A stretch of 64,000 nt of DNA from Trypanosoma brucei (taxonomy: Eukaryota): positions 1,056,001 to 1,120,000 of the forward strand of contig CP000066.1 in assembly GCA_000002445.1 (NCBI GenBank), written 5' to 3'. The notes under the pieces were generated by a model. It ran no database searches, was not told where the DNA came from, and was given only the letters and a program-made list of their open reading frames with translations. A program made the translations under genes and the position numbers. Each line of letters begins with the position of its first letter. The first letter of the stretch is position 1. Shown here piece after piece: positions 1 to 64,000 of the stretch.

Positions 1-3000
1 TGGATTGCAAGTTGCAACATGTTCTTGCCCCGTATGTTGTGGCTAGGAGGGCCGTGAAGCGATACGGCTGCTGTCGGGGTGCATCAAATAGTATTAATGT
101 GGACTGTTCAGCGTCAACCTGCCGGGGTCGTTTTGAAGAAGATTTTTGTGGTATTGAGTCCGTGGCAGATGCAGGACCAGCAGGCTTTGGCCACAACGAC
201 CAGCACACGGAGAGGGGTTTGGACGTTGAGTACTTTCCAGCTTCTCGTTTGAGCGGTAGATACGTTCTGGTTTATTTGACTTCACCGTCTGGGTCTTCGT
301 TTACCAACCATGGGCCTGATTGTGTGATGCGGACAACAGAAAGCTTATGCTCGCCTTTGCTGACGGCTTCTCCTCGCGTTGGAACGCCTGTGCCGAGTGC
401 CAGTTCATCAACTGGGAGGGGATCTAGTGCGTCTCTTCCCATTCTGACTCAGGAGAAGACTGGTACTTCACCTTCCGCGCCGCTATGCCCTGTGGCGTCC
501 TTGCTCTCGCGTTTCTGCATATATTTTGGCTGTCAAACAGAAAGCAGGGATGCTGAGCGTATGTCCCGTTTTGTTGTGTTGGAGGTGCGGCAGGGGATAA
601 GTGTGGAGCCGAGGTGGGAATCTTTGCACAACATGGAAACTAGAAACAGGGCGTCGGCGTCTTTTGGGGATGCTGGCGCTATATCCTTCTCAAGGGCTGT
701 TTCGCCGAAGGGAGTCGATGGAGCCGCATTTACTGAAGACTTCAAGGTCAATGATGCGCTTACAGATCTTTCCACTGCGGACCAAAAATTTGGTGGTTGG
801 TTTTATCTTGAAAACTCAGCGGCATATAGGTGTGTCATTCAGAAATACAATGTTTCTTCTTGGCCGGCGATTTTACTTTTTGATCCGGCGGGGGAGCTTT
901 TAACGGCACGGGCGTATGACCATATAGAGCGTGAAATCTCTACCCTTAGCACGAGCGACGACCCAAACATATTAGCGGTAGTAGATTCGAGGGCAGAGCA
1001 ACACATGCAAGAAGTGGTGGGGATAGGTCCTTATGCAGGTTTTCGGTCTGGATTTCCCTGGATGACACCAGATGCGGGGCGTGATGAGGACAGGGGATCG
1101 AATGCGGTTGATGACGAGGTAGAGGGGGCACCACTTTTGTCTCTTGTCAGGTGGTTGTTGCGGCACGCACGACGCGTCGGGGAGAGTTGTGAAGTGGGTG
1201 CAACTTACCCGCCGGAAGACTCGTGTAATGTGCCCGAGCAACGTTGTCTTGACTCGTGCATGGATGGAGCCACGCACCTTGCACTGTACTTTGGTGCCGT
1301 CTGGCACCCAGCGACCAAACGTTTCTTACCCAAGCTAAAGCGTTTATGGTCAGCCGCCTGCGAAGGTGGTGATGACTGCTGTGTACTTGACGATGACGCT
1401 GGCCGAAACAGTTCTGACGGTGAGGGGGCTGCCGCTTGGGAAGGGGGAAAAAGGGCGTTGAGTGCGTTTGTCGCCGACACTGGGAGCCTCTATGAGCCTC
1501 TGGGCATCGAATCGTGGAGAAGGGGAATGACAAATGACGTCTGTGCTAGTGTCAGCACAGCGGATAGCGATGCGCCATACATACCATCCCGATGTTCGGC
1601 TGTGGAAACGCCAATGGGTTCACCCAAAGAGCACCCGCCATCCTTTCAGAGCCCTACACCGACAGTCGAAGGCCCGCTGGTTTCACCTAGGGTGTTTCGT
1701 AGTGAGTTAGCAGAGGAGAAACAACCCGAGGGATCTCATCACTTCCAAGTAGTGTTTGTCAGTTGCGATATGGACGTGTCCCAGTTGAAGTCTTCGCTCA
1801 CTTCCATGCCGAGTTCGTGGCTATTCGTCTCGTCCGTCCTGGCACCTCAAGCACAGGGTGTGATCAGGGCCTGCTTGGAGTTTTTCGATGTCCGCGTGTT
1901 TCCACGCCTCGTGGTGCTGGACACGTCGCATCGAGTCGGCTTGCAGCATGATGACGGTGGGTTGTCCAAGGTGTGGTCGCGATATCCAATAGCTTTGAAG
2001 GTTGTACGCTCGCACGGGGAGAGATCTGTTCTGAATGGAAGTGGTTTGAGAGAGTTGCTTTCCGGAGATGATCTTAACGACAACGTGGTTCCACAGAGAG
2101 AGGCGAGCACGGGGGAGTGTGGCATCGATGGCTCCGCCAGGCTGCTTGCCCATGGCATCATCACTAACGAGTTGTTGCACCAAGGCTATTTGCATTCTAT
2201 GATGAGGTCTGTCCTTGGGCAAGGAGGATCTCTTTTTGTGCTTTGCTGCATCGGAAGTATTTGCCCCGATCTCCACCAGGAGTGTGTGGCTTCTTTGCGT
2301 GAAGCGTGCACGTCTTGGGCTCAGGAAACGGGACGGTTCTCTGAAGGGGTGCCGAGGCATACGCTAGGTTCGTTAACACTAGGAAAACCGTCGCAAATGA
2401 CAGTAATGGAGGCATCAACGGTGTGTGCAGGGGATTTAACAGGGCCAGCTACTCTTGCTACTGTTTCCCCACTCTCGTGTTTTATAAGGGCCGATTTGAC
2501 GATTAGCAATAGTGGGAGGTCGAGCGGGGAGGTGGCCTCACCTCCTCTGGAGCGTGTCACGACGAGTGTGGATGACAACCGCTCATCGGCCGTTTATTTT
2601 GTGGATGCCATCAGTCTTGTGCGGGGACATGAAGGCAACAGTGGAGAAGGGGCAGGGGAGGGAATCACCCGAAGTGGGCGTCGAAGCGAACTTTGCACAG
2701 AGGGGGGTTTGTCGCAGGAAGATAAGTCACTGCTTCAAGAATATGTAATCTCAGAAGTTTTGGAAGCCAATGAGCATTTCGTACCACCATTTGAAGGCGA
2801 GCCTTTTCTAGTCTACTTGCAGTGGCCTGAGCGGCGTGTGGATGTACTTCGACGCATCGATGACTCTGAGCCACCCTTGAATACGGGTGGTCCTTCGGCG
2901 CGGTCCCCATCTGTCACTGCTTCTGCTAACACCTTGATCCCGGCTTCAGGGACTCCATCGCCCGGCGCAGTGGAGGTCGGAGCTCCCGCCGAGGTTCCCC

Positions 3001-3074
3001 GCAGGTCGCCGCTATGCTCATCCGCACTGGTGAAATCGTTCATTGTGCGGTGTAACATGAAGCGAACTTGTTAA
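1..3074 (+). CDS. Large S/P-rich protein (5' partial, runs off window start) with nucleoredoxin/tryparedoxin-like thioredoxin-fold repeats that lack a CXXC active site
   Basis: Open frame continues to base 3 with no upstream stop; stop at 3072-3074. Motifs resembling tryparedoxin/nucleoredoxin: 'LALYFGAVWHPATKRFLP' (cf. 'YFSASWCPPCRGFTP'), 'FQVVFVSCDMDVSQLKSSLTSMPSSWLFV...VRVFPRLVVLD' (cf. 'FEIIFVSSDRSEESFKQYF..MPWLAVPF...GIPTLIVLD'), 'SSWPAILLFDP'. No WCPPC/CXXC present. Confidence 0.5.
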   Translation, partial: DCKLQHVLAPYVVARRAVKRYGCCRGASNSINVDCSASTCRGRFEEDFCGIESVADAGPAGFGHNDQHTERGLDVEYFPASRLSGRYVLVYLTSPSGSSFTNHGPDCVMRTTESLCSPLLTASPRVGTPVPSASSSTGRGSSASLPILTQEKTGTSPSAPLCPVASLLSRFCIYFGCQTESRDAERMSRFVVLEVRQGISVEPRWESLHNMETRNRASASFGDAGAISFSRAVSPKGVDGAAFTEDFKVNDALTDLSTADQKFGGWFYLENSAAYRCVIQKYNVSSWPAILLFDPAGELLTARAYDHIEREISTLSTSDDPNILAVVDSRAEQHMQEVVGIGPYAGFRSGFPWMTPDAGRDEDRGSNAVDDEVEGAPLLSLVRWLLRHARRVGESCEVGATYPPEDSCNVPEQRCLDSCMDGATHLALYFGAVWHPATKRFLPKLKRLWSAACEGGDDCCVLDDDAGRNSSDGEGAAAWEGGKRALSAFVADTGSLYEPLGIESWRRGMTNDVCASVSTADSDAPYIPSRCSAVETPMGSPKEHPPSFQSPTPTVEGPLVSPRVFRSELAEEKQPEGSHHFQVVFVSCDMDVSQLKSSLTSMPSSWLFVSSVLAPQAQGVIRACLEFFDVRVFPRLVVLDTSHRVGLQHDDGGLSKVWSRYPIALKVVRSHGERSVLNGSGLRELLSGDDLNDNVVPQREASTGECGIDGSARLLAHGIITNELLHQGYLHSMMRSVLGQGGSLFVLCCIGSICPDLHQECVASLREACTSWAQETGRFSEGVPRHTLGSLTLGKPSQMTVMEASTVCAGDLTGPATLATVSPLSCFIRADLTISNSGRSSGEVASPPLERVTTSVDDNRSSAVYFVDAISLVRGHEGNSGEGAGEGITRSGRRSELCTEGGLSQEDKSLLQEYVISEVLEANEHFVPPFEGEPFLVYLQWPERRVDVLRRIDDSEPPLNTGGPSARSPSVTASANTLIPASGTPSPGAVEVGAPAEVPRRSPLCSSALVKSFIVRCNMKRTC

Positions 3075-3211
3075 TATTCGACATGTATCCGTTAGCTGTG
3101 AGCAATTCTCACCCCGCTAATTCTTATGTTTTGCTGCGGAGGGCATCCGCACTATGATTACTTCTCTCTTCTTCCGAACACTTTACATGTATGAGAACAA
3201 AACTCCTAAGG

Positions 3212-3258
3212 TTTCTTTGCCTCCCTTTCTTTCTTTTTGTGTTTCCTCCTTTTCCCAA
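3212..3258 (+). promoter_or_regulatory. Polypyrimidine tract (putative SL trans-splice acceptor signal) upstream of gene at 3495
   Basis: ctttgcctccctttctttctttttgtgtttcctccttttccc; kinetoplastid trans-splicing uses polyY + downstream AG. Confidence 0.45.
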
Positions 3259-3494
3259 CTGTGGCTTTTGCTCACATATCGCGGAGTGCATTTGACGGTT
3301 GCCTTCCAACTCACAGGTAAGTGCGGTGAAGGGGAGGCGGGGAGCGCAAGCAAAGACAGGTGTGAGCTCAGCACCCAAACGGCCCTGTGGGTAAAAGACG
3401 CTACAGGCAGCCGTAACAAAAAACGTTGAAGTCTGCGCGCATTTAGAGCTTCCAAGTTATTTTTGTTATCATTTAGTTTAGTGGCACTCTGTGT

Positions 3495-4571
3495 ATGTCT
3501 TCTGGTGTCCCTGTTTCATCGCAGTGGCCACCTGTCAGAGGTGGGCTGATCATCTTGCGGGCTGCCTTCTCTGGTGCACGTCAAAGTCTTGATGTCGTGA
3601 AGTTTCTGAGCTACGTGGGGTCGAGTGCCGAGGTGAGTCGTAATCTTCGGTCTTGCACACTTGTCAACTTTCTTTTCTTTTTCGGCATTTGGATTTCTTC
3701 TATCGTATTTTCTCCCTTGTGGAGCCTTGCCGTGACTTTGATGCGGGGGCGCTCGACATTGGCTGGTGACCCGGATGCGATCACAAATTCGGCGTCGTTG
3801 AGTAACGTCAATCGTGTTGCGGGAGGAGCCACAGGGGTCGTGACTATATTGTGGACGTGTGTATTTTATTTTGTGTGGGTTTTCCCTATGTACGGAATTA
3901 CACTTCTCTTTGGTATACGTTGGTACAACGCGCTGTACGCAGCTGCGAATAGTGAGAAGCGAAGGCGTGCCCTTCTGATGGCGGCCGCCAGAAGCCCCGG
4001 CAGGCCGGTGGTGCCCGTTAGGGGAGCTGCGGCCGGTGCCGGTCCCAAGCCAACCGCATCCTCCCTCTCATTTAGTGATGTCGTCGTATCCCTCACTGAA
4101 ACTTTGTTTAAGGTTGTTGCTACCAGCTTGTGCACTGTTGTAATGACGGTGGTAGGGACCATTCTCCCCGTGCCCCTGGGCGCATGTGTAGACGTGGCGA
4201 TGAGAAGTTGGTTGCACGCTTTCTATGTGTTTGACTACCGCGTTTCTTCACAGTACGTGACCGATAGGGTTACACAGCGACGCAACTACGTGGGGCTTTC
4301 ATCTGCTATTGAGTTTTTTGAGGCAAATTGGGCGTACTTTCTCGGGTTTGGAGCGTCGCGCTGCCTCGTTACCGGTGTATTGGATTTGACGGGCATAGTA
4401 ACATCGTGGTTTGCCAAAGAAGCCGCTGTGTCAGTGCTATTTGGGGCCCATGTTGTACTTTCTGTTGAAGCAAAACTTCCCCCGCGCGCGCCATTCAGTA
4501 TTCCCATGTTCACTCCTTTTTTTATACTCTGTGACAAGATTATAAGGGCGGTTGTGCATGTGGCGCAATGA
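3495..4571 (+). CDS. Hypothetical polytopic membrane protein (approx. 6-8 predicted TM helices)
   Basis: ATG at 3495; 358 aa; multiple long hydrophobic segments (e.g. LVNFLFFFGIWISSIVFSPLWSLAV, VVTILWTCVFYFVWVFPMYGITLLFG, TSLCTVVMTVVGTILPVPLGACV); coding-like GC versus AT-rich flanks. Confidence 0.55.
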   Translation: MSSGVPVSSQWPPVRGGLIILRAAFSGARQSLDVVKFLSYVGSSAEVSRNLRSCTLVNFLFFFGIWISSIVFSPLWSLAVTLMRGRSTLAGDPDAITNSASLSNVNRVAGGATGVVTILWTCVFYFVWVFPMYGITLLFGIRWYNALYAAANSEKRRRALLMAAARSPGRPVVPVRGAAAGAGPKPTASSLSFSDVVVSLTETLFKVVATSLCTVVMTVVGTILPVPLGACVDVAMRSWLHAFYVFDYRVSSQYVTDRVTQRRNYVGLSSAIEFFEANWAYFLGFGASRCLVTGVLDLTGIVTSWFAKEAAVSVLFGAHVVLSVEAKLPPRAPFSIPMFTPFFILCDKIIRAVVHVAQ

Positions 4572-5366
4572 TGGCCCTTGAACATGGGAGACATCTTCGG
4601 ACTAATGTGTATGGATGGACGAGTGGAAAATATTAGCAATACGTGCATCTACAAATGCAAGCAGACGCCTAACACTGGTTGCATATTTCTACATGTGTGT
4701 ATGTGAACTGTTCAAAAGTCCCCGTGTCTGCCTGCATTTTTATATACGCGTATTGCTAATATTTCTTGAGTGCGATTATTTTTCCCCTCTTTTTTTCACT
4801 TTTTCTTTTTTTTACCTCTTGCTGCCCACCATGCAAATGGGATGAGCGATTCACTTTACTTCTTTCCTCCCCTTTTGTCGAGGTGTGTGATTTCCTCCTG
4901 ATGAGGGAAGAAGGCATTTTTTATGACACCGTTTGTTACATATCAACTGTTGGAGATTCAATATGTGTGTGTGTATCTGGGTGGCAGAAGGGAAATTGGG
5001 GTGTCGCACGGTTTGCCGTGCATTGTTCCCCCGCCATTTTTTGCTCTTGTGCTATATCACTATTATCGTGTTACCCCTTTCTTCATCCTTACCGTTTTTG
5101 GCCCCCCTCTCGTTTGTTTTCCCTCTTGTGTTGTGGAAAAAATAAAAATAAACATGTTAATCTGAGTGGCACGACAAGAAACCGGTGAAAATTTGGCAAC
5201 CCACGTGCGTGTGCGTGTGGGCTTGAGAGTTTGTTGACAAGCACAAAAGGGGAAAAGGAGCGCTGAGGAACTTAGTTAAGGAACAGAACGCTAACATTAG
5301 GAGCGGGAGCAGGTTGTGACCGCCGTAACTTACATCTAAAATTACGTACACACCCATATACATATA

Positions 5367-6587
5367 ATGTACCAAAGCAGAACAATGGTATCTTTTTTGA
5401 TGGCTGCAACTCTTTTTGCGTTGTATTTGTTTCCATTTGGGGCCCGAGGAGACGACCCGAGGCGGAACGATAAATTAGTGGAGGCCCTGAGAGCAGAGTT
5501 TACGTCATCTGGCCTCGCTGCACCACCCGAGCCACCGTCCGATTTGGGTGTGCATGCGACTTGCGTAAAGTTTGGACTCGCGTGCTCCGACGCGTATGTG
5601 GACTTTCTTAAGGATGAAGTCGCAAAACTGCATGGCACTGCCGGTGGGATTCCTCCTTCACAGGCAGAGAAGCCGAAGCGAGTGCCACCAACCAGTGCAG
5701 GTAAGGAACGACGAACTCCGAAGTCCCCAGTGGAGGATAACGATCCCACGCGTGACGTAAAACTGGAGAAGCTACAGCGTTTGCGAAATGTGTATCGTGA
5801 TAAATTGCTGGAGCTACATTCGTCAGAAAAGAGGTGGGAATGTTTCTTCACAAGGATTAGCAGTGTATTGAGTTCTTTATTACTCTCTCATGTTTCCTCG
5901 TTCGTGTTGTGGTTCTGGACTGCCTTTGCGCCTCATGTTCCCGTTGCCATGCTTCTCATGGCGGTACTTACGTGGGTATTTTTCGGCACTCACATCCCCA
6001 ACGAGCACATTTGCTGCCTTCGTGCTGCGAGACCTGCATTCGCAATGGATCAACTCCTTGCCCGCAGTGCCCCTCCGAAATCGGTTGCGAGCCTCGTGAT
6101 TGAGCGGGAGCGGTGCTCTGGTTATGATGATTTCGGTGAATTTAACGACTCCGCTACCGGTGCTTCAGCAGAGGGGGAGGTGCAAGGGCACGAGGTGGAA
6201 CGCCGCGATGAATATTGGGATCTTGTGCGGTTTTCCCTGATTGAAGCGTATGACATGTACCACGCGGAGGTGATAGTCTTGAAGTTGAGATTGGTGCTGA
6301 GTCTGTTGGCATTGCTAATGCTCATTTGGAGCGTTATTTCTCTGCCGCTGCAAACTGTTGATCTGCAGAATGGTGGATTTGTAAAGACTCTGGTGTCCAG
6401 TGTTTTGCCGGAGTGGGTGCCCGCTGTGGCGGGGCTTCACTTTGCGTGGTCATGCGTTGGTGGATTGGTTGCTTTCGCCTGCTGGGAGGTGTTTGCCGCT
6501 GGCGAGATGCTTTGCCGTTTGAATGCGCGTTCCGCCACCATGTGCGACAGCATCCTTAAGGAATGGAGTTGGAAACTTGATGGATAA
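5367..6587 (+). CDS. Hypothetical protein with N-terminal signal peptide, central charged/coiled region and C-terminal TM helices
   Basis: ATG at 5367 (MYQSRTMVSFLMAATLFALYLFPFGARG = signal-peptide-like); hydrophobic helices near C-terminus; 406 aa. Confidence 0.5.
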   Translation: MYQSRTMVSFLMAATLFALYLFPFGARGDDPRRNDKLVEALRAEFTSSGLAAPPEPPSDLGVHATCVKFGLACSDAYVDFLKDEVAKLHGTAGGIPPSQAEKPKRVPPTSAGKERRTPKSPVEDNDPTRDVKLEKLQRLRNVYRDKLLELHSSEKRWECFFTRISSVLSSLLLSHVSSFVLWFWTAFAPHVPVAMLLMAVLTWVFFGTHIPNEHICCLRAARPAFAMDQLLARSAPPKSVASLVIERERCSGYDDFGEFNDSATGASAEGEVQGHEVERRDEYWDLVRFSLIEAYDMYHAEVIVLKLRLVLSLLALLMLIWSVISLPLQTVDLQNGGFVKTLVSSVLPEWVPAVAGLHFAWSCVGGLVAFACWEVFAAGEMLCRLNARSATMCDSILKEWSWKLDG

Positions 6588-7643
6588 TAAGGGGGAGGGA
6601 CACCACAATGACGTGACAGTGGTTGAAGGCATCTTCAATTGACGTGGGGGAAGTTGTCAAGTCTTCGCTGCCCCGAATGTAGGAGTTGGTAGAGATCGGT
6701 ATTGTCGCGTTTGTGGGCTGGCGTGAATATTTGAACCTGGGATGTGCCGATTTGTTCGGGGGTTAAATGGCAGCGCACAGAAGTGTTTTTTATTTTACAC
6801 CGCATGTATGAAAGGAGAAGCGAAAACAAACCAGCAAACAGCTTATGGGGAACTAATAGTAGAGTGTCTCCGCTCCCCCCCTTTTCTTCGTCCATTCTTG
6901 TTTTTTTTTTGTTTGCATGCAGCGGGTAGCTGATGATCATACGCGAGTGCGTGGAGGGGTATAGGGGATACCGGGAAACATTATCGAAAACTGTAGAATT
7001 CCCTTTTATGTAAGAATACAGAATGAGCATTTCCTTTTCCTCTTTTACCGACTTTGTCTTCAATCTTCATTTTTCCCTTCTTCCGTTGTTCACTTGTGGT
7101 TAACACACTTGACTTTTGAAACTTCGTTATCTGTCGGCTACCTTTACTCATTATGAAACCTCAGAACAGTTCAACGGGAGGTGTAATGAACAACTTTTTA
7201 CCCACGCGGGCCTTTCCCCCCTCTATTGGCGTGTGAGTTTGCCTCTCTGTAGATGCATGCATATATATCTATATACATGTACGCACACATGTGTGTGTGT
7301 ATCGCCCCCTTTTTATTTTGTTCCGGTTATTATGTTCCGTGCTGCGCGCCCCTCGGGTTCATAATATTTTCACTTTTTCGTACGTGCGTTCCCCATCTCT
7401 TTTCCCTTTGGGTGGTGCTCAAGCGCCTTTTTTTTTAATTCTAAAAGAAAAATAAACGACCTTTTATTTGAAGTGAGAAGGAGGAGACTGTTATTTAAAC
7501 GCTATTCTTTGGAGGCAAGCGGAAGTCATAGAAAGGAAACAATAACAAGGGCCCCCGTGTGAAGGGCAGGAATCATAGAAAGTGGCAGAGGTGCTGAAAA
7601 GAAACTTACTTACGATCATAACCGCTGATTGTAGTAAAAGGAG

Positions 7644-8780
7644 ATGGGCATTATTAAACATGTGGCAGTTATATTGGACGTGTCTGAAGCGAGCTTGGAG
7701 CAACATGTCTTGGAGAGGGTGCGGCAGTTGGACGAAGACACTGTTGTTCGTCGCCTCTCCGAAGAAAAGGCGGGAAAATTGCCTGATTTTATAAAGCTTT
7801 CGGAGGACATTATAGAAAAGAACGATCTCCGGAAGAGCGGGGAAGGTAGTGTTGAGTCCATACAGCGCTTCGTATGTTTCGTTACAGACAATAAGACGAG
7901 ACAAAACGGCATGGTTGCATATGCAATGCACTGCCTGCAGATTCCAGTTCTGTCACTTACGAAAGGCCAGAAGGCGAAAGGTAATGATGATGCTGAGCAC
8001 TGGGTGTCCACTATATTATACAAGGATCTTGACGGGTCGCACACTGACCCCCTCGCTGCCGTCAACGAGTTCTTCACGTTTCCTGATAAAGTGGGAGAAC
8101 TTCTTGCGGTTGAGGGGAGGGACAGCCAATTAACCCTACAATATTGCCGTGAACTGCGTAGTTACCTTCAGCGTGCGTGGAGTGCAGAGGTGAAGCTCGT
8201 GGGGCCCAATGGTTGTGACATGTCTGAGGAAGGTTTGGACGGGACAAAGTGTGGAGAGACGGATAATGTGGAGGAACAGGTGGAAGTGGAGTCTGGAATC
8301 CATGCCCCACTGGTTAAGGAGCTTTTGGGCAACAGCCAGCTTGAGAGCACCCATCAAAATGACCATCTTTTGCACGGGGCCATGTATGCACTCAACCGCC
8401 ATGAAAATCTTCCAATTATTCGATACCGTCTGCAGCGAGGGGTGAATATCATTCTGTGCCGCCCGATGTCCTCTTCCCTTGAGAAGCTGTTTAATAAGTT
8501 TTCCAGGATGCGAGGGGGAGCAGAGGATGTGCGGCGGTCATTTATTGACGCCGTGAAATCGCTTCTGCAGTTTGAGGGTCGATGGCTTGACATGCCGAGG
8601 CGGAGAGTGGTGTTGATACGAGAGGGCGTGGCTCACAGTTGGAGCGCTTGGCTTGGCAATGAGGTGATCCACCCGTTGGTTGATTGGATACCAGTTGACG
8701 TCAAAGCTGGTAATATCGCTGACCATTGCGCCTCCCTAGAGGCGAGTGTAAAGAAGGCGGTGCGACGGCTTTCCCGTTAA
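7644..8780 (+). CDS. Conserved hypothetical protein (no family recognised)
   Basis: ATG at 7644, 378 aa, coding-like composition, preceded by ~1 kb AT/polyY-rich intergenic region. Confidence 0.5.
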   Translation: MGIIKHVAVILDVSEASLEQHVLERVRQLDEDTVVRRLSEEKAGKLPDFIKLSEDIIEKNDLRKSGEGSVESIQRFVCFVTDNKTRQNGMVAYAMHCLQIPVLSLTKGQKAKGNDDAEHWVSTILYKDLDGSHTDPLAAVNEFFTFPDKVGELLAVEGRDSQLTLQYCRELRSYLQRAWSAEVKLVGPNGCDMSEEGLDGTKCGETDNVEEQVEVESGIHAPLVKELLGNSQLESTHQNDHLLHGAMYALNRHENLPIIRYRLQRGVNIILCRPMSSSLEKLFNKFSRMRGGAEDVRRSFIDAVKSLLQFEGRWLDMPRRRVVLIREGVAHSWSAWLGNEVIHPLVDWIPVDVKAGNIADHCASLEASVKKAVRRLSR

Positions 8781-9181
8781 CAGGAATATACTAAGATTAT
8801 GGCAAATAATTTCCCCCTCTTCTCATTTGATGTGTTGTCTTGTTGCTGGTTGCGTCTCTCACAGTCATTTAAGGCAAAGTTCGCGTCCGGCGGGAGGGAT
8901 GCAACAGGAGGAAAGTAGTTTTCTGTTGTATACCCCACTGTGTGTGTCTTTTCTGTCTTTTATTTTTTCAAGCAAAAGAAAAAATGCTATTTTCTTTCCT
9001 TCCTTGTTTTACTTCGATTCTGTTGTATTACTGTTCCAAGCCCTTTACTTATAGTAAACGGGAGGGTAGAGGGCAAGGGGAGTGTCAAAAGGACTGCGGT
9101 TCGGAGGAAGGGTGAAGAAAAGGAAGAAAGGAACTCTTTTGTTTCGTATAGTGTGTGTGTGTCTTTCTGTTTCTGAGGATT

Positions 9182-10234
9182 ATGGCCAAAATTAATGCAA
9201 CTTATGGTTCCGGCTACTACCTCGCGCCTGACGTGGACTACCGCAGGCTTGAGGAACAACAGAGATTAGAGCGCAAGCGGAAAAAGGTGAAGGGCGAAGC
9301 GGTTTCTCCGTCCGAGAGAGACGCCATACGCCAAACGTTTGCAATGCCATTCAACGTTATTTGTCTTCACTGTAACTGTCGGATTGCACGGGGCGCACAC
9401 GGTTATGTGAACCGTAGGGCGACAGATGAAACATACATGGGGATCCGCATATGGGAGCTGGAAATCCGCTGCATGTTCTGTAAGGGTCACATTTATCTCA
9501 AGACAGATTACGAAACCGCCAAACTGACAGGTGGGTATCATTGCAGTCGCAACTGCAGACGCGGCGAGGGCGACTTCTACGGGACAAACCAAATAAATGA
9601 GGAGGTGAAGGCCCAACGGGCAGCTGAAAAAGCGGATGAGGGAACAGTAGATGCACTGGAGCGTGAGAATGAGGTGATGCTTCAGCTACAGGAAAGAGAG
9701 CGTTTGGTGGAGGAGCTCGTGGAGGCCAGAGCTGGCACGGAGGAGGCTCAGACGCGTGATGAGCTCCTGCAGGTGATCCGAGCCAGGAAGCAGCAAGGAG
9801 CTTTGATGGTGGGGGACGGGATTGAAGGTGAGTTTCAGCCGGAAGCAAAGCGCTCAGCTGAGGAAGAAGAAGAGATGTACCAGCGCTTCGAAGCACAGCT
9901 GCGACTTTGGGGTGGTGAAGGCACTTCGTCTTGGCGGGAGCAACATGATCAACAACAGCGGAGCGGGGCAAAGAAGGGTGGTGGAGGTGAGGAGGAGGAA
10001 GTGACAGCAGCCCTCATAGCGAGGTATGCAGGTGCTGAAGGGAAATATGGAAACGTTTTCGTCGACGATTCGGAGGATAGCAACGACGATGATCGCGAAG
10101 GGAAGTCCGTTCCACTGCCCAGTGCTACCACGACGCCTTTAACGACGTCCCCATCTACATCAGCAAATGAGAAAAGCAACTTAGTTTCAGTCTTGCGGAA
10201 AGGGAGTGCATTGGCTTCCTTGCTTGACGATTGA
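9182..10234 (+). CDS. Splicing factor of the CWC16/Yju2 (CCDC94/CCDC130, DUF572) family
   Basis: First in-frame ATG at 9182; the ORF-track start 9155 is GTG. 'FAMPFNVICLHCNCRIARGAHGYVNRRATDETYMGIRIWELEIRCMFCKGHIYLKTDYETAKLTGGYHCSRN' aligns with Yju2 '[72 protein letters not shown]' (two CxxC zinc knuckles), followed by a charged coiled-coil. Confidence 0.75.
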   Translation: MAKINATYGSGYYLAPDVDYRRLEEQQRLERKRKKVKGEAVSPSERDAIRQTFAMPFNVICLHCNCRIARGAHGYVNRRATDETYMGIRIWELEIRCMFCKGHIYLKTDYETAKLTGGYHCSRNCRRGEGDFYGTNQINEEVKAQRAAEKADEGTVDALERENEVMLQLQERERLVEELVEARAGTEEAQTRDELLQVIRARKQQGALMVGDGIEGEFQPEAKRSAEEEEEMYQRFEAQLRLWGGEGTSSWREQHDQQQRSGAKKGGGGEEEEVTAALIARYAGAEGKYGNVFVDDSEDSNDDDREGKSVPLPSATTTPLTTSPSTSANEKSNLVSVLRKGSALASLLDD

Positions 10235-10507
10235 GATACCTACTGCACCTCTTTTAGTTGTTGCGACGCACGCCATTGCCGTTATTTTAGGCATGATGGC
10301 ATTGTTATTGTCGTTATAGTTCAACAGGAGAAACCTCTTCACCGTGAAGCGATGTTCCTCTTCTTTTTCCCTCTTAACATCGTCAGATTTTTTTTTTTTG
10401 CTCCGCATCACAATAGTGTTTAGGAAGTTTAGCCTCTCCATATTAATTGCTTGACGCAGTCAAACACGCGTTTGAACTTCTGGTGGGTAGAGGTGATAGG
10501 TCCACCG

Positions 10508-10527
10508 TCCTTTGTTTTTTTGCAGCC
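10508..10527 (+). promoter_or_regulatory. PolyY-AG trans-splice acceptor immediately upstream of the Sec16-like start codon
   Basis: cctttgtttttttgcag then ATG at 10556; the ORF-track N-terminus (from TTG 10451) translates this tract and is probably UTR. Confidence 0.5.
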
Positions 10528-10555
10528 TGTAGACAAACCCGTTGCTGCCACGATA

Positions 10556-13500
10556 ATGAATACAAACCGGCCGAACACATCTGGCGTTCCCTCTTCTTCC
10601 TCCACTGCCGGCCCCTTGGCTTTACGGAGCGGAAGCACCGCAGGGGTTGTTGGGGGAACTGACGCTGGTAGAAGCGGCAGCAGATCAATGGATTATAACC
10701 CGTTCTCTCTCATGGATGTTGGGACGGCGAAGATTGGGTTTGAACAATTCCATGGGGTGCCGTCGTCAATGCCGATGCAACAGCAACAGCGCGGGGTGCC
10801 AACAACAGCCACGTCCATGGGCTCTGCTGTTGACTGTCAGCTTCGCAAGTCTTCGGCAGGAACCCAACAAGGAGACCACTCATACTACCAGCAACAGCGG
10901 CAACCTTCTCTGTCCCAACCTCAACAGCGCACGAATCTTTCGCTGGATTTGGCGAGAGTCACCCAGTTGGCATCACAACGCAGCGGCTCAGCCATTACAA
11001 CCACACGACAAGATATCGTGACACCATCCTCCGCGAACCGCTCGGTTTCTCAGAGCTCTGCTCTGGATTTAAAAACCAGGGGGGGCTCTCTAGATACCGT
11101 CACGTCCATGCGCTCTGGAACAGATGGGGAGCCACATGGTAGAGTTGCGAAGCGTTCAGCAATCTTTAGTAACTTCCTCAAAAGGGATCCCCCAGACTTT
11201 TTGAAACCGTCGCCAAACACCTTACTGCGGCGACAAGGGTCAAGCACAGCGGTGACCGCACGTGGGCTTTTTGGTGACCAGTCTCGCTCTGGCAGCACCG
11301 CGACAAACCCAGACGCGCACGTGTCGCGTCCGCAACACCAGGAACAACTACTGGACCCCTCGCCATCGCAAGGGTACTCTCCAGGGTTTGTGCTCTACAC
11401 AGCGAGGGAAAGGGACCGCGTCAAACCTGCATTCTTCAGTCATTCTGCATTGACAGCTCGACCGAGTGCTGAGGATACTTCAACACGGTTTGTTTCATCT
11501 GAGCAGTGTGTTTCCCCCCTCCCGAGCAGCACGAATCAAGCGACAGCTTCGCACCTTCCCCAAGGACCCCCGCTGGGCGTGAACAACCCTGGGGCGACAG
11601 AGCCTCACTTTACTGACAGTGGAAGCGCCTCAACCGTTGTTTCAACGGCCACTGGGACGCATCTGCCCCATGGTTCAGATTCTGTTGTTTCTGCTCCGAA
11701 TGCACTCACCAGTGATTTTCATGTACCCCAAATGGACATAGCCGTGAGAGGTGTGTTGGGAGATACGAGGTTATCTAACGCCACGACATCGTCAGCATCA
11801 CAGAGTCTTGCCTACCTAACTCCAGGTGCTGAGGTTGCTGTCAGCGAAAATTATGCTGAGAAAAACAATATTCTGGTTAGCAGGCCACCTTCAGCTCCTC
11901 ATGCTCACATGCCGTTGCCGGCGGATCCGGGTGTGGGAAGCGTCCTCTCGGCGGACAACGTGGCCATGAATCGGGGTGATGCTCTGGGGCTGCCAATGCC
12001 GCAAGGCATCCCAAATGATGGGTTGAGTCCAAATGGAACCGAAGAAACGGCTTTGGCTCTTCCTCCTCCTCCTTTTCCTGGGTTTGGGCATCCCCATAAG
12101 GTATGCCCCGCTGCTGTTGTGCCTGCCGGTGATGACGTTGCTGCGCCTCATGTAACCTCCGCTACGCACGGCCTTGGTTTCCCGCCCACGGGCCGCCAAC
12201 GGCAGGAGCGGACGGAACACGATACACAGGCTTGTGTGTTTATCGACGGCTTTGACCCGAGCGAAGCCCCCCCAGCTGCGCCGTCCTATGGGGATGCCGT
12301 AGACGGTTCGTCTTCGCAAGAGTGGCACGATGGTTCGCTGCAGGACGCGGTTGCCACAGCGCCTTCTAATGTGGGGTCCGAGGCTTTGCTATTTGAGGGC
12401 CCAACTCAGGCAGGGGAAGTTGGTACTAACATGTGTCCCGTTGAAGAGGGGACATCTCCGGAAGCGCGGCTGCCGGCTTTAGATATGGCTGCTCTCCCTG
12501 TGTCCAGCCGCCGTGAAGGGAAAGGTTGGGGACAACAACATCGTCCACGTGGTGGAGCCCCGTGTTTTGCCGTATTTTCTCCTACGGGCTGTGTTATTGC
12601 AGTGTTTAACGCTCCCAATCCCTCCGTGAAGCCCAGGTTTGTATGCAGTCGTGTCGCGGACATACTTTCTGGGAAGGCGAAAGGTATGAACCCTTCCAAA
12701 GTGGGTGAAGACTATGTAACGACCCTTCGCGTTTCGGCTGCATTCACCCTTAGAAAAATCAATGAAAACAAAGTTCCACTGACGTCTCTCCGCGAAGCCG
12801 TCCAGCAAGTGCCCGACATCCTTCCGCTTCTAAGGGGCGTTTTGTCCTACGCGCTGCGTGACCCGTTGCCTGACTGGCGTAACGGTGGACAGAAGGAGCT
12901 TACCAAAATGCTCTCGGAGGTGGCTGAGCAGGTGCCCCCCTCCAGTGTGATGAACCCTATTCGGCTGTCCGACCCAAATTTGTTGAAGAGGGACCCGGAA
13001 CAGGGTCTGCGGGAGGTGCAACGGTTGTTGCTTATTGGAGAGCGTGAGGCTGCCGTGGGGGTGGCTATGGAGTTTCAGTTATACACGCATGCCATTATTA
13101 TTTCGATGGTGTGCCCCACCAAAGAGCAATACATGGATGTAATCCGTACCGTTGTTGAGAAAGAGTTAAGCCCCCTTTCACCTCTTGCTCACGCCTACTG
13201 TACGTTTAACGAGCTACCGCTTCCTGGATTCGCGAGTTCGCCAACATCTACGTTGCCCAGTGCACCGACGGGAGGGTGTGAGGTTTGCGTTCGGCAGTCC
13301 TGGGTGCAGCACGCGGCACTGTTTGTGTCTAACTTCACTAGGGAAAGTGCGGTGGGCTTGGTACAGCTGGGAGATGCCCTTGTAAAAGAAGGGTTGATTG
13401 ACGAGGCCTATTGTTGTTTTCTGCTCGCTCATCTTACTCCGATGGGAAATGTTGCCCCTCAGCAGCTACCACAACCCCAACAGCAGCACGTCATGAATCT

Positions 13501-14719
13501 TCTTCGTGTGCGACTTGGCGCATTGGGTGGGCACTGCCGTCCTGACGGTGTGCGTGTGGTTCTGACGCCGAAATTGCTGTTTCTAGCTGATGTTGTAGAC
13601 AACATTCGCTGTAACCTTGAAGTGTCTGCACAACCTGCAGCAACGGAAGGGGAGGGTTTAGTGATGCGTCACGGACTTCCCGCTCGCTCGCCTGCCAGCA
13701 AAGTTGTGTTCTGCTATTTGCAAATGTTATGGTTACAGGAGGTGGGTCTGCATGATATGGCGGATCCTTTCATGGCACACACACTCCGGATGGCACCGAC
13801 GTCATCCAAGAACTCGGCACCATTCACTTTGAACCGCCTGCTCGCCTCCGGACCCCCTGTCCCTGCGCCAGCCACTGCAACCGATGCTGCCGTCGCACCT
13901 GTCCCCATTCCCACCCCTGGTACGCCTCAGCCGAAAACGGCTCCACCAGCTCCTGGACTTCTAAACAAAGGGATCGGACCAAGGTTTGGTGCCCAGACGT
14001 CACAAAGAGTACTGCCGCGGATAGGACCAGACGGGTACCGTGTAACCACGATGCCCACTGCCCCGCAGACGTCGCCGCCGGTGCCAATGCTAGCAGGAGC
14101 GTTTACGCCCAACGCACCGGGAGGCGCCCAGACCGCAGGCTCGTCCATACCGCCACCGCCTGCCTCATTCCAGTCAAAAGTAGTGTCTACTGCGCCACCT
14201 CCTCCACCTCTTTCGTGCCAGGTGAAATCAGTCCCTGAAGGCGGTGCGGTAGAGAGTGAACCTACCAACCCGAACTCGGCCAGTTCCTCTTCCACTTCGT
14301 TCCCTGCTGCGCCACCCACTACCGCTCGCGGCCGTCCCGCTGAGCCTGGCCCAACTCAAGATCCCGGAAACAACGAGCGAACACAAGAGCCAACGAAGCA
14401 GCAGAGACAACAGCCGCCCCGCTCAGGCTCTCTTGGTGCCCTCGCCAGTTTCTTGTTCCGGCGCAGCGGCTCCAAAGACAACGAAGCGAAAAAGGACGAA
14501 CCAAAGAAGATGATCATTGACACTGAGAAGCCTCCTAAGTTTGACCCCACGAGGGGTTGCTATCTCTTTCCCGAGTCTGAAGAGGATAAGAAAGTGGCAG
14601 AGATGATCAAGGCGGGTCCTATGATGCGATTTTCCGTGAAGCAGCAAGCCCCGCAGGGACCGGTTAACCGCCGAATGCCCGTAAGGACGAAATATGTGGA
14701 CACATTTAACTCCTCCTGA
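10556..14719 (+). CDS. SEC16: Sec16-like COPII/ER-exit-site scaffold protein (Pro/Ser/Gln-rich, about 1387 aa)
   Basis: First ATG in frame at 10556. Central block 'LLIGEREAAVGVAMEFQLYTHAIIISMVCPTKEQYMDVIRTVVEKELSPLSPLAHAYCTF' resembles the Sec16 central conserved domain ('[57 protein letters not shown]'); long disordered P/S/Q-rich flanks typical of Sec16. Confidence 0.5.
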   Translation: MNTNRPNTSGVPSSSSTAGPLALRSGSTAGVVGGTDAGRSGSRSMDYNPFSLMDVGTAKIGFEQFHGVPSSMPMQQQQRGVPTTATSMGSAVDCQLRKSSAGTQQGDHSYYQQQRQPSLSQPQQRTNLSLDLARVTQLASQRSGSAITTTRQDIVTPSSANRSVSQSSALDLKTRGGSLDTVTSMRSGTDGEPHGRVAKRSAIFSNFLKRDPPDFLKPSPNTLLRRQGSSTAVTARGLFGDQSRSGSTATNPDAHVSRPQHQEQLLDPSPSQGYSPGFVLYTARERDRVKPAFFSHSALTARPSAEDTSTRFVSSEQCVSPLPSSTNQATASHLPQGPPLGVNNPGATEPHFTDSGSASTVVSTATGTHLPHGSDSVVSAPNALTSDFHVPQMDIAVRGVLGDTRLSNATTSSASQSLAYLTPGAEVAVSENYAEKNNILVSRPPSAPHAHMPLPADPGVGSVLSADNVAMNRGDALGLPMPQGIPNDGLSPNGTEETALALPPPPFPGFGHPHKVCPAAVVPAGDDVAAPHVTSATHGLGFPPTGRQRQERTEHDTQACVFIDGFDPSEAPPAAPSYGDAVDGSSSQEWHDGSLQDAVATAPSNVGSEALLFEGPTQAGEVGTNMCPVEEGTSPEARLPALDMAALPVSSRREGKGWGQQHRPRGGAPCFAVFSPTGCVIAVFNAPNPSVKPRFVCSRVADILSGKAKGMNPSKVGEDYVTTLRVSAAFTLRKINENKVPLTSLREAVQQVPDILPLLRGVLSYALRDPLPDWRNGGQKELTKMLSEVAEQVPPSSVMNPIRLSDPNLLKRDPEQGLREVQRLLLIGEREAAVGVAMEFQLYTHAIIISMVCPTKEQYMDVIRTVVEKELSPLSPLAHAYCTFNELPLPGFASSPTSTLPSAPTGGCEVCVRQSWVQHAALFVSNFTRESAVGLVQLGDALVKEGLIDEAYCCFLLAHLTPMGNVAPQQLPQPQQQHVMNLLRVRLGALGGHCRPDGVRVVLTPKLLFLADVVDNIRCNLEVSAQPAATEGEGLVMRHGLPARSPASKVVFCYLQMLWLQEVGLHDMADPFMAHTLRMAPTSSKNSAPFTLNRLLASGPPVPAPATATDAAVAPVPIPTPGTPQPKTAPPAPGLLNKGIGPRFGAQTSQRVLPRIGPDGYRVTTMPTAPQTSPPVPMLAGAFTPNAPGGAQTAGSSIPPPPASFQSKVVSTAPPPPPLSCQVKSVPEGGAVESEPTNPNSASSSSTSFPAAPPTTARGRPAEPGPTQDPGNNERTQEPTKQQRQQPPRSGSLGALASFLFRRSGSKDNEAKKDEPKKMIIDTEKPPKFDPTRGCYLFPESEEDKKVAEMIKAGPMMRFSVKQQAPQGPVNRRMPVRTKYVDTFNSS

Positions 14720-15098
14720 TGCTTGAAAGCATGCTCCGCAGTTAGTTGCACCTGATATTAATCGAGAAAGTCGTGGAAGTGTGTATATGTATGTGCTGTG
14801 CCGAATGATTTTGCATTGATGCCGAATGTAGCGGGTCGATGAATAGATGACTTTGGGACTCCCTTTTCGAGGATGTTCCCCTCCTACTGTGAAGTAGTCG
14901 CATCAAATTGTGTGTGTGAGGCGTGGAAAGGGATGTGCACGTGTGCGTACGTGTGGCTGGCGGCAGGCTCAGAAATGAAGTGATCAGAGGGCATAGTGTT
15001 GTCCTTAGAATGGAGCGGTTAGAATTGTGTTAGGTGGTGGAAAGGCGTCCACAAATCGCGTACGTGGGTGTTGAATAAGTGCGGGATGTGGCCATGGT

Positions 15099-15146
15099 TC
15101 TCCTTTGTTTTGCTGTCGTCACCTTTCTCCCTACTTTTTCTTCGCA
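15099..15146 (+). promoter_or_regulatory. Polypyrimidine tract upstream of lipase-domain gene A
   Basis: tctcctttgttttgctgtcgtcacctttctccctactttttcttcgc. Confidence 0.4.
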
Positions 15147-15343
15147 TAAGCCGACAATAATGCGCGCATGTTTTAAAATAACGATTCTTCTTTTTGTACT
15201 GCTTACACACTGTTATCATGAATGCGTGATTGTACGGTTAATATCCCTGTTTTAGCACGCATTTGCTGGACGTGCTGCAGAAGAAAACGAAGGTGAAAAA
15301 AGCGGACACATCGCTGTGCCATTTTCTTTTTTAAATCAGAAAC

Positions 15344-18300
15344 ATGATGGTGTGCCTTACAATTTTCCTTGATATCTCTTTCCGTATTTGTTTACCCGTT
15401 TTCAATGCGCACTACAGTAAAAGAAGGAAAGGGGGATCGGGGATGCCTATCCCAACGGTAACCATGGGGCCAGACCCGATTTCTGAGCCACTCCTGCATG
15501 ACGCCGACAGGGACGAGATTCCATTCTGTGTAGCTCGTAATATTGGGCGGGAAATGAGACGTGGGTCCAGCAGCGACAGCGGCAATCGTTGGAGACAGGT
15601 GGAACCCGTGTTGGAGTTACAGATTGAAACGCTCTCTACGACGTCAGCGGGGTGGTTTCTGAACTCGTGGTATGGCGCCCTTGTGGTGGCGCTTGTCCTG
15701 CAATCTTTGGTCTCTTTTCAGTGGGGGATGGTGAATATATGTGACAGCTCATCGGTAAGCATTCGCAACCTGGATTCGTGGAGAAGTTCTTGCGTGGAAA
15801 GGTACGAGTATCAGTCGGCTGACCTTAACTGTTCGGGGACTAAGGTTCTGGTGCAGGCATGTGATCCACCGCCACACTCTTCGCATCGTGCAATGCTCCC
15901 ATCTCTTCTAGGATGCGGAGCGGTACCGTTATCAGCACCATCTTACGCGGAGGACTCACCGGGCCCTAATCACGACGGGATGAGCATGCGGAGTGGAGGC
16001 TATATTCCAAAGCAACAACAGCAGCGTCTTTTCAACCTACGGTGGGTAGACCGAAACGTGATTGATATACCGGCAAGTAAGGCCAACCGCTTTCCGCGCG
16101 TCGTTTTCAGTTTAGCATCGCCGCAGGACGCTATTTCTGGAGATATTCCCTTTAAGACTTATCAGTTGCAGGTTGTTCTGGAAAAGTTTCCGGTGCATGC
16201 GCCTTCGGAAGGAGATATAAATGTTAACAGTGGTACCAGCCGGCCGGCAACCACTGGCGTGTACCGATACAACACAACAACCACGTGTTTTCGGACCACA
16301 CCACGATGCTCTTCAGTGGTGTTGCCGCAGGATGTCGTGGTGGTTGGCGGGAATTCGAGAATCACATTAACCATCATCGGTGCTGTGGAGGAGCTGGCGT
16401 CTGTCGCTTCCATGTCCTCTGTTGGTATTGCGTTTCAGCGTTCTTTCTACACCATCTTTACAATTGCATGTCGCTACACCCTCATTGTGATCTCCGGTGT
16501 TCATTTGATCTTCTTTCTTTACCGAATTCGGCGGACGCAGACAATCTATGAGCATTACTGGGTGACGGCCTTGAACGTGGCACTGATACTTTACCTTGAC
16601 CCATTTTTCGCCGCCGGAGTTGACGACGAAAACGGTGTAGAACTTTATCGCTTCTTTGAGTACCACATGCCGAATTATTTCATTGCCTTTTTGAACTGTT
16701 TTATTTTTGCGCTTGTTGGAGCCTCCATTAACGCTTCTGGGGAGGTAGGAGAGACTAAAAGGAGACTGAAGGGGGAAACCGTTCCAGGGTGTGACGCTCC
16801 TGTGCTTGAGGAACCGTCGCCTCGCCCGGGTCGGCCACTAGCGACCGTTCCTCCCGATATGCCTCCTTCTTCACCTGGTGGCGATCCAAGGGATTTGCAA
16901 CGAAAGGAAAAAAATTCATGGACAAGTGAGGCTCATGACAGTTCTGTATTACTTGCCTCCCCTGATGGGGATCGTGCGGCACTCGTGCGACGACGTGGTA
17001 TGCCTCTGTGGGTTACCGTTTCAATCACTTACTACTTCGTTATTCTCGTAGGTCTTGACGTGGGGAGGGCGTTCGTTGAGAATTGGGATTGGGGAACCGT
17101 TGCGGATTGTGCTACATTCTGTTGCCGTTACCTTGCGTCAATGTTCTACACAATGCTCCTGTTGCTTGTTTTTGCGTCGAACGTGCTACTTTTATGGCTC
17201 AAACGAAATCTGGGCAGACAGCCCTACCTAGAGACACGACCACGGCAGCTGGCATGCCGTGTGTTTATCTTCGTGTTTGCTAGTGCTATGGTCTATTTCG
17301 TTGTCCAGGCTGTTCTTATCGATCTACTCTACCCTCATATTGTGCGGATTGTCGTCTATCAGCCATTCAGTCAGCTCGCCCCCGTGATGGTTTCATCTTG
17401 CTTTGTGAGTCACATAACATTTGTGTACACACCCACCACTGCCTCACGGAGGGTGCCCATACGGCCAAACAACCCCATGTGGCGCCGTGTCGTTTGGTCA
17501 CGGCAGTGGTATCAGTGGCTTCAGTTTCACGGTGGCATATTGTACATATTTCACAACGAAGAGCAGGAACGATACTTCAACTTTTTACAGAACAAGCAGA
17601 GGTTGGCGAAAGTCCTTCACCGTCGGTCGGGTCGCGTCCCTGTCGCCACTGAGCACGAGGGTGTAGGGCCCATTTGCTCCACGGCAGAGTGTGTTTGGAA
17701 TGGTGACGGACCACTAGGGACATACGATGCGGAGAGCTCTGATAGTTCAGACTCCAGTGGCGGCGAAAGCAGCTTTTCTTATAATAGCAGTCACAATGAA
17801 GATGATGATGTTGCGTCAAGCGGACGTGGTTCGCGGCGTCGCAACTGGTCGCGCATTCGGAGGGGTGTTTCGACACTGTTCGAACGTGCGGAGTGTCGGT
17901 TCGTGGAGAAATCTGCTTTGCTTCTGGATTCTCTCGAGGGGGCCATTCTTGACCCTTTGCAGTCTCTCCAACTTGGTGGCAATAGGCGTGTGCCCTTTTT
18001 TAACCTCGAGGCCGCGATTGATTGCCTGAATCTGTCGTGGGAGGCATACGCACCTCTGTGTAGTGATGTAGATGCTTCGAGGCGAGATGCTGATGGCGGG
18101 GGGAATGGCACCTCATCTTATTGCGCTGACTGCACTCCCTGTGCGTTTCCCCCAGAGACAAGGGGAGAAGGCGATAGTGATAAAAGCACCTTAGACGAGC
18201 GGGCATTTTTAGAAGGGGCTGTGGACAGCAGTGCAGTGACGACCGTCGATAACAGGCCCATTGATGGTGATTTGCAATCTTTTACAGTTGCGAGGGAGGG

Positions 18301-19192
18301 GTCGTCCACCAGTGTGGGACCTGCTATGTGTACCAAACAATACGGTTATAAGCCAATCGCTGTGTTTGAGGCACTTGATGTAGTGGCTGTTTGTGCTGTC
18401 ATGGACACTGAATTTTTGCACCATCGTGGCAAGGTCCCTCGAATCGTTATCGCATTCCGAGGAACAGCAAATATGAGCAACGCCAGGGAGAACATTCGTG
18501 TTCGGCAGCGTCCGTGGCGGGAAGTAGACGGTGTCCGGCAGTGGTGGGGCCTCACGAAGCGTGCAAGAGTCCACTCGGGTTTCCTTAACATTTGGATCTC
18601 ACTGAAGCCTGCTGTGCTTCATACACTTCACAGGTTCTTAAAGGAGAATTCTTCCACTGTTTACCGTGTGTTTTGCACGGGCCACAGCATGGGGGGTGCT
18701 GTGGCTTGTCTTTGTGCCTACAGTGTGCGGCGTATGCTGCGGGAGATAGAATACCCCTTGGATGAGGTAACGGTTTACACGTTTGGTCAGCCCCCGATGG
18801 GGAACGCAGCGTTTCAAACCGCTTACGACAAGGCGATTCCCCGAACGTTTCGTGTTGTAAACGAGAGTGACGCGGTGTCCCTCTTTTCCCTGTTCGGGGG
18901 CACGCACGTTGGCACCGAAGTGGATATTGACCGCCATGGCAATTACATCTGTAAGCCCATGTTTATTGAGATGTTATTCAGACCCACGGGAGGGAAGGGA
19001 TTTGCTTTAAAAAATCATACCCTTGCTGCCTATGCCCAATCTCTTAATGCCGTTGCGGATCGGAACAGCGGTAGGGAGTGTAAGGTGCGCTGCCTGCAGC
19101 CGTATGTGCGTGATGTTGTAGACCCATCACTTAGCGCTCTTTCCAGTGCTGCCGCCAACGTCTCTGTTGAACACCAAGCTGCGAACGTGTAA
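15344..19192 (+). CDS. Polytopic membrane protein with C-terminal class-3 (fungal-type) lipase domain; DAGL-like architecture (paralog A)
   Basis: ATG 15344; 1282 aa; multiple TM helices in N-terminal half; C-terminal 'RIVIAFRGTANMSN', nucleophile elbow 'GHSMGGAVACLCAYSV' (GXSXG), 'VVNESDAVS', 'DRHGNYI' consistent with a Ser-Asp-His lipase_3 triad. Confidence 0.75.
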   Translation: MMVCLTIFLDISFRICLPVFNAHYSKRRKGGSGMPIPTVTMGPDPISEPLLHDADRDEIPFCVARNIGREMRRGSSSDSGNRWRQVEPVLELQIETLSTTSAGWFLNSWYGALVVALVLQSLVSFQWGMVNICDSSSVSIRNLDSWRSSCVERYEYQSADLNCSGTKVLVQACDPPPHSSHRAMLPSLLGCGAVPLSAPSYAEDSPGPNHDGMSMRSGGYIPKQQQQRLFNLRWVDRNVIDIPASKANRFPRVVFSLASPQDAISGDIPFKTYQLQVVLEKFPVHAPSEGDINVNSGTSRPATTGVYRYNTTTTCFRTTPRCSSVVLPQDVVVVGGNSRITLTIIGAVEELASVASMSSVGIAFQRSFYTIFTIACRYTLIVISGVHLIFFLYRIRRTQTIYEHYWVTALNVALILYLDPFFAAGVDDENGVELYRFFEYHMPNYFIAFLNCFIFALVGASINASGEVGETKRRLKGETVPGCDAPVLEEPSPRPGRPLATVPPDMPPSSPGGDPRDLQRKEKNSWTSEAHDSSVLLASPDGDRAALVRRRGMPLWVTVSITYYFVILVGLDVGRAFVENWDWGTVADCATFCCRYLASMFYTMLLLLVFASNVLLLWLKRNLGRQPYLETRPRQLACRVFIFVFASAMVYFVVQAVLIDLLYPHIVRIVVYQPFSQLAPVMVSSCFVSHITFVYTPTTASRRVPIRPNNPMWRRVVWSRQWYQWLQFHGGILYIFHNEEQERYFNFLQNKQRLAKVLHRRSGRVPVATEHEGVGPICSTAECVWNGDGPLGTYDAESSDSSDSSGGESSFSYNSSHNEDDDVASSGRGSRRRNWSRIRRGVSTLFERAECRFVEKSALLLDSLEGAILDPLQSLQLGGNRRVPFFNLEAAIDCLNLSWEAYAPLCSDVDASRRDADGGGNGTSSYCADCTPCAFPPETRGEGDSDKSTLDERAFLEGAVDSSAVTTVDNRPIDGDLQSFTVAREGSSTSVGPAMCTKQYGYKPIAVFEALDVVAVCAVMDTEFLHHRGKVPRIVIAFRGTANMSNARENIRVRQRPWREVDGVRQWWGLTKRARVHSGFLNIWISLKPAVLHTLHRFLKENSSTVYRVFCTGHSMGGAVACLCAYSVRRMLREIEYPLDEVTVYTFGQPPMGNAAFQTAYDKAIPRTFRVVNESDAVSLFSLFGGTHVGTEVDIDRHGNYICKPMFIEMLFRPTGGKGFALKNHTLAAYAQSLNAVADRNSGRECKVRCLQPYVRDVVDPSLSALSSAAANVSVEHQAANV

Positions 19193-20013
19193 CCAAACAG
19201 TGTATGTGAGACTTGAATTTTGGAAATATCGTATACCTTTCTTTCATAGTCGGTTTTGTGTTCACGAAAAAAAAAAACCGCTTCGTTTACTTCTTCCTTT
19301 ACTGTTGTCTATGTGCACGCATGTTGACTCACCTATAATCTGAGAGGCAGCGCGAGCAAGAGACAGACATGAGACGGTGCAGTTGTTCAAGTACCATTCA
19401 TGGGTTTGGTGGATGATGGGGATGCGGGGTCGCTCTCCACATCGTGTCGTGGGGGAGGGGGAGGGCATTTATTGGTCGGGAGAGTTCGAGAGGTGTCGAC
19501 GGTTATTGCTCCATCTTTGTGTGTGTGCACACTTGCGTATGCAGTCCCTTTTTGCCTTCATTTCGCTCTTTTGATGTCTCGTATTAGCTGTGGACGCGCG
19601 ATGCCGTGGGATCTTATGCGTGATCTCTCTGCTTAGACCGCACTTTACGATTTGGCAGCTCTCTCTTGTTGTTTTCCCTCCTTTCTCTATTTTCCTGTTT
19701 GCCGGTCATTTTTGTCAACCTCCCAACCAAAGCCTGACCACCGGGTGGTGCAGTGCCGTTGGCTGTAAACGTGACTTTGAGTGCAAAAGAGACCTATCTG
19801 TTTCCCCCCTTTACCCAAGTTAAAAAGAGTTGTTTCTTGCACTATCCGACTGTTATTCGTGCCTGTGTTTCCTTCCTGTGCCCCCTTCTTTCGCTCCAGC
19901 TGTCCCATTTACCCCCATCACTTGTGGCATTCAAAACAAAGCAGTGACGCCAACGACACCGACGAAAAACAAACAGGCGTAAAGGGACTTTTGCATTCGG
20001 TCAAGTACTGAGG

Positions 20014-20036
20014 TTTGTTTTTTTTTTCTTCCGGAG
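20014..20036 (+). promoter_or_regulatory. PolyY-AG tract 35 bp upstream of lipase-domain gene B start
   Basis: tttgtttttttttttcttccggag preceding ATG 20071. Confidence 0.4.
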
Positions 20037-20070
20037 ACGGAACTCAGAAGGGAGGCCAGAGCCCATCGAG

Positions 20071-23000
20071 ATGGAGAGGAGACAGGCGGGCGGGAATTTG
20101 CTGGACTCTATGAATTCTGCATCAGTGCACGTGAACGACCTTCCAGCTGAGTTCCCCCGTTTTCCACCGCAAACAATTAGCACGGGCGTTGCTTCTCAGA
20201 GTCACCGCAAAAAGTCACCGGCTTCGGGACCCCCGATGAACGGGAGTCATTCTTTTTCTCGTCATACAAACACAGGAACTGTACCTGCCATACCGCGCGC
20301 CCCACGGCGGTGCCGACTTACAAACAACGCACCATTCCCGGACCCCGCCTGCGTGGACTGCCAAAGGCATAGCTGCTCAAGACATTCAGGCGGCAGCACG
20401 TTGGCGGGGGGAGTGGAGCTGCAGATTGAAGGGCTTACGCGCTTCGTTTGGCGGTGTATTTACTTTTTATGGTTGGCAGCCCTTGTCGCCGGTATAGTTT
20501 TGCAATCCTTGCCCTCTATTACATGGAGGGTGCTGGACATCTGTGGAAGGGATGCGCCTGATATGTGGAAATATGGGACATGGAATAGCAACTGTGCGAC
20601 CATAGAGCTGGAGGACAGACACACCGATACCTACCGTGTTCAGTGGAATGGGCGACCATATTCTGTGGACTTTGGTGACCCGTTGCTGCGGTTCCGTAGC
20701 CTCGTAATTAACCTGGCCAGTCCTGACGACTGGGAGGTTTTCCATCCTGACGAGCGCAGGTTCACACTGAGGGTTGCGATTCCCTTTATGGAGGAGAACA
20801 GCAACTGGTCTACTGCCCCGTTGCCGATAGTGTGCCGTCGTGGGGACGATCGATGCGTTTACATAAACCTGCCGCCGGGTGCGGTTTTGAATGACACTGG
20901 TGGAGGACGCGTGTCTCTATCTCTTAGCGATGTCCCCGGAAGTATCGCTCGAAATATAAATAACTCAGCGGTTGGTATCCTTTTTCAAGGGCGTGCTTAC
21001 GCCCTTACAGTGTTGATTTGGCGCTACATAGCCCTTACAATAACGGTTTTGCATGCTATACGGTTCGTAGTGAACCTGAAATACAACAACAGCCTCTATG
21101 AACAGTGGTGGGTTTTGGTGCTGCTGTTGGCGTCTGTGTTGTATCTCAACCCCCTCACCGCCCTTGCCATATCTCCAGATCGGCTTCCACTGCCGCTGGA
21201 GTTCCTTGAACTTCACGTACCATGGTGGTTTGTAGCGGTGGTGGTGAGCTATATGTTTTCTGTTATTACTGCGTCCATGCCGCGCGCTGCGAATCCCACG
21301 AAACAGGAAGGCGCTAAAAACCTGGGATGCCTTAGCCGCATGAAGGCCTGCTTCTGCCGCAGCCGCAGCATATATGACCCTCCGTTGTGGACGAAGGTAG
21401 TGGGAGTGCTTTTTATCATTATAGCCATTGGGCTTGACATAGCAGTGGCCTGGCGGTGCTGCTCTGCAACGCTACATGGGAGGGGGTCGGGTAAGAAAAT
21501 CTACATTTACCTTCTCTGTTCTCTTTTCGGCTTTGGGTCGCTGGTCTGTTGTATTATGCTCTACCGTCTACGTCGGAGCATGTCAAAGAAATCATACCTG
21601 GATTCGAGACCTCAGCAACTTGCCTGCCGTGTTTTCATGTTTATGTTCTTTACGGCCATCATTTTCAGTATTACACAATTCGCTCTGTTTTACGTGCTCG
21701 ATTTCAGAATCCCGGGTATGTTGGCGTGGCAACCACTTATACAGCTACCGGCGTTGTTGGTATGGCCAGTTTTGGTCAATGTCATGACTCTAATATACAC
21801 TACCCGTCACCGCCCAGAGACGGTTCCCGTTCATCCGCGAGACACGCGCTGGAAAGAAAGTGTCTGGCCTGACGATTGGTACCGATGGCTTGTTCGCCAT
21901 GGCGGCAGCATGTACATTTTTCATACAGAGAAGGAGGAGGCCTCCTTCAATTGGAAACAACTGGAGTACCGCGTACGGCGGTACCTTGTGAGGTTAAAGA
22001 GAAGGGGTAGTGTGCATAACTTATCTCTCCTTCTGCAGAGCATACCCAATGACTCTTCATCTCCACCGGTTGAGGGGCCGAGTGACCCCTCGATAAATTA
22101 TACCATTATGTGCTCCGTTCACTCCCGTCCCCAGGATATAGAGTTCTGGAAGGGTCTGAGAGAGTCGATTTGTAATCGAGGCGCAGCCGAGATTGTCAAC
22201 ATGGACATGACGTCCACGTGCTTCCTACCGTACGTTGAAGCAGGGAGGGAAAACGATTTGGGGCCCGAGAGACCGTCAGGCGCATCCCAAGTGATGAGAC
22301 AAAATGTTGGCAGGGAAGGAGGTGGGTCCCGAGCTCCGCTGCTAGAAAACGATGGGGGAGCTCTCAACGGTTCCGTGGCGTTGAGGTTGAGCTCCACCAC
22401 CGGGGATGCACCTCCCGGTGACGGGGAGCGTCGTCTGGGGTCTGTGGATGATCATTCAGAGGATAGCGGCGACGATGGAGGGTCAACTAATAACCCAAAG
22501 AGTGTGTGGCAAGCACTCCGTGGTGTAATTTCCGCGTCGGTGAGGGGAGCCGGGAGGAACTTATTCGAACGACCTGCTCATGCGTTTGAGCGTGCCGAAA
22601 CCTATCTTTTGGATGCTGTTCAGCAAAGGATGCACGAACCCCTGTACCTCCCGTTTTTCAATCTTGAGACAGCCATTGACTGCTTCAACATAGCGTTTGA
22701 ATCGTACAATTGGAAGGGACAGTCGCACGCCCGGGCCCAAGAAAGAAAGGTTGGAACCTCGGGCCGCTGCCGCGGCTCTTCAAACTACCGTTCAAATGCT
22801 CGCGAATCCGCTGCTTACCCCCGGGAAACGGACCCAGACGCGTGCAGCACGTCGCAAGGTGATGTTGAGATGCGCAAATTTTGCCCTAGTACAGAACAAC
22901 AGTCTGTGGCAGCCACTCCAGACCATAACGGGACGCCCACTATCGATGTGGAACAATACGGTTATAAGCCAATCGCTGTGTTTGAGGCACTTGATGTAGT

Positions 23001-23769
23001 GGCTGTTTGTGCTGTCATGGACACTGAATTTTTGCACCATCGTGGCAAGGCCCCTCGAATCGTTATCGCATTCCGAGGAACAGCAAATATGAGCAACGTG
23101 AGGGAGGACATCAAGATGCGCCGCCGTGCTTGGGATGAAATGAAGACCGATAGGGACAATGCGTCTCTGAAGTCGAGTTGCTGCTGGGAACCAACGGTCC
23201 ACTCCGGATTTTTGGAGATCTGGGAAGCACACCAAACTTCTATTGAAGAAAAACTTGGCGGGTTCTTAAAGGACAATTCTTCCACTGTTTACCGTGTGTT
23301 TTGCACGGGCCACAGCATGGGGGGTGCTGTGGCTTGTCTTTGTGCCTACAGTGTGCGGCGTATGCTGCGGGAGATAGAATACCCCTTGGATGAGGTAACG
23401 GTTTACACGTTTGGTCAGCCCCCGATGGGGAACGCAGCGTTTCAAACCGCTTACGACAAGGCGATTCCCCGAACGTTTCGTGTTGTAAACGAGAGTGACA
23501 CATTTGCAACGTTCCGGCTTTACGGCACGCAAGTTGGCACCGAAGTGGATATTAACCGCCATGGCAATTACATCTGTAAGCCCACGTATATGGAGCAACG
23601 GTGCCACCCAATGAAGAATAAGGTGTTTGGAATCGAGGGCCATCAGGTGAAGTCTTATGCCCGCTCGCTCAATGCCTTGGCGCTCGACACATCCTGCAAG
23701 ATACGTGCTTCCGGCGATCCAGAGGCGTCATATGTGGCCGAGCCTGGACGCGAGCCGGATGCCATGTAA
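20071..23769 (+). CDS. Polytopic membrane protein with C-terminal class-3 lipase domain (paralog B, tandem to A)
   Basis: ATG 20071; 1232 aa; same architecture; C-terminal region shares 100%-identical nucleotide blocks with paralog A (e.g. 23261-23499 = 18633-18871); 'GHSMGGAVACLCAYSV' present. Confidence 0.75.
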   Translation: MERRQAGGNLLDSMNSASVHVNDLPAEFPRFPPQTISTGVASQSHRKKSPASGPPMNGSHSFSRHTNTGTVPAIPRAPRRCRLTNNAPFPDPACVDCQRHSCSRHSGGSTLAGGVELQIEGLTRFVWRCIYFLWLAALVAGIVLQSLPSITWRVLDICGRDAPDMWKYGTWNSNCATIELEDRHTDTYRVQWNGRPYSVDFGDPLLRFRSLVINLASPDDWEVFHPDERRFTLRVAIPFMEENSNWSTAPLPIVCRRGDDRCVYINLPPGAVLNDTGGGRVSLSLSDVPGSIARNINNSAVGILFQGRAYALTVLIWRYIALTITVLHAIRFVVNLKYNNSLYEQWWVLVLLLASVLYLNPLTALAISPDRLPLPLEFLELHVPWWFVAVVVSYMFSVITASMPRAANPTKQEGAKNLGCLSRMKACFCRSRSIYDPPLWTKVVGVLFIIIAIGLDIAVAWRCCSATLHGRGSGKKIYIYLLCSLFGFGSLVCCIMLYRLRRSMSKKSYLDSRPQQLACRVFMFMFFTAIIFSITQFALFYVLDFRIPGMLAWQPLIQLPALLVWPVLVNVMTLIYTTRHRPETVPVHPRDTRWKESVWPDDWYRWLVRHGGSMYIFHTEKEEASFNWKQLEYRVRRYLVRLKRRGSVHNLSLLLQSIPNDSSSPPVEGPSDPSINYTIMCSVHSRPQDIEFWKGLRESICNRGAAEIVNMDMTSTCFLPYVEAGRENDLGPERPSGASQVMRQNVGREGGGSRAPLLENDGGALNGSVALRLSSTTGDAPPGDGERRLGSVDDHSEDSGDDGGSTNNPKSVWQALRGVISASVRGAGRNLFERPAHAFERAETYLLDAVQQRMHEPLYLPFFNLETAIDCFNIAFESYNWKGQSHARAQERKVGTSGRCRGSSNYRSNARESAAYPRETDPDACSTSQGDVEMRKFCPSTEQQSVAATPDHNGTPTIDVEQYGYKPIAVFEALDVVAVCAVMDTEFLHHRGKAPRIVIAFRGTANMSNVREDIKMRRRAWDEMKTDRDNASLKSSCCWEPTVHSGFLEIWEAHQTSIEEKLGGFLKDNSSTVYRVFCTGHSMGGAVACLCAYSVRRMLREIEYPLDEVTVYTFGQPPMGNAAFQTAYDKAIPRTFRVVNESDTFATFRLYGTQVGTEVDINRHGNYICKPTYMEQRCHPMKNKVFGIEGHQVKSYARSLNALALDTSCKIRASGDPEASYVAEPGREPDAM

Positions 23770-24872
23770 GTTGTTCCTGGCCTTTGGGTTGCGAATGCAT
23801 TCGCCGTGCGGATGAAAGAAGAGGAAGCGTGGGATAAAAGTGTGCGGCTGTGGGGTATATTTGGGGAGTTCAGGGTGTTGTGAAGCATTTGGGATGGGGA
23901 AAGTGACATCGAAACGGCGCTAATACTTGCTTGCTCGAAGTTGTGTGTTCCCTTCTCACTTAGCTTTACCTCAGATTAGTGACTTCCACATCCCCAGCTG
24001 CTGTGAGGGTGGTTGCACATCCGTAATTCTTCTCCACAATTGCTGAGGATCTTTTGCCTTTTGTTTTTGAGTTGCTTTTTCTTGCCGTTGTTACGTCACT
24101 AATCATTTTGTATGGAAGGTAGTGGGAGCGAAGAGAGCCAAGTGATATATTTACCGCTCCATCCTTCGTTTGTTTAATTTTTTTCGGTTTGTCTTGCTCA
24201 CCATCTTGGGTGTTGGGGCTGCTCGGGATGCTGCGGTGTGGTTGTGTGGCTGGGGCATGGTGTCTCGCGGCTTGCCTCCATTATTGTTTATGTTTATTTG
24301 GCGGTGACGATGCCTGGTCATGCGTGCGTTTTTTCCCCCTTTTGTACGTCTTCACCAAAGTTGTACCGCTTCTCTTTTTTTTCCATTTCGCTGAGGGGGC
24401 TTCTCTTTCATTGGGTGGTAAACCCCATTCGCGCATGTGTGGTTCCCACCGTCGTAACCTCTTTCTTGCTTTATTTTTTTTAAGTTTACTGCAAATGGTC
24501 AAACGCACACGTTGACGTACCGTATTTCATACTGGAAAGGGCTTTCATGGCTTCCTCTTTCATTATTTTATCATCTGTATCTTGAAGATACCCATGCACA
24601 ACTGACATTGTGGTTAAATCACCCATGCCTGAGAATAGTGGCTTGTACCAACTTCATCTGTTCCTTATTTTTCTTCCTTTCCAAACACCGTCCCCAATTC
24701 AGAGAAGGAGAAGCATTTTTTATATTTCTTTTAAAGGAGGGAGCAAAAGGGAGTGCGAGTAAGGGGAAAGTTGACATAGTGGGAAAGTAAATAAATAAAT
24801 AGGGAAAAGGGAAGCAGAGGAGGAGCAAAAAGTGTATTTTGAAGGAGAGAGCGAAACCAGAATACGGCGCTG

Positions 24873-25286
24873 ATGAGCAACCGGGAGCCAATGTCGCCAT
24901 TACCCACGCAACCAACTTCTGTCCCCAGTGTGGCCTCATTGAAGGCAGTTCTCACGCCGCAGGTGGTGCTGCAGACGGCACAGGCCTCACTGGAGCTTCC
25001 CAAGGCAGATGAGATGTGGTCTAATTGGTACAAGGAGTCCGAGGACCGGTTTCTCGACTTTATTTCCTTCGATGCAACGGAGGGTGGTGGTAACGGAGGT
25101 GTTGTCCGCTCTGGAAGCTCACATCGGACGTTGAGTGCACGGCGCATTAGTGGACAATTTGAAGAAGAGGTGATGAAATCATGGGAAGAGGACTGGGAAG
25201 ATGAGGATGTGGAGGATACATTTGATGCCGTCATGGGGCGGATTGGGCGCTATGAGGCTTCAAGGGCCGCTTCGTCACAGAAGTAG
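24873..25286 (+). CDS. Small acidic hypothetical protein (137 aa)
   Basis: ATG 24873; coding-like composition between AT-rich flanks; no family recognised; could be spurious. Confidence 0.3.
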   Translation: MSNREPMSPLPTQPTSVPSVASLKAVLTPQVVLQTAQASLELPKADEMWSNWYKESEDRFLDFISFDATEGGGNGGVVRSGSSHRTLSARRISGQFEEEVMKSWEEDWEDEDVEDTFDAVMGRIGRYEASRAASSQK

Positions 25287-25993
25287 AAGTATGACTTACT
25301 CATCAGCAGCTGTACAAAAGACGTGTATTTGTGTGTGTGTGTTTGTGTGTGTGTGGGAGGCGTGGAAAGGTGTTAAAGCTCTTTTGCTTTAAATTTTATT
25401 GTTTGGTGGGAAGGTGGAGTGGCAGAGTGCAAGCATAAAGCGAGATGGAAGAAAATATGAGTGCATGATGTCGGTAAAAAGTTACTTCATCTTGTTTTCT
25501 GTCTTTATTCTTCTCTTTTTTTCGTTGGCCACCTTCTGTACTATTTACTGGCTTGTGGTGTGTCGAATCACTCTACTGAGGAGCGTGTGGTGCTTCGGTA
25601 TATATATTTGCCTGCTAGTGTGTTTCTTTTTTTTTTTTGTTGGCCTTGTGTGGGGACTTGTGGCGTGTTGAAGAGGTCGTTTTAAATTCCCCCACAGTGG
25701 CGTGCTGGATGTGTTCTCTGTTGGGAGAAGGGGAAATTGAAATCATTTTACCCGTCAAGAGGGCAAATGTGTGGTGTTCCTTTCTTTTTTGTTTTCCGTT
25801 TCTACCGAGGCTGTTTGTTTGTTTCATGCTTCCCTTTCTTCACTTTTGGTTATTCTACGCTTCATTTACGTTCCCCTCCGCTATTCTCTTGATTATGGGT
25901 TAGGTTTTGCACCCCGTAACTGCGCTCAGTAGGAGGAGTTTGACGAGACACACACCTGCACATAAGCGTAAATAGATAAATAATCTTTGTGAA

Positions 25994-26956
25994 ATGTGGG
26001 TGAGGACATTCCTGCGGCTCTGCGGGTGCAAATCACCCAATGCGGCAGCTATAACTTCTGGATCGTCATGGATGACTGCTGCTGCATGGGCCAGTCTTGG
26101 AAGCGAATTTTCCTCTGTGAGTGAGAGCAAATTCCTGCAGCAGGTACCGGATGGATTCCTCACCTCACGGGCAACAACTGACATGATGCCCGCAGAGCAG
26201 CTCCTTCTATCCATGGTGGAGGAAAATGAGGAACGTTACAAGGGCGTGGATGTGAGGGATCCTTCATCTATGGCGGTGTATGAGGGGGAAAGGCCGCGAT
26301 GGATGACACTCGGAGGGCAGGTCCGCGCGGTGTCGGAGTTTGTGTCCGGGCATTTATGCCATCACATTTCATTACCCGCGTGGAAGGAGCTGTTTGACCT
26401 TCAATACGCTGAGATGGACTTGACGTACTGGCTGTATGTGTTGCATGTGCACATGGTTAGTCGCCGCGCCACTAGTGTTCCCATCGAGAAGTTTAACCGC
26501 CGTCGTGAGGTGTTGGAGGAGATTCTTTTGACTATGTTTGACAGTTGGGCTGCGACGTCGGAGGATGTGATGGGACGACCTCCGCTTAACAAAATCCGTT
26601 TCTACATTAAGGACATGTACTATGTTACGGCGGTTAACTTTGAGGAAGCCCTCTTACACGATGGCCCCGGGGCCGATTTGATGCTGTTGGGGTTCTTGAT
26701 GAAGTTCTGTCCGCTGCCGCGTCCCGAAGATGTCCCTCTTTACACCTATTACTCTCTAGTGCATTACATTCGCTTTCATACTGCTTTACTAGATCGGATT
26801 CCCGATGAGTCTATAGCGAAGGGCAACTTCAACTTCCTCTCACCGACTGACCCCCGAATATTTGAGCAGTACAGTGAGGTAACACTTGACCAAGTTATTA
26901 GAAGTTGGACGGTGGAGGCTAGTGAAGAGGAGGTAAAATGCCATGCGGCACCGTGA
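25994..26956 (+). CDS. Ubiquinol-cytochrome c chaperone (CBP3/UQCC1)-like protein
   Basis: ATG 25994; 'LTYWLYVLHVHMVSRRAT' and 'MFDSWAATSEDVMGRPPLNKIRFYIKDMYYVTAVNFEEALLHD' resemble UQCC1 'FYSWFLITLLHVWMCLVRMK' and 'MWEDVQQRGRVMGVNPYILKKNMILMTNHFYAAILGYDEGIL'. Confidence 0.55.
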   Translation: MWVRTFLRLCGCKSPNAAAITSGSSWMTAAAWASLGSEFSSVSESKFLQQVPDGFLTSRATTDMMPAEQLLLSMVEENEERYKGVDVRDPSSMAVYEGERPRWMTLGGQVRAVSEFVSGHLCHHISLPAWKELFDLQYAEMDLTYWLYVLHVHMVSRRATSVPIEKFNRRREVLEEILLTMFDSWAATSEDVMGRPPLNKIRFYIKDMYYVTAVNFEEALLHDGPGADLMLLGFLMKFCPLPRPEDVPLYTYYSLVHYIRFHTALLDRIPDESIAKGNFNFLSPTDPRIFEQYSEVTLDQVIRSWTVEASEEEVKCHAAP

Positions 26957-27868
26957 TATGACGAGGGCTGCGGTTGTTGCCTTTGCATGTTGACAAGTGA
27001 GTGAGCCAGTAAGGAGTGTGGTAAAAGCTGTAGGGGTTTGGACGCTGGGAGTCGCAGGTGGTGTAATGTTTTCCATTTTTCCTTTTTTATGTCAGCTCTT
27101 TTGTTTGTTTTGTTTTTGTTCTGTGTGTTGTTGTCGAGCGCCCTCAGTGCACTTTGGTAATGAGGGCTTACGTATAAAAGAAGATTGTCGTTTGGTTCTG
27201 TTTTACATTTTGTGTTTTCCCTATTTTGTTTGGTTGTCATGGAGGGGATGATGAGCGGTGTGTCGACGGAGGTATCGTGAACTCACTCCCGTTAGTGTGG
27301 TATTATTTTCATTATTATTATTATTATTATTTTTCTCCTACACTAAACATTAAAGTTGGTAACGCGATGTATTTTTTTATTTTTTCCACACCAAAGACAT
27401 GTATACATGAATTACATTTATTACTATTATTGTCATTATTATTATTTTCCACCCTTTAACACATGCCCGGGCACCGAGCACTTGGCCCTTGTACGTTGCC
27501 ATCTGGGCCTGCGAGTTGTTCCAGTGCTGTGATTATGAGCAACAACCTCCATCACGTATAAATTCAAATTACATTAATGAGGGAATGGAAAAGGTAAACG
27601 GACTCTGAGCATACACATTACTAACGAGGCACGCGATGTCGTGTTATTTTCCATATCCGGAGAGCTGAGGAAAAGCAAGAAAGAAAGAAAGAAAGGAGAG
27701 GGAGATTGTTTCACACGTTACACCATATCCTCCTCCCCTTTCCGATATTTGTTGGTGGTTGCAGTCGCCGCCGCCGCTCCTCTTCCCCCCTCCACTGGAT
27801 ACGAGTGGCTTATAAGTGAAAGATCGCGATGCCATGTGGGATATCGCATAGCTCCTATCTTGTTCATC

Positions 27869-27925
27869 AGTGTTTCTCCCTCTTATTCCTCCCTGGTTTC
27901 TCTCTCCTTTTTTTTCTTTTTTAAC
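27869..27925 (+). promoter_or_regulatory. Polypyrimidine tract upstream of carnitine acyltransferase gene
   Basis: gtttctccctcttattcctccctggtttctctctccttttttttcttttttaacg. Confidence 0.4.
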
Positions 27926-28018
27926 GATCTAATCCTACGTATGCATCAGAAGTGTTACTGTTGTGTACCTCCGCCAGCGATCTCTTAGTATTTATTTCGC
28001 AGTGCTATCTAAATTATC

Positions 28019-29884
28019 ATGAAGCGCATCCCCGTAAAGGACCTTGCCGTCAACGTTCTGAAGCTCCCTCGATTGCCCATTCCCACACTTGAGGCAACAG
28101 CGGAGCGGTACCGCGCATCCATATGGCCACTGAAGTCCGCCGAGATGGTGAAAAATCACTTGCAGAAGTTTGATACCTTTCTTACTTCCTCCGCTGGGGG
28201 CTTGCAGGCGGCACTTGTGGAGGCAGATACCGCTGCTGCCGCATGTGGCGTATACCCGTATTCGTATATTGAGGCCTTGTGGGAAGACATGTATTTGAGC
28301 AATCGTGAACCCGTATTAGTGAATGTCAACCCCGCCATCACCACCAAGAAACTAAAGAATGCGGGTGATACGCAAGCGGCTGTCGGGGCGGCTGTCGTAC
28401 ACAGCATTGCGCGGTGGGTGTATAACGCCGTGAACAAGGGAGTAGAGGTATTTGACGAAACACGCGATGTGTCCCCGCTACTGCGGCAGTTTGGAGCTTC
28501 GGTCATTCCAGGTGAGAAGAAGGATACGTTTCACACCACACCGATGGAGAAACTTCGTCACATCATTGTGCTTCACGACGGCCACCCGTATGCAGTGCGC
28601 GTGTTTGACGACAAGCAGGTCCCTCTTGACCGTGCGGTGGTCCAAAAGTCAATTGAGTACGTTCTGTCAATCACGCCAGATGCAGACAACACAACACCCG
28701 TGTCAGTTCTTACGGCGGGGAACCGCCAGACTTGGGCAGGCGCTTATGCCGAGTTGGTGAAAACACCGGAGAACGCGGAGAACCTCAAAAAGATTCAAGA
28801 GGGCATTGTGGTTGTTTGCCTCGACACTGAGAGTTGGGGAGGTGACGGCAAATTAGTGGACGGTGCTTCCCTGCACGGCAACAACACGGAGTTTGAGAAC
28901 CGATGGTACGACAAGCATCAAATTATTGTATCTGCAGATGGGCGGGTCGCATTCAACTTCGAGCATTCCGGCAGCGACGGCGTTCAGTGGCTCCGGTGGA
29001 TCAGTGATATTATCAGTGATGTTGAGGGAGGTGATGGAAGTTCTGTTTCCACCTCTGCCACCAGCTTGGATCCTGCGAAGGTTGGCACCTTGGTTCAGCC
29101 CTTGACCTTGACGTTTGGGAAGACATTCGCTGCCCACATTCGCGCGGCACGCGCCGGGGCTCTCGAGCTCATTGCTGGAACGGCGTTGGAAGACGTGACC
29201 ATTCCGTATGGCAAAACTCAGTTGAAGCAGCTTGGTGTGAGCCCCGATGCGTTTGTGCAGATGTGCCTTCAGGTGGCCCACCACAAATGTCGGAATAAAC
29301 TCGCACCAACGTATGAGGCGGCCTCCACCGGTCGTTTCTTTCATGGGCGTACTGAGACGATTCGGTCAGCGACTCGGGAAATGCAGCTCGTGGCGGAGGC
29401 CGTCAACCGTATGACGAAGGCTAATGCCGCATCCGATGAGGAGGGAAGTACAACATATGTGGCGAGTGTTGAGGAGCAGGTGGCACTGCTAAAGGCGGCT
29501 GCAGAGCGTCATGTGAGGTTGGCGAAGGCAGCGGCGAATGGTGAAGGCATCGATCGGCACTTGACAGCTCTGAAGCGGCTGGCAGTTGAGCGCAATGATG
29601 CCGCAGCGCTCGCTTTCTTCAACGACGAAACGTACACTTCGTGCTCCACGTGGAGATTAAGTACAAGTAATTTAACAGCGCCGTGGGTAGAGCGATTCAT
29701 GTTTGGTCCTGTAACCGCTAACGGCTACGGTTTAGGTTACACCATTGATGGAACGGAGGTGCGGCTGACAGTGTCGGCTTTCACCAGAAGCCCATCCACC
29801 GACGCGGGGGATATGAAGCTCGCCGTTTCTGAGGCCGCATCAAATGTTTACGGTTTGCTTAAGGCAGGGACTAAACTAAAATAG
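28019..29884 (+). CDS. Carnitine/choline O-acyltransferase family protein
   Basis: ATG 28019; 621 aa; family-typical N-terminus 'LPRLPIPTLEATAERY' and catalytic-His motif 'NFEHSGSDG' (EHSxxDG); overall carnitine acyltransferase-like length. Confidence 0.85.
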   Translation: MKRIPVKDLAVNVLKLPRLPIPTLEATAERYRASIWPLKSAEMVKNHLQKFDTFLTSSAGGLQAALVEADTAAAACGVYPYSYIEALWEDMYLSNREPVLVNVNPAITTKKLKNAGDTQAAVGAAVVHSIARWVYNAVNKGVEVFDETRDVSPLLRQFGASVIPGEKKDTFHTTPMEKLRHIIVLHDGHPYAVRVFDDKQVPLDRAVVQKSIEYVLSITPDADNTTPVSVLTAGNRQTWAGAYAELVKTPENAENLKKIQEGIVVVCLDTESWGGDGKLVDGASLHGNNTEFENRWYDKHQIIVSADGRVAFNFEHSGSDGVQWLRWISDIISDVEGGDGSSVSTSATSLDPAKVGTLVQPLTLTFGKTFAAHIRAARAGALELIAGTALEDVTIPYGKTQLKQLGVSPDAFVQMCLQVAHHKCRNKLAPTYEAASTGRFFHGRTETIRSATREMQLVAEAVNRMTKANAASDEEGSTTYVASVEEQVALLKAAAERHVRLAKAAANGEGIDRHLTALKRLAVERNDAAALAFFNDETYTSCSTWRLSTSNLTAPWVERFMFGPVTANGYGLGYTIDGTEVRLTVSAFTRSPSTDAGDMKLAVSEAASNVYGLLKAGTKLK

Positions 29885-29978
29885 GTGTAGAGTAGCATAT
29901 GGAAGAAATGGATAGTACGGATAGTGGGCTGCTGTAAGTGCGACCGCGGAGAGCACAAGGAGTGAGGCGCTAGTGGCC

Positions 29979-29982
<4 letters not shown>

Positions 29983-30011
<29 letters not shown>
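29983..30011. repeat. (TA)n microsatellite
   Basis: atatatatatatatatatatatatatata read directly. Confidence 0.85.
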
Positions 30012-30019
<8 letters not shown>

Positions 30020-32131
30020 GTTTGTTTTAATTCACAAACACGGCAAAGGCAGTTTCAAGGAAAACTCAATCTGAATTTTGTTTGGTTATCATCATTTTCA
30101 TCATGAGATGCGAAGCGTTTTATGCGTGTAAATACCTTCAGTTTGTTTTTTCTTTTACGTTAGTAAAGTCCAGCGAGGAAAAAATAATAATAATTCATAA
30201 GCGGAAAGTATGTACACATATATATATATATATATTTATATACGTGTGTGCGCTTTTGTGTATGTCTACGCGTTGGAGGCGTAGTTTTTTTTTCCTTCTT
30301 TAATGATTTTGTTCTTAGTATTTTGTGTCTGGATGTGTGCTTGTGGTGCATACCGTGACAGTTTCTTTTCCAACCTCCCTTTTCTCTCTGCGTGTCTGCG
30401 TGTGCGTGCTTGTCTTACTGGTGGTGACGAGTTTTGGGTGAGGATAGAGGGACAAAAGGAATGTTTGATGGATTTGTGGGGTTTCAGCTTTCTTCTTTAC
30501 TTGTTTTTTTTTCTTTTCTTCGTTTTTTATTCATTCTATTCCTTTAGTTCATCCATGTCCTCTACTCGTCTCTCCCACAGTTTTCTTCCGCAATGTTTGT
30601 AATCCTTCGCACCTCCCTCTCTTCGAGGCCCACCCCAGTCTCTATCGCATACTTTTTCCCGCTGGTTATCTTAGTTCCCTTTTCTCTCTTTCTTTCTTTC
30701 TTTCTTTTTTTCCCTCCTCCTCCCTCTTCCCTCTCTTTCCTGTCCCTTTCTCTTTTTCTTTTTAGTTTTTTTTATTTTTCGTTTCGTGGTGTCAATGCCG
30801 GTGGTGCAGCTGAGGATTGAGAGGCCCCGGTAGCGCTTGCGGGAGGTGGGATTTCTCTCGTGTGGTGGCGACCCAACATATATATTTATATATACAAAAA
30901 TAAGCTGAGAGGAGGGACACACACGCAAAAAAAAAGATGAAAGATAAAGTGGGGGATTTTACAGATAGCGGAGGAAATGAGTGGGGTGCAATGGTTGGAA
31001 GGGAGAGGGGGGGGGGCGGGGGGAGCGGAGTTGCTTTTCGTAGTACAGTTGTGATTACTTCTGTTGTTATTTCCCTGCCGCTTACTCGCTGGGTATTTTG
31101 ACCATTTTTCTTCTATTGTTTTACCTTTTTTTTTTCATTCTCCTTCCTCGTTTACCGTTTTGTTTCGTTCGTTTCTCCCCCATGTTTTCTGTGTGACTGG
31201 TATCAGTAGTGTTAAATGTTCTTTTTTTTTTCTTTTTGAAATATTGGTTACTGCAGTGACCATCCAAAACGGAGTTATTAGGGAAATCGAGAATAATGGG
31301 GAAGTAGAGGAAAATGACCAGAAAATGGACACAGACACGTACACACGTACACACAGACACATATACATAAATACCTTAAATATAGGTGGTGTGGAAGAAA
31401 ATGAGTGTGAGAAGGAGGAATAGTGAGGTTGTGGGACACGATGGGGATATGGTAGTGAATGGAGAGGTAATGTTTGCGTGGAGGTTGTGAGAGAGGTTAA
31501 AAAGTTTTGGACGTAAGATTGAAGTGGGATAAGTGGCATTTGGTCCATCAGTGGGTGATGGTCACCTTCTTACAACATTGTCACACACAGGTGCTTCTGG
31601 TTATACATGCACACATATATATATGTGTGTGTATGTGGTTGTTTTTGGGTGTTATGCACTTTCGCACTTGTATGTTCTTTGCCTTTATTAAGCATTTTTT
31701 ACTTGTCTATTTTCTTCCGCTACCCTCAGGAGGGAACTATTTAATTAGACTGACGGTTGAGGCGCATCAACCCCTTGCACGCTGGCCGCAGGATTTCGTG
31801 TACCATAGCCCACTTTTTTCCTCCTTTCTTTCCTCTCATCCTGATATGTATTCTCATGCTAGTCCTTCCCGCGACTTCGCTTTCTTTTCCCATCTGGAGC
31901 ACCATGCTCAACCCACCCGTTGCATGTGCATTACCATATTCCCACGCTGTATCAAACTATTGCCCACCTCTCCGTCCCTTTCTTTTTGCTTTCCCCCCAC
32001 TGTTTTACGTGGTGGTGCTTCGGTGCACTCGACCATGCTAGAAAAGAGCTTGGTTGTGGGTTGTACAATTGTTCGTGGTTTCATTACCCCTGCTCATCAT
32101 TTCGCTTCTCAGTTAGTACTGCACGGAGGTA

Positions 32132-33199
32132 ATGACCTCAGTGCCGGGTGTGAACAATGCTGAGCAACGCATACTTGCAAGTTTGGCGTTGGCTGGGCAG
32201 GGTGCGCTGTTACTCGCAACACTGCAGCAGGACCTCGGGCTTCACCACCGCACAATGGCTGCAGCGTTGCGGGGCTTGATGGAAGGCGGGCGGGTGGTTC
32301 TGCGCCATGGGAACCGCGAGGGTGATATGTACGTTGCACTCGTGAACAGCATGCCAGAGGGGCCCTCACTGGTACTTGACGCCATACGTGCCAGTGGGAA
32401 CAGCGGCATTGACCAGGCTGCGCTCTGTAGTTCCCTGCGCTTGCCTAAGGGGGAGATTATTAAATCGTTGCAGATGCTGCTATCACAGAAGCGTATTAAG
32501 GAGCGTCGCTGCTTTTCCAACCGTGCAAAACGCATCTACCTCCTATTCGAGTTTGAGCCAAGTGACGAAGTGACTGGCGGGACATTCTATGGCGGAGAAG
32601 ACTCCCGTGAAATGGACATAGGTTTTGTGGACGAAATGCGGCGGCGCATTATGTTACTTGTGGCTCAGCGGCATTCCGTCTCCTTGGAACAGATTACGCA
32701 GCATTTGCAGGAGGCGCGCGGCGGCAGCTCTTCTGCTGATGTGAATGCCACAGCAGGGGGTACGGTCGTGATGACAACATCTCCCAACGGCACGGTGGCA
32801 ACGTTACTGGGCGACAGTACTGGAAGTTGTAGTGGGGGGGGAAGTGTGGGGGCGGGCTGTGTTAAACGAATTTCTCAGCGCGATGCGCAGTTGCTCGTGC
32901 AGACGTTAGTACTTGATGGTTTACTCGATTGCGTAACGCCCTCACCTGCCGTTCCCGCGCAGTACCAATTGGCCACGGGTCGGAATGTAATGAGGCACTT
33001 TTCGGCCGTGCCCACCGCTGCCGGCGCCGGCTCCGGGACGAAGTGGGTGCCGGCGCCCGTTTCACAGCCGAGTGCGTGGGCGATGCCGGCTGTCGGTCTT
33101 CCTTGCATGGGTTGTGCGCAGCTTCATGTTTGTACGGCAAGTGGCAACGGTGTGGTAAACCCACGCAACTGCGCCTACCTCAAGGAGTGGATGTCGTGA
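32132..33199 (+). CDS. RPC34: DNA-directed RNA polymerase III subunit RPC34 (C34/POLR3F-like)
   Basis: ATG 32132; 'KRIYLLFEFEPSDEVTGGTFYGGEDSREMDIGFVDEMRRRIMLLV' matches POLR3F 'KVYMLYNLQPDRSVTGGAWYSDQDFESEFVEVLNQQCFKFL'; C-terminus 'CMGCAQLHVC...RNCAYLKEWMS' matches 'CGLCPVFDDC...SNCIYMTEWLEF'. Confidence 0.8.
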   Translation: MTSVPGVNNAEQRILASLALAGQGALLLATLQQDLGLHHRTMAAALRGLMEGGRVVLRHGNREGDMYVALVNSMPEGPSLVLDAIRASGNSGIDQAALCSSLRLPKGEIIKSLQMLLSQKRIKERRCFSNRAKRIYLLFEFEPSDEVTGGTFYGGEDSREMDIGFVDEMRRRIMLLVAQRHSVSLEQITQHLQEARGGSSSADVNATAGGTVVMTTSPNGTVATLLGDSTGSCSGGGSVGAGCVKRISQRDAQLLVQTLVLDGLLDCVTPSPAVPAQYQLATGRNVMRHFSAVPTAAGAGSGTKWVPAPVSQPSAWAMPAVGLPCMGCAQLHVCTASGNGVVNPRNCAYLKEWMS

Positions 33200-33618
33200 C
33201 GGATCTTCCCTTCTTCTTTCTTCGCCGGATCACGCAGTAGATCTGTGCATGAGTGACTATATCCGTACAGCGAGAAAACTGCACACACCGGGGTGGTTGA
33301 GATGCAGCCCCACCATCACTTGGCATACCGCTGTTGAGGGCTCCGAGGGTGCAGGCGCTTCTGCCGTTTGCGGTCAGTGAACTTTTTCTGCATATACCAC
33401 GAGACGCACTGTATTTCCATTAAGCTTTGTTAACCGCTTTCCGTCCACGAGATTCGCCTCTCGCGAGATGTCGGCCTGCTCTTGGCACTGTCATGGTTCC
33501 TTGTGTTGTTATCTTCTTCTTCAGGCCACTGGTTACATTTTTGCCCATTTGTTTGCGTCTTTTTCTCATACTCTTCCGTTGCTACACATTTGCTTTATAC
33601 CGCCATGAAGGGAGGAGG

Positions 33619-34761
33619 ATGGTTATTTGGTTTTCCGCTGGTGATGGTGTGGGCTTTCCCACCCCAACACCATGGGAAATTCAACCCCCACGGGGCTTAA
33701 CCTCCGCTGATGGTTGCCGAGGTGGCCTGAGGGATGGTGGGGAGCCGGCTGTAATCTCCCGTCAACAGCGACAACAAAAGCCTTCTCGGCATCAACAACA
33801 GCATCATTGTGTGAGACAGCCGAAACCGAAGGTTGTGATCCAGCAGAGTGATCTGCGTGATGAGCAATTCCAGCGGCTGAGCGTGCTGGGGGAGGGTTCG
33901 TACTCTGTTGTGGTTGCCGCCCGGCACCTCCCTTCACGTCAAGTCGTTGCGCTGAAAGAACTGTCGCGACAGCGGCTCCGTGATGCTAAGTTAGAGACTC
34001 AGCTGCAGTGGGAGATCAATCTCCACCGAACTTTGCGGCACCCCAATATTGTGCGTTTGCTCAGCTATTACATAACTCCGCGAAGTGTCGTGCTTGTGCT
34101 GGAACTATGTAGGGGTGGGTCGCTGCTGCGGAGGCTTCAGGCGACGGCGGAGAGACGATTTGACGAGGGCCGGGCGACACGTTATATTCGACATGTTGCT
34201 CAGGCACTGGCATATCTTCACGAACACGGCATTGTTCACCGTGACCTAAAGCCGGGAAATATTCTCGTCGACGCCAGAGGTGTAGCACGGCTTGCTGACT
34301 TCGGCTGGAGTAAGGGTCTTGCCGGCTCTGCAGCCGCTGCTGTGATAACAAACGGGTATGATGCGTCTGAAGTGGCGCCACGCTGCGCGGCGGGTGAAAC
34401 CGACGCATGTAGTGAGACGGAGGACGGCCACGGGAGGCTGACAGTGTGTGGGACGCTTGATTATATGCCACCAGAACTTTTGGGCGGCACGCCATGCTCC
34501 TACAAGGCTGATATGTGGTCGCTGGGTGCACTCTTGGTGGAAATACTGTCCGGACAACCGCCCTTTTACCGCACGTCTCAGCAGGAGACGTTACAGGCTA
34601 TTCAAGACGAGGGCCCGCAGCTAGATGTTGATGGTAGTGTCCTTTCACCACTTGCCCGTGATCTCGCCTTGCAGTTGCTGCAGAAAGACCCCAACGTGCG
34701 CCCGACCGCTGCCGAGGTGCTGCAGCATCCGTGGTTACGGGGAAAACGTCCTCGCGTGTGA
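33619..34761 (+). CDS. Aurora-family Ser/Thr protein kinase with enlarged activation segment
   Basis: Start re-called at ATG 33619; the ORF-track start 33427 is TTG and translates a polypyrimidine tract. Motifs: glycine loop 'LGEGSYSVV', 'VALKEL', 'HRDLKPGNILVD', Aurora-typical 'DFGWS', 'CGTLDYMPPE', 'DMWSLGALLVEIL'. Confidence 0.75.
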   Translation: MVIWFSAGDGVGFPTPTPWEIQPPRGLTSADGCRGGLRDGGEPAVISRQQRQQKPSRHQQQHHCVRQPKPKVVIQQSDLRDEQFQRLSVLGEGSYSVVVAARHLPSRQVVALKELSRQRLRDAKLETQLQWEINLHRTLRHPNIVRLLSYYITPRSVVLVLELCRGGSLLRRLQATAERRFDEGRATRYIRHVAQALAYLHEHGIVHRDLKPGNILVDARGVARLADFGWSKGLAGSAAAAVITNGYDASEVAPRCAAGETDACSETEDGHGRLTVCGTLDYMPPELLGGTPCSYKADMWSLGALLVEILSGQPPFYRTSQQETLQAIQDEGPQLDVDGSVLSPLARDLALQLLQKDPNVRPTAAEVLQHPWLRGKRPRV

Positions 34762-35896
34762 GGTGAAGTATATATGTTTATTAATTCATACACACGCACA
34801 TATATATATAAATATATATATGTGCGTGTGTATGTGTGTGTACCTTTACTCCCATCATGTAATCACAGACAGGCAGATGCGGTCATTCAGTTATGGGAAC
34901 GTAGGTATTTGTATGGGTGCACACCTGGAGAGGACATTGGGAGGGGGAGGGGGAGGGGTCACGCGTGGGCTCTGGTTTAAGTACGTATTTGTCCAGTCGT
35001 CGTGGTCTTTGCTGTAATTTGAAATGGCAGCGCGTTTGCCATCATTACACGTACTGCCGTTGCTGCCTTCCTCAATTTGTCATATGTGCCACCAGGGGTT
35101 TTCAAAATCTATCGGGGCCTTTCCATTTCTTAGTGTATTTTTACTGATTTCGCCTTTTTTTTTTCATTGGCCCGCTTTTTGTTTTTGTTTTTTTGTTGTG
35201 GGTTTTGGTGGCTCTGCGTGTTGCTTACGCACACAAATTTGTAATGTAAAGAGGTTGTGCATAACAGTGGATACACGCCATATTTCCCTCCATGCTTCTC
35301 TTCTGTGTCCATATGTTTGTTTGTTTGTTTGTTTTTAGTTGTTATCACCTTTACATGGCCATTCAACGGGCGTAACCAGGGCCGGTGTGTAGTGGGTCGC
35401 CCCCTTTCTCACTCTCTGTCATTATTATTGTGTATATTTTGCACATTTTGTACTTTATCATGGTTCGTTTTAATATCTCTTTCATTCCCTTGTTTCATTA
35501 CCTAGTGTGTGCATCTCTCTCTGTGTATGTCTGTGTGTGTCTGTCTTTGTGTAATTTGTGCCTCCTCTTTTATCTAAAATAATATATATATATCTTTTCA
35601 CCTTTTTTTTTGGTTGACAGCGTCGGGTTGTTGTCAACAGCTTTCGCTGCGCAGGGTTTTCGCTGCCTTAACCCTGACGCTGCCGCCTCCTATTCTTTCT
35701 GCTTTAGCGGGCCTCTGCTGTGTTTGACATCAGTGTTTTGGGCCTCTTTTTCCTTTTGTGTTTTTTTAAGGAGTGTTTGTGTGTGTGTGTGGGGGGGGGG
35801 GCACTTTTTTCCTCAGAGTGAATCGCATTTTTTGTCTGTCCTAAACATATGTGCTGCGGGCTCGACATGTTCATGTCTTTACCATCGCTTTCAATA

Positions 35897-35924
35897 TTCC
35901 TTTTTTTTTCCCCCTCTCCTGTAG
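35897..35924 (+). promoter_or_regulatory. PolyY-AG trans-splice acceptor upstream of RRM gene copy 1
   Basis: cctttttttttccccctctcctgtag; the ORF-track start 35851 is GTG. Confidence 0.45.
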
Positions 35925-36096
35925 CAACGCTTCAGTGAGTCGTTCGCACGTTATCTTTACGTTACAGAGCAAATTAACAATCAAGCGTGCCTTCACTAAA
36001 AGGAGAAAAAAAAGAACAATAAAGGAAGTAACTTACAGCGACATTATTACCCCTATTATTATAATCTCTGCACGAATTACGCGGTACCAAAAGCAC

Positions 36097-37377
36097 ATGT
36101 CCCAGGAAGGGGTTCATCCTTATTCATCTCAAAGTAACGCCGCTCCCCTTCCCATATGTCCTACCAGCCCATACGAGTGGGATATTTCTTCAGGAACTCA
36201 TGATTCCGCTGGAGAAATGATGTCTTTGAGCATCTCTCGAGAATCTCCACCGTGCCCACGACGGCATGGAAGGCGATCGGATCGGACGCAACCGCGGGGA
36301 CCCTTTGTGAAGCTACCGGAAAGCAAATTAACACCAAACGAATGCCAAAGCAAAACGAACCTAATTGTACGTAATCTTTCCAATCGCGTGGATGAAGCGG
36401 TGCTTAAGCAAATCTTTTCGCCATATGGAGAAATTCTTTCTGCGGCTGTAATGCGAAATATTCATACGGGTGACAGTCTCGGAACGGCTTTTGTGCGTTT
36501 CGCCACAACAGAACAGGCGCGTGCGGCTCTGGTGGGTTGTCATGGGCGAGTGGTTTGTGGCCGTGTGCTGTCGGTTCAATGGGCGAAGAGGCAACACGAT
36601 GGCACTCCCGTAGGCGAGGCCCGAAAGAAAATTGTGAAGTTATTCATACGTAACATTCCTTTGGATGTGGGACCTGAAGATGTGCAACGTCTCTTTGAAC
36701 GTTTCGGTACTGTGGAGAGCGTATCACTGCACAAAGACACTGCTGCTGCAACTCCCACTACTGACAACAACCGACCCCAACGCCGCATTGCATTTGTGAC
36801 ATTTACGGAATCTGGTGTTGCTGATCGTGCAGCTGAGGCTGTACACAACACTCGTCCCTTCCCATCTCATGGTTCCGTCCCATTAATGGTAAAACTTGCA
36901 GAAGATCATTCGGAGCGCCGGCTCGCTGCTGCCGCTGCTGTGGCTGGTGGAGGTTCGGGGCATAACTCCCGTCGAAGACCGGAAAATCATCAGTCAAATT
37001 CCACCTCATCCCTAACTGCAAGTTGCGTTGGAGACATGACTCCAACAATTTCCGATGCGGGTCGCTTTAGCGCAGCGTCGGTTCATGTTGCTGTTCCCGA
37101 CTCACCTGAGGCTTCCCTAATAAATAACTTGCCATTGCCACGAGGCGGTGTAAAGCAACAAAGTCAACCGAGAGAAGCGGAGCGGTCTCAGCTCCCACTT
37201 GCTGCTGTGCTCGATATTTCTTTACTTTCGTGTTGCTCAGCACTTGCAGCGGAGGGGCTTCCACACATGTCGCCGGAAACGTCGAGTGTCAGCGGAAGTG
37301 ACCGCCAATGGGCGCGGTGTTATGTGCATGATCCATACAATCCGAGCCGTTCCCGCCAATACTTGGATGAAAAGTAG
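36097..37377 (+). CDS. RNA-binding protein with two RRM domains (family copy 1)
   Basis: First ATG in frame at 36097 (MSQEGV...). RRM1 'NLIVRNLSNRVDEAVLKQIFSPYGEILSAAVMRNIHTGDSLGTAFVRFATTEQARAAL'; RRM2 'KLFIRNIPLDVGPEDVQRLFERFGTVESVSLHKD...RRIAFVTFTESGVADRAAEAV'. Confidence 0.7.
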   Translation: MSQEGVHPYSSQSNAAPLPICPTSPYEWDISSGTHDSAGEMMSLSISRESPPCPRRHGRRSDRTQPRGPFVKLPESKLTPNECQSKTNLIVRNLSNRVDEAVLKQIFSPYGEILSAAVMRNIHTGDSLGTAFVRFATTEQARAALVGCHGRVVCGRVLSVQWAKRQHDGTPVGEARKKIVKLFIRNIPLDVGPEDVQRLFERFGTVESVSLHKDTAAATPTTDNNRPQRRIAFVTFTESGVADRAAEAVHNTRPFPSHGSVPLMVKLAEDHSERRLAAAAAVAGGGSGHNSRRRPENHQSNSTSSLTASCVGDMTPTISDAGRFSAASVHVAVPDSPEASLINNLPLPRGGVKQQSQPREAERSQLPLAAVLDISLLSCCSALAAEGLPHMSPETSSVSGSDRQWARCYVHDPYNPSRSRQYLDEK

Positions 37378-40300
37378 TGTTTTGTACAGATGGTTAACGC
37401 GTATTATGTGTATTTGTTTTGTTTCCTTCTTTTTATTTTGCTCATGTCAGTTTATTTATTCTTTTTTTCCCCCCTCCCCCTTCCATTCTCCCTTTTTTTT
37501 TCTGTTGTTGGTATTCTTTTAATTGGTCCAACTTTTTTTCTCGTCCGCCATGTGTGTGTGTGTGTGTGTATGTGTGTTTTGTTTTTGTTTTTGTCTCCAC
37601 TGTATTTTGTATTTTCCTTCCTTCCTTCACCACACTTCTTTTTTTTTTTGTTGTCGACCACTATCTGTATTTATTTTATATCCTCATGTGTTTGTGCTTT
37701 TGCTTTGTTGTATATCCTAATATATATATATATATATAATATACGTTAACTTTATTATTATTATTATTTTACGTTATTTATTTATTATCCTCCGATTGAG
37801 CTCGTGTCTTCCCGTTTCTCTGTATTTACACATTCTTCTTTTTTTTTTCCCCCTTTCCCTCTCCTTTGCGGTTACACTTGTGTTTATTTGCTTCATTTAT
37901 TTATTCGGTTTATTTTCTCCTGGTTCGCACGTGTACTGTTTTTCTTTTTTTTTTCTTTTTTCTTCCTGTTGTGTCCCATCAGGGGGAAAATAAATTCAAT
38001 CTTATATTTTGTATTTGACTACTCTTCCCTTCTTTTTGAGTTTTTGTTTTTCTCAAATTTCTTATTTTAAAAAAAAAAGAAATAAAAAAAACAAATCTCT
38101 TTTTTTTTTTTTTGATACGTTTTTATCTCCGTGTTTATTCTTCATTTCCCAATTATTTGCTTTCCTCGGTTGTCACGGCGGTCCGCCGTCCCCTTTTTAT
38201 TTATTTGTTTTTTTCTTTTTCTTATAGACACGACTTATATTTGTGAATATATATATATATTTTTACACCTTCCTCTTGTTCTTTAGTCATTTATTTACTA
38301 TTAACTAATTAATTTCACTTTCTTTTGTTTAATTATTTTTTTAAATTTTATTTGTAGTTATTATTCCAATAAATATATAATATAAATAAATGCTTGAAGG
38401 AACTGAAGTGTGTCCAAGTGGAGACTTGTTTTTGTTTTTTTAATAAAAAGAGAAGAAGATATAGAAAGTAAAGGGATGAAACAAGAGGAAAAAAAAGGGG
38501 GAAAAGTAATGAAAGTTCCTTTTATTTTCATAATAATATATTTATATATATATATATATATTTATTTATTTATATATTTATGTATTGTTTGTTTTGTTTA
38601 TTTAATGGCAAACTTCACGTGTGCGTATGCGTGTAACGGGAGGGAAAACCAAAAAAGAGTGAAAAGGAAATATTTCTCCGTTTGTTTGTTTGTTTGTTTT
38701 TTGAGTTTCTGGTTTTAAAAGAAAAAAAGTAATACAAAACAAAATAAAGCAAAATAGCGAAATGACGAAATAAATGACATTTGTACGAAAGTCATGATAT
38801 TAATAAATATATATAATTAATCACTTCTAATGCCTGGTTTCCACCGTTATTATTATTATTATTATTATTATTGTTTCGATTGTTATGTTTCTTCCTTCCT
38901 TCTATTTTGTTTGTTTGTTCGTTTGTGTTCCGACTCAAATGAAGCGGGAGGGAAAACAACACAACACAAGACAAAACATAACGAAAAAAAAATGAAATGA
39001 AATAAAGTAAAGTAAAAGTATCGGAATCAAATGAGTTAAAACGCTGGGAGAATTAAAATGATTGAGCGAAAAGAGTAAAGGAAGAATATATATATATATA
39101 TATAGAAGGAGGAATAATGCATAAAGGAATTATGAGGTGGGGAATAAATAAATAAATAAATAAATAAATAAATGAGTGAATAAATGAATTATTGAGGGAA
39201 ATGTGGACACTACTCAGTTCATTTCCGTAACGATTCCGCGCACCTTTTTAATTTTATTATATTATTATTTATGTTGTTATTATTACTATTTTTATTATCG
39301 TTGCTTTCGTGATGCGGTCCTCTCTTCATTTCCCCTTCTTTTTTTCTCAAATAATAGTTATTTGTTGTTGTTGTTGTTTTTGCCTGTCCCCGTGTTCTTT
39401 CTTCTTGTTTCTTTTAAAAAATTTTATTCACCATTATATTAAAATTAAAATTATTATTATTATTATTGTAATATCATTATTTATTCGGTGTCTTGTTATG
39501 TCCCTCTCCCCGAAAAATAAATAATAAAAAGAAAAATAAATTAATATTTCAAATTCACGGCACTCGGAAGCGGAGGAGAAAAAGGAAATAAACAAACGAT
39601 AACAATAATAGAAAGAATAGAAATAATCAAAAATAAATTATTCATATTTATTTATTTATTCATTCATGTTAAATAATGACGAGAAGAAGTTGAAAATAAA
39701 AAAAAAATAAAACAAAAAAAAGAAAAAAGTAGAAGTAAATGAAAGGAAAACAAAAGACCGAAGTGATTTGTTTTATCTTATTTAGGGTGCTTTAAAACAT
39801 TTGGCCGACAAATACAATACGTGAAGTTATTTTCTCTTCTTTTTATTATATTTATTTTGCCTGAACCTTATTTGTTATTTAATCGCCCTTCTTTTTTCTT
39901 TTTTGTTTTTTGTTGTTGATAGCTCCTCTGAAATGAAAGAAAAAAAAACAAGATAAAAAAAAAGAAACATATATATATATATATATATATGAGCGGAAAT
40001 GTATGTTTTTTTTTTTTTTTTGGGGGGGGGTGTGTGAGGGAAAGTTTTCCCTTTCTTTCCTTTTTATTTTCTTTTCACAGTTGTTCCTCCTCACTCAAAA
40101 ACAAAACAACAACAACAAAAAAAAAAAACAGCTACTATTACTACTGCTAATTGTGTCACCATTTATTTCCTGCTATTATAATTGTTAAATGCTTCCGTTA
40201 TTATTATTGTTTTTATTATTATTGATATTAATATTATTGATTTTGTTATGGTTGAACTCCCTTAAGTACATGTGCTTCTCTTCATTTTCCCCCTCTTTTC

Positions 40301-41681
40301 TTCTCTTCTCTTTTCTTTTTTTTTTTCTTTCCTTTAAAAAAAAAAAATCATTTGTTTTGTTTTCTTCTTTACATATCAGCGAAGGAATTACAATAAATTA
40401 AACAGCAGCAGCGACATTTCCGTCCAGAGTTAAAAACAAAAAACAAAAACAAAACAACAACAAAGAAGGAAACTGAAGGAAGGAAGTGATCGAATTAAAG
40501 AAAGAAAAGGCAAAGGCAAAAACAAAACAAATAAAATAGTGCGAAAAGAAAGGGAAGGAAAGTGGAAAGGCAGAGAGAAAGAAAAAAAAAAGAACAAAAA
40601 AAAAAGGGAAAGAAGAGAGAGAGAGAGAGAAGAAAATAAATAAATAAAAGCGAAAGGGGAAAAGGGAATTCATTTACTTGTATTTGTACTTGTGTATTTA
40701 TAAGTAAATACAAAAGAAGAAAAAGGACCAAAAAAAAAAAAGATACAACAACAGCAGCACCCCCCCCCACACACACAAAAAAAAAAGAAGCGGAATAACA
40801 CGGACACACACAAAAGTGAAAGTGAGCGTGTCACGTGAGAAGCAACAAAAAAAAAAAGAAGAGCAAAAGGAGGGTCGGATAAGTCCTTGGGTGATTTTTT
40901 TTTTTTTTTTAAAGGAGAAAAAAGGTGCGGAAAAAAAAAAAGAAAATTAAAACAAAGGGTACGAGGCGCACTTTACCGGGCCACATTGCTTTTTTTTTTT
41001 TTCAATACCATATTTTGGTTGGTTGGTTGTTGTTGTTTTGTCTTGTGTTTCTTTTGCTCTTAAAGGGTGAGTGTAGTTGACACAACTGCAAACACAAGAA
41101 GGGAGAAGAAATAACATATACGCATTTAATAAAGGGAGACAAATACAGCAACCACCACAAAATAGCTGAAAAGGTTGCAAAGGAAGAGAGAGAGAGAGAG
41201 AAAAAAAAAACACCAACACCAACAACAACAACAACAACAAACGATCTGAGAAGTGACTGAAATCACTCGCAGCGGTTTTTGAGCGTGAGTGAACTTCACA
41301 ATACAGGCGAGAGGCAGCCGCACAGCCTCCTTTCACCCTTCACTCACGAGGGTTCCGTGAGGCAGTTAAGGAGCGTGACGAATTAATAAAAAAAAGAAAC
41401 AAGAAAAAAAAAAGAAGAGGAGGAGAAACAGCAACATCAGGTGATATAGCTGTGGGACTGTGAAGAGGAGGTTTCACACACAAGAGGGAGTGTGGTACCA
41501 AAACTATACATACAGATAAAAGCAAGTGCGCATAACCTTCAAGGGAATACGAGAGGGCGTTGTTTGTGTATTTGTTTGCGTTTTTGCGTGTGAGTTTGCG
41601 TGTGTGTGTGTCTGAGAGAGAATAGTAAAAAACAACAACAACAACAACAGCAACAAACAAACCCCAACTGCAGGGTGAGTC
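37378..41681. repeat. 4.3 kb ORF-free AT-rich low-complexity/microsatellite span (probable long 3' UTR/intergenic region)
   Basis: Homopolymer A/T runs, (TA)n, (AAAT)n 39144-39172, (TTA)n 38845-38872, (GA)n 40612-40632, (AAC)n 41220-41250; only short F/L/K-rich ORFs translating low complexity. Confidence 0.7.
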
Positions 41682-43463
41682 ATGGAAGTTCCTTTTGAAG
41701 AAGGGACGCAGTTGGTTCATGCAATTGAGCGGTCCCAGCAACGGATTTTGGATGCCTCAGCGGTGAGTGACGTGGAGACGGTACCACCGCCGACAACTAC
41801 TGCAAATGCAAATGCAACTGCTGCTGTTGCTGTTGCTCTTAAGGGTTTAGCCACCACATCTGCGCATGTGCCGCTGCCACTCTTTGGTTTGGATGATGAG
41901 GGTCGAAGTGGCAAAACGCCATTGAATAATGAAAGCGGTCCGGGAACGAGCAGTAGTGGAAGCCATAGCAGCAGCAGCAATGTTCCTGTTGCGAGTTTGC
42001 GAGCCGGTACCGCTGGTACTCCTACCGTCACCCCGGCTGCGGACTCCCGTGCGGAATCTCAAAGTAGGACAAATCTCTTTGTGAGCAATATTCCCCATTT
42101 GTTAGGGAAAAATGAGTTGGTAGATTTATTTTCGCCATATGGAGAAATTCTTTCTGCGGCTGTAATGCGAAATATTCATACGGGTGACAGTCTCGGAACG
42201 GCTTTTGTGCGTTTCGCCACAACAGAACAGGCACAGGCGGCGATGGAGGCTCTAACGGGTTATGTGCTGGAGGGCCGCTCGATGGTTGTTCAATGGGCGA
42301 AGAGGCAACACGACGACACTCCCGTAGGCGAGGCCCGAAAGAAAATTGTGAAGTTATTCGTACGTAACATTCCTTTGGATGTCAGTGACGCCGATCTAAC
42401 TGAAGTGTTCAGCGCGTTTGGTCCAGTGAAGGGCGTGTCAATACATAAAGACACCACGCCAAACGCCGGTCGCCACTTGGAACGTCGCATCGCCTTCATT
42501 ACGTTCCACACCGACGGAGTCGCTGAGAGGGCAGCTGAGGCCATCCACAACACTCGTCCCTTTCACAGTTGTGGAAAAATTCCCCTTATGGTGAAGCTTG
42601 CGGAGGATAACCCCAGACATGGACGCAGTCACAACGCACAAAGTGGCCGCAGCGCTTGGGGACGGAATGGCAACACAAATCAAAACAACGATGGCAGCGT
42701 CAGTCGCAGTAGTCCAAGTGGCAGCGTTAGAAGTAACAAGTCATTAGGGATATCGGGCCATGGTTCCGCGAGAGGGGATATTCGTGGACTCGGTATTGAC
42801 ACACCAGGTGGCCTTCCGGGACTTTTTTCGCTCGGAACCGATGCTTGCGGTTTCCCGGGAGGCGCTTTTGCCGTCTTTCCGACTATGATCCCACAGGGCG
42901 GTGTTTTTGTGCCTCAACCCGTTCTAAACGTTGGCGTAGGCGTAAATGGTCAGGCAATGGCACTGAGGACTCCAATGTTTTGGCATCAGGCCGGCTCCAC
43001 CATTCCGGTTGGTGTTATGGGCCAAAGTCAATCCGCAAATATGGGAGCCACAGGCGGCAATTGTTCACATCAGGGGTTTGCATCCGTTTCTGAGGGTTCA
43101 TCATCCGAGCAGCAGCGTGTGGACATCTTTTCGTCCTTTGCACAACCGCCGCCATTCCCCACAGATCCGTTAGCGGGTCTTGTAGATTCCACGGGGTTTT
43201 CGTTTACGGCTCCTCCTCCTCCTCCTCCTGCTCCTGCTCCTCTTTCTTCTTCTGCAGTGGAGGTCGGCCCGGTTGTAAAAGATGATGTGGAGCCAACGAT
43301 GTGTCCGCATCCGAGCAGTAGTGATGTGTATGACGCCGATTCATCATTATCGCTTGATTTTCTGGAGAATTTGGGCGCGGCGGAGTTGTGCCACGTGACG
43401 ACTCCGTCTGGTGATGAGGACCACCGCCTGCATGCCCCCGGCTCATTTGTGCCGTTTTTGTAA
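41682..43463 (+). CDS. RNA-binding protein with two RRM domains and Gly/Gln/Ser-rich disordered C-terminal tail (family copy 2)
   Basis: ATG 41682; RRM1 'NLFVSNIPHLLGKNELVDLFSPYGEILSAAVMRNIHTGDSLGTAFVRFATTEQAQAAM', RRM2 'KLFVRNIPLDVSDADLTEVFSAFGPVKGVSIHKD...RRIAFITFHTDGVAERAAEAI'; nucleotide blocks identical to copy 1 (42129-42232 = 36415-36518). Confidence 0.75.
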   Translation: MEVPFEEGTQLVHAIERSQQRILDASAVSDVETVPPPTTTANANATAAVAVALKGLATTSAHVPLPLFGLDDEGRSGKTPLNNESGPGTSSSGSHSSSSNVPVASLRAGTAGTPTVTPAADSRAESQSRTNLFVSNIPHLLGKNELVDLFSPYGEILSAAVMRNIHTGDSLGTAFVRFATTEQAQAAMEALTGYVLEGRSMVVQWAKRQHDDTPVGEARKKIVKLFVRNIPLDVSDADLTEVFSAFGPVKGVSIHKDTTPNAGRHLERRIAFITFHTDGVAERAAEAIHNTRPFHSCGKIPLMVKLAEDNPRHGRSHNAQSGRSAWGRNGNTNQNNDGSVSRSSPSGSVRSNKSLGISGHGSARGDIRGLGIDTPGGLPGLFSLGTDACGFPGGAFAVFPTMIPQGGVFVPQPVLNVGVGVNGQAMALRTPMFWHQAGSTIPVGVMGQSQSANMGATGGNCSHQGFASVSEGSSSEQQRVDIFSSFAQPPPFPTDPLAGLVDSTGFSFTAPPPPPPAPAPLSSSAVEVGPVVKDDVEPTMCPHPSSSDVYDADSSLSLDFLENLGAAELCHVTTPSGDEDHRLHAPGSFVPFL

Positions 43464-44361
43464 CACACAGATGACTATAAAAGAATACGAAGGGTGTGTA
43501 TGTGTGTGGGTTACGAGTTTGTGTACCCTTCGTTCCATTTCGTTTCGCTCCGTTCCGTTTCTTCTCGTTTTCGTTTTCGTTTTTGTTTCGTTTTCGTTTT
43601 CGTTTTTGTTTTGTTTGTTTTTTTAATTTGGGGGACGGGGGATGGGAGGGGTTCCCACTTTTCGGAAACTTGTCTGCGTTCGTGCTTCTGTGTGCCTTTA
43701 GAAGAGGATCAAAAGGAGGAGGAGAGGAGTAGGAAGAAAGGGGGCAAATGATTTTTTTTTTTAAAAAAGAAAATAATAACAAGAGGGAAATGGCAGAGTG
43801 TACGGAGGGGAGTTATTGTACCCTTACTCACCTGTAAAAAAAAAAAAGAAATAGAAGAGTAAATAATAAAATGAAAAACAAAACAAAAAAAAACAACAAC
43901 AAAAGGAAAGGAAAGGAAAGGAAATGGATTCGGTGATTAGAACATAGTGAGCACAAATGGTTGGAGAAGAAAGTTCATAAAAAGAAGGTTTGCAAATGTG
44001 CGCGTTGTAGTGAATTTGGTGTACGTGTGTACGGCGGGGTGGGTTAGGGGTGGCAGGGAAGGAACAAGGAATGTTGTATATTTTTGTAATGAAAAATATA
44101 GTGAAACAAGAGGAATGTCACGCGTTTTTATTGTTATGTGCGCTTTATTATCACTGCTATTGTTATTGTTATCATTATTATTATTATTATTATTACTGTT
44201 ATTGTTATTGTTTTGTTGCTTACCAGAGAGATTTAATGAAGGATTCAGGTACGTGATTGATTGTGTGAAGAATATTGATGATGGATACGGATATGAATAT
44301 ATGAATATATGAATAATATTGTGATAATGATATACAGGACTGAAGTGTGTATGTGTGGAGA

Positions 44362-44392
<31 letters not shown>

Positions 44393-47300
44393 AGACAAGA
44401 GTTATGGGCGCAGGATGCGGGGAGATGTGCGCATTTAATGTGACCAATGAAAAAAAAGGAAAATGAAAATGAAAATATAATAATAATAAGAATAATGTTT
44501 TTCCCCCTTTTTTTAAAAAAGAAATGGAGTGTGAAATGAAAAGAATTAGAGCAGACACGGAAGAGAGTGAGGTAATGAAGCAGAGGAGGGAGATGAGTAG
44601 GAATAATAGAAAGGAATGCCGAAGCTGTGGGAAAGAGAGAGGCGAAAGAAACGAAGCGGAAAATAAAAAGAGGGATGTAACATATCCTTATGTAAATTAA
44701 TGGCTACTTCATTACCCTCAACTCTTTCTTCGATCCCTTTCCTCTCTTAACTCGTCACTTTATATTGTATTATTATTATTATTGATTATATTGTATTATC
44801 TTGTTTAATCTCTTGTGTCCCCCGTTCCGTTTTACCTTCCCACGACATTCAAATAAATTTTTCAATCGTTGACTTCTCGTTCCACCTTCTTTTCCTTCAT
44901 TTCATTTCATTTCACTTCATTTTCCTTTCCTTTCCTTTCCTGTTCTCTTTTTCTTTGCTCTTTTTTTCTTGTCTTTCTCTGTTCATTTCTTTTTCTTTTT
45001 ATCACTTGTTCCCCCCCGCGCGCGCTATTTACCTCCGTTTCCTCTCTTATTTTTGTTGTGTATGTTCGGGCTCTCTTTTTTTTTTCTTTTTTTTTTCTCG
45101 TTGTTTCTGTTCGATATTATTTGTTTTTGTTCTGTCGTGTTTTGTTCGGTGTTCTTTTTTTTTTTTTTTAAGTTTTAGTTTTTTGTTGTTGCGTGTGTTT
45201 TACCTTTTCCCCCATCATCTTGTTTTTTTCCCTGTCATTGTCTCTTGGGATCCGTTTTTGTTTCTGTTTCTCTATTGTTACTTTCCCGTTCATAGTGTAC
45301 GCTTTTCTTTCTTTTTCTTTAATGATAATAATAATAATTATTATTATTGTTTTTATTATATTAAATCAAACGATTCTTTTTCCCTCTTTCGTTTTTTTTT
45401 CAAACAAATTCCCAATACGGCAAAAATCCGGAAGAATGAAAGTAAAGGAATTAAAAAACAAAACAAAAAAAAACAAAAAAAAGCAAAGACGGGAGGAGGA
45501 ACGAGAACAAGAATAGACTTTTTTAAAACAAATGAATTGAACTGAAATGAATTCATATATATTCTCATTTTAAAGGAGGAAAACAACAAGGGAAAGAGGA
45601 AAAAAGAAAACTAATATTTATGATATGAAGGGAAATATTTCTCCCGTTTTGTTCGTTTTTCTCATGGGTGCATTCGAGCAAAATAAATGAGACAACTCAA
45701 GACGAAATAAAGTGAAAAAGAGAAGGAAAAAAAAAAAAGAAAAAGAACAACAAAGAAATGAGGGAATGAAGAAAATATCTCTCGGTCTTCCATTAGTTCA
45801 CTCACCACCTCCACTCATATAAAAAATATATATATATAAATAATTAATTAAATATATCAATATAAATTTATACATTTATTATTTTATTATTACTACTAAT
45901 ATTATTACAGTTATTATCATCATCATCATCATCACTATCATCATCATTATTGTTATTATTGTTCTTTTTTTTTCTTTATTGTTTATTGTTTTTAAAATTA
46001 TTATTATTATTATTATTATTGTTATTGTTGTTCATCGTAGTTGTGATGGCGGCAACAAATAATGAGTGGAGGTTGCATGGCCAAACTAAAAGGAAGAGGG
46101 AAACGAGGGGAAACGAGGAAAAGGAAAAAAAAAGAAAAAAGAAAAGAGTGAAATTAAATGAATTAAATGAAATGTATAATATATAATGTATAATCCACCA
46201 ATATTTTGTTTTTTTTGTTTTTGTTTTTGTTTTTTTGCCTTTGGTTTACTTGTGAAAGAAAGGAAAGAAAGACCAAACAAAATGAATTGAAGTAAATGGC
46301 AAAAAAAAAGAAAAAAAAGTAACAAAAGCAAAAGACAAAGGGGGAAAAAACAACAACAACAAAAAGGTGTGAGATTATACAAAATTGTATGTTCCTTTAA
46401 GAATTTGTGTTTGTTTGTGGTTTGTTTATTATTATTATTATTATTATAATTTTCATCGTGACTCATTACCGTTGAAAGTAGTCGTCCATTTTGACAAAGC
46501 GGAGAGGCGAAGGGGGAGTGGTGGTGGTGGTGGTGAAGTGGAGAAGTGGAGAAGTGGAGAGGGGGGGGGGAAAAAACAAAAGAAAAGAAGAAATTTTGTA
46601 TGAGAGAAAATCAAATTTAAAAACAAAAACAAAACAAAAAAAAACAAACAAAATGTATAAATATAAATAAAAGAAAAAGAAAAGAAAAAAAATGACATAT
46701 TGGGGAATTACACCACGTCAAGTGTACGAAAAAAGTGAAATTGAATTGAATTGAATGAGATAAGATGAGATGAGATGAAACGCAAAATGTACACACGTAA
46801 AAAAAGGGGGGGGAGGAAAAAGAAAAGAAAAGAAAATAATAATTCCTTTTTTTTAAAAAAAAAGGAGGAACTGAAGAAATATCGCCATGGGAGGAGAGAC
46901 GGTGACCGCTAAAGTGACCGATATGACACAAATAACAATTAAATAAAATGAGCGAATGAGCGCTTTCGTTTAGCAAAAAAAAAAAAAATAATAATAATGA
47001 TAATAATAATTAAAAGTGACGGGCTTTCGTTATTATTTCCAAGTGGCAGAAAAAAAAAAAGAAAAATAAAGGAAAGTGAAGAATATGTTGTGTGCGTGTG
47101 TTTTCTTTTTCTTTTTTTCTTTTTTTTTTTTCTCTCCTTCTCACAAATTAAAAGAAAAACAAAATAGTAATAAAAGAGAGAGAGAGTGAGTGAGTGAAGA
47201 AAGGAAGAAAGGAAGGAAAAAGAGGTAACAGAAAAAATGAAAAGGAAAAGAATAAAGGAGAATATACCTTTATGCAGAAATAAATAAATAAATAAATAAA

Positions 47301-47870
47301 TGTACACATTCATATACGTTATGGTCACATAAATTTAGAGAAGGATATGAAGAAGGAGGAGGAGGTAAAAAAAGAAAAAAAAATAAAGGAATGCAAAAAA
47401 AATAAAATATATAAATAAATATATATATATATACACAGTTCGAATGAAGATTAACAAGTGAAAAGTTGATGGGATTATGGAATTCCAAAAATAAATAAAA
47501 AAAAAGAGGAAAAATAAAATGGGGGGGAGGGAAGAGAGACCGGGTTACGCAATAATAATAATAATAATAATATTTTTTCCCTCCCTCTTTTCTATTTTCT
47601 TCTTCTTCTTTTTTCTTTTTTTCTTTTTGTGCCTCACACGTGTGTATTTATTTATATATGTGTTTATATTCCGTCTCATATCTTTTTCCCACCATCACTG
47701 CTATGGTTTTGATAGCGGAATTCAGCAGAAGATACAACACCAACACGTTGCATTTACACGGGCACATTTTTTTTTTTTTGCTTCTTCATATATTTTTACT
47801 CACGCGGTTTTTTTGTTGGTATATTTGGTAAAATGCCCCGGTGTTTTTATTGTTTTTTCTTGTTATTGCC

Positions 47871-47906
<36 letters not shown>

Positions 47907-48089
47907 GTGTTCGCTGCTTTTCCCTCCCAAACCGTAACGCCGTGTGTCATGTAAACAAGTGATTTTTGTTGTTTCCTTTTTTTCTTTTTCTTTTCCTTTT
48001 TTATTTTATTTTAATTTGATTAATTCTTCCTTTCTTTCCTATCAAAAACAAAACAAAACAGAAAATAAATAAAAACACATATACACATA

Positions 48090-48102
<13 letters not shown>

Positions 48103-48146
<44 letters not shown>
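48103..48146. repeat. (CA)n dinucleotide microsatellite, about 22 units
   Basis: acacacacac... read directly. Confidence 0.9.
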
Positions 48147-48148
<2 letters not shown>

Positions 48149-48404
48149 GAATAAATAATAATAATAATAAAACAACCGTTCATTTGCCACCGTTAGCATA
48201 TTTTACTAACAACAGCATCATTTCAATAATATTAATATCAATAATAATAATAATAATAACGGTAGTAATGGTAACTATTATATTATCAATATTATTATTA
48301 CGTTATTATTGTTATGTTTATTTATTTATTTTGAATTGTTTTTGATATTATTATTATTATTGATATTATTGTTGTTGTTGTTCTTATGTTAATGAGATAT
48401 GAGG

Positions 48405-48408
<4 letters not shown>

Positions 48409-48455
<47 letters not shown>
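48409..48455. repeat. (TA)n dinucleotide microsatellite, about 23 units
   Basis: tatatata... read directly. Confidence 0.9.
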
Positions 48456-48458
<3 letters not shown>

Positions 48459-51400
48459 TACATTTATTATTATTATTATTATTATTTTAAAGAGCGTGGC
48501 ACCGAAGTGCTGAATAAAAGTGAAAATGAAAATGAAACGAAATTTTATGTTATGTTATGTTGTGTTGTGTTGTGTTATGTTTTTATTTTATTTTTGAATG
48601 GAGATGGGAAAGAAACACATAAGGCACTGAAAATGGAATGCATCGTTCATCGTTTTTTTTTTGTTTTCTAGAAACAACCCCGGAGAAACCCGAAGGGGAA
48701 ATACAAAAAAAAAAGGAAAGGGAATATAATATGTATATTTTTATATTTATAGCAATGGGATGATGAAAGGTGGAGGGAAGAATATGCGAGGATACGTATG
48801 GAGTTTTATGTTGTATTAATAATTTCAGCAAAAAAAAAAAGGAGGAGGAGGAAAGGAAGAACAGGAAAATAAAAAGGAAAAATAAAAAAAAAAGATAAAA
48901 TAAAAGCAAAAAAAAAAACTTGAAATATGTGTGGACGTGATAACATAATCACGCCTTTCCCCTGTTCTTTGCTTTTAATTTTTATTTTTGTTAGCGTTGT
49001 TTTTCTTGTCATTTGCTACGAAAGACCTGAGATAAATGCGTATCTGTTTTGTTGTTTTTTTTTCTTTTGTTAATAATCTCTTTATTATGTTATATTATAT
49101 TATATATTGTACTCAAATTAAATTAAATTAAATTTTTGTACTGTATTGTCTTGTCTTTTCTTGTCGTAACGCTGCCAGTAGTCGCAGCAGCAGTTTTGGT
49201 CTCGAGGGAAGAGATGGATTGAAATGAATTTTAGAAAAAAAAAACAATAGGAAATAATAATAATAATAATTATTATTATTATTATTGTTGTTATTGTTAT
49301 TGTTATTGGTAAAACCGAAATAATTGTAAAGCAACGAGGAGGGGATGGTAATGAAAGTGGTGAAAAGGTACGAGTGGTGCATGGAACTCTTTTCTTTCTT
49401 TTTTTTAGAAAAAAAAGAAAGAAAAGAGAATGACATGAAGAATTTTTATGCCCGTTATACTTTAGATGTAAAGGAATAACAACAGAAACAAAAACAAACG
49501 ATAATAATAATATTAATAACAACAATATCATCATCATCAAGGAAGTCGCTTAACAAAAAAAAAAAGAAAATGTACACAAAGGTGCAAAAATGCACAAACT
49601 TATAAATATATAAATATAAATATAAATATGTATGAATACATGTTTGTATTTTGTATTTTGTATATATTTATATATACGTAAATTTCTTTAAGTGTTACGA
49701 TTGCTATGTTGAAGTGAAGCGATTCATTTGACGGAGCGGTACCCGGTAATCGCACGAATTTTATTTATGCCATTTCCTTACCGGACTGTCCTCTTTTTTT
49801 TTTTTTCTTTCACTTCCTCTTCATATTGTTCCTTTTCTGATTTATTGTTTTTGTTTTATTTACTTATTTTTATTTCCTCCCCTCTTAGGCATATTTCCCC
49901 CACCTTCCTTCCCTCCGTGGTTTCATTTGCTATCGGCAGTACCGATCTGTGTTCTTTTTTTTTTTAAAATAAAAGAAAAAGGAAAACAAAAAAAAACTTT
50001 TGGCTTTGATATTTCCCCCGATTATTATTGTTATTATTGTTATTATTGTTATTATTATTATTGTTATTGTTATTATTGTTTTTGTTATCGTTTGTTTTCA
50101 TTGCTGTGTTTTCATCGTGTAACCGCATCTTTTTTTTTTGTTATTTGTTTTTCTTTCCTTTTGTGTACGCTTATATTTGTACAAATATATTTGCATATGT
50201 ATCTGCGTGAATGCGTGGTTTGTGTTTTGTTTTTGTTTTATTTTATTTTCCTGCTTCTCACTTGCACGTCAGTTTCAACATCAACAACATCAACATCAAC
50301 ATCAACAACAAAAAGAAAAAGAAAAAAGAAAAAGAAAAAGAAAAAGAAAGCAGCTCTGCCCACATTCCCTCACCCGTTTCCTGTTTTTTTCACTTACACT
50401 TTTTGTTTTTGTTTTTGTTTCCATTTTGCTCTGCTCGACTCTTTTTTGTTTTTTTTTTGTTTTCAAGTTTGTTTCCACCGCGTGACTTTCTTTTTCCATC
50501 CCAGTGTGTTATGATTAGGATTATGACAGCTATAGTTACTACAATTATAATTATAATTACAATTGCAATTTATTGTTATTATGATTGTGGTTGTTGTTAT
50601 TTGCCCCCTTTTCATTGTTCGTCTGTGTCATTCTTCCACGCCCCTCTGCCTTTTTTTCTTTTCCTTTTTTTCTTTTCTTTTCTTTTTTTTCTTTTCCCAT
50701 TTTGTTTGTTCGTTTGTTGTTTTGAATTTATTCATTCATTCATTCGTTTTCTCTTTGCCTTTTATTTTTACTTTTAATTGAATGAAAGGCTTTTCACTTA
50801 TGTGTGTTGCCACCTGCGGGAATTTTTTTCACACACCTCATCTCTTTTTTTTTTCTCTCTCTCTCTCTCTTTCTCTTTCTCTTTCTCTTCTTTTTCTTCT
50901 TTTGCCACTTTTCCCTTCTTTCTTCAGCTGAGTCAAACAATCCGTAATATATATAAATAAATATATAAAAATATAAATATATATATATATATCTTTTCCC
51001 TGTTGTTTTTTTTTCTTCTTCTTTTACTGATATTACTCACATATGTATTCTTTTACTTGAGCCCTCATTCCATTTATCTTTTTTCCTTCTTATTCTTCTT
51101 TGTTCTTTTTCTTTTTTTCATATTTCACTTTATTCGAATAACTTTTGCTCGTGTAAATGATAAAAATAAAATAGAAAGAACAAAGAAGAAGAAAGGGAGA
51201 CAGCCATACAAAGAGGTGGGAAATAGGAAAAGGTAGAAGAAAATAATAAAAAAAAAAGAGAGAGTGAGAGTAAGAGTGAGAAATAGTGCGCGTGTTTGTG
51301 TGAAAGTTGTTCGCATTAGTGTTTTTGACGACACGTGAGCGGACGGTGCTTTTTTTGTTTGTTTGTTTGTTTTGTTTTGTTTTCAGTACTTAACCAACGG

Positions 51401-51570
51401 AAAGAGAAAAGGGAGAGAGAGAGAGAAAAAAAAAGAAAGAAAAAAATATATAAATATACACATAAATATATAAATAGTAGCAAAGGTTGAAAAGAAAACA
51501 ATAGCACCGTATCGAAGTCAAAAGGAAGTGAGTGAGTGAGTGAGTGCGTAAGAGGAAGGAGGAGAATAAA

Positions 51571-53223
51571 ATGCCTCCAAAACGCTCAAAAGGTGTAACA
51601 TTTAAACTCGTCCACCAGCCATATGATGACGCGGAGAACACCGGAGGGCGTAAAGCCATAATGGTGGAAGAGCGAATAGTGCGTCAGCATTTACCGGCAT
51701 CGGGTTCAGGACGCGGACGCCGTCAGCGGGATGATGATGACAGCTTTTGTGATGATGGAGGAGCCTCTATGTCAACTGTAAGTCGTTGGGCACAAGAATG
51801 GGATGAGACATCGGCACCAACTGAACGTAACGCAGGAATGTTAGAAGGTGAAGAGGATTACTTAAATAGGCACAACTTTCTTTTGGCACAGGACCCTGAT
51901 GATGATGATGATAATAATAATAATAATAAAAATAAAAATGATGAATGTGCTGATGATGGCGGCTATGAGGATATTAGTGATAATGACGGTGGTGCATGTG
52001 AAGGAGTTACTAAGAAGTCTAGAAGTGAAGCCGCTGACGGTGAGGAGGAAAGTAGTGACGATAAATTGTTTGATGACCAGGAGGAAGGTGAAGTAACGGA
52101 TGAGTTTCTGAGACAGTTGGTTTTTGGCGGAGAAGACGATGATTTGGATGTTGACAGGCGCCGATGTGGTGATGATGATGATGATGATGATGACGGCAAT
52201 GATGACGGAAGTACAAACCGTGACAACGTCCCGGCAAGTTTTGTGCCACATGACACGACACGGCGTGCGATTGACCGCCAGTTCACACAACTGATGCGTG
52301 AGTTCACCGTTGATGAGAGGTTAAATGACGCTTATACCGATGACCCGCGGACGCAAGGTGCGCTAGACGCTGACCAGTACCTCCGCGCTATGGAAGAGTT
52401 TGTCGTTGAGCGTGCCGGTATTGATTATAGAACTGCTGAGCCAATGCGAAATAAGGGCCTTATTCACCAGCTAAAGAGCATGGCATACGGCGTTCCAACC
52501 GACATGACGGCTTCGGGTGATGTAATCACAACGACAATTTTGCCTGACAAAAAAATACGTTTCGCAACGGAATTTAAACGGGAGACAGAGGAGATCCGGA
52601 GAGCCGCTCGGGAGCGTATATTGCGCCGTCAGGCTGAGGCTCAGAAGAACGCTGCGGACGGTGAAGTGAAAATAGGTCATGATAGCATGGGCGCTAGTGA
52701 AGAAATGGATGATGATTGTAATCACGATGATGGCACATTTCAGGTGAGGAATGCTGCAAAAGCGAATAACTCATCAGAATGTGGCAGCGAGTCGCAGGAG
52801 GAGGAGGAGGAGGGGGAAACATATGTTGTGCGGAGGATCGTAGATAAGTCCAACCGCCTTGATTGCGAGACAGTTTTATCAACTTACTCCACGTACTTCA
52901 ATCAACCTAACGTCATACGGGCCCCAGACGCGGGAAAGAAGCGGAAGGGTAAAAAAGTTACTCAACCGCACCGTGACAATAATGAGGGTGATGACATGTC
53001 GCAGGAGGTGCCGGACTTGAGCACGTCGGTGTTGTCCTTAGCGAAAGGAAAGAATGAATCGAAGGAGGAGAAAAAGATGCGAAAGCAGTTGGTAAAGGAT
53101 CTGAAGCGCGAACGCCGTGGGAAGAAGAAGGAACTTCGACAAGTGTACAAGACAATGGAGGCTGAAGAAGCCCGCCGTGTGAAGGAGTCGCAAACGGCGA
53201 GGAAGACATTGTCCTTCTTGTAA
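51571..53223 (+). CDS. LTV1: Ribosome biogenesis factor LTV1 (low-temperature viability protein) homologue
   Basis: Start re-called at ATG 51571; the ORF-track start 51544 is GTG. N-terminus 'MPPKRSKGVTFKLVHQPYDDAEN' matches LTV1 'M.KKKFIDKK.SVTFHLVHRSQ.DPL'; highly acidic D/E/N runs; C-terminal basic KR-rich tail. Confidence 0.8.
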   Translation: MPPKRSKGVTFKLVHQPYDDAENTGGRKAIMVEERIVRQHLPASGSGRGRRQRDDDDSFCDDGGASMSTVSRWAQEWDETSAPTERNAGMLEGEEDYLNRHNFLLAQDPDDDDDNNNNNKNKNDECADDGGYEDISDNDGGACEGVTKKSRSEAADGEEESSDDKLFDDQEEGEVTDEFLRQLVFGGEDDDLDVDRRRCGDDDDDDDDGNDDGSTNRDNVPASFVPHDTTRRAIDRQFTQLMREFTVDERLNDAYTDDPRTQGALDADQYLRAMEEFVVERAGIDYRTAEPMRNKGLIHQLKSMAYGVPTDMTASGDVITTTILPDKKIRFATEFKRETEEIRRAARERILRRQAEAQKNAADGEVKIGHDSMGASEEMDDDCNHDDGTFQVRNAAKANNSSECGSESQEEEEEGETYVVRRIVDKSNRLDCETVLSTYSTYFNQPNVIRAPDAGKKRKGKKVTQPHRDNNEGDDMSQEVPDLSTSVLSLAKGKNESKEEKKMRKQLVKDLKRERRGKKKELRQVYKTMEAEEARRVKESQTARKTLSFL

Positions 53224-54464
53224 AGGTAGAGAAATGAAAAGTTTTTGTCGTTTGTTTCCTTTTAATTGCCACTTTTGTGTGGATTCACGCCAGGAGGTGC
53301 CACACGGTGTTTTGCAATGTAGCGATGTGTTGTTACCGCTCCATGTGTTTCTCCTGTTGTCCGTCGCAATTAAAACTTCACTTCCGTTTAGCAGCCGTTT
53401 GTAGTGGTTACTGGCCGTTGTGATTGGTGAATCAATTAATGTCTTGCAGTGTATATGCGTTTATGCATACTTTTCACCTCTCCTGCAGGTGCTTCTTTTT
53501 GGGGAAGTGGAATTCATATGCACACGCAACACAAGGTGAGCACAATCTAAAAGTATTCGAGTAACTTTATTTGTGGTAATACAGGAAAAAAGTGAAATAC
53601 AAATATATATATATAAGAGATGCAAATGTAGGGGGGGGGAGCTAAGAAGAGAAGAGCAGTGAAACAACAACAACCGCTAGGGATTCGGCTAAGGGAAGAG
53701 TAAACGTGGGGAATGTTAGTGAATTTCAACTGCGCCACGTCCGTGGTCAACACACACACACACATATATGTCATGTATATATCATGTATATAATATATAT
53801 ACATATATATGTGTGTTTATTTATGAGTGCGTGTTAGAATCGAGAAGCATTACGCCTTATGTCTCTTGCTGAATCATGTGTCTTTTTTTTTTTTTTAAAA
53901 AAAGCACATGAGTGTAGCAGCGCCCTTCTGTTTGTTGCATTTCAAGGTTTTTTTTATTTTTACTTCCCCTTTCTCTTTTTCACATTCCGCAGTATAACGT
54001 TGCACAGTTTGCAAAGGCCGAGAACTCCTCTAAGAAGTCGCATGAACTTTAACACTCTCCTCCAACTCTATTGCTTGTCGCTATCTTACTCCCTTCCTTC
54101 CTTCCTTCCTTCCTTTTCATTTCATTTTATTTTATTTACTCTACTTTTACTTGCGCATTTTCTTATTGTTGCTGTTGTTCCCTGCTTTTGTAATATTAGT
54201 TTATTTTATCTGATACACTTGTGACCCTTTGGAGGGGGAGGGGTGAGGAAACCAACGTATCACCAGGTTTGTAAGGTGCAAAACGAAGGAAGCGGGTAGT
54301 TTCAGGGGGAGGGGCCCTGTTCGGCGTTCATAACAAATCTAAACACTGAAACAGACAGAAAAAAAAAAGAAATAATTATACATACATTAAAAACTCACAA
54401 AAGTAGCCTAGCAGTAGGAGGCATCTTGTAGAGGGAATAACCGAACAGGGGTAACGCACCGCAC

Positions 54465-55598
54465 ATGATGCCGTGCAAGTCATTTCCTCCGTCCTCTAAA
54501 TTATTGAGGCATCGGTCAAGCGAACTTTATAGCCGTGACAATTTATTCATGTGTAACTTATCGGCTGCCGTGGATGAAGCGGTGCTTAAGCAAATCTTTT
54601 CGCCATATGGAGAAATTCTTTCTGCGGCTGTAATGCGAAATATTCATACGGGTGACAGTCTCGGAACGGCTTTTGTGCGTTTCGCCACAACAGAACAGGC
54701 GCGTGCGGCTCTGGTGGGTTGTCATGGGCGAGTGGTTTGTGGCCGTGTGCTGTCGGTTCAATGGGCGAAGAGGCAACACGATGGCACTCCCGTAGGCGAG
54801 GCCCGAAAGAAAATTGTGAAGTTATTCATACGTAACATTCCTTTGGATGTGGGACCTGAAGATGTGCAACGTCTCTTTGAACGTTTCGGTACTGTGGAGA
54901 GCGTATCACTGCACAAAGACACTGCTGCTGCAACTCCCACTACTGACAACAGCCGACCCCAACGCCGCATTGCATTTGTGACATTTACGGAATCTGGTGT
55001 TGCTGATCGTGCAGCTGAGGCTGTACACAACACTCGTCCCTTCCCATCTCATGGTTCCGTCCCATTAATGGTAAAACTTGCAGAAGATCATTCGGAGCGC
55101 CGGCTCGCTGCTGCCGCTGCTGTGGCTGGTGGAGGTTCGGGGCATAACTCCTCATCATTTTGTGTTCCTCAGCCCCGTTTTGTTGGCCGACAGCAGCCAA
55201 AAGTTCTGCGCCCCCCATCGGGCGAACGTTTGCCCGTGCAACCGCTTTGTGTTTTGGGCTCGAAAGGAAGCGGCCCATCACCAATTCTCCGCTCTCCAAA
55301 TATTGTGGCAGCTACGCGAGTTGATGATTTTATGGATATTGCGGTTGGGCGTTGGAAAATGCCGGAACCCCTTTCTACTACAATAAACACATGTTGTACC
55401 GTTATGCCACAGGCTCCGGTTGGAACCAATGGTAAATTTTTTACCGTTTCAGGTAGTGGACTCTGCGCGGCATCGCGATCAGCCATAAGTTGTTCCATAT
55501 GTGAGAGCAAAAAAGGCATGAGGTACACTCATGAACCATACCGAAGCGTTGTGTGTAACCCCACTGGCATTCCGGTGCCGCCTTCACCAGTGGATTAA
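54465..55598 (+). CDS. RNA-binding protein with two RRM domains, short N-terminus and divergent C-terminus (family copy 3)
   Basis: ATG 54465; 583-bp block 54569-55151 is identical (1 mismatch) to copy 1 36387-36969, encoding both RRMs; flanks diverged. Confidence 0.65.
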   Translation: MMPCKSFPPSSKLLRHRSSELYSRDNLFMCNLSAAVDEAVLKQIFSPYGEILSAAVMRNIHTGDSLGTAFVRFATTEQARAALVGCHGRVVCGRVLSVQWAKRQHDGTPVGEARKKIVKLFIRNIPLDVGPEDVQRLFERFGTVESVSLHKDTAAATPTTDNSRPQRRIAFVTFTESGVADRAAEAVHNTRPFPSHGSVPLMVKLAEDHSERRLAAAAAVAGGGSGHNSSSFCVPQPRFVGRQQPKVLRPPSGERLPVQPLCVLGSKGSGPSPILRSPNIVAATRVDDFMDIAVGRWKMPEPLSTTINTCCTVMPQAPVGTNGKFFTVSGSGLCAASRSAISCSICESKKGMRYTHEPYRSVVCNPTGIPVPPSPVD

Positions 55599-58191
55599 GC
55601 GACGCCTTGCCTACCCTTTGCCTTGCCTTTCTTTGCCTACCCTTTGCCTTGCCTTCCTTCTTTCCTTCTTTCCTTTATTTCGTGTTGTTTTTTTTTGTTT
55701 CTTTTCAAAAAAAAAACAAAGGAAAGTTATGTGGTGATATGATTTGCATTTTTTTTTTCATATATATATATATATATATTGAATAAGTTGTGCCGTTTCT
55801 CTGGCATGCTAGCTCTTTAGTTTATTATTATTATTATTACTGCACCTTCAGCAGCAGTGGATGAAATGAAGGGGAGAGACGGGAGTATTTGCTGATCCGT
55901 TCTTTTTTTTTCATTTTATTATTTTCATTAGTTTTATTATGTTTATTTGGACCATGTGCGTGGGTCTTTATTTATTTCAACGTCGTCTCCTCTCATGATT
56001 TATTCACCACATTTTGTTTGTTTATTTTTATTTTCCCCTCCTCTCCTCCCCTCTCCCGTATTTATTTTATTTGCTTCCAGTATTTCCCTTGAGTCAAGGG
56101 TGAGGTGACAGTCATTAATGACATCAATAATTTCCTCCCACTTGCCTAATGACGTTGAGACGATTCTTTTCGAGTCTCTTTTATTTATTTATTTATTTAT
56201 TTTTTCTCTCTTATTTTTATTTATTTAACTTTATTTATTTAGTTTTATTGCTCTCCGAGTGTTTATTATTGTTAATATCATTTATGACGTTTGATTTATC
56301 CTTTTTATTTTTTATTATTTTTGAATAGAAGGCGACTGAAAATAGGAGGGGGGGGAATTACGAAGTTGAGCGGGGTTTTGTTATATTTGGCCCCTGCAGT
56401 GCTTGAAAAAAGCTCAAAGACAATAACTTCGGCTCCTCCTAATCAAATGAAATGACGCTCTGAATAAATTCCCGTTTATTTTTTGTGTTTATTTATTTTT
56501 TTTATTTGCTTATTTTGTTTGTTTTCTTCAAGGTTATTATTATTATTACTGTTACTATATATATATATATATATATATGATATTTATTTTACGTTTATTT
56601 TTACGTTATTAAAAAAAAAAATATAATGATTCATTCATTTTATTTTTATTTATTTCGTTTAGTTCTGCTTGTGAGTGATTTGTGTATCTGTTAGAGAGGA
56701 TAAATAAAATTAGAGAGAAGAAAAAATAAAATAAAATGAAAAAGAAAATGAAAGGAAAGAGGGAAGAGGAGGAAAATAATAATAATAATTATTATTATTA
56801 TATACAAGTGATGGGACTGGCATATTTTACATAAACCAGTGTGTGTGTATGTATTTTTATCTTGTTAATATTTTAATACGTACGAATTGATTGACAATGA
56901 TGATGAAGGAGGGAAATAAATAAATAAATAAATAATTGAAACAAAATCGAGCCGAAAGGGAAAATGCAGAGGTGACAACAACAATAACAAAAACTGGTAG
57001 CAAAGCTAATATGAATGTCAATGAAAATAATGACAATAATAATAGTAATAATGACAATTATATAATATTAATAATGACAATACCGAAAAAGGTATTACTT
57101 TTGTTTTTGTTTCTATTTACCCTTTCCTCCCTCCTCTTCCCTCCTCTTTTCTTTTACCCATCAGCCGAAGTGTTTGTATTTTTTTTTCCTGTTTATTATT
57201 ATTATTTATTATTATTGTTGTTATTATTGTTGCGGGTTTTTGTTACTGTTTTTGCTACTAATGTTGAGCTGTTCCTCATTTCCTTTCCTTCTTTCTTGTT
57301 TGTTTGTTTAAGTTTCATTATTATTATTATTTATTTATTTTTTTAAAGGAAAACTCTCTTGTTTTAATGAGAAGTGAAATGCGATCACATAAATCAATAA
57401 ATGGATGAATTAAAAGAAAAGAAAAGAAAAAAAATGCCTGATTTTGCGTGAACTTAATCTCTCCACATTTATTTATTTCTTGTGTTGTTTATCTTATTCT
57501 TTACGTAATGCAGTTTTAATGGAGCAATGGTGAGGAGATGACACACAAATATATACAGAATCAAAGTCCCGAAGCAAAAGAGAAGGAGAGAGAGGAAAAA
57601 AAAACGGTAAGATATTTAAGATGACGGTAGATTTTTTTTTTAAAAAAAAGGAGAGATAAAAGGAAATAACAAAAGAAGTGAAGTGTCAACATAAAAAAAA
57701 AAAAGAAAAGAGAAAGGAAGAAAGAGAACAGCAAAGAAATGAGGAAAAAGAAATATATAAACACATAAATGGTGAAAATGACATTTCATCCCTTTTTTTG
57801 GTGATGCTCATATTTCTTCACTGGAGCTATCAGCGATACTTCCGGCACCAAAAAAGAAAAAAAAAATAAGAATTTGTTTTGACTTCATAGCATAATGTTT
57901 GTTTGTCTTTTTTTCTATCCATATCTTCTCATTGATTTTTGTTAATTAAATGGTAGCGTCATATTTAGCGTCTCATTTTGGTGGTTGTTGTTGCTGTTGT
58001 TGTTCAAGCCGCGTGTTAGGCGCATTATTATTATTATTACAACTAGTCCTTAGTCACAAACAGAAATACGCACACGCATATATATATATATATATTGTGG
58101 GTTTTTTTTACTTTGTGTTAAACAATAAATAAATAAATAAATAAAAAACGCATTTAGTTGCTTAGCGCACTTTATAGGACACATCCGTTCA
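55599..58191. repeat. 2.6 kb ORF-free AT-rich low-complexity span downstream of RRM copy 3
   Basis: (TA)n 55760-55790 and 56555-56580, (ATAAATAA)n, (ATT)n; no credible ORF. Confidence 0.65.
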
Positions 58192-59085
58192 ATGGTTTCC
58201 TTCACTTGTAGCGTCTGTCAAGACGTTGTGAAAAAACCCAAAGTTGCGGGTCACGGGAATATGTGCCGCGGCGCCTCTTTTGCGTGTGTGGATTGCATGG
58301 AAGTGTTTGACATTCACACTGTTAAGGGCCACACTTCATGTGTAACGGAGGTTGAAAAATATCAGGGAAAATGGCGGCGCAACACTTCAGGTGGATTTCA
58401 GCCGCAGCAACAACAAAACCAAAAACTTAATGGACATCAAAAATCTGCTAATGATAGTGATGATGAAAACCACTACGGTAATGGTAAAAGCGATAGTAAA
58501 GGATACATCAATGGTAATAATGCGGGAAGGAATGGTGCAGATAAGAAAATGCGACGGCCCGCCATGCAGCTAAGCAGCGATTCAGACGACGATGACGACT
58601 CGTGGGTAAAACAAAAGAAGAAAACTTCCAATAAGGCGGGAGAAGCAGAAAAAACAACTCAATCAACAGATGCATCATCATCATTATCATCATCATCCGT
58701 AGTGGCAGCGAAGGCGGTATCAAATGTTTTAATTACCGCTGCGACGGTTTATGAAGCGGAAGGCGCTGAAGTGCGGCGGGGGAAACGACATCGGTTAGAA
58801 CCATTAGTGCTACCGCGTTCCGTGTGCTCGACGGAGGCATCCGATTGCGTTGTTCCAAGTTTTGTATTGGGAAGTGATGATGAGGTGACAAAAGTGGTGC
58901 GGTGGGTTCTTGAAGATGCGGCACCGGCAACACTCAACATGAAAGAACTCGCACGGAAACTTGTGGAATGTTATGAGGCCCGGCTCGCACGGAAGTTGCG
59001 ATGTGTTGTGGAGTCACTCATACGCCGGGGGAAACTCCGCCTTGAGGAGGGTGTGGTAATGATGCGAGATGAAGAGGCGGGATAA
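58192..59085 (+). CDS. LYAR-type C2HC zinc-finger nucleolar protein homologue
   Basis: ATG 58192; 'MVSFTCSVCQDVVKKPKVAGHGNMCRGASFACVDCMEVFDIHTVKGHTSCVTEVEKYQGKW' matches LYAR 'MVFFTCNACGESVKKIQVEKHVSVCRNCECLSCIDCGKDFWGDDYKNHVKCISEDQKYGGKGY'; acidic/Ser-rich middle, basic C-terminus. Confidence 0.75.
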   Translation: MVSFTCSVCQDVVKKPKVAGHGNMCRGASFACVDCMEVFDIHTVKGHTSCVTEVEKYQGKWRRNTSGGFQPQQQQNQKLNGHQKSANDSDDENHYGNGKSDSKGYINGNNAGRNGADKKMRRPAMQLSSDSDDDDDSWVKQKKKTSNKAGEAEKTTQSTDASSSLSSSSVVAAKAVSNVLITAATVYEAEGAEVRRGKRHRLEPLVLPRSVCSTEASDCVVPSFVLGSDDEVTKVVRWVLEDAAPATLNMKELARKLVECYEARLARKLRCVVESLIRRGKLRLEEGVVMMRDEEAG

Positions 59086-60801
59086 CAATGTGTGTAACAG
59101 TTGTAATTGTAACTATTGTAATTGTAATTGTAACTGTTGTTATTGTTATTGTTTTTACAGGAGAAAAGGAAGTAGGAGTTAAAAATAAGGGGGTTAATAC
59201 ATAACATGTGTGAGAGATTGCAGAGGAGGAGGAGGAGGAGGAGGAATTAAAATAAAATAAAGATAAGAAGAAGAAAAATGAAGAAAGTAATAACGGTCAC
59301 AAGGGCGGCAGGAGAGGAAGGAAGAGTTAAGGAAGAAAAATAAGTGCTCGTTTAGTGAACTTAATAACTTTTGACTCAGGAAAGTTAACGGAATGAGGAC
59401 GGGTCTTATTCTTTGTCGTTTTTTTCTTTTCGTTCGTCTTATTGTCCTCGTTTCGCCGTCTACGGCTTCGGCATGCTTCTTTAGCATCAGTTCTACACTT
59501 ACAGTTCTCTTGTTGTTTTGGATCCTCTTGTTTTTCAAAACGGGAGATAAAGGTGAGAGATGACAACATAAAACAAAAAAAAGAAGTATATGAAAAAAAC
59601 AGTAATAATATTAATATTATTAAAGATGTTAGTGAAAACAACGATATCAAAATAAGGGGGACCCAGACGAAAATAATTGAGATAAGCCCATTTCTTTTTT
59701 TTTTTTTACTCGCGTGGGGAATGCGGCCTTGCGGGTTCACATGAATTCGGATCTCTATTATTATTGTGATGATGATGATGATGATATTGCGTTAGTTGGG
59801 CATATTTTCTGCGTTTGCATGTCTGTATTTTCCTTCATGCTGTCGCTTCGCTTAATCCTCTCATGTATCATTTGTTTCTTTTTTTTTGTTGTTGTTGCTC
59901 TACTGTTGACATAATTTACTGTCGTCACTTGTCATTTTATTTCTTTATTTCCTCGATCTTACTTCTTCATTCGGTAGCGTAGTTACGCCTCAATTCGATG
60001 TTCCGCCCGTTTTAAATGGAAGACGCCGCATGCGCATGTACATGTTATTATACATGTTATTATACATATTAATGTATATATTAATGTATATATTAGTGTA
60101 TATATATATATATGTCACAGTGTGCCATACGTTGTTTTAAACACGATGGAGAATCCCTCTCTTCCTCCTCCTCTTTATTTTACGGGTGAATATAAATAAA
60201 TGTTGGTGGAGATAAATATTCCTTCTCATTTGCACAGTGTGTGTTTGCCAGCACCGACTGATGTATTTCGGGTTCGTGTGTCGTTTAGGGATGCTTTTGT
60301 TGGGTTCTTCCGGTAAAGGGGAAGAAAAGTACACGACATCATTTCGTTTTATTGTGTTTGGGAATGAATCACTAAACAAATGCATCGCGCAAGGCTGCTG
60401 AGGCCAGGAGTTGCAGTTCGCACACGAACACAAACATTTGCGTATATATATATATATTCCTTTTTTCTCTTTCTCTCTCCCTTTTCTCTTTCCCAATTCC
60501 CAGTTTAGTGTAAAGTGAGTGCGTGAAAGCATTCAGGCGTGGTAACAACAGCAATTGGTTCCGGTTGACACGGCCAACCATCACCAACTCAACCCACCAT
60601 AGCGGAGCATAAACGAAAACGTGCCCCGCCGTATTTGTACAGTGGCGAGTTGTGGTGTTGGTAACAAAAACAGAGGGAAGCGTTTTATTTTTCTTCGCTG
60701 TCTCAACTCATTTGCCATAAGGCTCCCTCCCCCCCCTCAAAAAGTAAAAATAAAAAAATAAAACCGTGCTCTCGTAGTGGTGGGGGCATTGTTGGATTCT
60801 A

Positions 60802-62163
60802 ATGAAGTGCTGGTCTCCGCATTCTGTACGGAAGAATCTTGCAAAACACCTGCGGGATCTTAAGGAGGATTCGGACGCCCCGCCAGCACTCCGCTGCCTC
60901 GCAGCGGAAAGCAGTTGGGACAGTATTGATGCATTTGGTGATACCTGCAATGAAGGAAGTGGTGCAACTTGGGGCTATTCCGAGCTGGAGTTTAGTGGGG
61001 GAGAAATTGATGAGGCGATCCGAGAGGAAGTGTCCTCGCGACAATCGTCATTAACTCCGGTTGGAACCAAAAGGGAGCTTTGTATTGGTGACAGTGCGGA
61101 AGAAGTATCTGGGTTCATACGGACACTCAGTTCAGGGTCACCGGTAGGCCGTTCTGTGAAGGGTGGCGGTGGGCGTAAAGTTAGTTGCACCCCAAAGGGA
61201 CGGTTTATGAACCACGACGGTGCTAGGGCTTTATCTGTTTTACTTCCCCTTACGGGTTTAAGACATCATCCAACGTTTCCTGTAGATCCGTCGCTTAGTT
61301 GCAGTCAGGTGCGCAAGTCGGGTGGGAATAAGTTCAAGTCTGCGCCGTTGCTACTGTGTGACAACAAACAAAGGAAACCAATTTCTAGCCGTCAACCAAA
61401 GGGTTCTTTTCGGAATCATCGGGCACATCTGCACCAACCACTTGCATCGCTGCAGCCCGAATCGTTCTTTGCTTCCTACCCTTGCGGTAGGTTGCATCAC
61501 CTCGTTAGAAATCCAAAAGTCAAACAGTTTGTGGCATATAGAAGCGGCAACGGCAACAGCGACGTGTCGAACTTTGCTCTGGACGCCACGGTGACACGCC
61601 GTTCCCGCCGCCAGAGAGTAAATGAGCATTTGTTCGTGGATGGAGAAGTGAAACCCCACCCGCGTAGCCGGACACACTCCAAACATTTATCCGAGTCCCT
61701 CCTAACCCCTACCGCCAGCGCGCCTATTTTGGAGCTTTTGGCCCCGCGGAAAACGCCGCACAGAAATGCGGGTGAAGGCGTACGTGGGGGAACGCTAAGT
61801 GTTCGTAGTCAGTTCGACTATTGCTTCAGCCCGGGAGGAACCTCACGGAGCTCAAACAACAATCGCATCATCCGCCAGGGTTCTGCGGAATGGTTCGAGC
61901 GCGCCTCTGGTGGGCAAAACAGTCAATCGAATTTGTATTGGAGGCATGCAACTCGCGTGCGTGCCGCCCTCACAATGCGAGGTATGGGAGATGGCGGTGA
62001 TGCGGGTGCGGCGCTATCGCAAGAATGCGGCAGTCCAGTCAGTTCATTATGGGCGAGCACAACTTTCACAATTGATATGCGGCCTTCCCTGTGCGATGCG
62101 CCTTTAGACATCCTCATGACATCATCCGCAACAACAGGCAGTCCATACACCACCATTGGGTAA
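60802..62163 (+). CDS. Hypothetical Ser/Arg/Gly-rich basic protein (453 aa), no family recognised
   Basis: ATG 60802; coding-like GC, long ORF bounded by AT-rich flanks; low-complexity composition, so the call is tentative. Confidence 0.4.
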   Translation: MKCWSPHSVRKNLAKHLRDLKEDSDAPPALRCLAAESSWDSIDAFGDTCNEGSGATWGYSELEFSGGEIDEAIREEVSSRQSSLTPVGTKRELCIGDSAEEVSGFIRTLSSGSPVGRSVKGGGGRKVSCTPKGRFMNHDGARALSVLLPLTGLRHHPTFPVDPSLSCSQVRKSGGNKFKSAPLLLCDNKQRKPISSRQPKGSFRNHRAHLHQPLASLQPESFFASYPCGRLHHLVRNPKVKQFVAYRSGNGNSDVSNFALDATVTRRSRRQRVNEHLFVDGEVKPHPRSRTHSKHLSESLLTPTASAPILELLAPRKTPHRNAGEGVRGGTLSVRSQFDYCFSPGGTSRSSNNNRIIRQGSAEWFERASGGQNSQSNLYWRHATRVRAALTMRGMGDGGDAGAALSQECGSPVSSLWASTTFTIDMRPSLCDAPLDILMTSSATTGSPYTTIG

Positions 62164-63667
62164 CTTTTGTGTGCAAGTCTTCCCTTTTGTTGACCATTTT
62201 TTCCATTTTCGTTTCTCCTCTTTTCTTTTCTTTTTATTTCCGTTTTCGTTCTATTTCCGGTTGGAAGGATACGGAGTTGTGCTGGTGAGCACCGAAACGC
62301 TATTTTAAATATCAACTGTTTGCTCTCTTCTCTCCCCTTTGCTTGTTCGAGGTGCTGAGATTGCTTCTTTCCACTTTATGATTGCTTATTTCGCGTGGCT
62401 GCGAGTTACGCTGCGGGACTACTGTGCAATGTACCGGAAGGTGCCTCGTGCATGGGCGTCGAAGGCAGTACGCGGTTATAAACATATGCAATAACATACA
62501 ATAATATACATTAATATGTATACAATATATATATTAATCCAAGTATATGTACAAGTATGCGAATAAAAAAGTATATTACATAAACAAGAGCGGAAGGCGG
62601 GTGTTTACGGATGTAGCAGCACACATGCTTGCATACACTGAGAACCCCGCGGTGTAAGTTCTTCGCTTCGCTTTTCAACATTTTTTTCCCCCCTGAAACC
62701 CGACCGTTGTGTTTCGTTTTTCTTTTTTTTTTTTCGCCTCATCGTCGTGGTGGTGGGTGTGGGCTCATTTGTTGTGTGCGCGTTATTGTGTTTAAAAGGG
62801 GGGGGGGTGCGTACCACGCTGTTGAAATACTTTTAGTGCTGCCGCGGCCCTTGCGGGGAGATAAACAGAGGAAAGGCGTGAGGAATATATATATATATAT
62901 ATATATTTCTGTAGTTTTGGAAACGCTGGAGAGCTCTCGTTTTTTTTTGGGGGGGGGGGAGGTCGGGGAAGGGGGCGTTTTCGCCTCCCGCCACTCATGC
63001 GGAGATGGTGTGCTACCGGCATTGCATAAACTCGTGAATACTGCCATTTATTTATTTCATTAGTTTCTCTTTATATTTCTTCTGTTTCTTCGCCATGTAG
63101 TTTTTTTTTTTTGGAATATATATATATATATATATTTATTTATTTATTTATTTATATATTCCTTTCCAGAAAGGAGTAGTTGGTAGGGGATATATGACTC
63201 CTGTATTTGGTACCGCTGCTTTCTTTTGTAGGTTGCGGTCCTCGTCTCTGCGACGATTTTGCCTCAATCATCAACGCAGGGCTCGCAGTAGCGGCAGTTC
63301 AATTGGTATTGCTCATGAAGTTACTTCACTTCACCCATATGGTTGCAGCAACAATGTTGTTGGTTCTACACGGGTTTGGAATGAAACGGAGAATTGGTGC
63401 AGTCTTTGCTTGGAGCCACTTAACAGTTGGAGCGAGCACCGCGGGAAGCGCGATCACATTTGTTTGGAGATGTTTTATAATGCGATAACTCAATACGGGC
63501 GCCGCTGGTCACCATCGACATTATGGTGGGAAGTGGAGGAATGCACTTTGCTGCGTCGCCATGCTTCTCCGCGACTTGTGTTGGATGGTGGCGAGGGTTT
63601 TTTTAGTGGTTGTATTTTGGATTATGTACGCGACTCAACTGGAAAGAGGGGAGGTCTTAGTCTTTTG

Positions 63668-64000
63668 ATGGATTATTACGATCGAATGGAGCATTACAAG
63701 CGGCGTTTGGAGCTCTACGCTTGCATTCAACATTTGATTGACAATGGTATCGTGCGCACCGATCGGGGTTCGCTGGGCGGCGGCGCGTCATTCCACGGTT
63801 CTCTCGTGACATTCAAGGAATTATTTCCAAATTTAGTAAATATGTTTCCATTTGCGGACGCAAAGGAGATCTCCGCCTTAACACAAATGATAGCCTCGAC
63901 GTATAACGGTGAAACGGTATTCGACTTGTGTAACTTCCAGGGGTTGCTTCCAGCGGGTCAAGGAGGAGGCGATACAACAGGAGGAAAAGGCAATACTTCA
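63668..64000 (+). CDS. Hypothetical protein, 3' partial (open to window end)
   Basis: ATG 63668 (MDYYDRMEHYKRRLELYACIQHLIDNGIVRTDRGSLGG...) with no stop before base 64000; absent from the ORF track because no stop lies in the window. Confidence 0.35.
   Translation, partial: MDYYDRMEHYKRRLELYACIQHLIDNGIVRTDRGSLGGGASFHGSLVTFKELFPNLVNMFPFADAKEISALTQMIASTYNGETVFDLCNFQGLLPAGQGGGDTTGGKGNTS

Follow-up and report, generated by a model that had tools for sequence, protein, structure and literature searches.

Individual trypanosome genes cannot be controlled at transcription. The mRNAs of trypanosome RNA-binding proteins often carry 3'UTRs of several kb, as is stated in papers from the Clayton laboratory, and a preliminary description of the locus studied here had presumed this for several developmental regulators. 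One such mRNA is that of the RRM protein RBP10 (Tb927.8.2780), which is derived from a polycistron, is developmentally regulated, and has a 7.3-kb 3'UTR containing many internal polypyrimidine tracts. Northern blot and RNA-seq data established the length of this 3'UTR, of which six or more fragments were shown to regulate reporters. The paralogous RNA-binding-protein genes ZC3H20, ZC3H21 and ZC3H22 form a cluster in which each mRNA has a 3'UTR of more than 4 kb, proposed to permit graded developmental control, and in which RBP10 sites have been counted and linked to the timing of expression (Clayton 2019). A third system is that of the T. brucei intergenic spliced-leader (SL)-capped lncRNAs, exemplified by grumpy, which is located upstream of RBP7 (Guegan 2022). 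These lncRNAs are AT-rich, non-coding, in sense orientation and located near genes for RNA-binding proteins, and they are discrete RNAs of roughly 0.2–1 kb with mapped ends.

The window analyzed here is a stretch of 64,000 nucleotides of T. brucei chromosome 3, in which a window position equals the Tb927_03_v4 position minus 1,056,000. Five genes with consecutive published identifiers (Tb927.3.3930, 3940, 3950, 3960 and 3970, none intervening) are all located on the + strand, and all coordinates in the preliminary description were verified. The first RRM gene, DRBD6B (Tb927.3.3930; CDS 36097–37377), encodes 426 amino acids with two RRMs (Pfam RRM_1, E=4e-30) and the C-terminal motif HDPY, the motif and the name being taken from PMC3985637; its 5'UTR is 172 nt long, from the SL site at 35925 (Kolev) to the ATG at 36097. 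The second, DRBD11 (Tb927.3.3940; CDS 41682–43463; the name follows PMC3998935 and Table S1 of Clayton 2019), encodes 593 amino acids with two RRMs found by Pfam, and its product showed 100% identity with proteins of T. equiperdum/T. brucei. The third, DRBD6A (Tb927.3.3960; 54200–55598, CDS 54465–55598), carries the motif HEPY; its 5'UTR starts at 54200 according to Kolev, or alternatively at 53993 if the tabulated value of 472 nt is read as the TriTrypDB 2015 5'UTR. Between DRBD11 and DRBD6A lies an LTV1-like gene (Tb927.3.3950; 51175–53223, CDS 51571–53223), whose product had no match in a Pfam search and matched human LTV1 in the PDB (6g18_t, E=1.6e-6), and DRBD6A is followed by a zf-LYAR gene (Tb927.3.3970; 57957–59085, CDS 58192–59085), assigned by Pfam zf-LYAR and the Kolev tables.

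The distance from the stop codon to the next ATG is 4304 nt after DRBD6B, 8107 nt after DRBD11 and 2593 nt after DRBD6A, and these are the largest three among the 18 gaps of the window, a ranking expected by chance with a probability of 1/816. The remaining 15 gaps measure 216–2247 nt (median about 0.9 kb). The GC content of the RRM gaps is 0.29–0.30, compared with 0.38–0.51 in the other gaps and 0.48–0.58 in coding sequences, and the RRM gaps are rich in microsatellites and homopolymer-like tracts. The outsized AT-rich spans that had been reported after the three RRM genes were thus confirmed. The gap after DRBD6A barely exceeds the 2247-nt gap after Tb927.3.3900. A 583-nt tract in the RRM-coding part of DRBD6B (36387–36969, +) is 99.8% identical by blastn to positions 54569–55151 in DRBD6A (repeat families D12 and D20); this tract is all that the two genes share, and the homology ends within the CDS. 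The possibility that the spans are homologous to one another was rejected, as the likeness of the first and third RRM genes is confined to the coding sequence.

Published transcript maps place the whole locus within one Pol II polycistronic unit that extends on the sense strand from Tb927.3.3440 to Tb927.3.4000 and covers the spans (Kolev 2010 Table S14). The alternative raised in the preliminary description, that the spans are untranscribed spacers, was therefore rejected. The SL sites and the coordinate map were taken from Kolev 2010 Tables S3 and S12, which describe procyclic forms, and the sites in use are located at 40380 (DRBD11), 51175 (LTV1) and 57957 (LYAR). In the position-sorted Table S12, no site or novel transcript was listed for procyclic forms downstream of any RRM gene until the site of the following gene itself, and no Tb3.NT transcript was listed between 3930 and 3970. 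The rule of the first AG after a polypyrimidine tract recovered each of the five SL sites mapped in this region. The versions of Kolev 2010 Tables S5 and S13 consulted here contained no poly(A)-site entry for the RRM genes or their neighbours.

We conclude that the three spans are probably transcribed non-coding parts of a single Pol II polycistron and mostly UTRs of mature mRNAs. The SL sites and the single transcription unit come from published data and the length of the DRBD6A 3'UTR is derived from tabulated TriTrypDB values, while the present analysis provided the size and composition of the gaps, the lack of known RNA families and of ORFs with cross-species conservation, the presence of long gaps in further species, and the finding that the DRBD11 leader is free of ATGs. 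In trypanosomes, the 3' end of an mRNA is fixed by the first downstream trans-splice signal (polypyrimidine tract and AG) that is in use, and polyadenylation takes place about 140 nt before it; Kolev 2010 (main text) gives a median of 142 nt between a poly(A) site and the splice site that follows. The three signals in use would accordingly give 3'UTRs of about 2.9 kb for DRBD6B, at most about 7.6 kb for DRBD11 and 2.2 kb for DRBD6A, and the DRBD11 mRNA, with its 1.3-kb AUG-free 5' leader, would measure about 10.7 kb. All three lengths (2217 nt, database-derived, and up to 2861 and 7570 nt, predicted) are several-fold above the genome median of 388–400 nt; the 3'UTRs in Kolev 2010 have a median of 388 nt and range up to about 6000 nt.

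The DRBD6A 3'UTR would occupy 55599–57815 (+). Its length of 2217 nt was obtained by subtracting the CDS (1134 nt) and the 5'UTR (472 nt) from the transcript (3823 nt) given in the tables of Antwi 2016, the values being read as TriTrypDB lengths and the meanings of the columns being inferred from the methods and legends. The resulting 3' end at 57815 is 142 nt upstream of the LYAR SL site, and the rest of the 2.6-kb span consists of the processing region and the 235-nt LYAR 5'UTR. At least the 3'UTR of DRBD6A appears to be present already in the community database.

The final 1302 nt of the 4.3-kb gap after DRBD6B constitute the DRBD11 5' leader, and the DRBD6B 3'UTR can therefore be no longer than about 2.9 kb. 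This 3'UTR is predicted at 37378–40238 (+; about 2.86 kb at most), its poly(A) site being predicted from the SL site at 40380 and the 142-nt median, and the 3'UTR would be continuous over this distance. It opens with a 930-nt pyrimidine-rich block (37413–38342), has a GC content of about 0.30, and contains 39 ATGs and seven sense (UAU)n tracts.

The candidate 3'UTR of DRBD11 extends from 43464 to 51033 (+), up to about 7.57 kb, upstream of the next mapped SL site at 51175; with a poly(A) site predicted in the same way, it could reach about 7.6 kb. The last 396 nt of the 8.1-kb span are the ATG-free LTV1 5'UTR. The proposal that the spans represent giant 3'UTRs of the RRM genes holds in that they are transcribed and in that DRBD6A appears to have a 3'UTR of 2217 nt, but not over their full extent, as the end of each span belongs to the 5'UTR of the following gene.

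Strong internal polypyrimidine-AG sites are present in the DRBD11 span (44707–45320; 47101–47142, a run of 42 pure pyrimidines whose following AG would give a site at 47155; 47573–48040; and 49759–49965) and in the DRBD6A span (55605–55706 and 57098–57344). The DRBD11 span may be processed into shorter forms via such sites, and an alternative is that the spans, chiefly the 8.1-kb one, are mostly cut there into much shorter RRM 3'UTRs and SL-capped polyadenylated non-coding RNAs. The spans share ordinary splice and poly(A) signals with the SL-capped lncRNAs, of which 1428 intergenic, AT-rich examples with an SL and poly(A) have been reported in T. brucei. The same alternative outcome was described by Clayton 2019 for precursors with two splice signals, and fragments of this kind arise from more than 200 mRNAs upon loss of DRBD18. 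Against this alternative, which we regard as unlikely, the annotated DRBD6A transcript continues past the internal tracts as far as the span extends, and the Kolev table places no site between these genes in procyclic forms; the spans thus differ from the discrete lncRNAs in having no independent 5' end recorded in that data set. If the spans are mostly UTRs, the numerous internal tracts must normally be bypassed, although they may occasionally be used to give shorter isoforms. Bypass of internal tracts in T. brucei has been attributed to DRBD18, by proposed masking, and such suppression of internal processing sites would account for intact UTRs of 2–8 kb full of polypyrimidine tracts.

A further alternative is that the spans contain genes missing from the annotation, either protein-coding or for structured RNAs such as snoRNAs or tRNAs, as new small genes have been found in T. 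brucei intergenic regions by Kolev and others and as ORFs of 100–196 amino acids are present in the spans. The translations of these ORFs are of low complexity and had no significant match in a Pfam search. When 423 stop-to-stop segments of at least 25 amino acids from all six frames were compared by tblastn (E≤0.01) with the syntenic loci of T. vivax, T. theileri, T. cruzi, T. congolense and Leishmania, none matched, whereas LTV1 and LYAR, included as positive controls, gave matches. All Rfam matches were located on AT or TA repeats and scored far below the gathering scores, the best reaching 40.6 bits where the family requires 81 and coming from a TA repeat that is not part of the spans, and ARAGORN predicted no tRNA genes. 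Together with the lack of novel transcripts in the spans in the Kolev lists, these results leave hidden genes very improbable, and they agree with the earlier statement that the spans hold no credible ORF.

The 5' end of the DRBD11 mRNA is also unusual. Its trans-splicing signal (40275–40379, +) consists of a 61-nt polypyrimidine tract (40275–40335) with the first downstream AG at 40378–40379, and the major SL site at chromosome position 1096380, corresponding to 40380 in the window, has a dispersion of 6 nt (Kolev Table S12). The 5'UTR (40380–41681, +) is 1302 nt long and purine-rich (A 44%), so that the mapped SL site is far from the start codon, with no upstream AUG. Against this absence of ATGs, 13.1±3.6 were expected, and zero was reached in 0 of 2000 simulations; the leader is included in the longest stretch of the window that has no ATG (1409 nt; about 40270–41682). 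Upstream of the DRBD11 orthologues, the corresponding ATG-free intervals measure 905, 828 and 611 nt, which gives a range of 0.6–1.4 kb over T. brucei, T. vivax, T. cruzi and T. theileri. Kolev gives the length of the DRBD11 5'UTR as NA, for which no explanation was found. A tentative reading is that the mRNA of DRBD11, a repressor-type RNA-binding protein, is exceptional in its length of about 10.7 kb, and that in it the AUG-free 1.3-kb leader, about ten times the genome median, and the 3'UTR of about 7.6 kb form a two-ended switch of translation and stability; the AUG-free leader would, on the same tentative footing, imply selection for uninterrupted scanning or a specialized mode of initiation.

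Long gaps, similar in length to those of T. brucei, follow the orthologues of these genes in other trypanosomes. The gaps are 3924 and 7004 nt in T. vivax (other gaps, 368–1468 nt), 2442 and 3078 nt in T. cruzi (other gaps, 416–1443 nt), 2264 nt in T. congolense, and about 4.0, 7.5 and 3.6 kb in T. theileri, where the sizes include runs of N; the gap of about 7.5 kb in T. theileri and the 7.0-kb gap in T. vivax are the counterparts of the DRBD11 gap. No block of span sequence was conserved between species. In comparison with T. b. equiperdum, the spans show 9.6–11.4 substitutions and 12–21 indels per kb, and ordinary intergenic DNA shows 4.8–9.2 substitutions and 0–8.5 indels per kb; the rate of change of the spans within T. 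brucei is thus no lower than that of ordinary intergenic DNA. The GC3 of the five local genes is 0.42–0.48, compared with 0.50–0.62 in the other 14 genes of the window, and the AT-richness of the spans may therefore reflect regional mutation bias instead of selection. The long gaps of T. vivax are not AT-rich; their GC content of 0.46–0.47 resembles that of its other gaps.

The lack of sequence conservation, the high rates of change, the AT shift at third codon positions and the GC content of the T. vivax gaps favor the alternative that the spans are included in transcripts but that their length and AT-rich simple sequence result from microsatellite expansion and regional mutation bias and carry no specific regulatory information. 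This appears decidedly improbable, as the same genes are trailed by long gaps in five Trypanosoma species in which neighbouring gaps are short, the mRNAs are post-transcriptionally regulated within a polycistron, and long 3'UTRs are a class-wide tendency of mRNAs for RNA-binding proteins and kinases. Furthermore, UAU repeats are enriched on the sense strand 3' of DRBD6A, and the same bias is seen in both T. cruzi (19:0) and T. congolense (18:0).

If the spans are mostly UTRs, the DRBD6B mRNA would be about 4.4 kb long, and the UTRs of the three mRNAs are inferred to have a regulatory role. They probably hold mRNA levels low and probably supply many redundant low-complexity binding sites (UAU repeats and U-rich, A-rich and AAGAA tracts) for stage or stress control. 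DRBD6A mRNA is increased after heat shock at 39°C, DRBD6 mRNA reportedly peaks in salivary-gland forms, DRBD11 mRNA was reported at 235 RPKM in blood forms and 22 RPKM in salivary-gland forms, and DRBD11 protein is more abundant in procyclic than in slender or stumpy bloodstream forms. The suggestion of post-transcriptional, stage-specific regulation is in line with these reports of developmental or stress regulation of the mRNAs or proteins. In contrast to RBP10, the only length among the three that rests on database annotation is that of DRBD6A, and in contrast to the ZC3H20/21/22 UTRs, no equivalent trans-acting factor is known for DRBD6/DRBD11. The RBP10-binding motif UAUUUUUU showed no enrichment in the spans after DRBD6B and DRBD11, each of which has one copy.

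In conclusion, the UTRs of RNA-binding-protein mRNAs are the level at which trypanosome regulators are themselves regulated. The general principle of long 3'UTRs on such mRNAs is already published, and DRBD6/DRBD11 add cases to it rather than a concept. If the present interpretation is correct, DRBD11 would rank with RBP10 among the T. brucei mRNAs with the longest UTRs, and the DRBD6/DRBD11 cluster would comprise three neighbouring paralogues with differing UTR designs and opposite stage patterns, DRBD6A being higher in salivary-gland than in procyclic forms and DRBD11 lower. Such a cluster would lend itself to dissecting the mode of action of long low-complexity UTRs.

Tb927.3.3970, placed at 1114192-1115085 of Tb927_03_v4 by Kolev et al. 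2010 (PMC2936537), coincides with positions 58192-59085 of the window, so that window coordinates equal chromosome coordinates minus 1,056,000. This offset was confirmed by four other genes, for which the spliced-leader (SL) site plus the 5'UTR length in the Kolev tables led to the chosen ATG. The genes considered here are Tb927.3.3930 (DRBD6B, HDPY motif; CDS 36097-37377), Tb927.3.3940 (DRBD11; CDS 41682-43463), Tb927.3.3950 (LTV1-like; CDS 51571-53223), Tb927.3.3960 (DRBD6A, HEPY motif; CDS 54465-55598) and Tb927.3.3970 (zf-LYAR; CDS 58192-59085). DRBD11, a 593-aa RRM protein, shared 100% identity with T. equiperdum/T. brucei proteins; the LTV1-like gene matched human LTV1 in PDB (E=1.6e-6) and had no Pfam match. 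No transcript-derived contigs encoding the exact proteins are on record for the TREU927 sequences. A blastn comparison identified a 583-nt tract common to DRBD6B (36387-36969) and DRBD6A (54569-55151) with 99.8% identity, which was limited to the RRM-coding part, the flanks and the N- and C-termini being unrelated; DRBD11 was 89% identical to the same tract over 258 nt. The 583-nt tract looks like the outcome of a recent gene conversion involving two paralogues separated by 18 kb.

The gaps following the three RRM genes measured 4304 nt (DRBD6B), 8107 nt (DRBD11) and 2593 nt (DRBD6A), compared with 216-2247 nt for the 15 other gaps in the window, and their GC content was 0.29-0.30, compared with 0.38-0.51 for the other gaps and 0.48-0.58 for coding sequences. 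These values confirmed the preliminary description, in which a long AT-rich span was seen after each RRM gene. The spans are patchworks made up of microsatellites and of pyrimidine-rich blocks alternating with purine-rich blocks. They are not duplicated UTRs, as blastn matches among the three were restricted to coding sequence and low-complexity scraps. GC3 of the five genes Tb927.3.3930-3970 (36097-59085) was 0.42-0.48, and that of the window's 14 remaining genes was 0.50-0.62; the AT shift is thus regional and affects coding sequence as well as spacers, and the composition of the spans may partly reflect a regional mutation bias. An almost pure pyrimidine-rich block of 930 nt (37413-38342), which takes in the greater part of a 704-nt ATG-free interval (37686-38390), starts 36 nt past the DRBD6B stop codon and is found in T. 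b. equiperdum as well. It could serve pyrimidine-tract proteins as an unusually long binding platform, or could be a cryptic splice signal with its first AG leading to 38358.

Synteny of Rpc34, the kinase, the RRM genes, LTV1 and zf-LYAR was conserved, and the largest gaps followed RRM genes in every species examined. These gaps were 3924 and 7004 nt in T. vivax (other gaps 368-1468 nt), 2442 and 3078 nt in T. cruzi (416-1443 nt), 2264 nt in T. congolense (no other gaps in the contig), and about 4.0, 7.5 and 3.6 kb, N runs included, in T. theileri (856-1282 nt). Three RRM copies are present in T. brucei and T. theileri; in T. vivax none lies between LTV1 and zf-LYAR, and T. cruzi has a single RRM gene before LTV1. 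In the T. vivax, T. cruzi and T. theileri loci the long gap tracks whichever RRM gene is present. In Leishmania martiniquensis an 899-aa RRM orthologue is the sole annotated gene in 22.7 kb (positions 1-22700 of the syntenic locus, where a 522-aa ORF lies at 16079-17647), and in Leishmania the distances around RRM genes may be greater still. No phylogenetic footprints were detected in the spans against T. vivax, T. theileri, T. cruzi and T. congolense, for which coding sequence alone aligned, and relative to T. b. equiperdum the spans gathered substitutions and indels at rates no lower than those of other intergenic DNA. The long gaps of T. vivax are not AT-rich, unlike those of T. brucei. Between species, span length is similar and sequence is not conserved.

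Tb927.3.3440 to Tb927.3.4000 form one plus-strand Pol II unit (Kolev Table S14, PMC2936537), and the spans, being internal to it, are therefore transcribed as precursor. The untranscribed spacers that had been proposed as one alternative to giant 3'UTRs are thus rejected. The other part of that alternative was unannotated ncRNAs. Rfam matches in the spans were all far under the gathering score and positioned on TA or AT repeats, no tRNAs were found, and the position-sorted procyclic splice-site table of Kolev et al. held no further gene or novel transcript between Tb927.3.3930 and Tb927.3.3970. Hidden conserved genes were rejected as well: none of 423 stop-to-stop ORF segments (at least 25 aa, six frames) matched the syntenic loci of five other trypanosomatids, in a search in which the controls LTV1 and LYAR matched as expected, and the longest span ORFs had no significant Pfam match. 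The spans are therefore confirmed as long, AT-rich and gene-free, and the earlier statement that they hold no credible ORF stands.

Major SL sites were mapped at window positions 35925, 40380, 51175, 54200 and 57957 (Kolev et al. 2010, PMC2936537), and all five were recovered by a simple rule that takes whichever AG comes first once a strong polypyrimidine tract has ended. The site at 40380, which comes after a 61-nt run of pyrimidines, precedes the DRBD11 ATG by 1302 nt; the 4.3-kb span therefore ends in 1.3 kb of 5'UTR. Since the median distance from a poly(A) site to the next splice site is 142 nt (Kolev et al. 2010, PMC2936537), 3'UTRs were predicted by subtracting this median from the next mapped splice site, which gave 2861 nt for DRBD6B (37378 to about 40238), 7570 nt for DRBD11 (43464 to about 51033) and 2217 nt for DRBD6A (55599 to about 57815).

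UTR lengths were absent from Fadda 2014 and from heat-shock tables; Antwi et al. 2016 (PMC4845500), who took transcript lengths from TriTrypDB as of July 2015, and 5'UTR and uORF data also from TriTrypDB, provided a length for DRBD6A only. For Tb927.3.3960, one of their tables gives 3823 and another gives 472 followed by 0, which we read from the methods, legends and neighbouring rows as transcript length, 5'UTR length and uORF count. With columns read in this way, 3823 - 1134 - 472 equals 2217 nt, an exact match to the predicted 3'UTR and independent support for it. The 472-nt 5'UTR implies a splice site at 53993, which was also flagged by the tract rule. DRBD6A thus has two SL sites, this one and the procyclic site of Kolev et al. 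at 54200 (5'UTR 265 nt); each is preceded by a polypyrimidine tract, and the leader is ATG-free from each.

The proposal that the spans are giant regulatory 3'UTRs is accordingly partly supported for the three spans together. It fits DRBD6A, with the Antwi values as read here; for DRBD6B it is plausible at the predicted 3' end in a form shortened by the 1.3-kb DRBD11 leader; and for DRBD11, again at a predicted 3' end, it is plausible but unproven. The main rival is that the spans, above all the 8.1-kb span, undergo split processing or yield lncRNA-like products. Several strong internal polypyrimidine-AG sites are present in the spans; published work reported that sites of this type are ordinarily passed over in long 3'UTRs and that depletion of DRBD18 activates them, resulting in shortened mRNAs and SL-capped downstream fragments. 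Long 3'UTRs on RNA-binding-protein mRNAs are a kind of feature already known: according to papers from the Clayton laboratory, the longest 3'UTRs in trypanosomes are those of mRNAs for RNA-binding proteins and kinases, including RBP10, with a 7.3-kb 3'UTR containing at least six regulatory fragments, and ZC3H20-22, with 3'UTRs of more than 4 kb. No main text discussing the UTRs of DRBD6A, DRBD6B or DRBD11 was found in the literature.

DRBD6A mRNA was reported to increase 2.5-3.3-fold after heat shock at 39°C. Its abundance falls at least 4-fold short of the half-life prediction in each of the two stages (labelled 'Both low' by Antwi et al. 2016, PMC4845500), and a salivary-gland peak was reported for DRBD6 mRNA (salivary-gland/procyclic ratio 4.7). 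DRBD11 mRNA was reported at 235 RPKM in blood forms versus 22 in salivary-gland forms, was enriched 4.9-fold in starvation granules, is a CSD1 CLIP target and showed altered polysome association after RBP6 induction, and the protein was more abundant in procyclic forms than in either slender or stumpy bloodstream forms. Because the genes share a polycistron, these differences must be post-transcriptional, and for DRBD6A and DRBD11 these correlative literature data agree with the post-transcriptional regulation suggested in the preliminary description.

The RBP10 motif UAUUUUUU was not enriched in two spans and only weakly in the third, and was rejected as a span feature. UAU repeats (UAUUAUUAUU) are a verified ZC3H11 target. 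UAUUAUUAU occurred at 5.2-5.3 per kb in each 3' span, compared with 0.5 per kb in the remainder of the window, and was absent from the DRBD11 leader; the density of (UAU)n in the spans was ten times that in the other gaps of the window. Downstream of DRBD6A, TATTAT reached 10 per kb on the sense strand in T. brucei (55599-57850), and the sense:antisense ratio of UAU repeats was 19:0 in T. cruzi (11411-14488 of the syntenic locus) and 18:0 in T. congolense (2055-4318). These repeats were dropped as a span-specific signal, since they turn up frequently in some ordinary T. theileri and T. cruzi gaps too and are missing from the DRBD11 gap of T. vivax. Taken together with the heat-shock increase, the target repeats suggest that DRBD6A mRNA may be controlled by ZC3H11, which is only a lead.

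The sequence independently bears out the 5'UTR defined by the SL site at 40380. The longest ATG-free interval on the plus strand of the entire 64-kb window (40270-41682, 1412 nt) extends from just before the polypyrimidine tract and SL site of DRBD11 to its start codon. The DRBD11 leader (40380-41681) contains no ATG where 13.1±3.6 were expected, and zero was reached in none of 2000 first-order Markov simulations; all 13 splice-site-defined 5'UTRs of the window are ATG-free, and the putative 3' spans contain 14-20 ATGs per kb. An ATG-free interval also precedes the DRBD11 orthologue in T. b. equiperdum (1416 nt), T. theileri (611 nt), T. vivax (905 nt, 9.9 ATGs expected) and T. cruzi (828 nt, 9.2 expected), and in the latter two it is the longest such interval in about 21 kb. 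In Kolev Table S12 the entry for Tb927.3.3940 has NA as its 5'UTR length, even though the site at 40380 is upstream of the CDS and not inside it, and candidate minor SL sites lie nearer the ATG at 40915 and 41066. [quoted passage not shown] 2010, PMC2936537), and lowered expression was reported for reporter leaders of more than 200 nt. The ATG-free interval in DRBD11 and its orthologues points to a conserved, unusually long 5' leader free of upstream AUGs, and this leader, recurring across the orthologues, is the most interesting by-product of the analysis.
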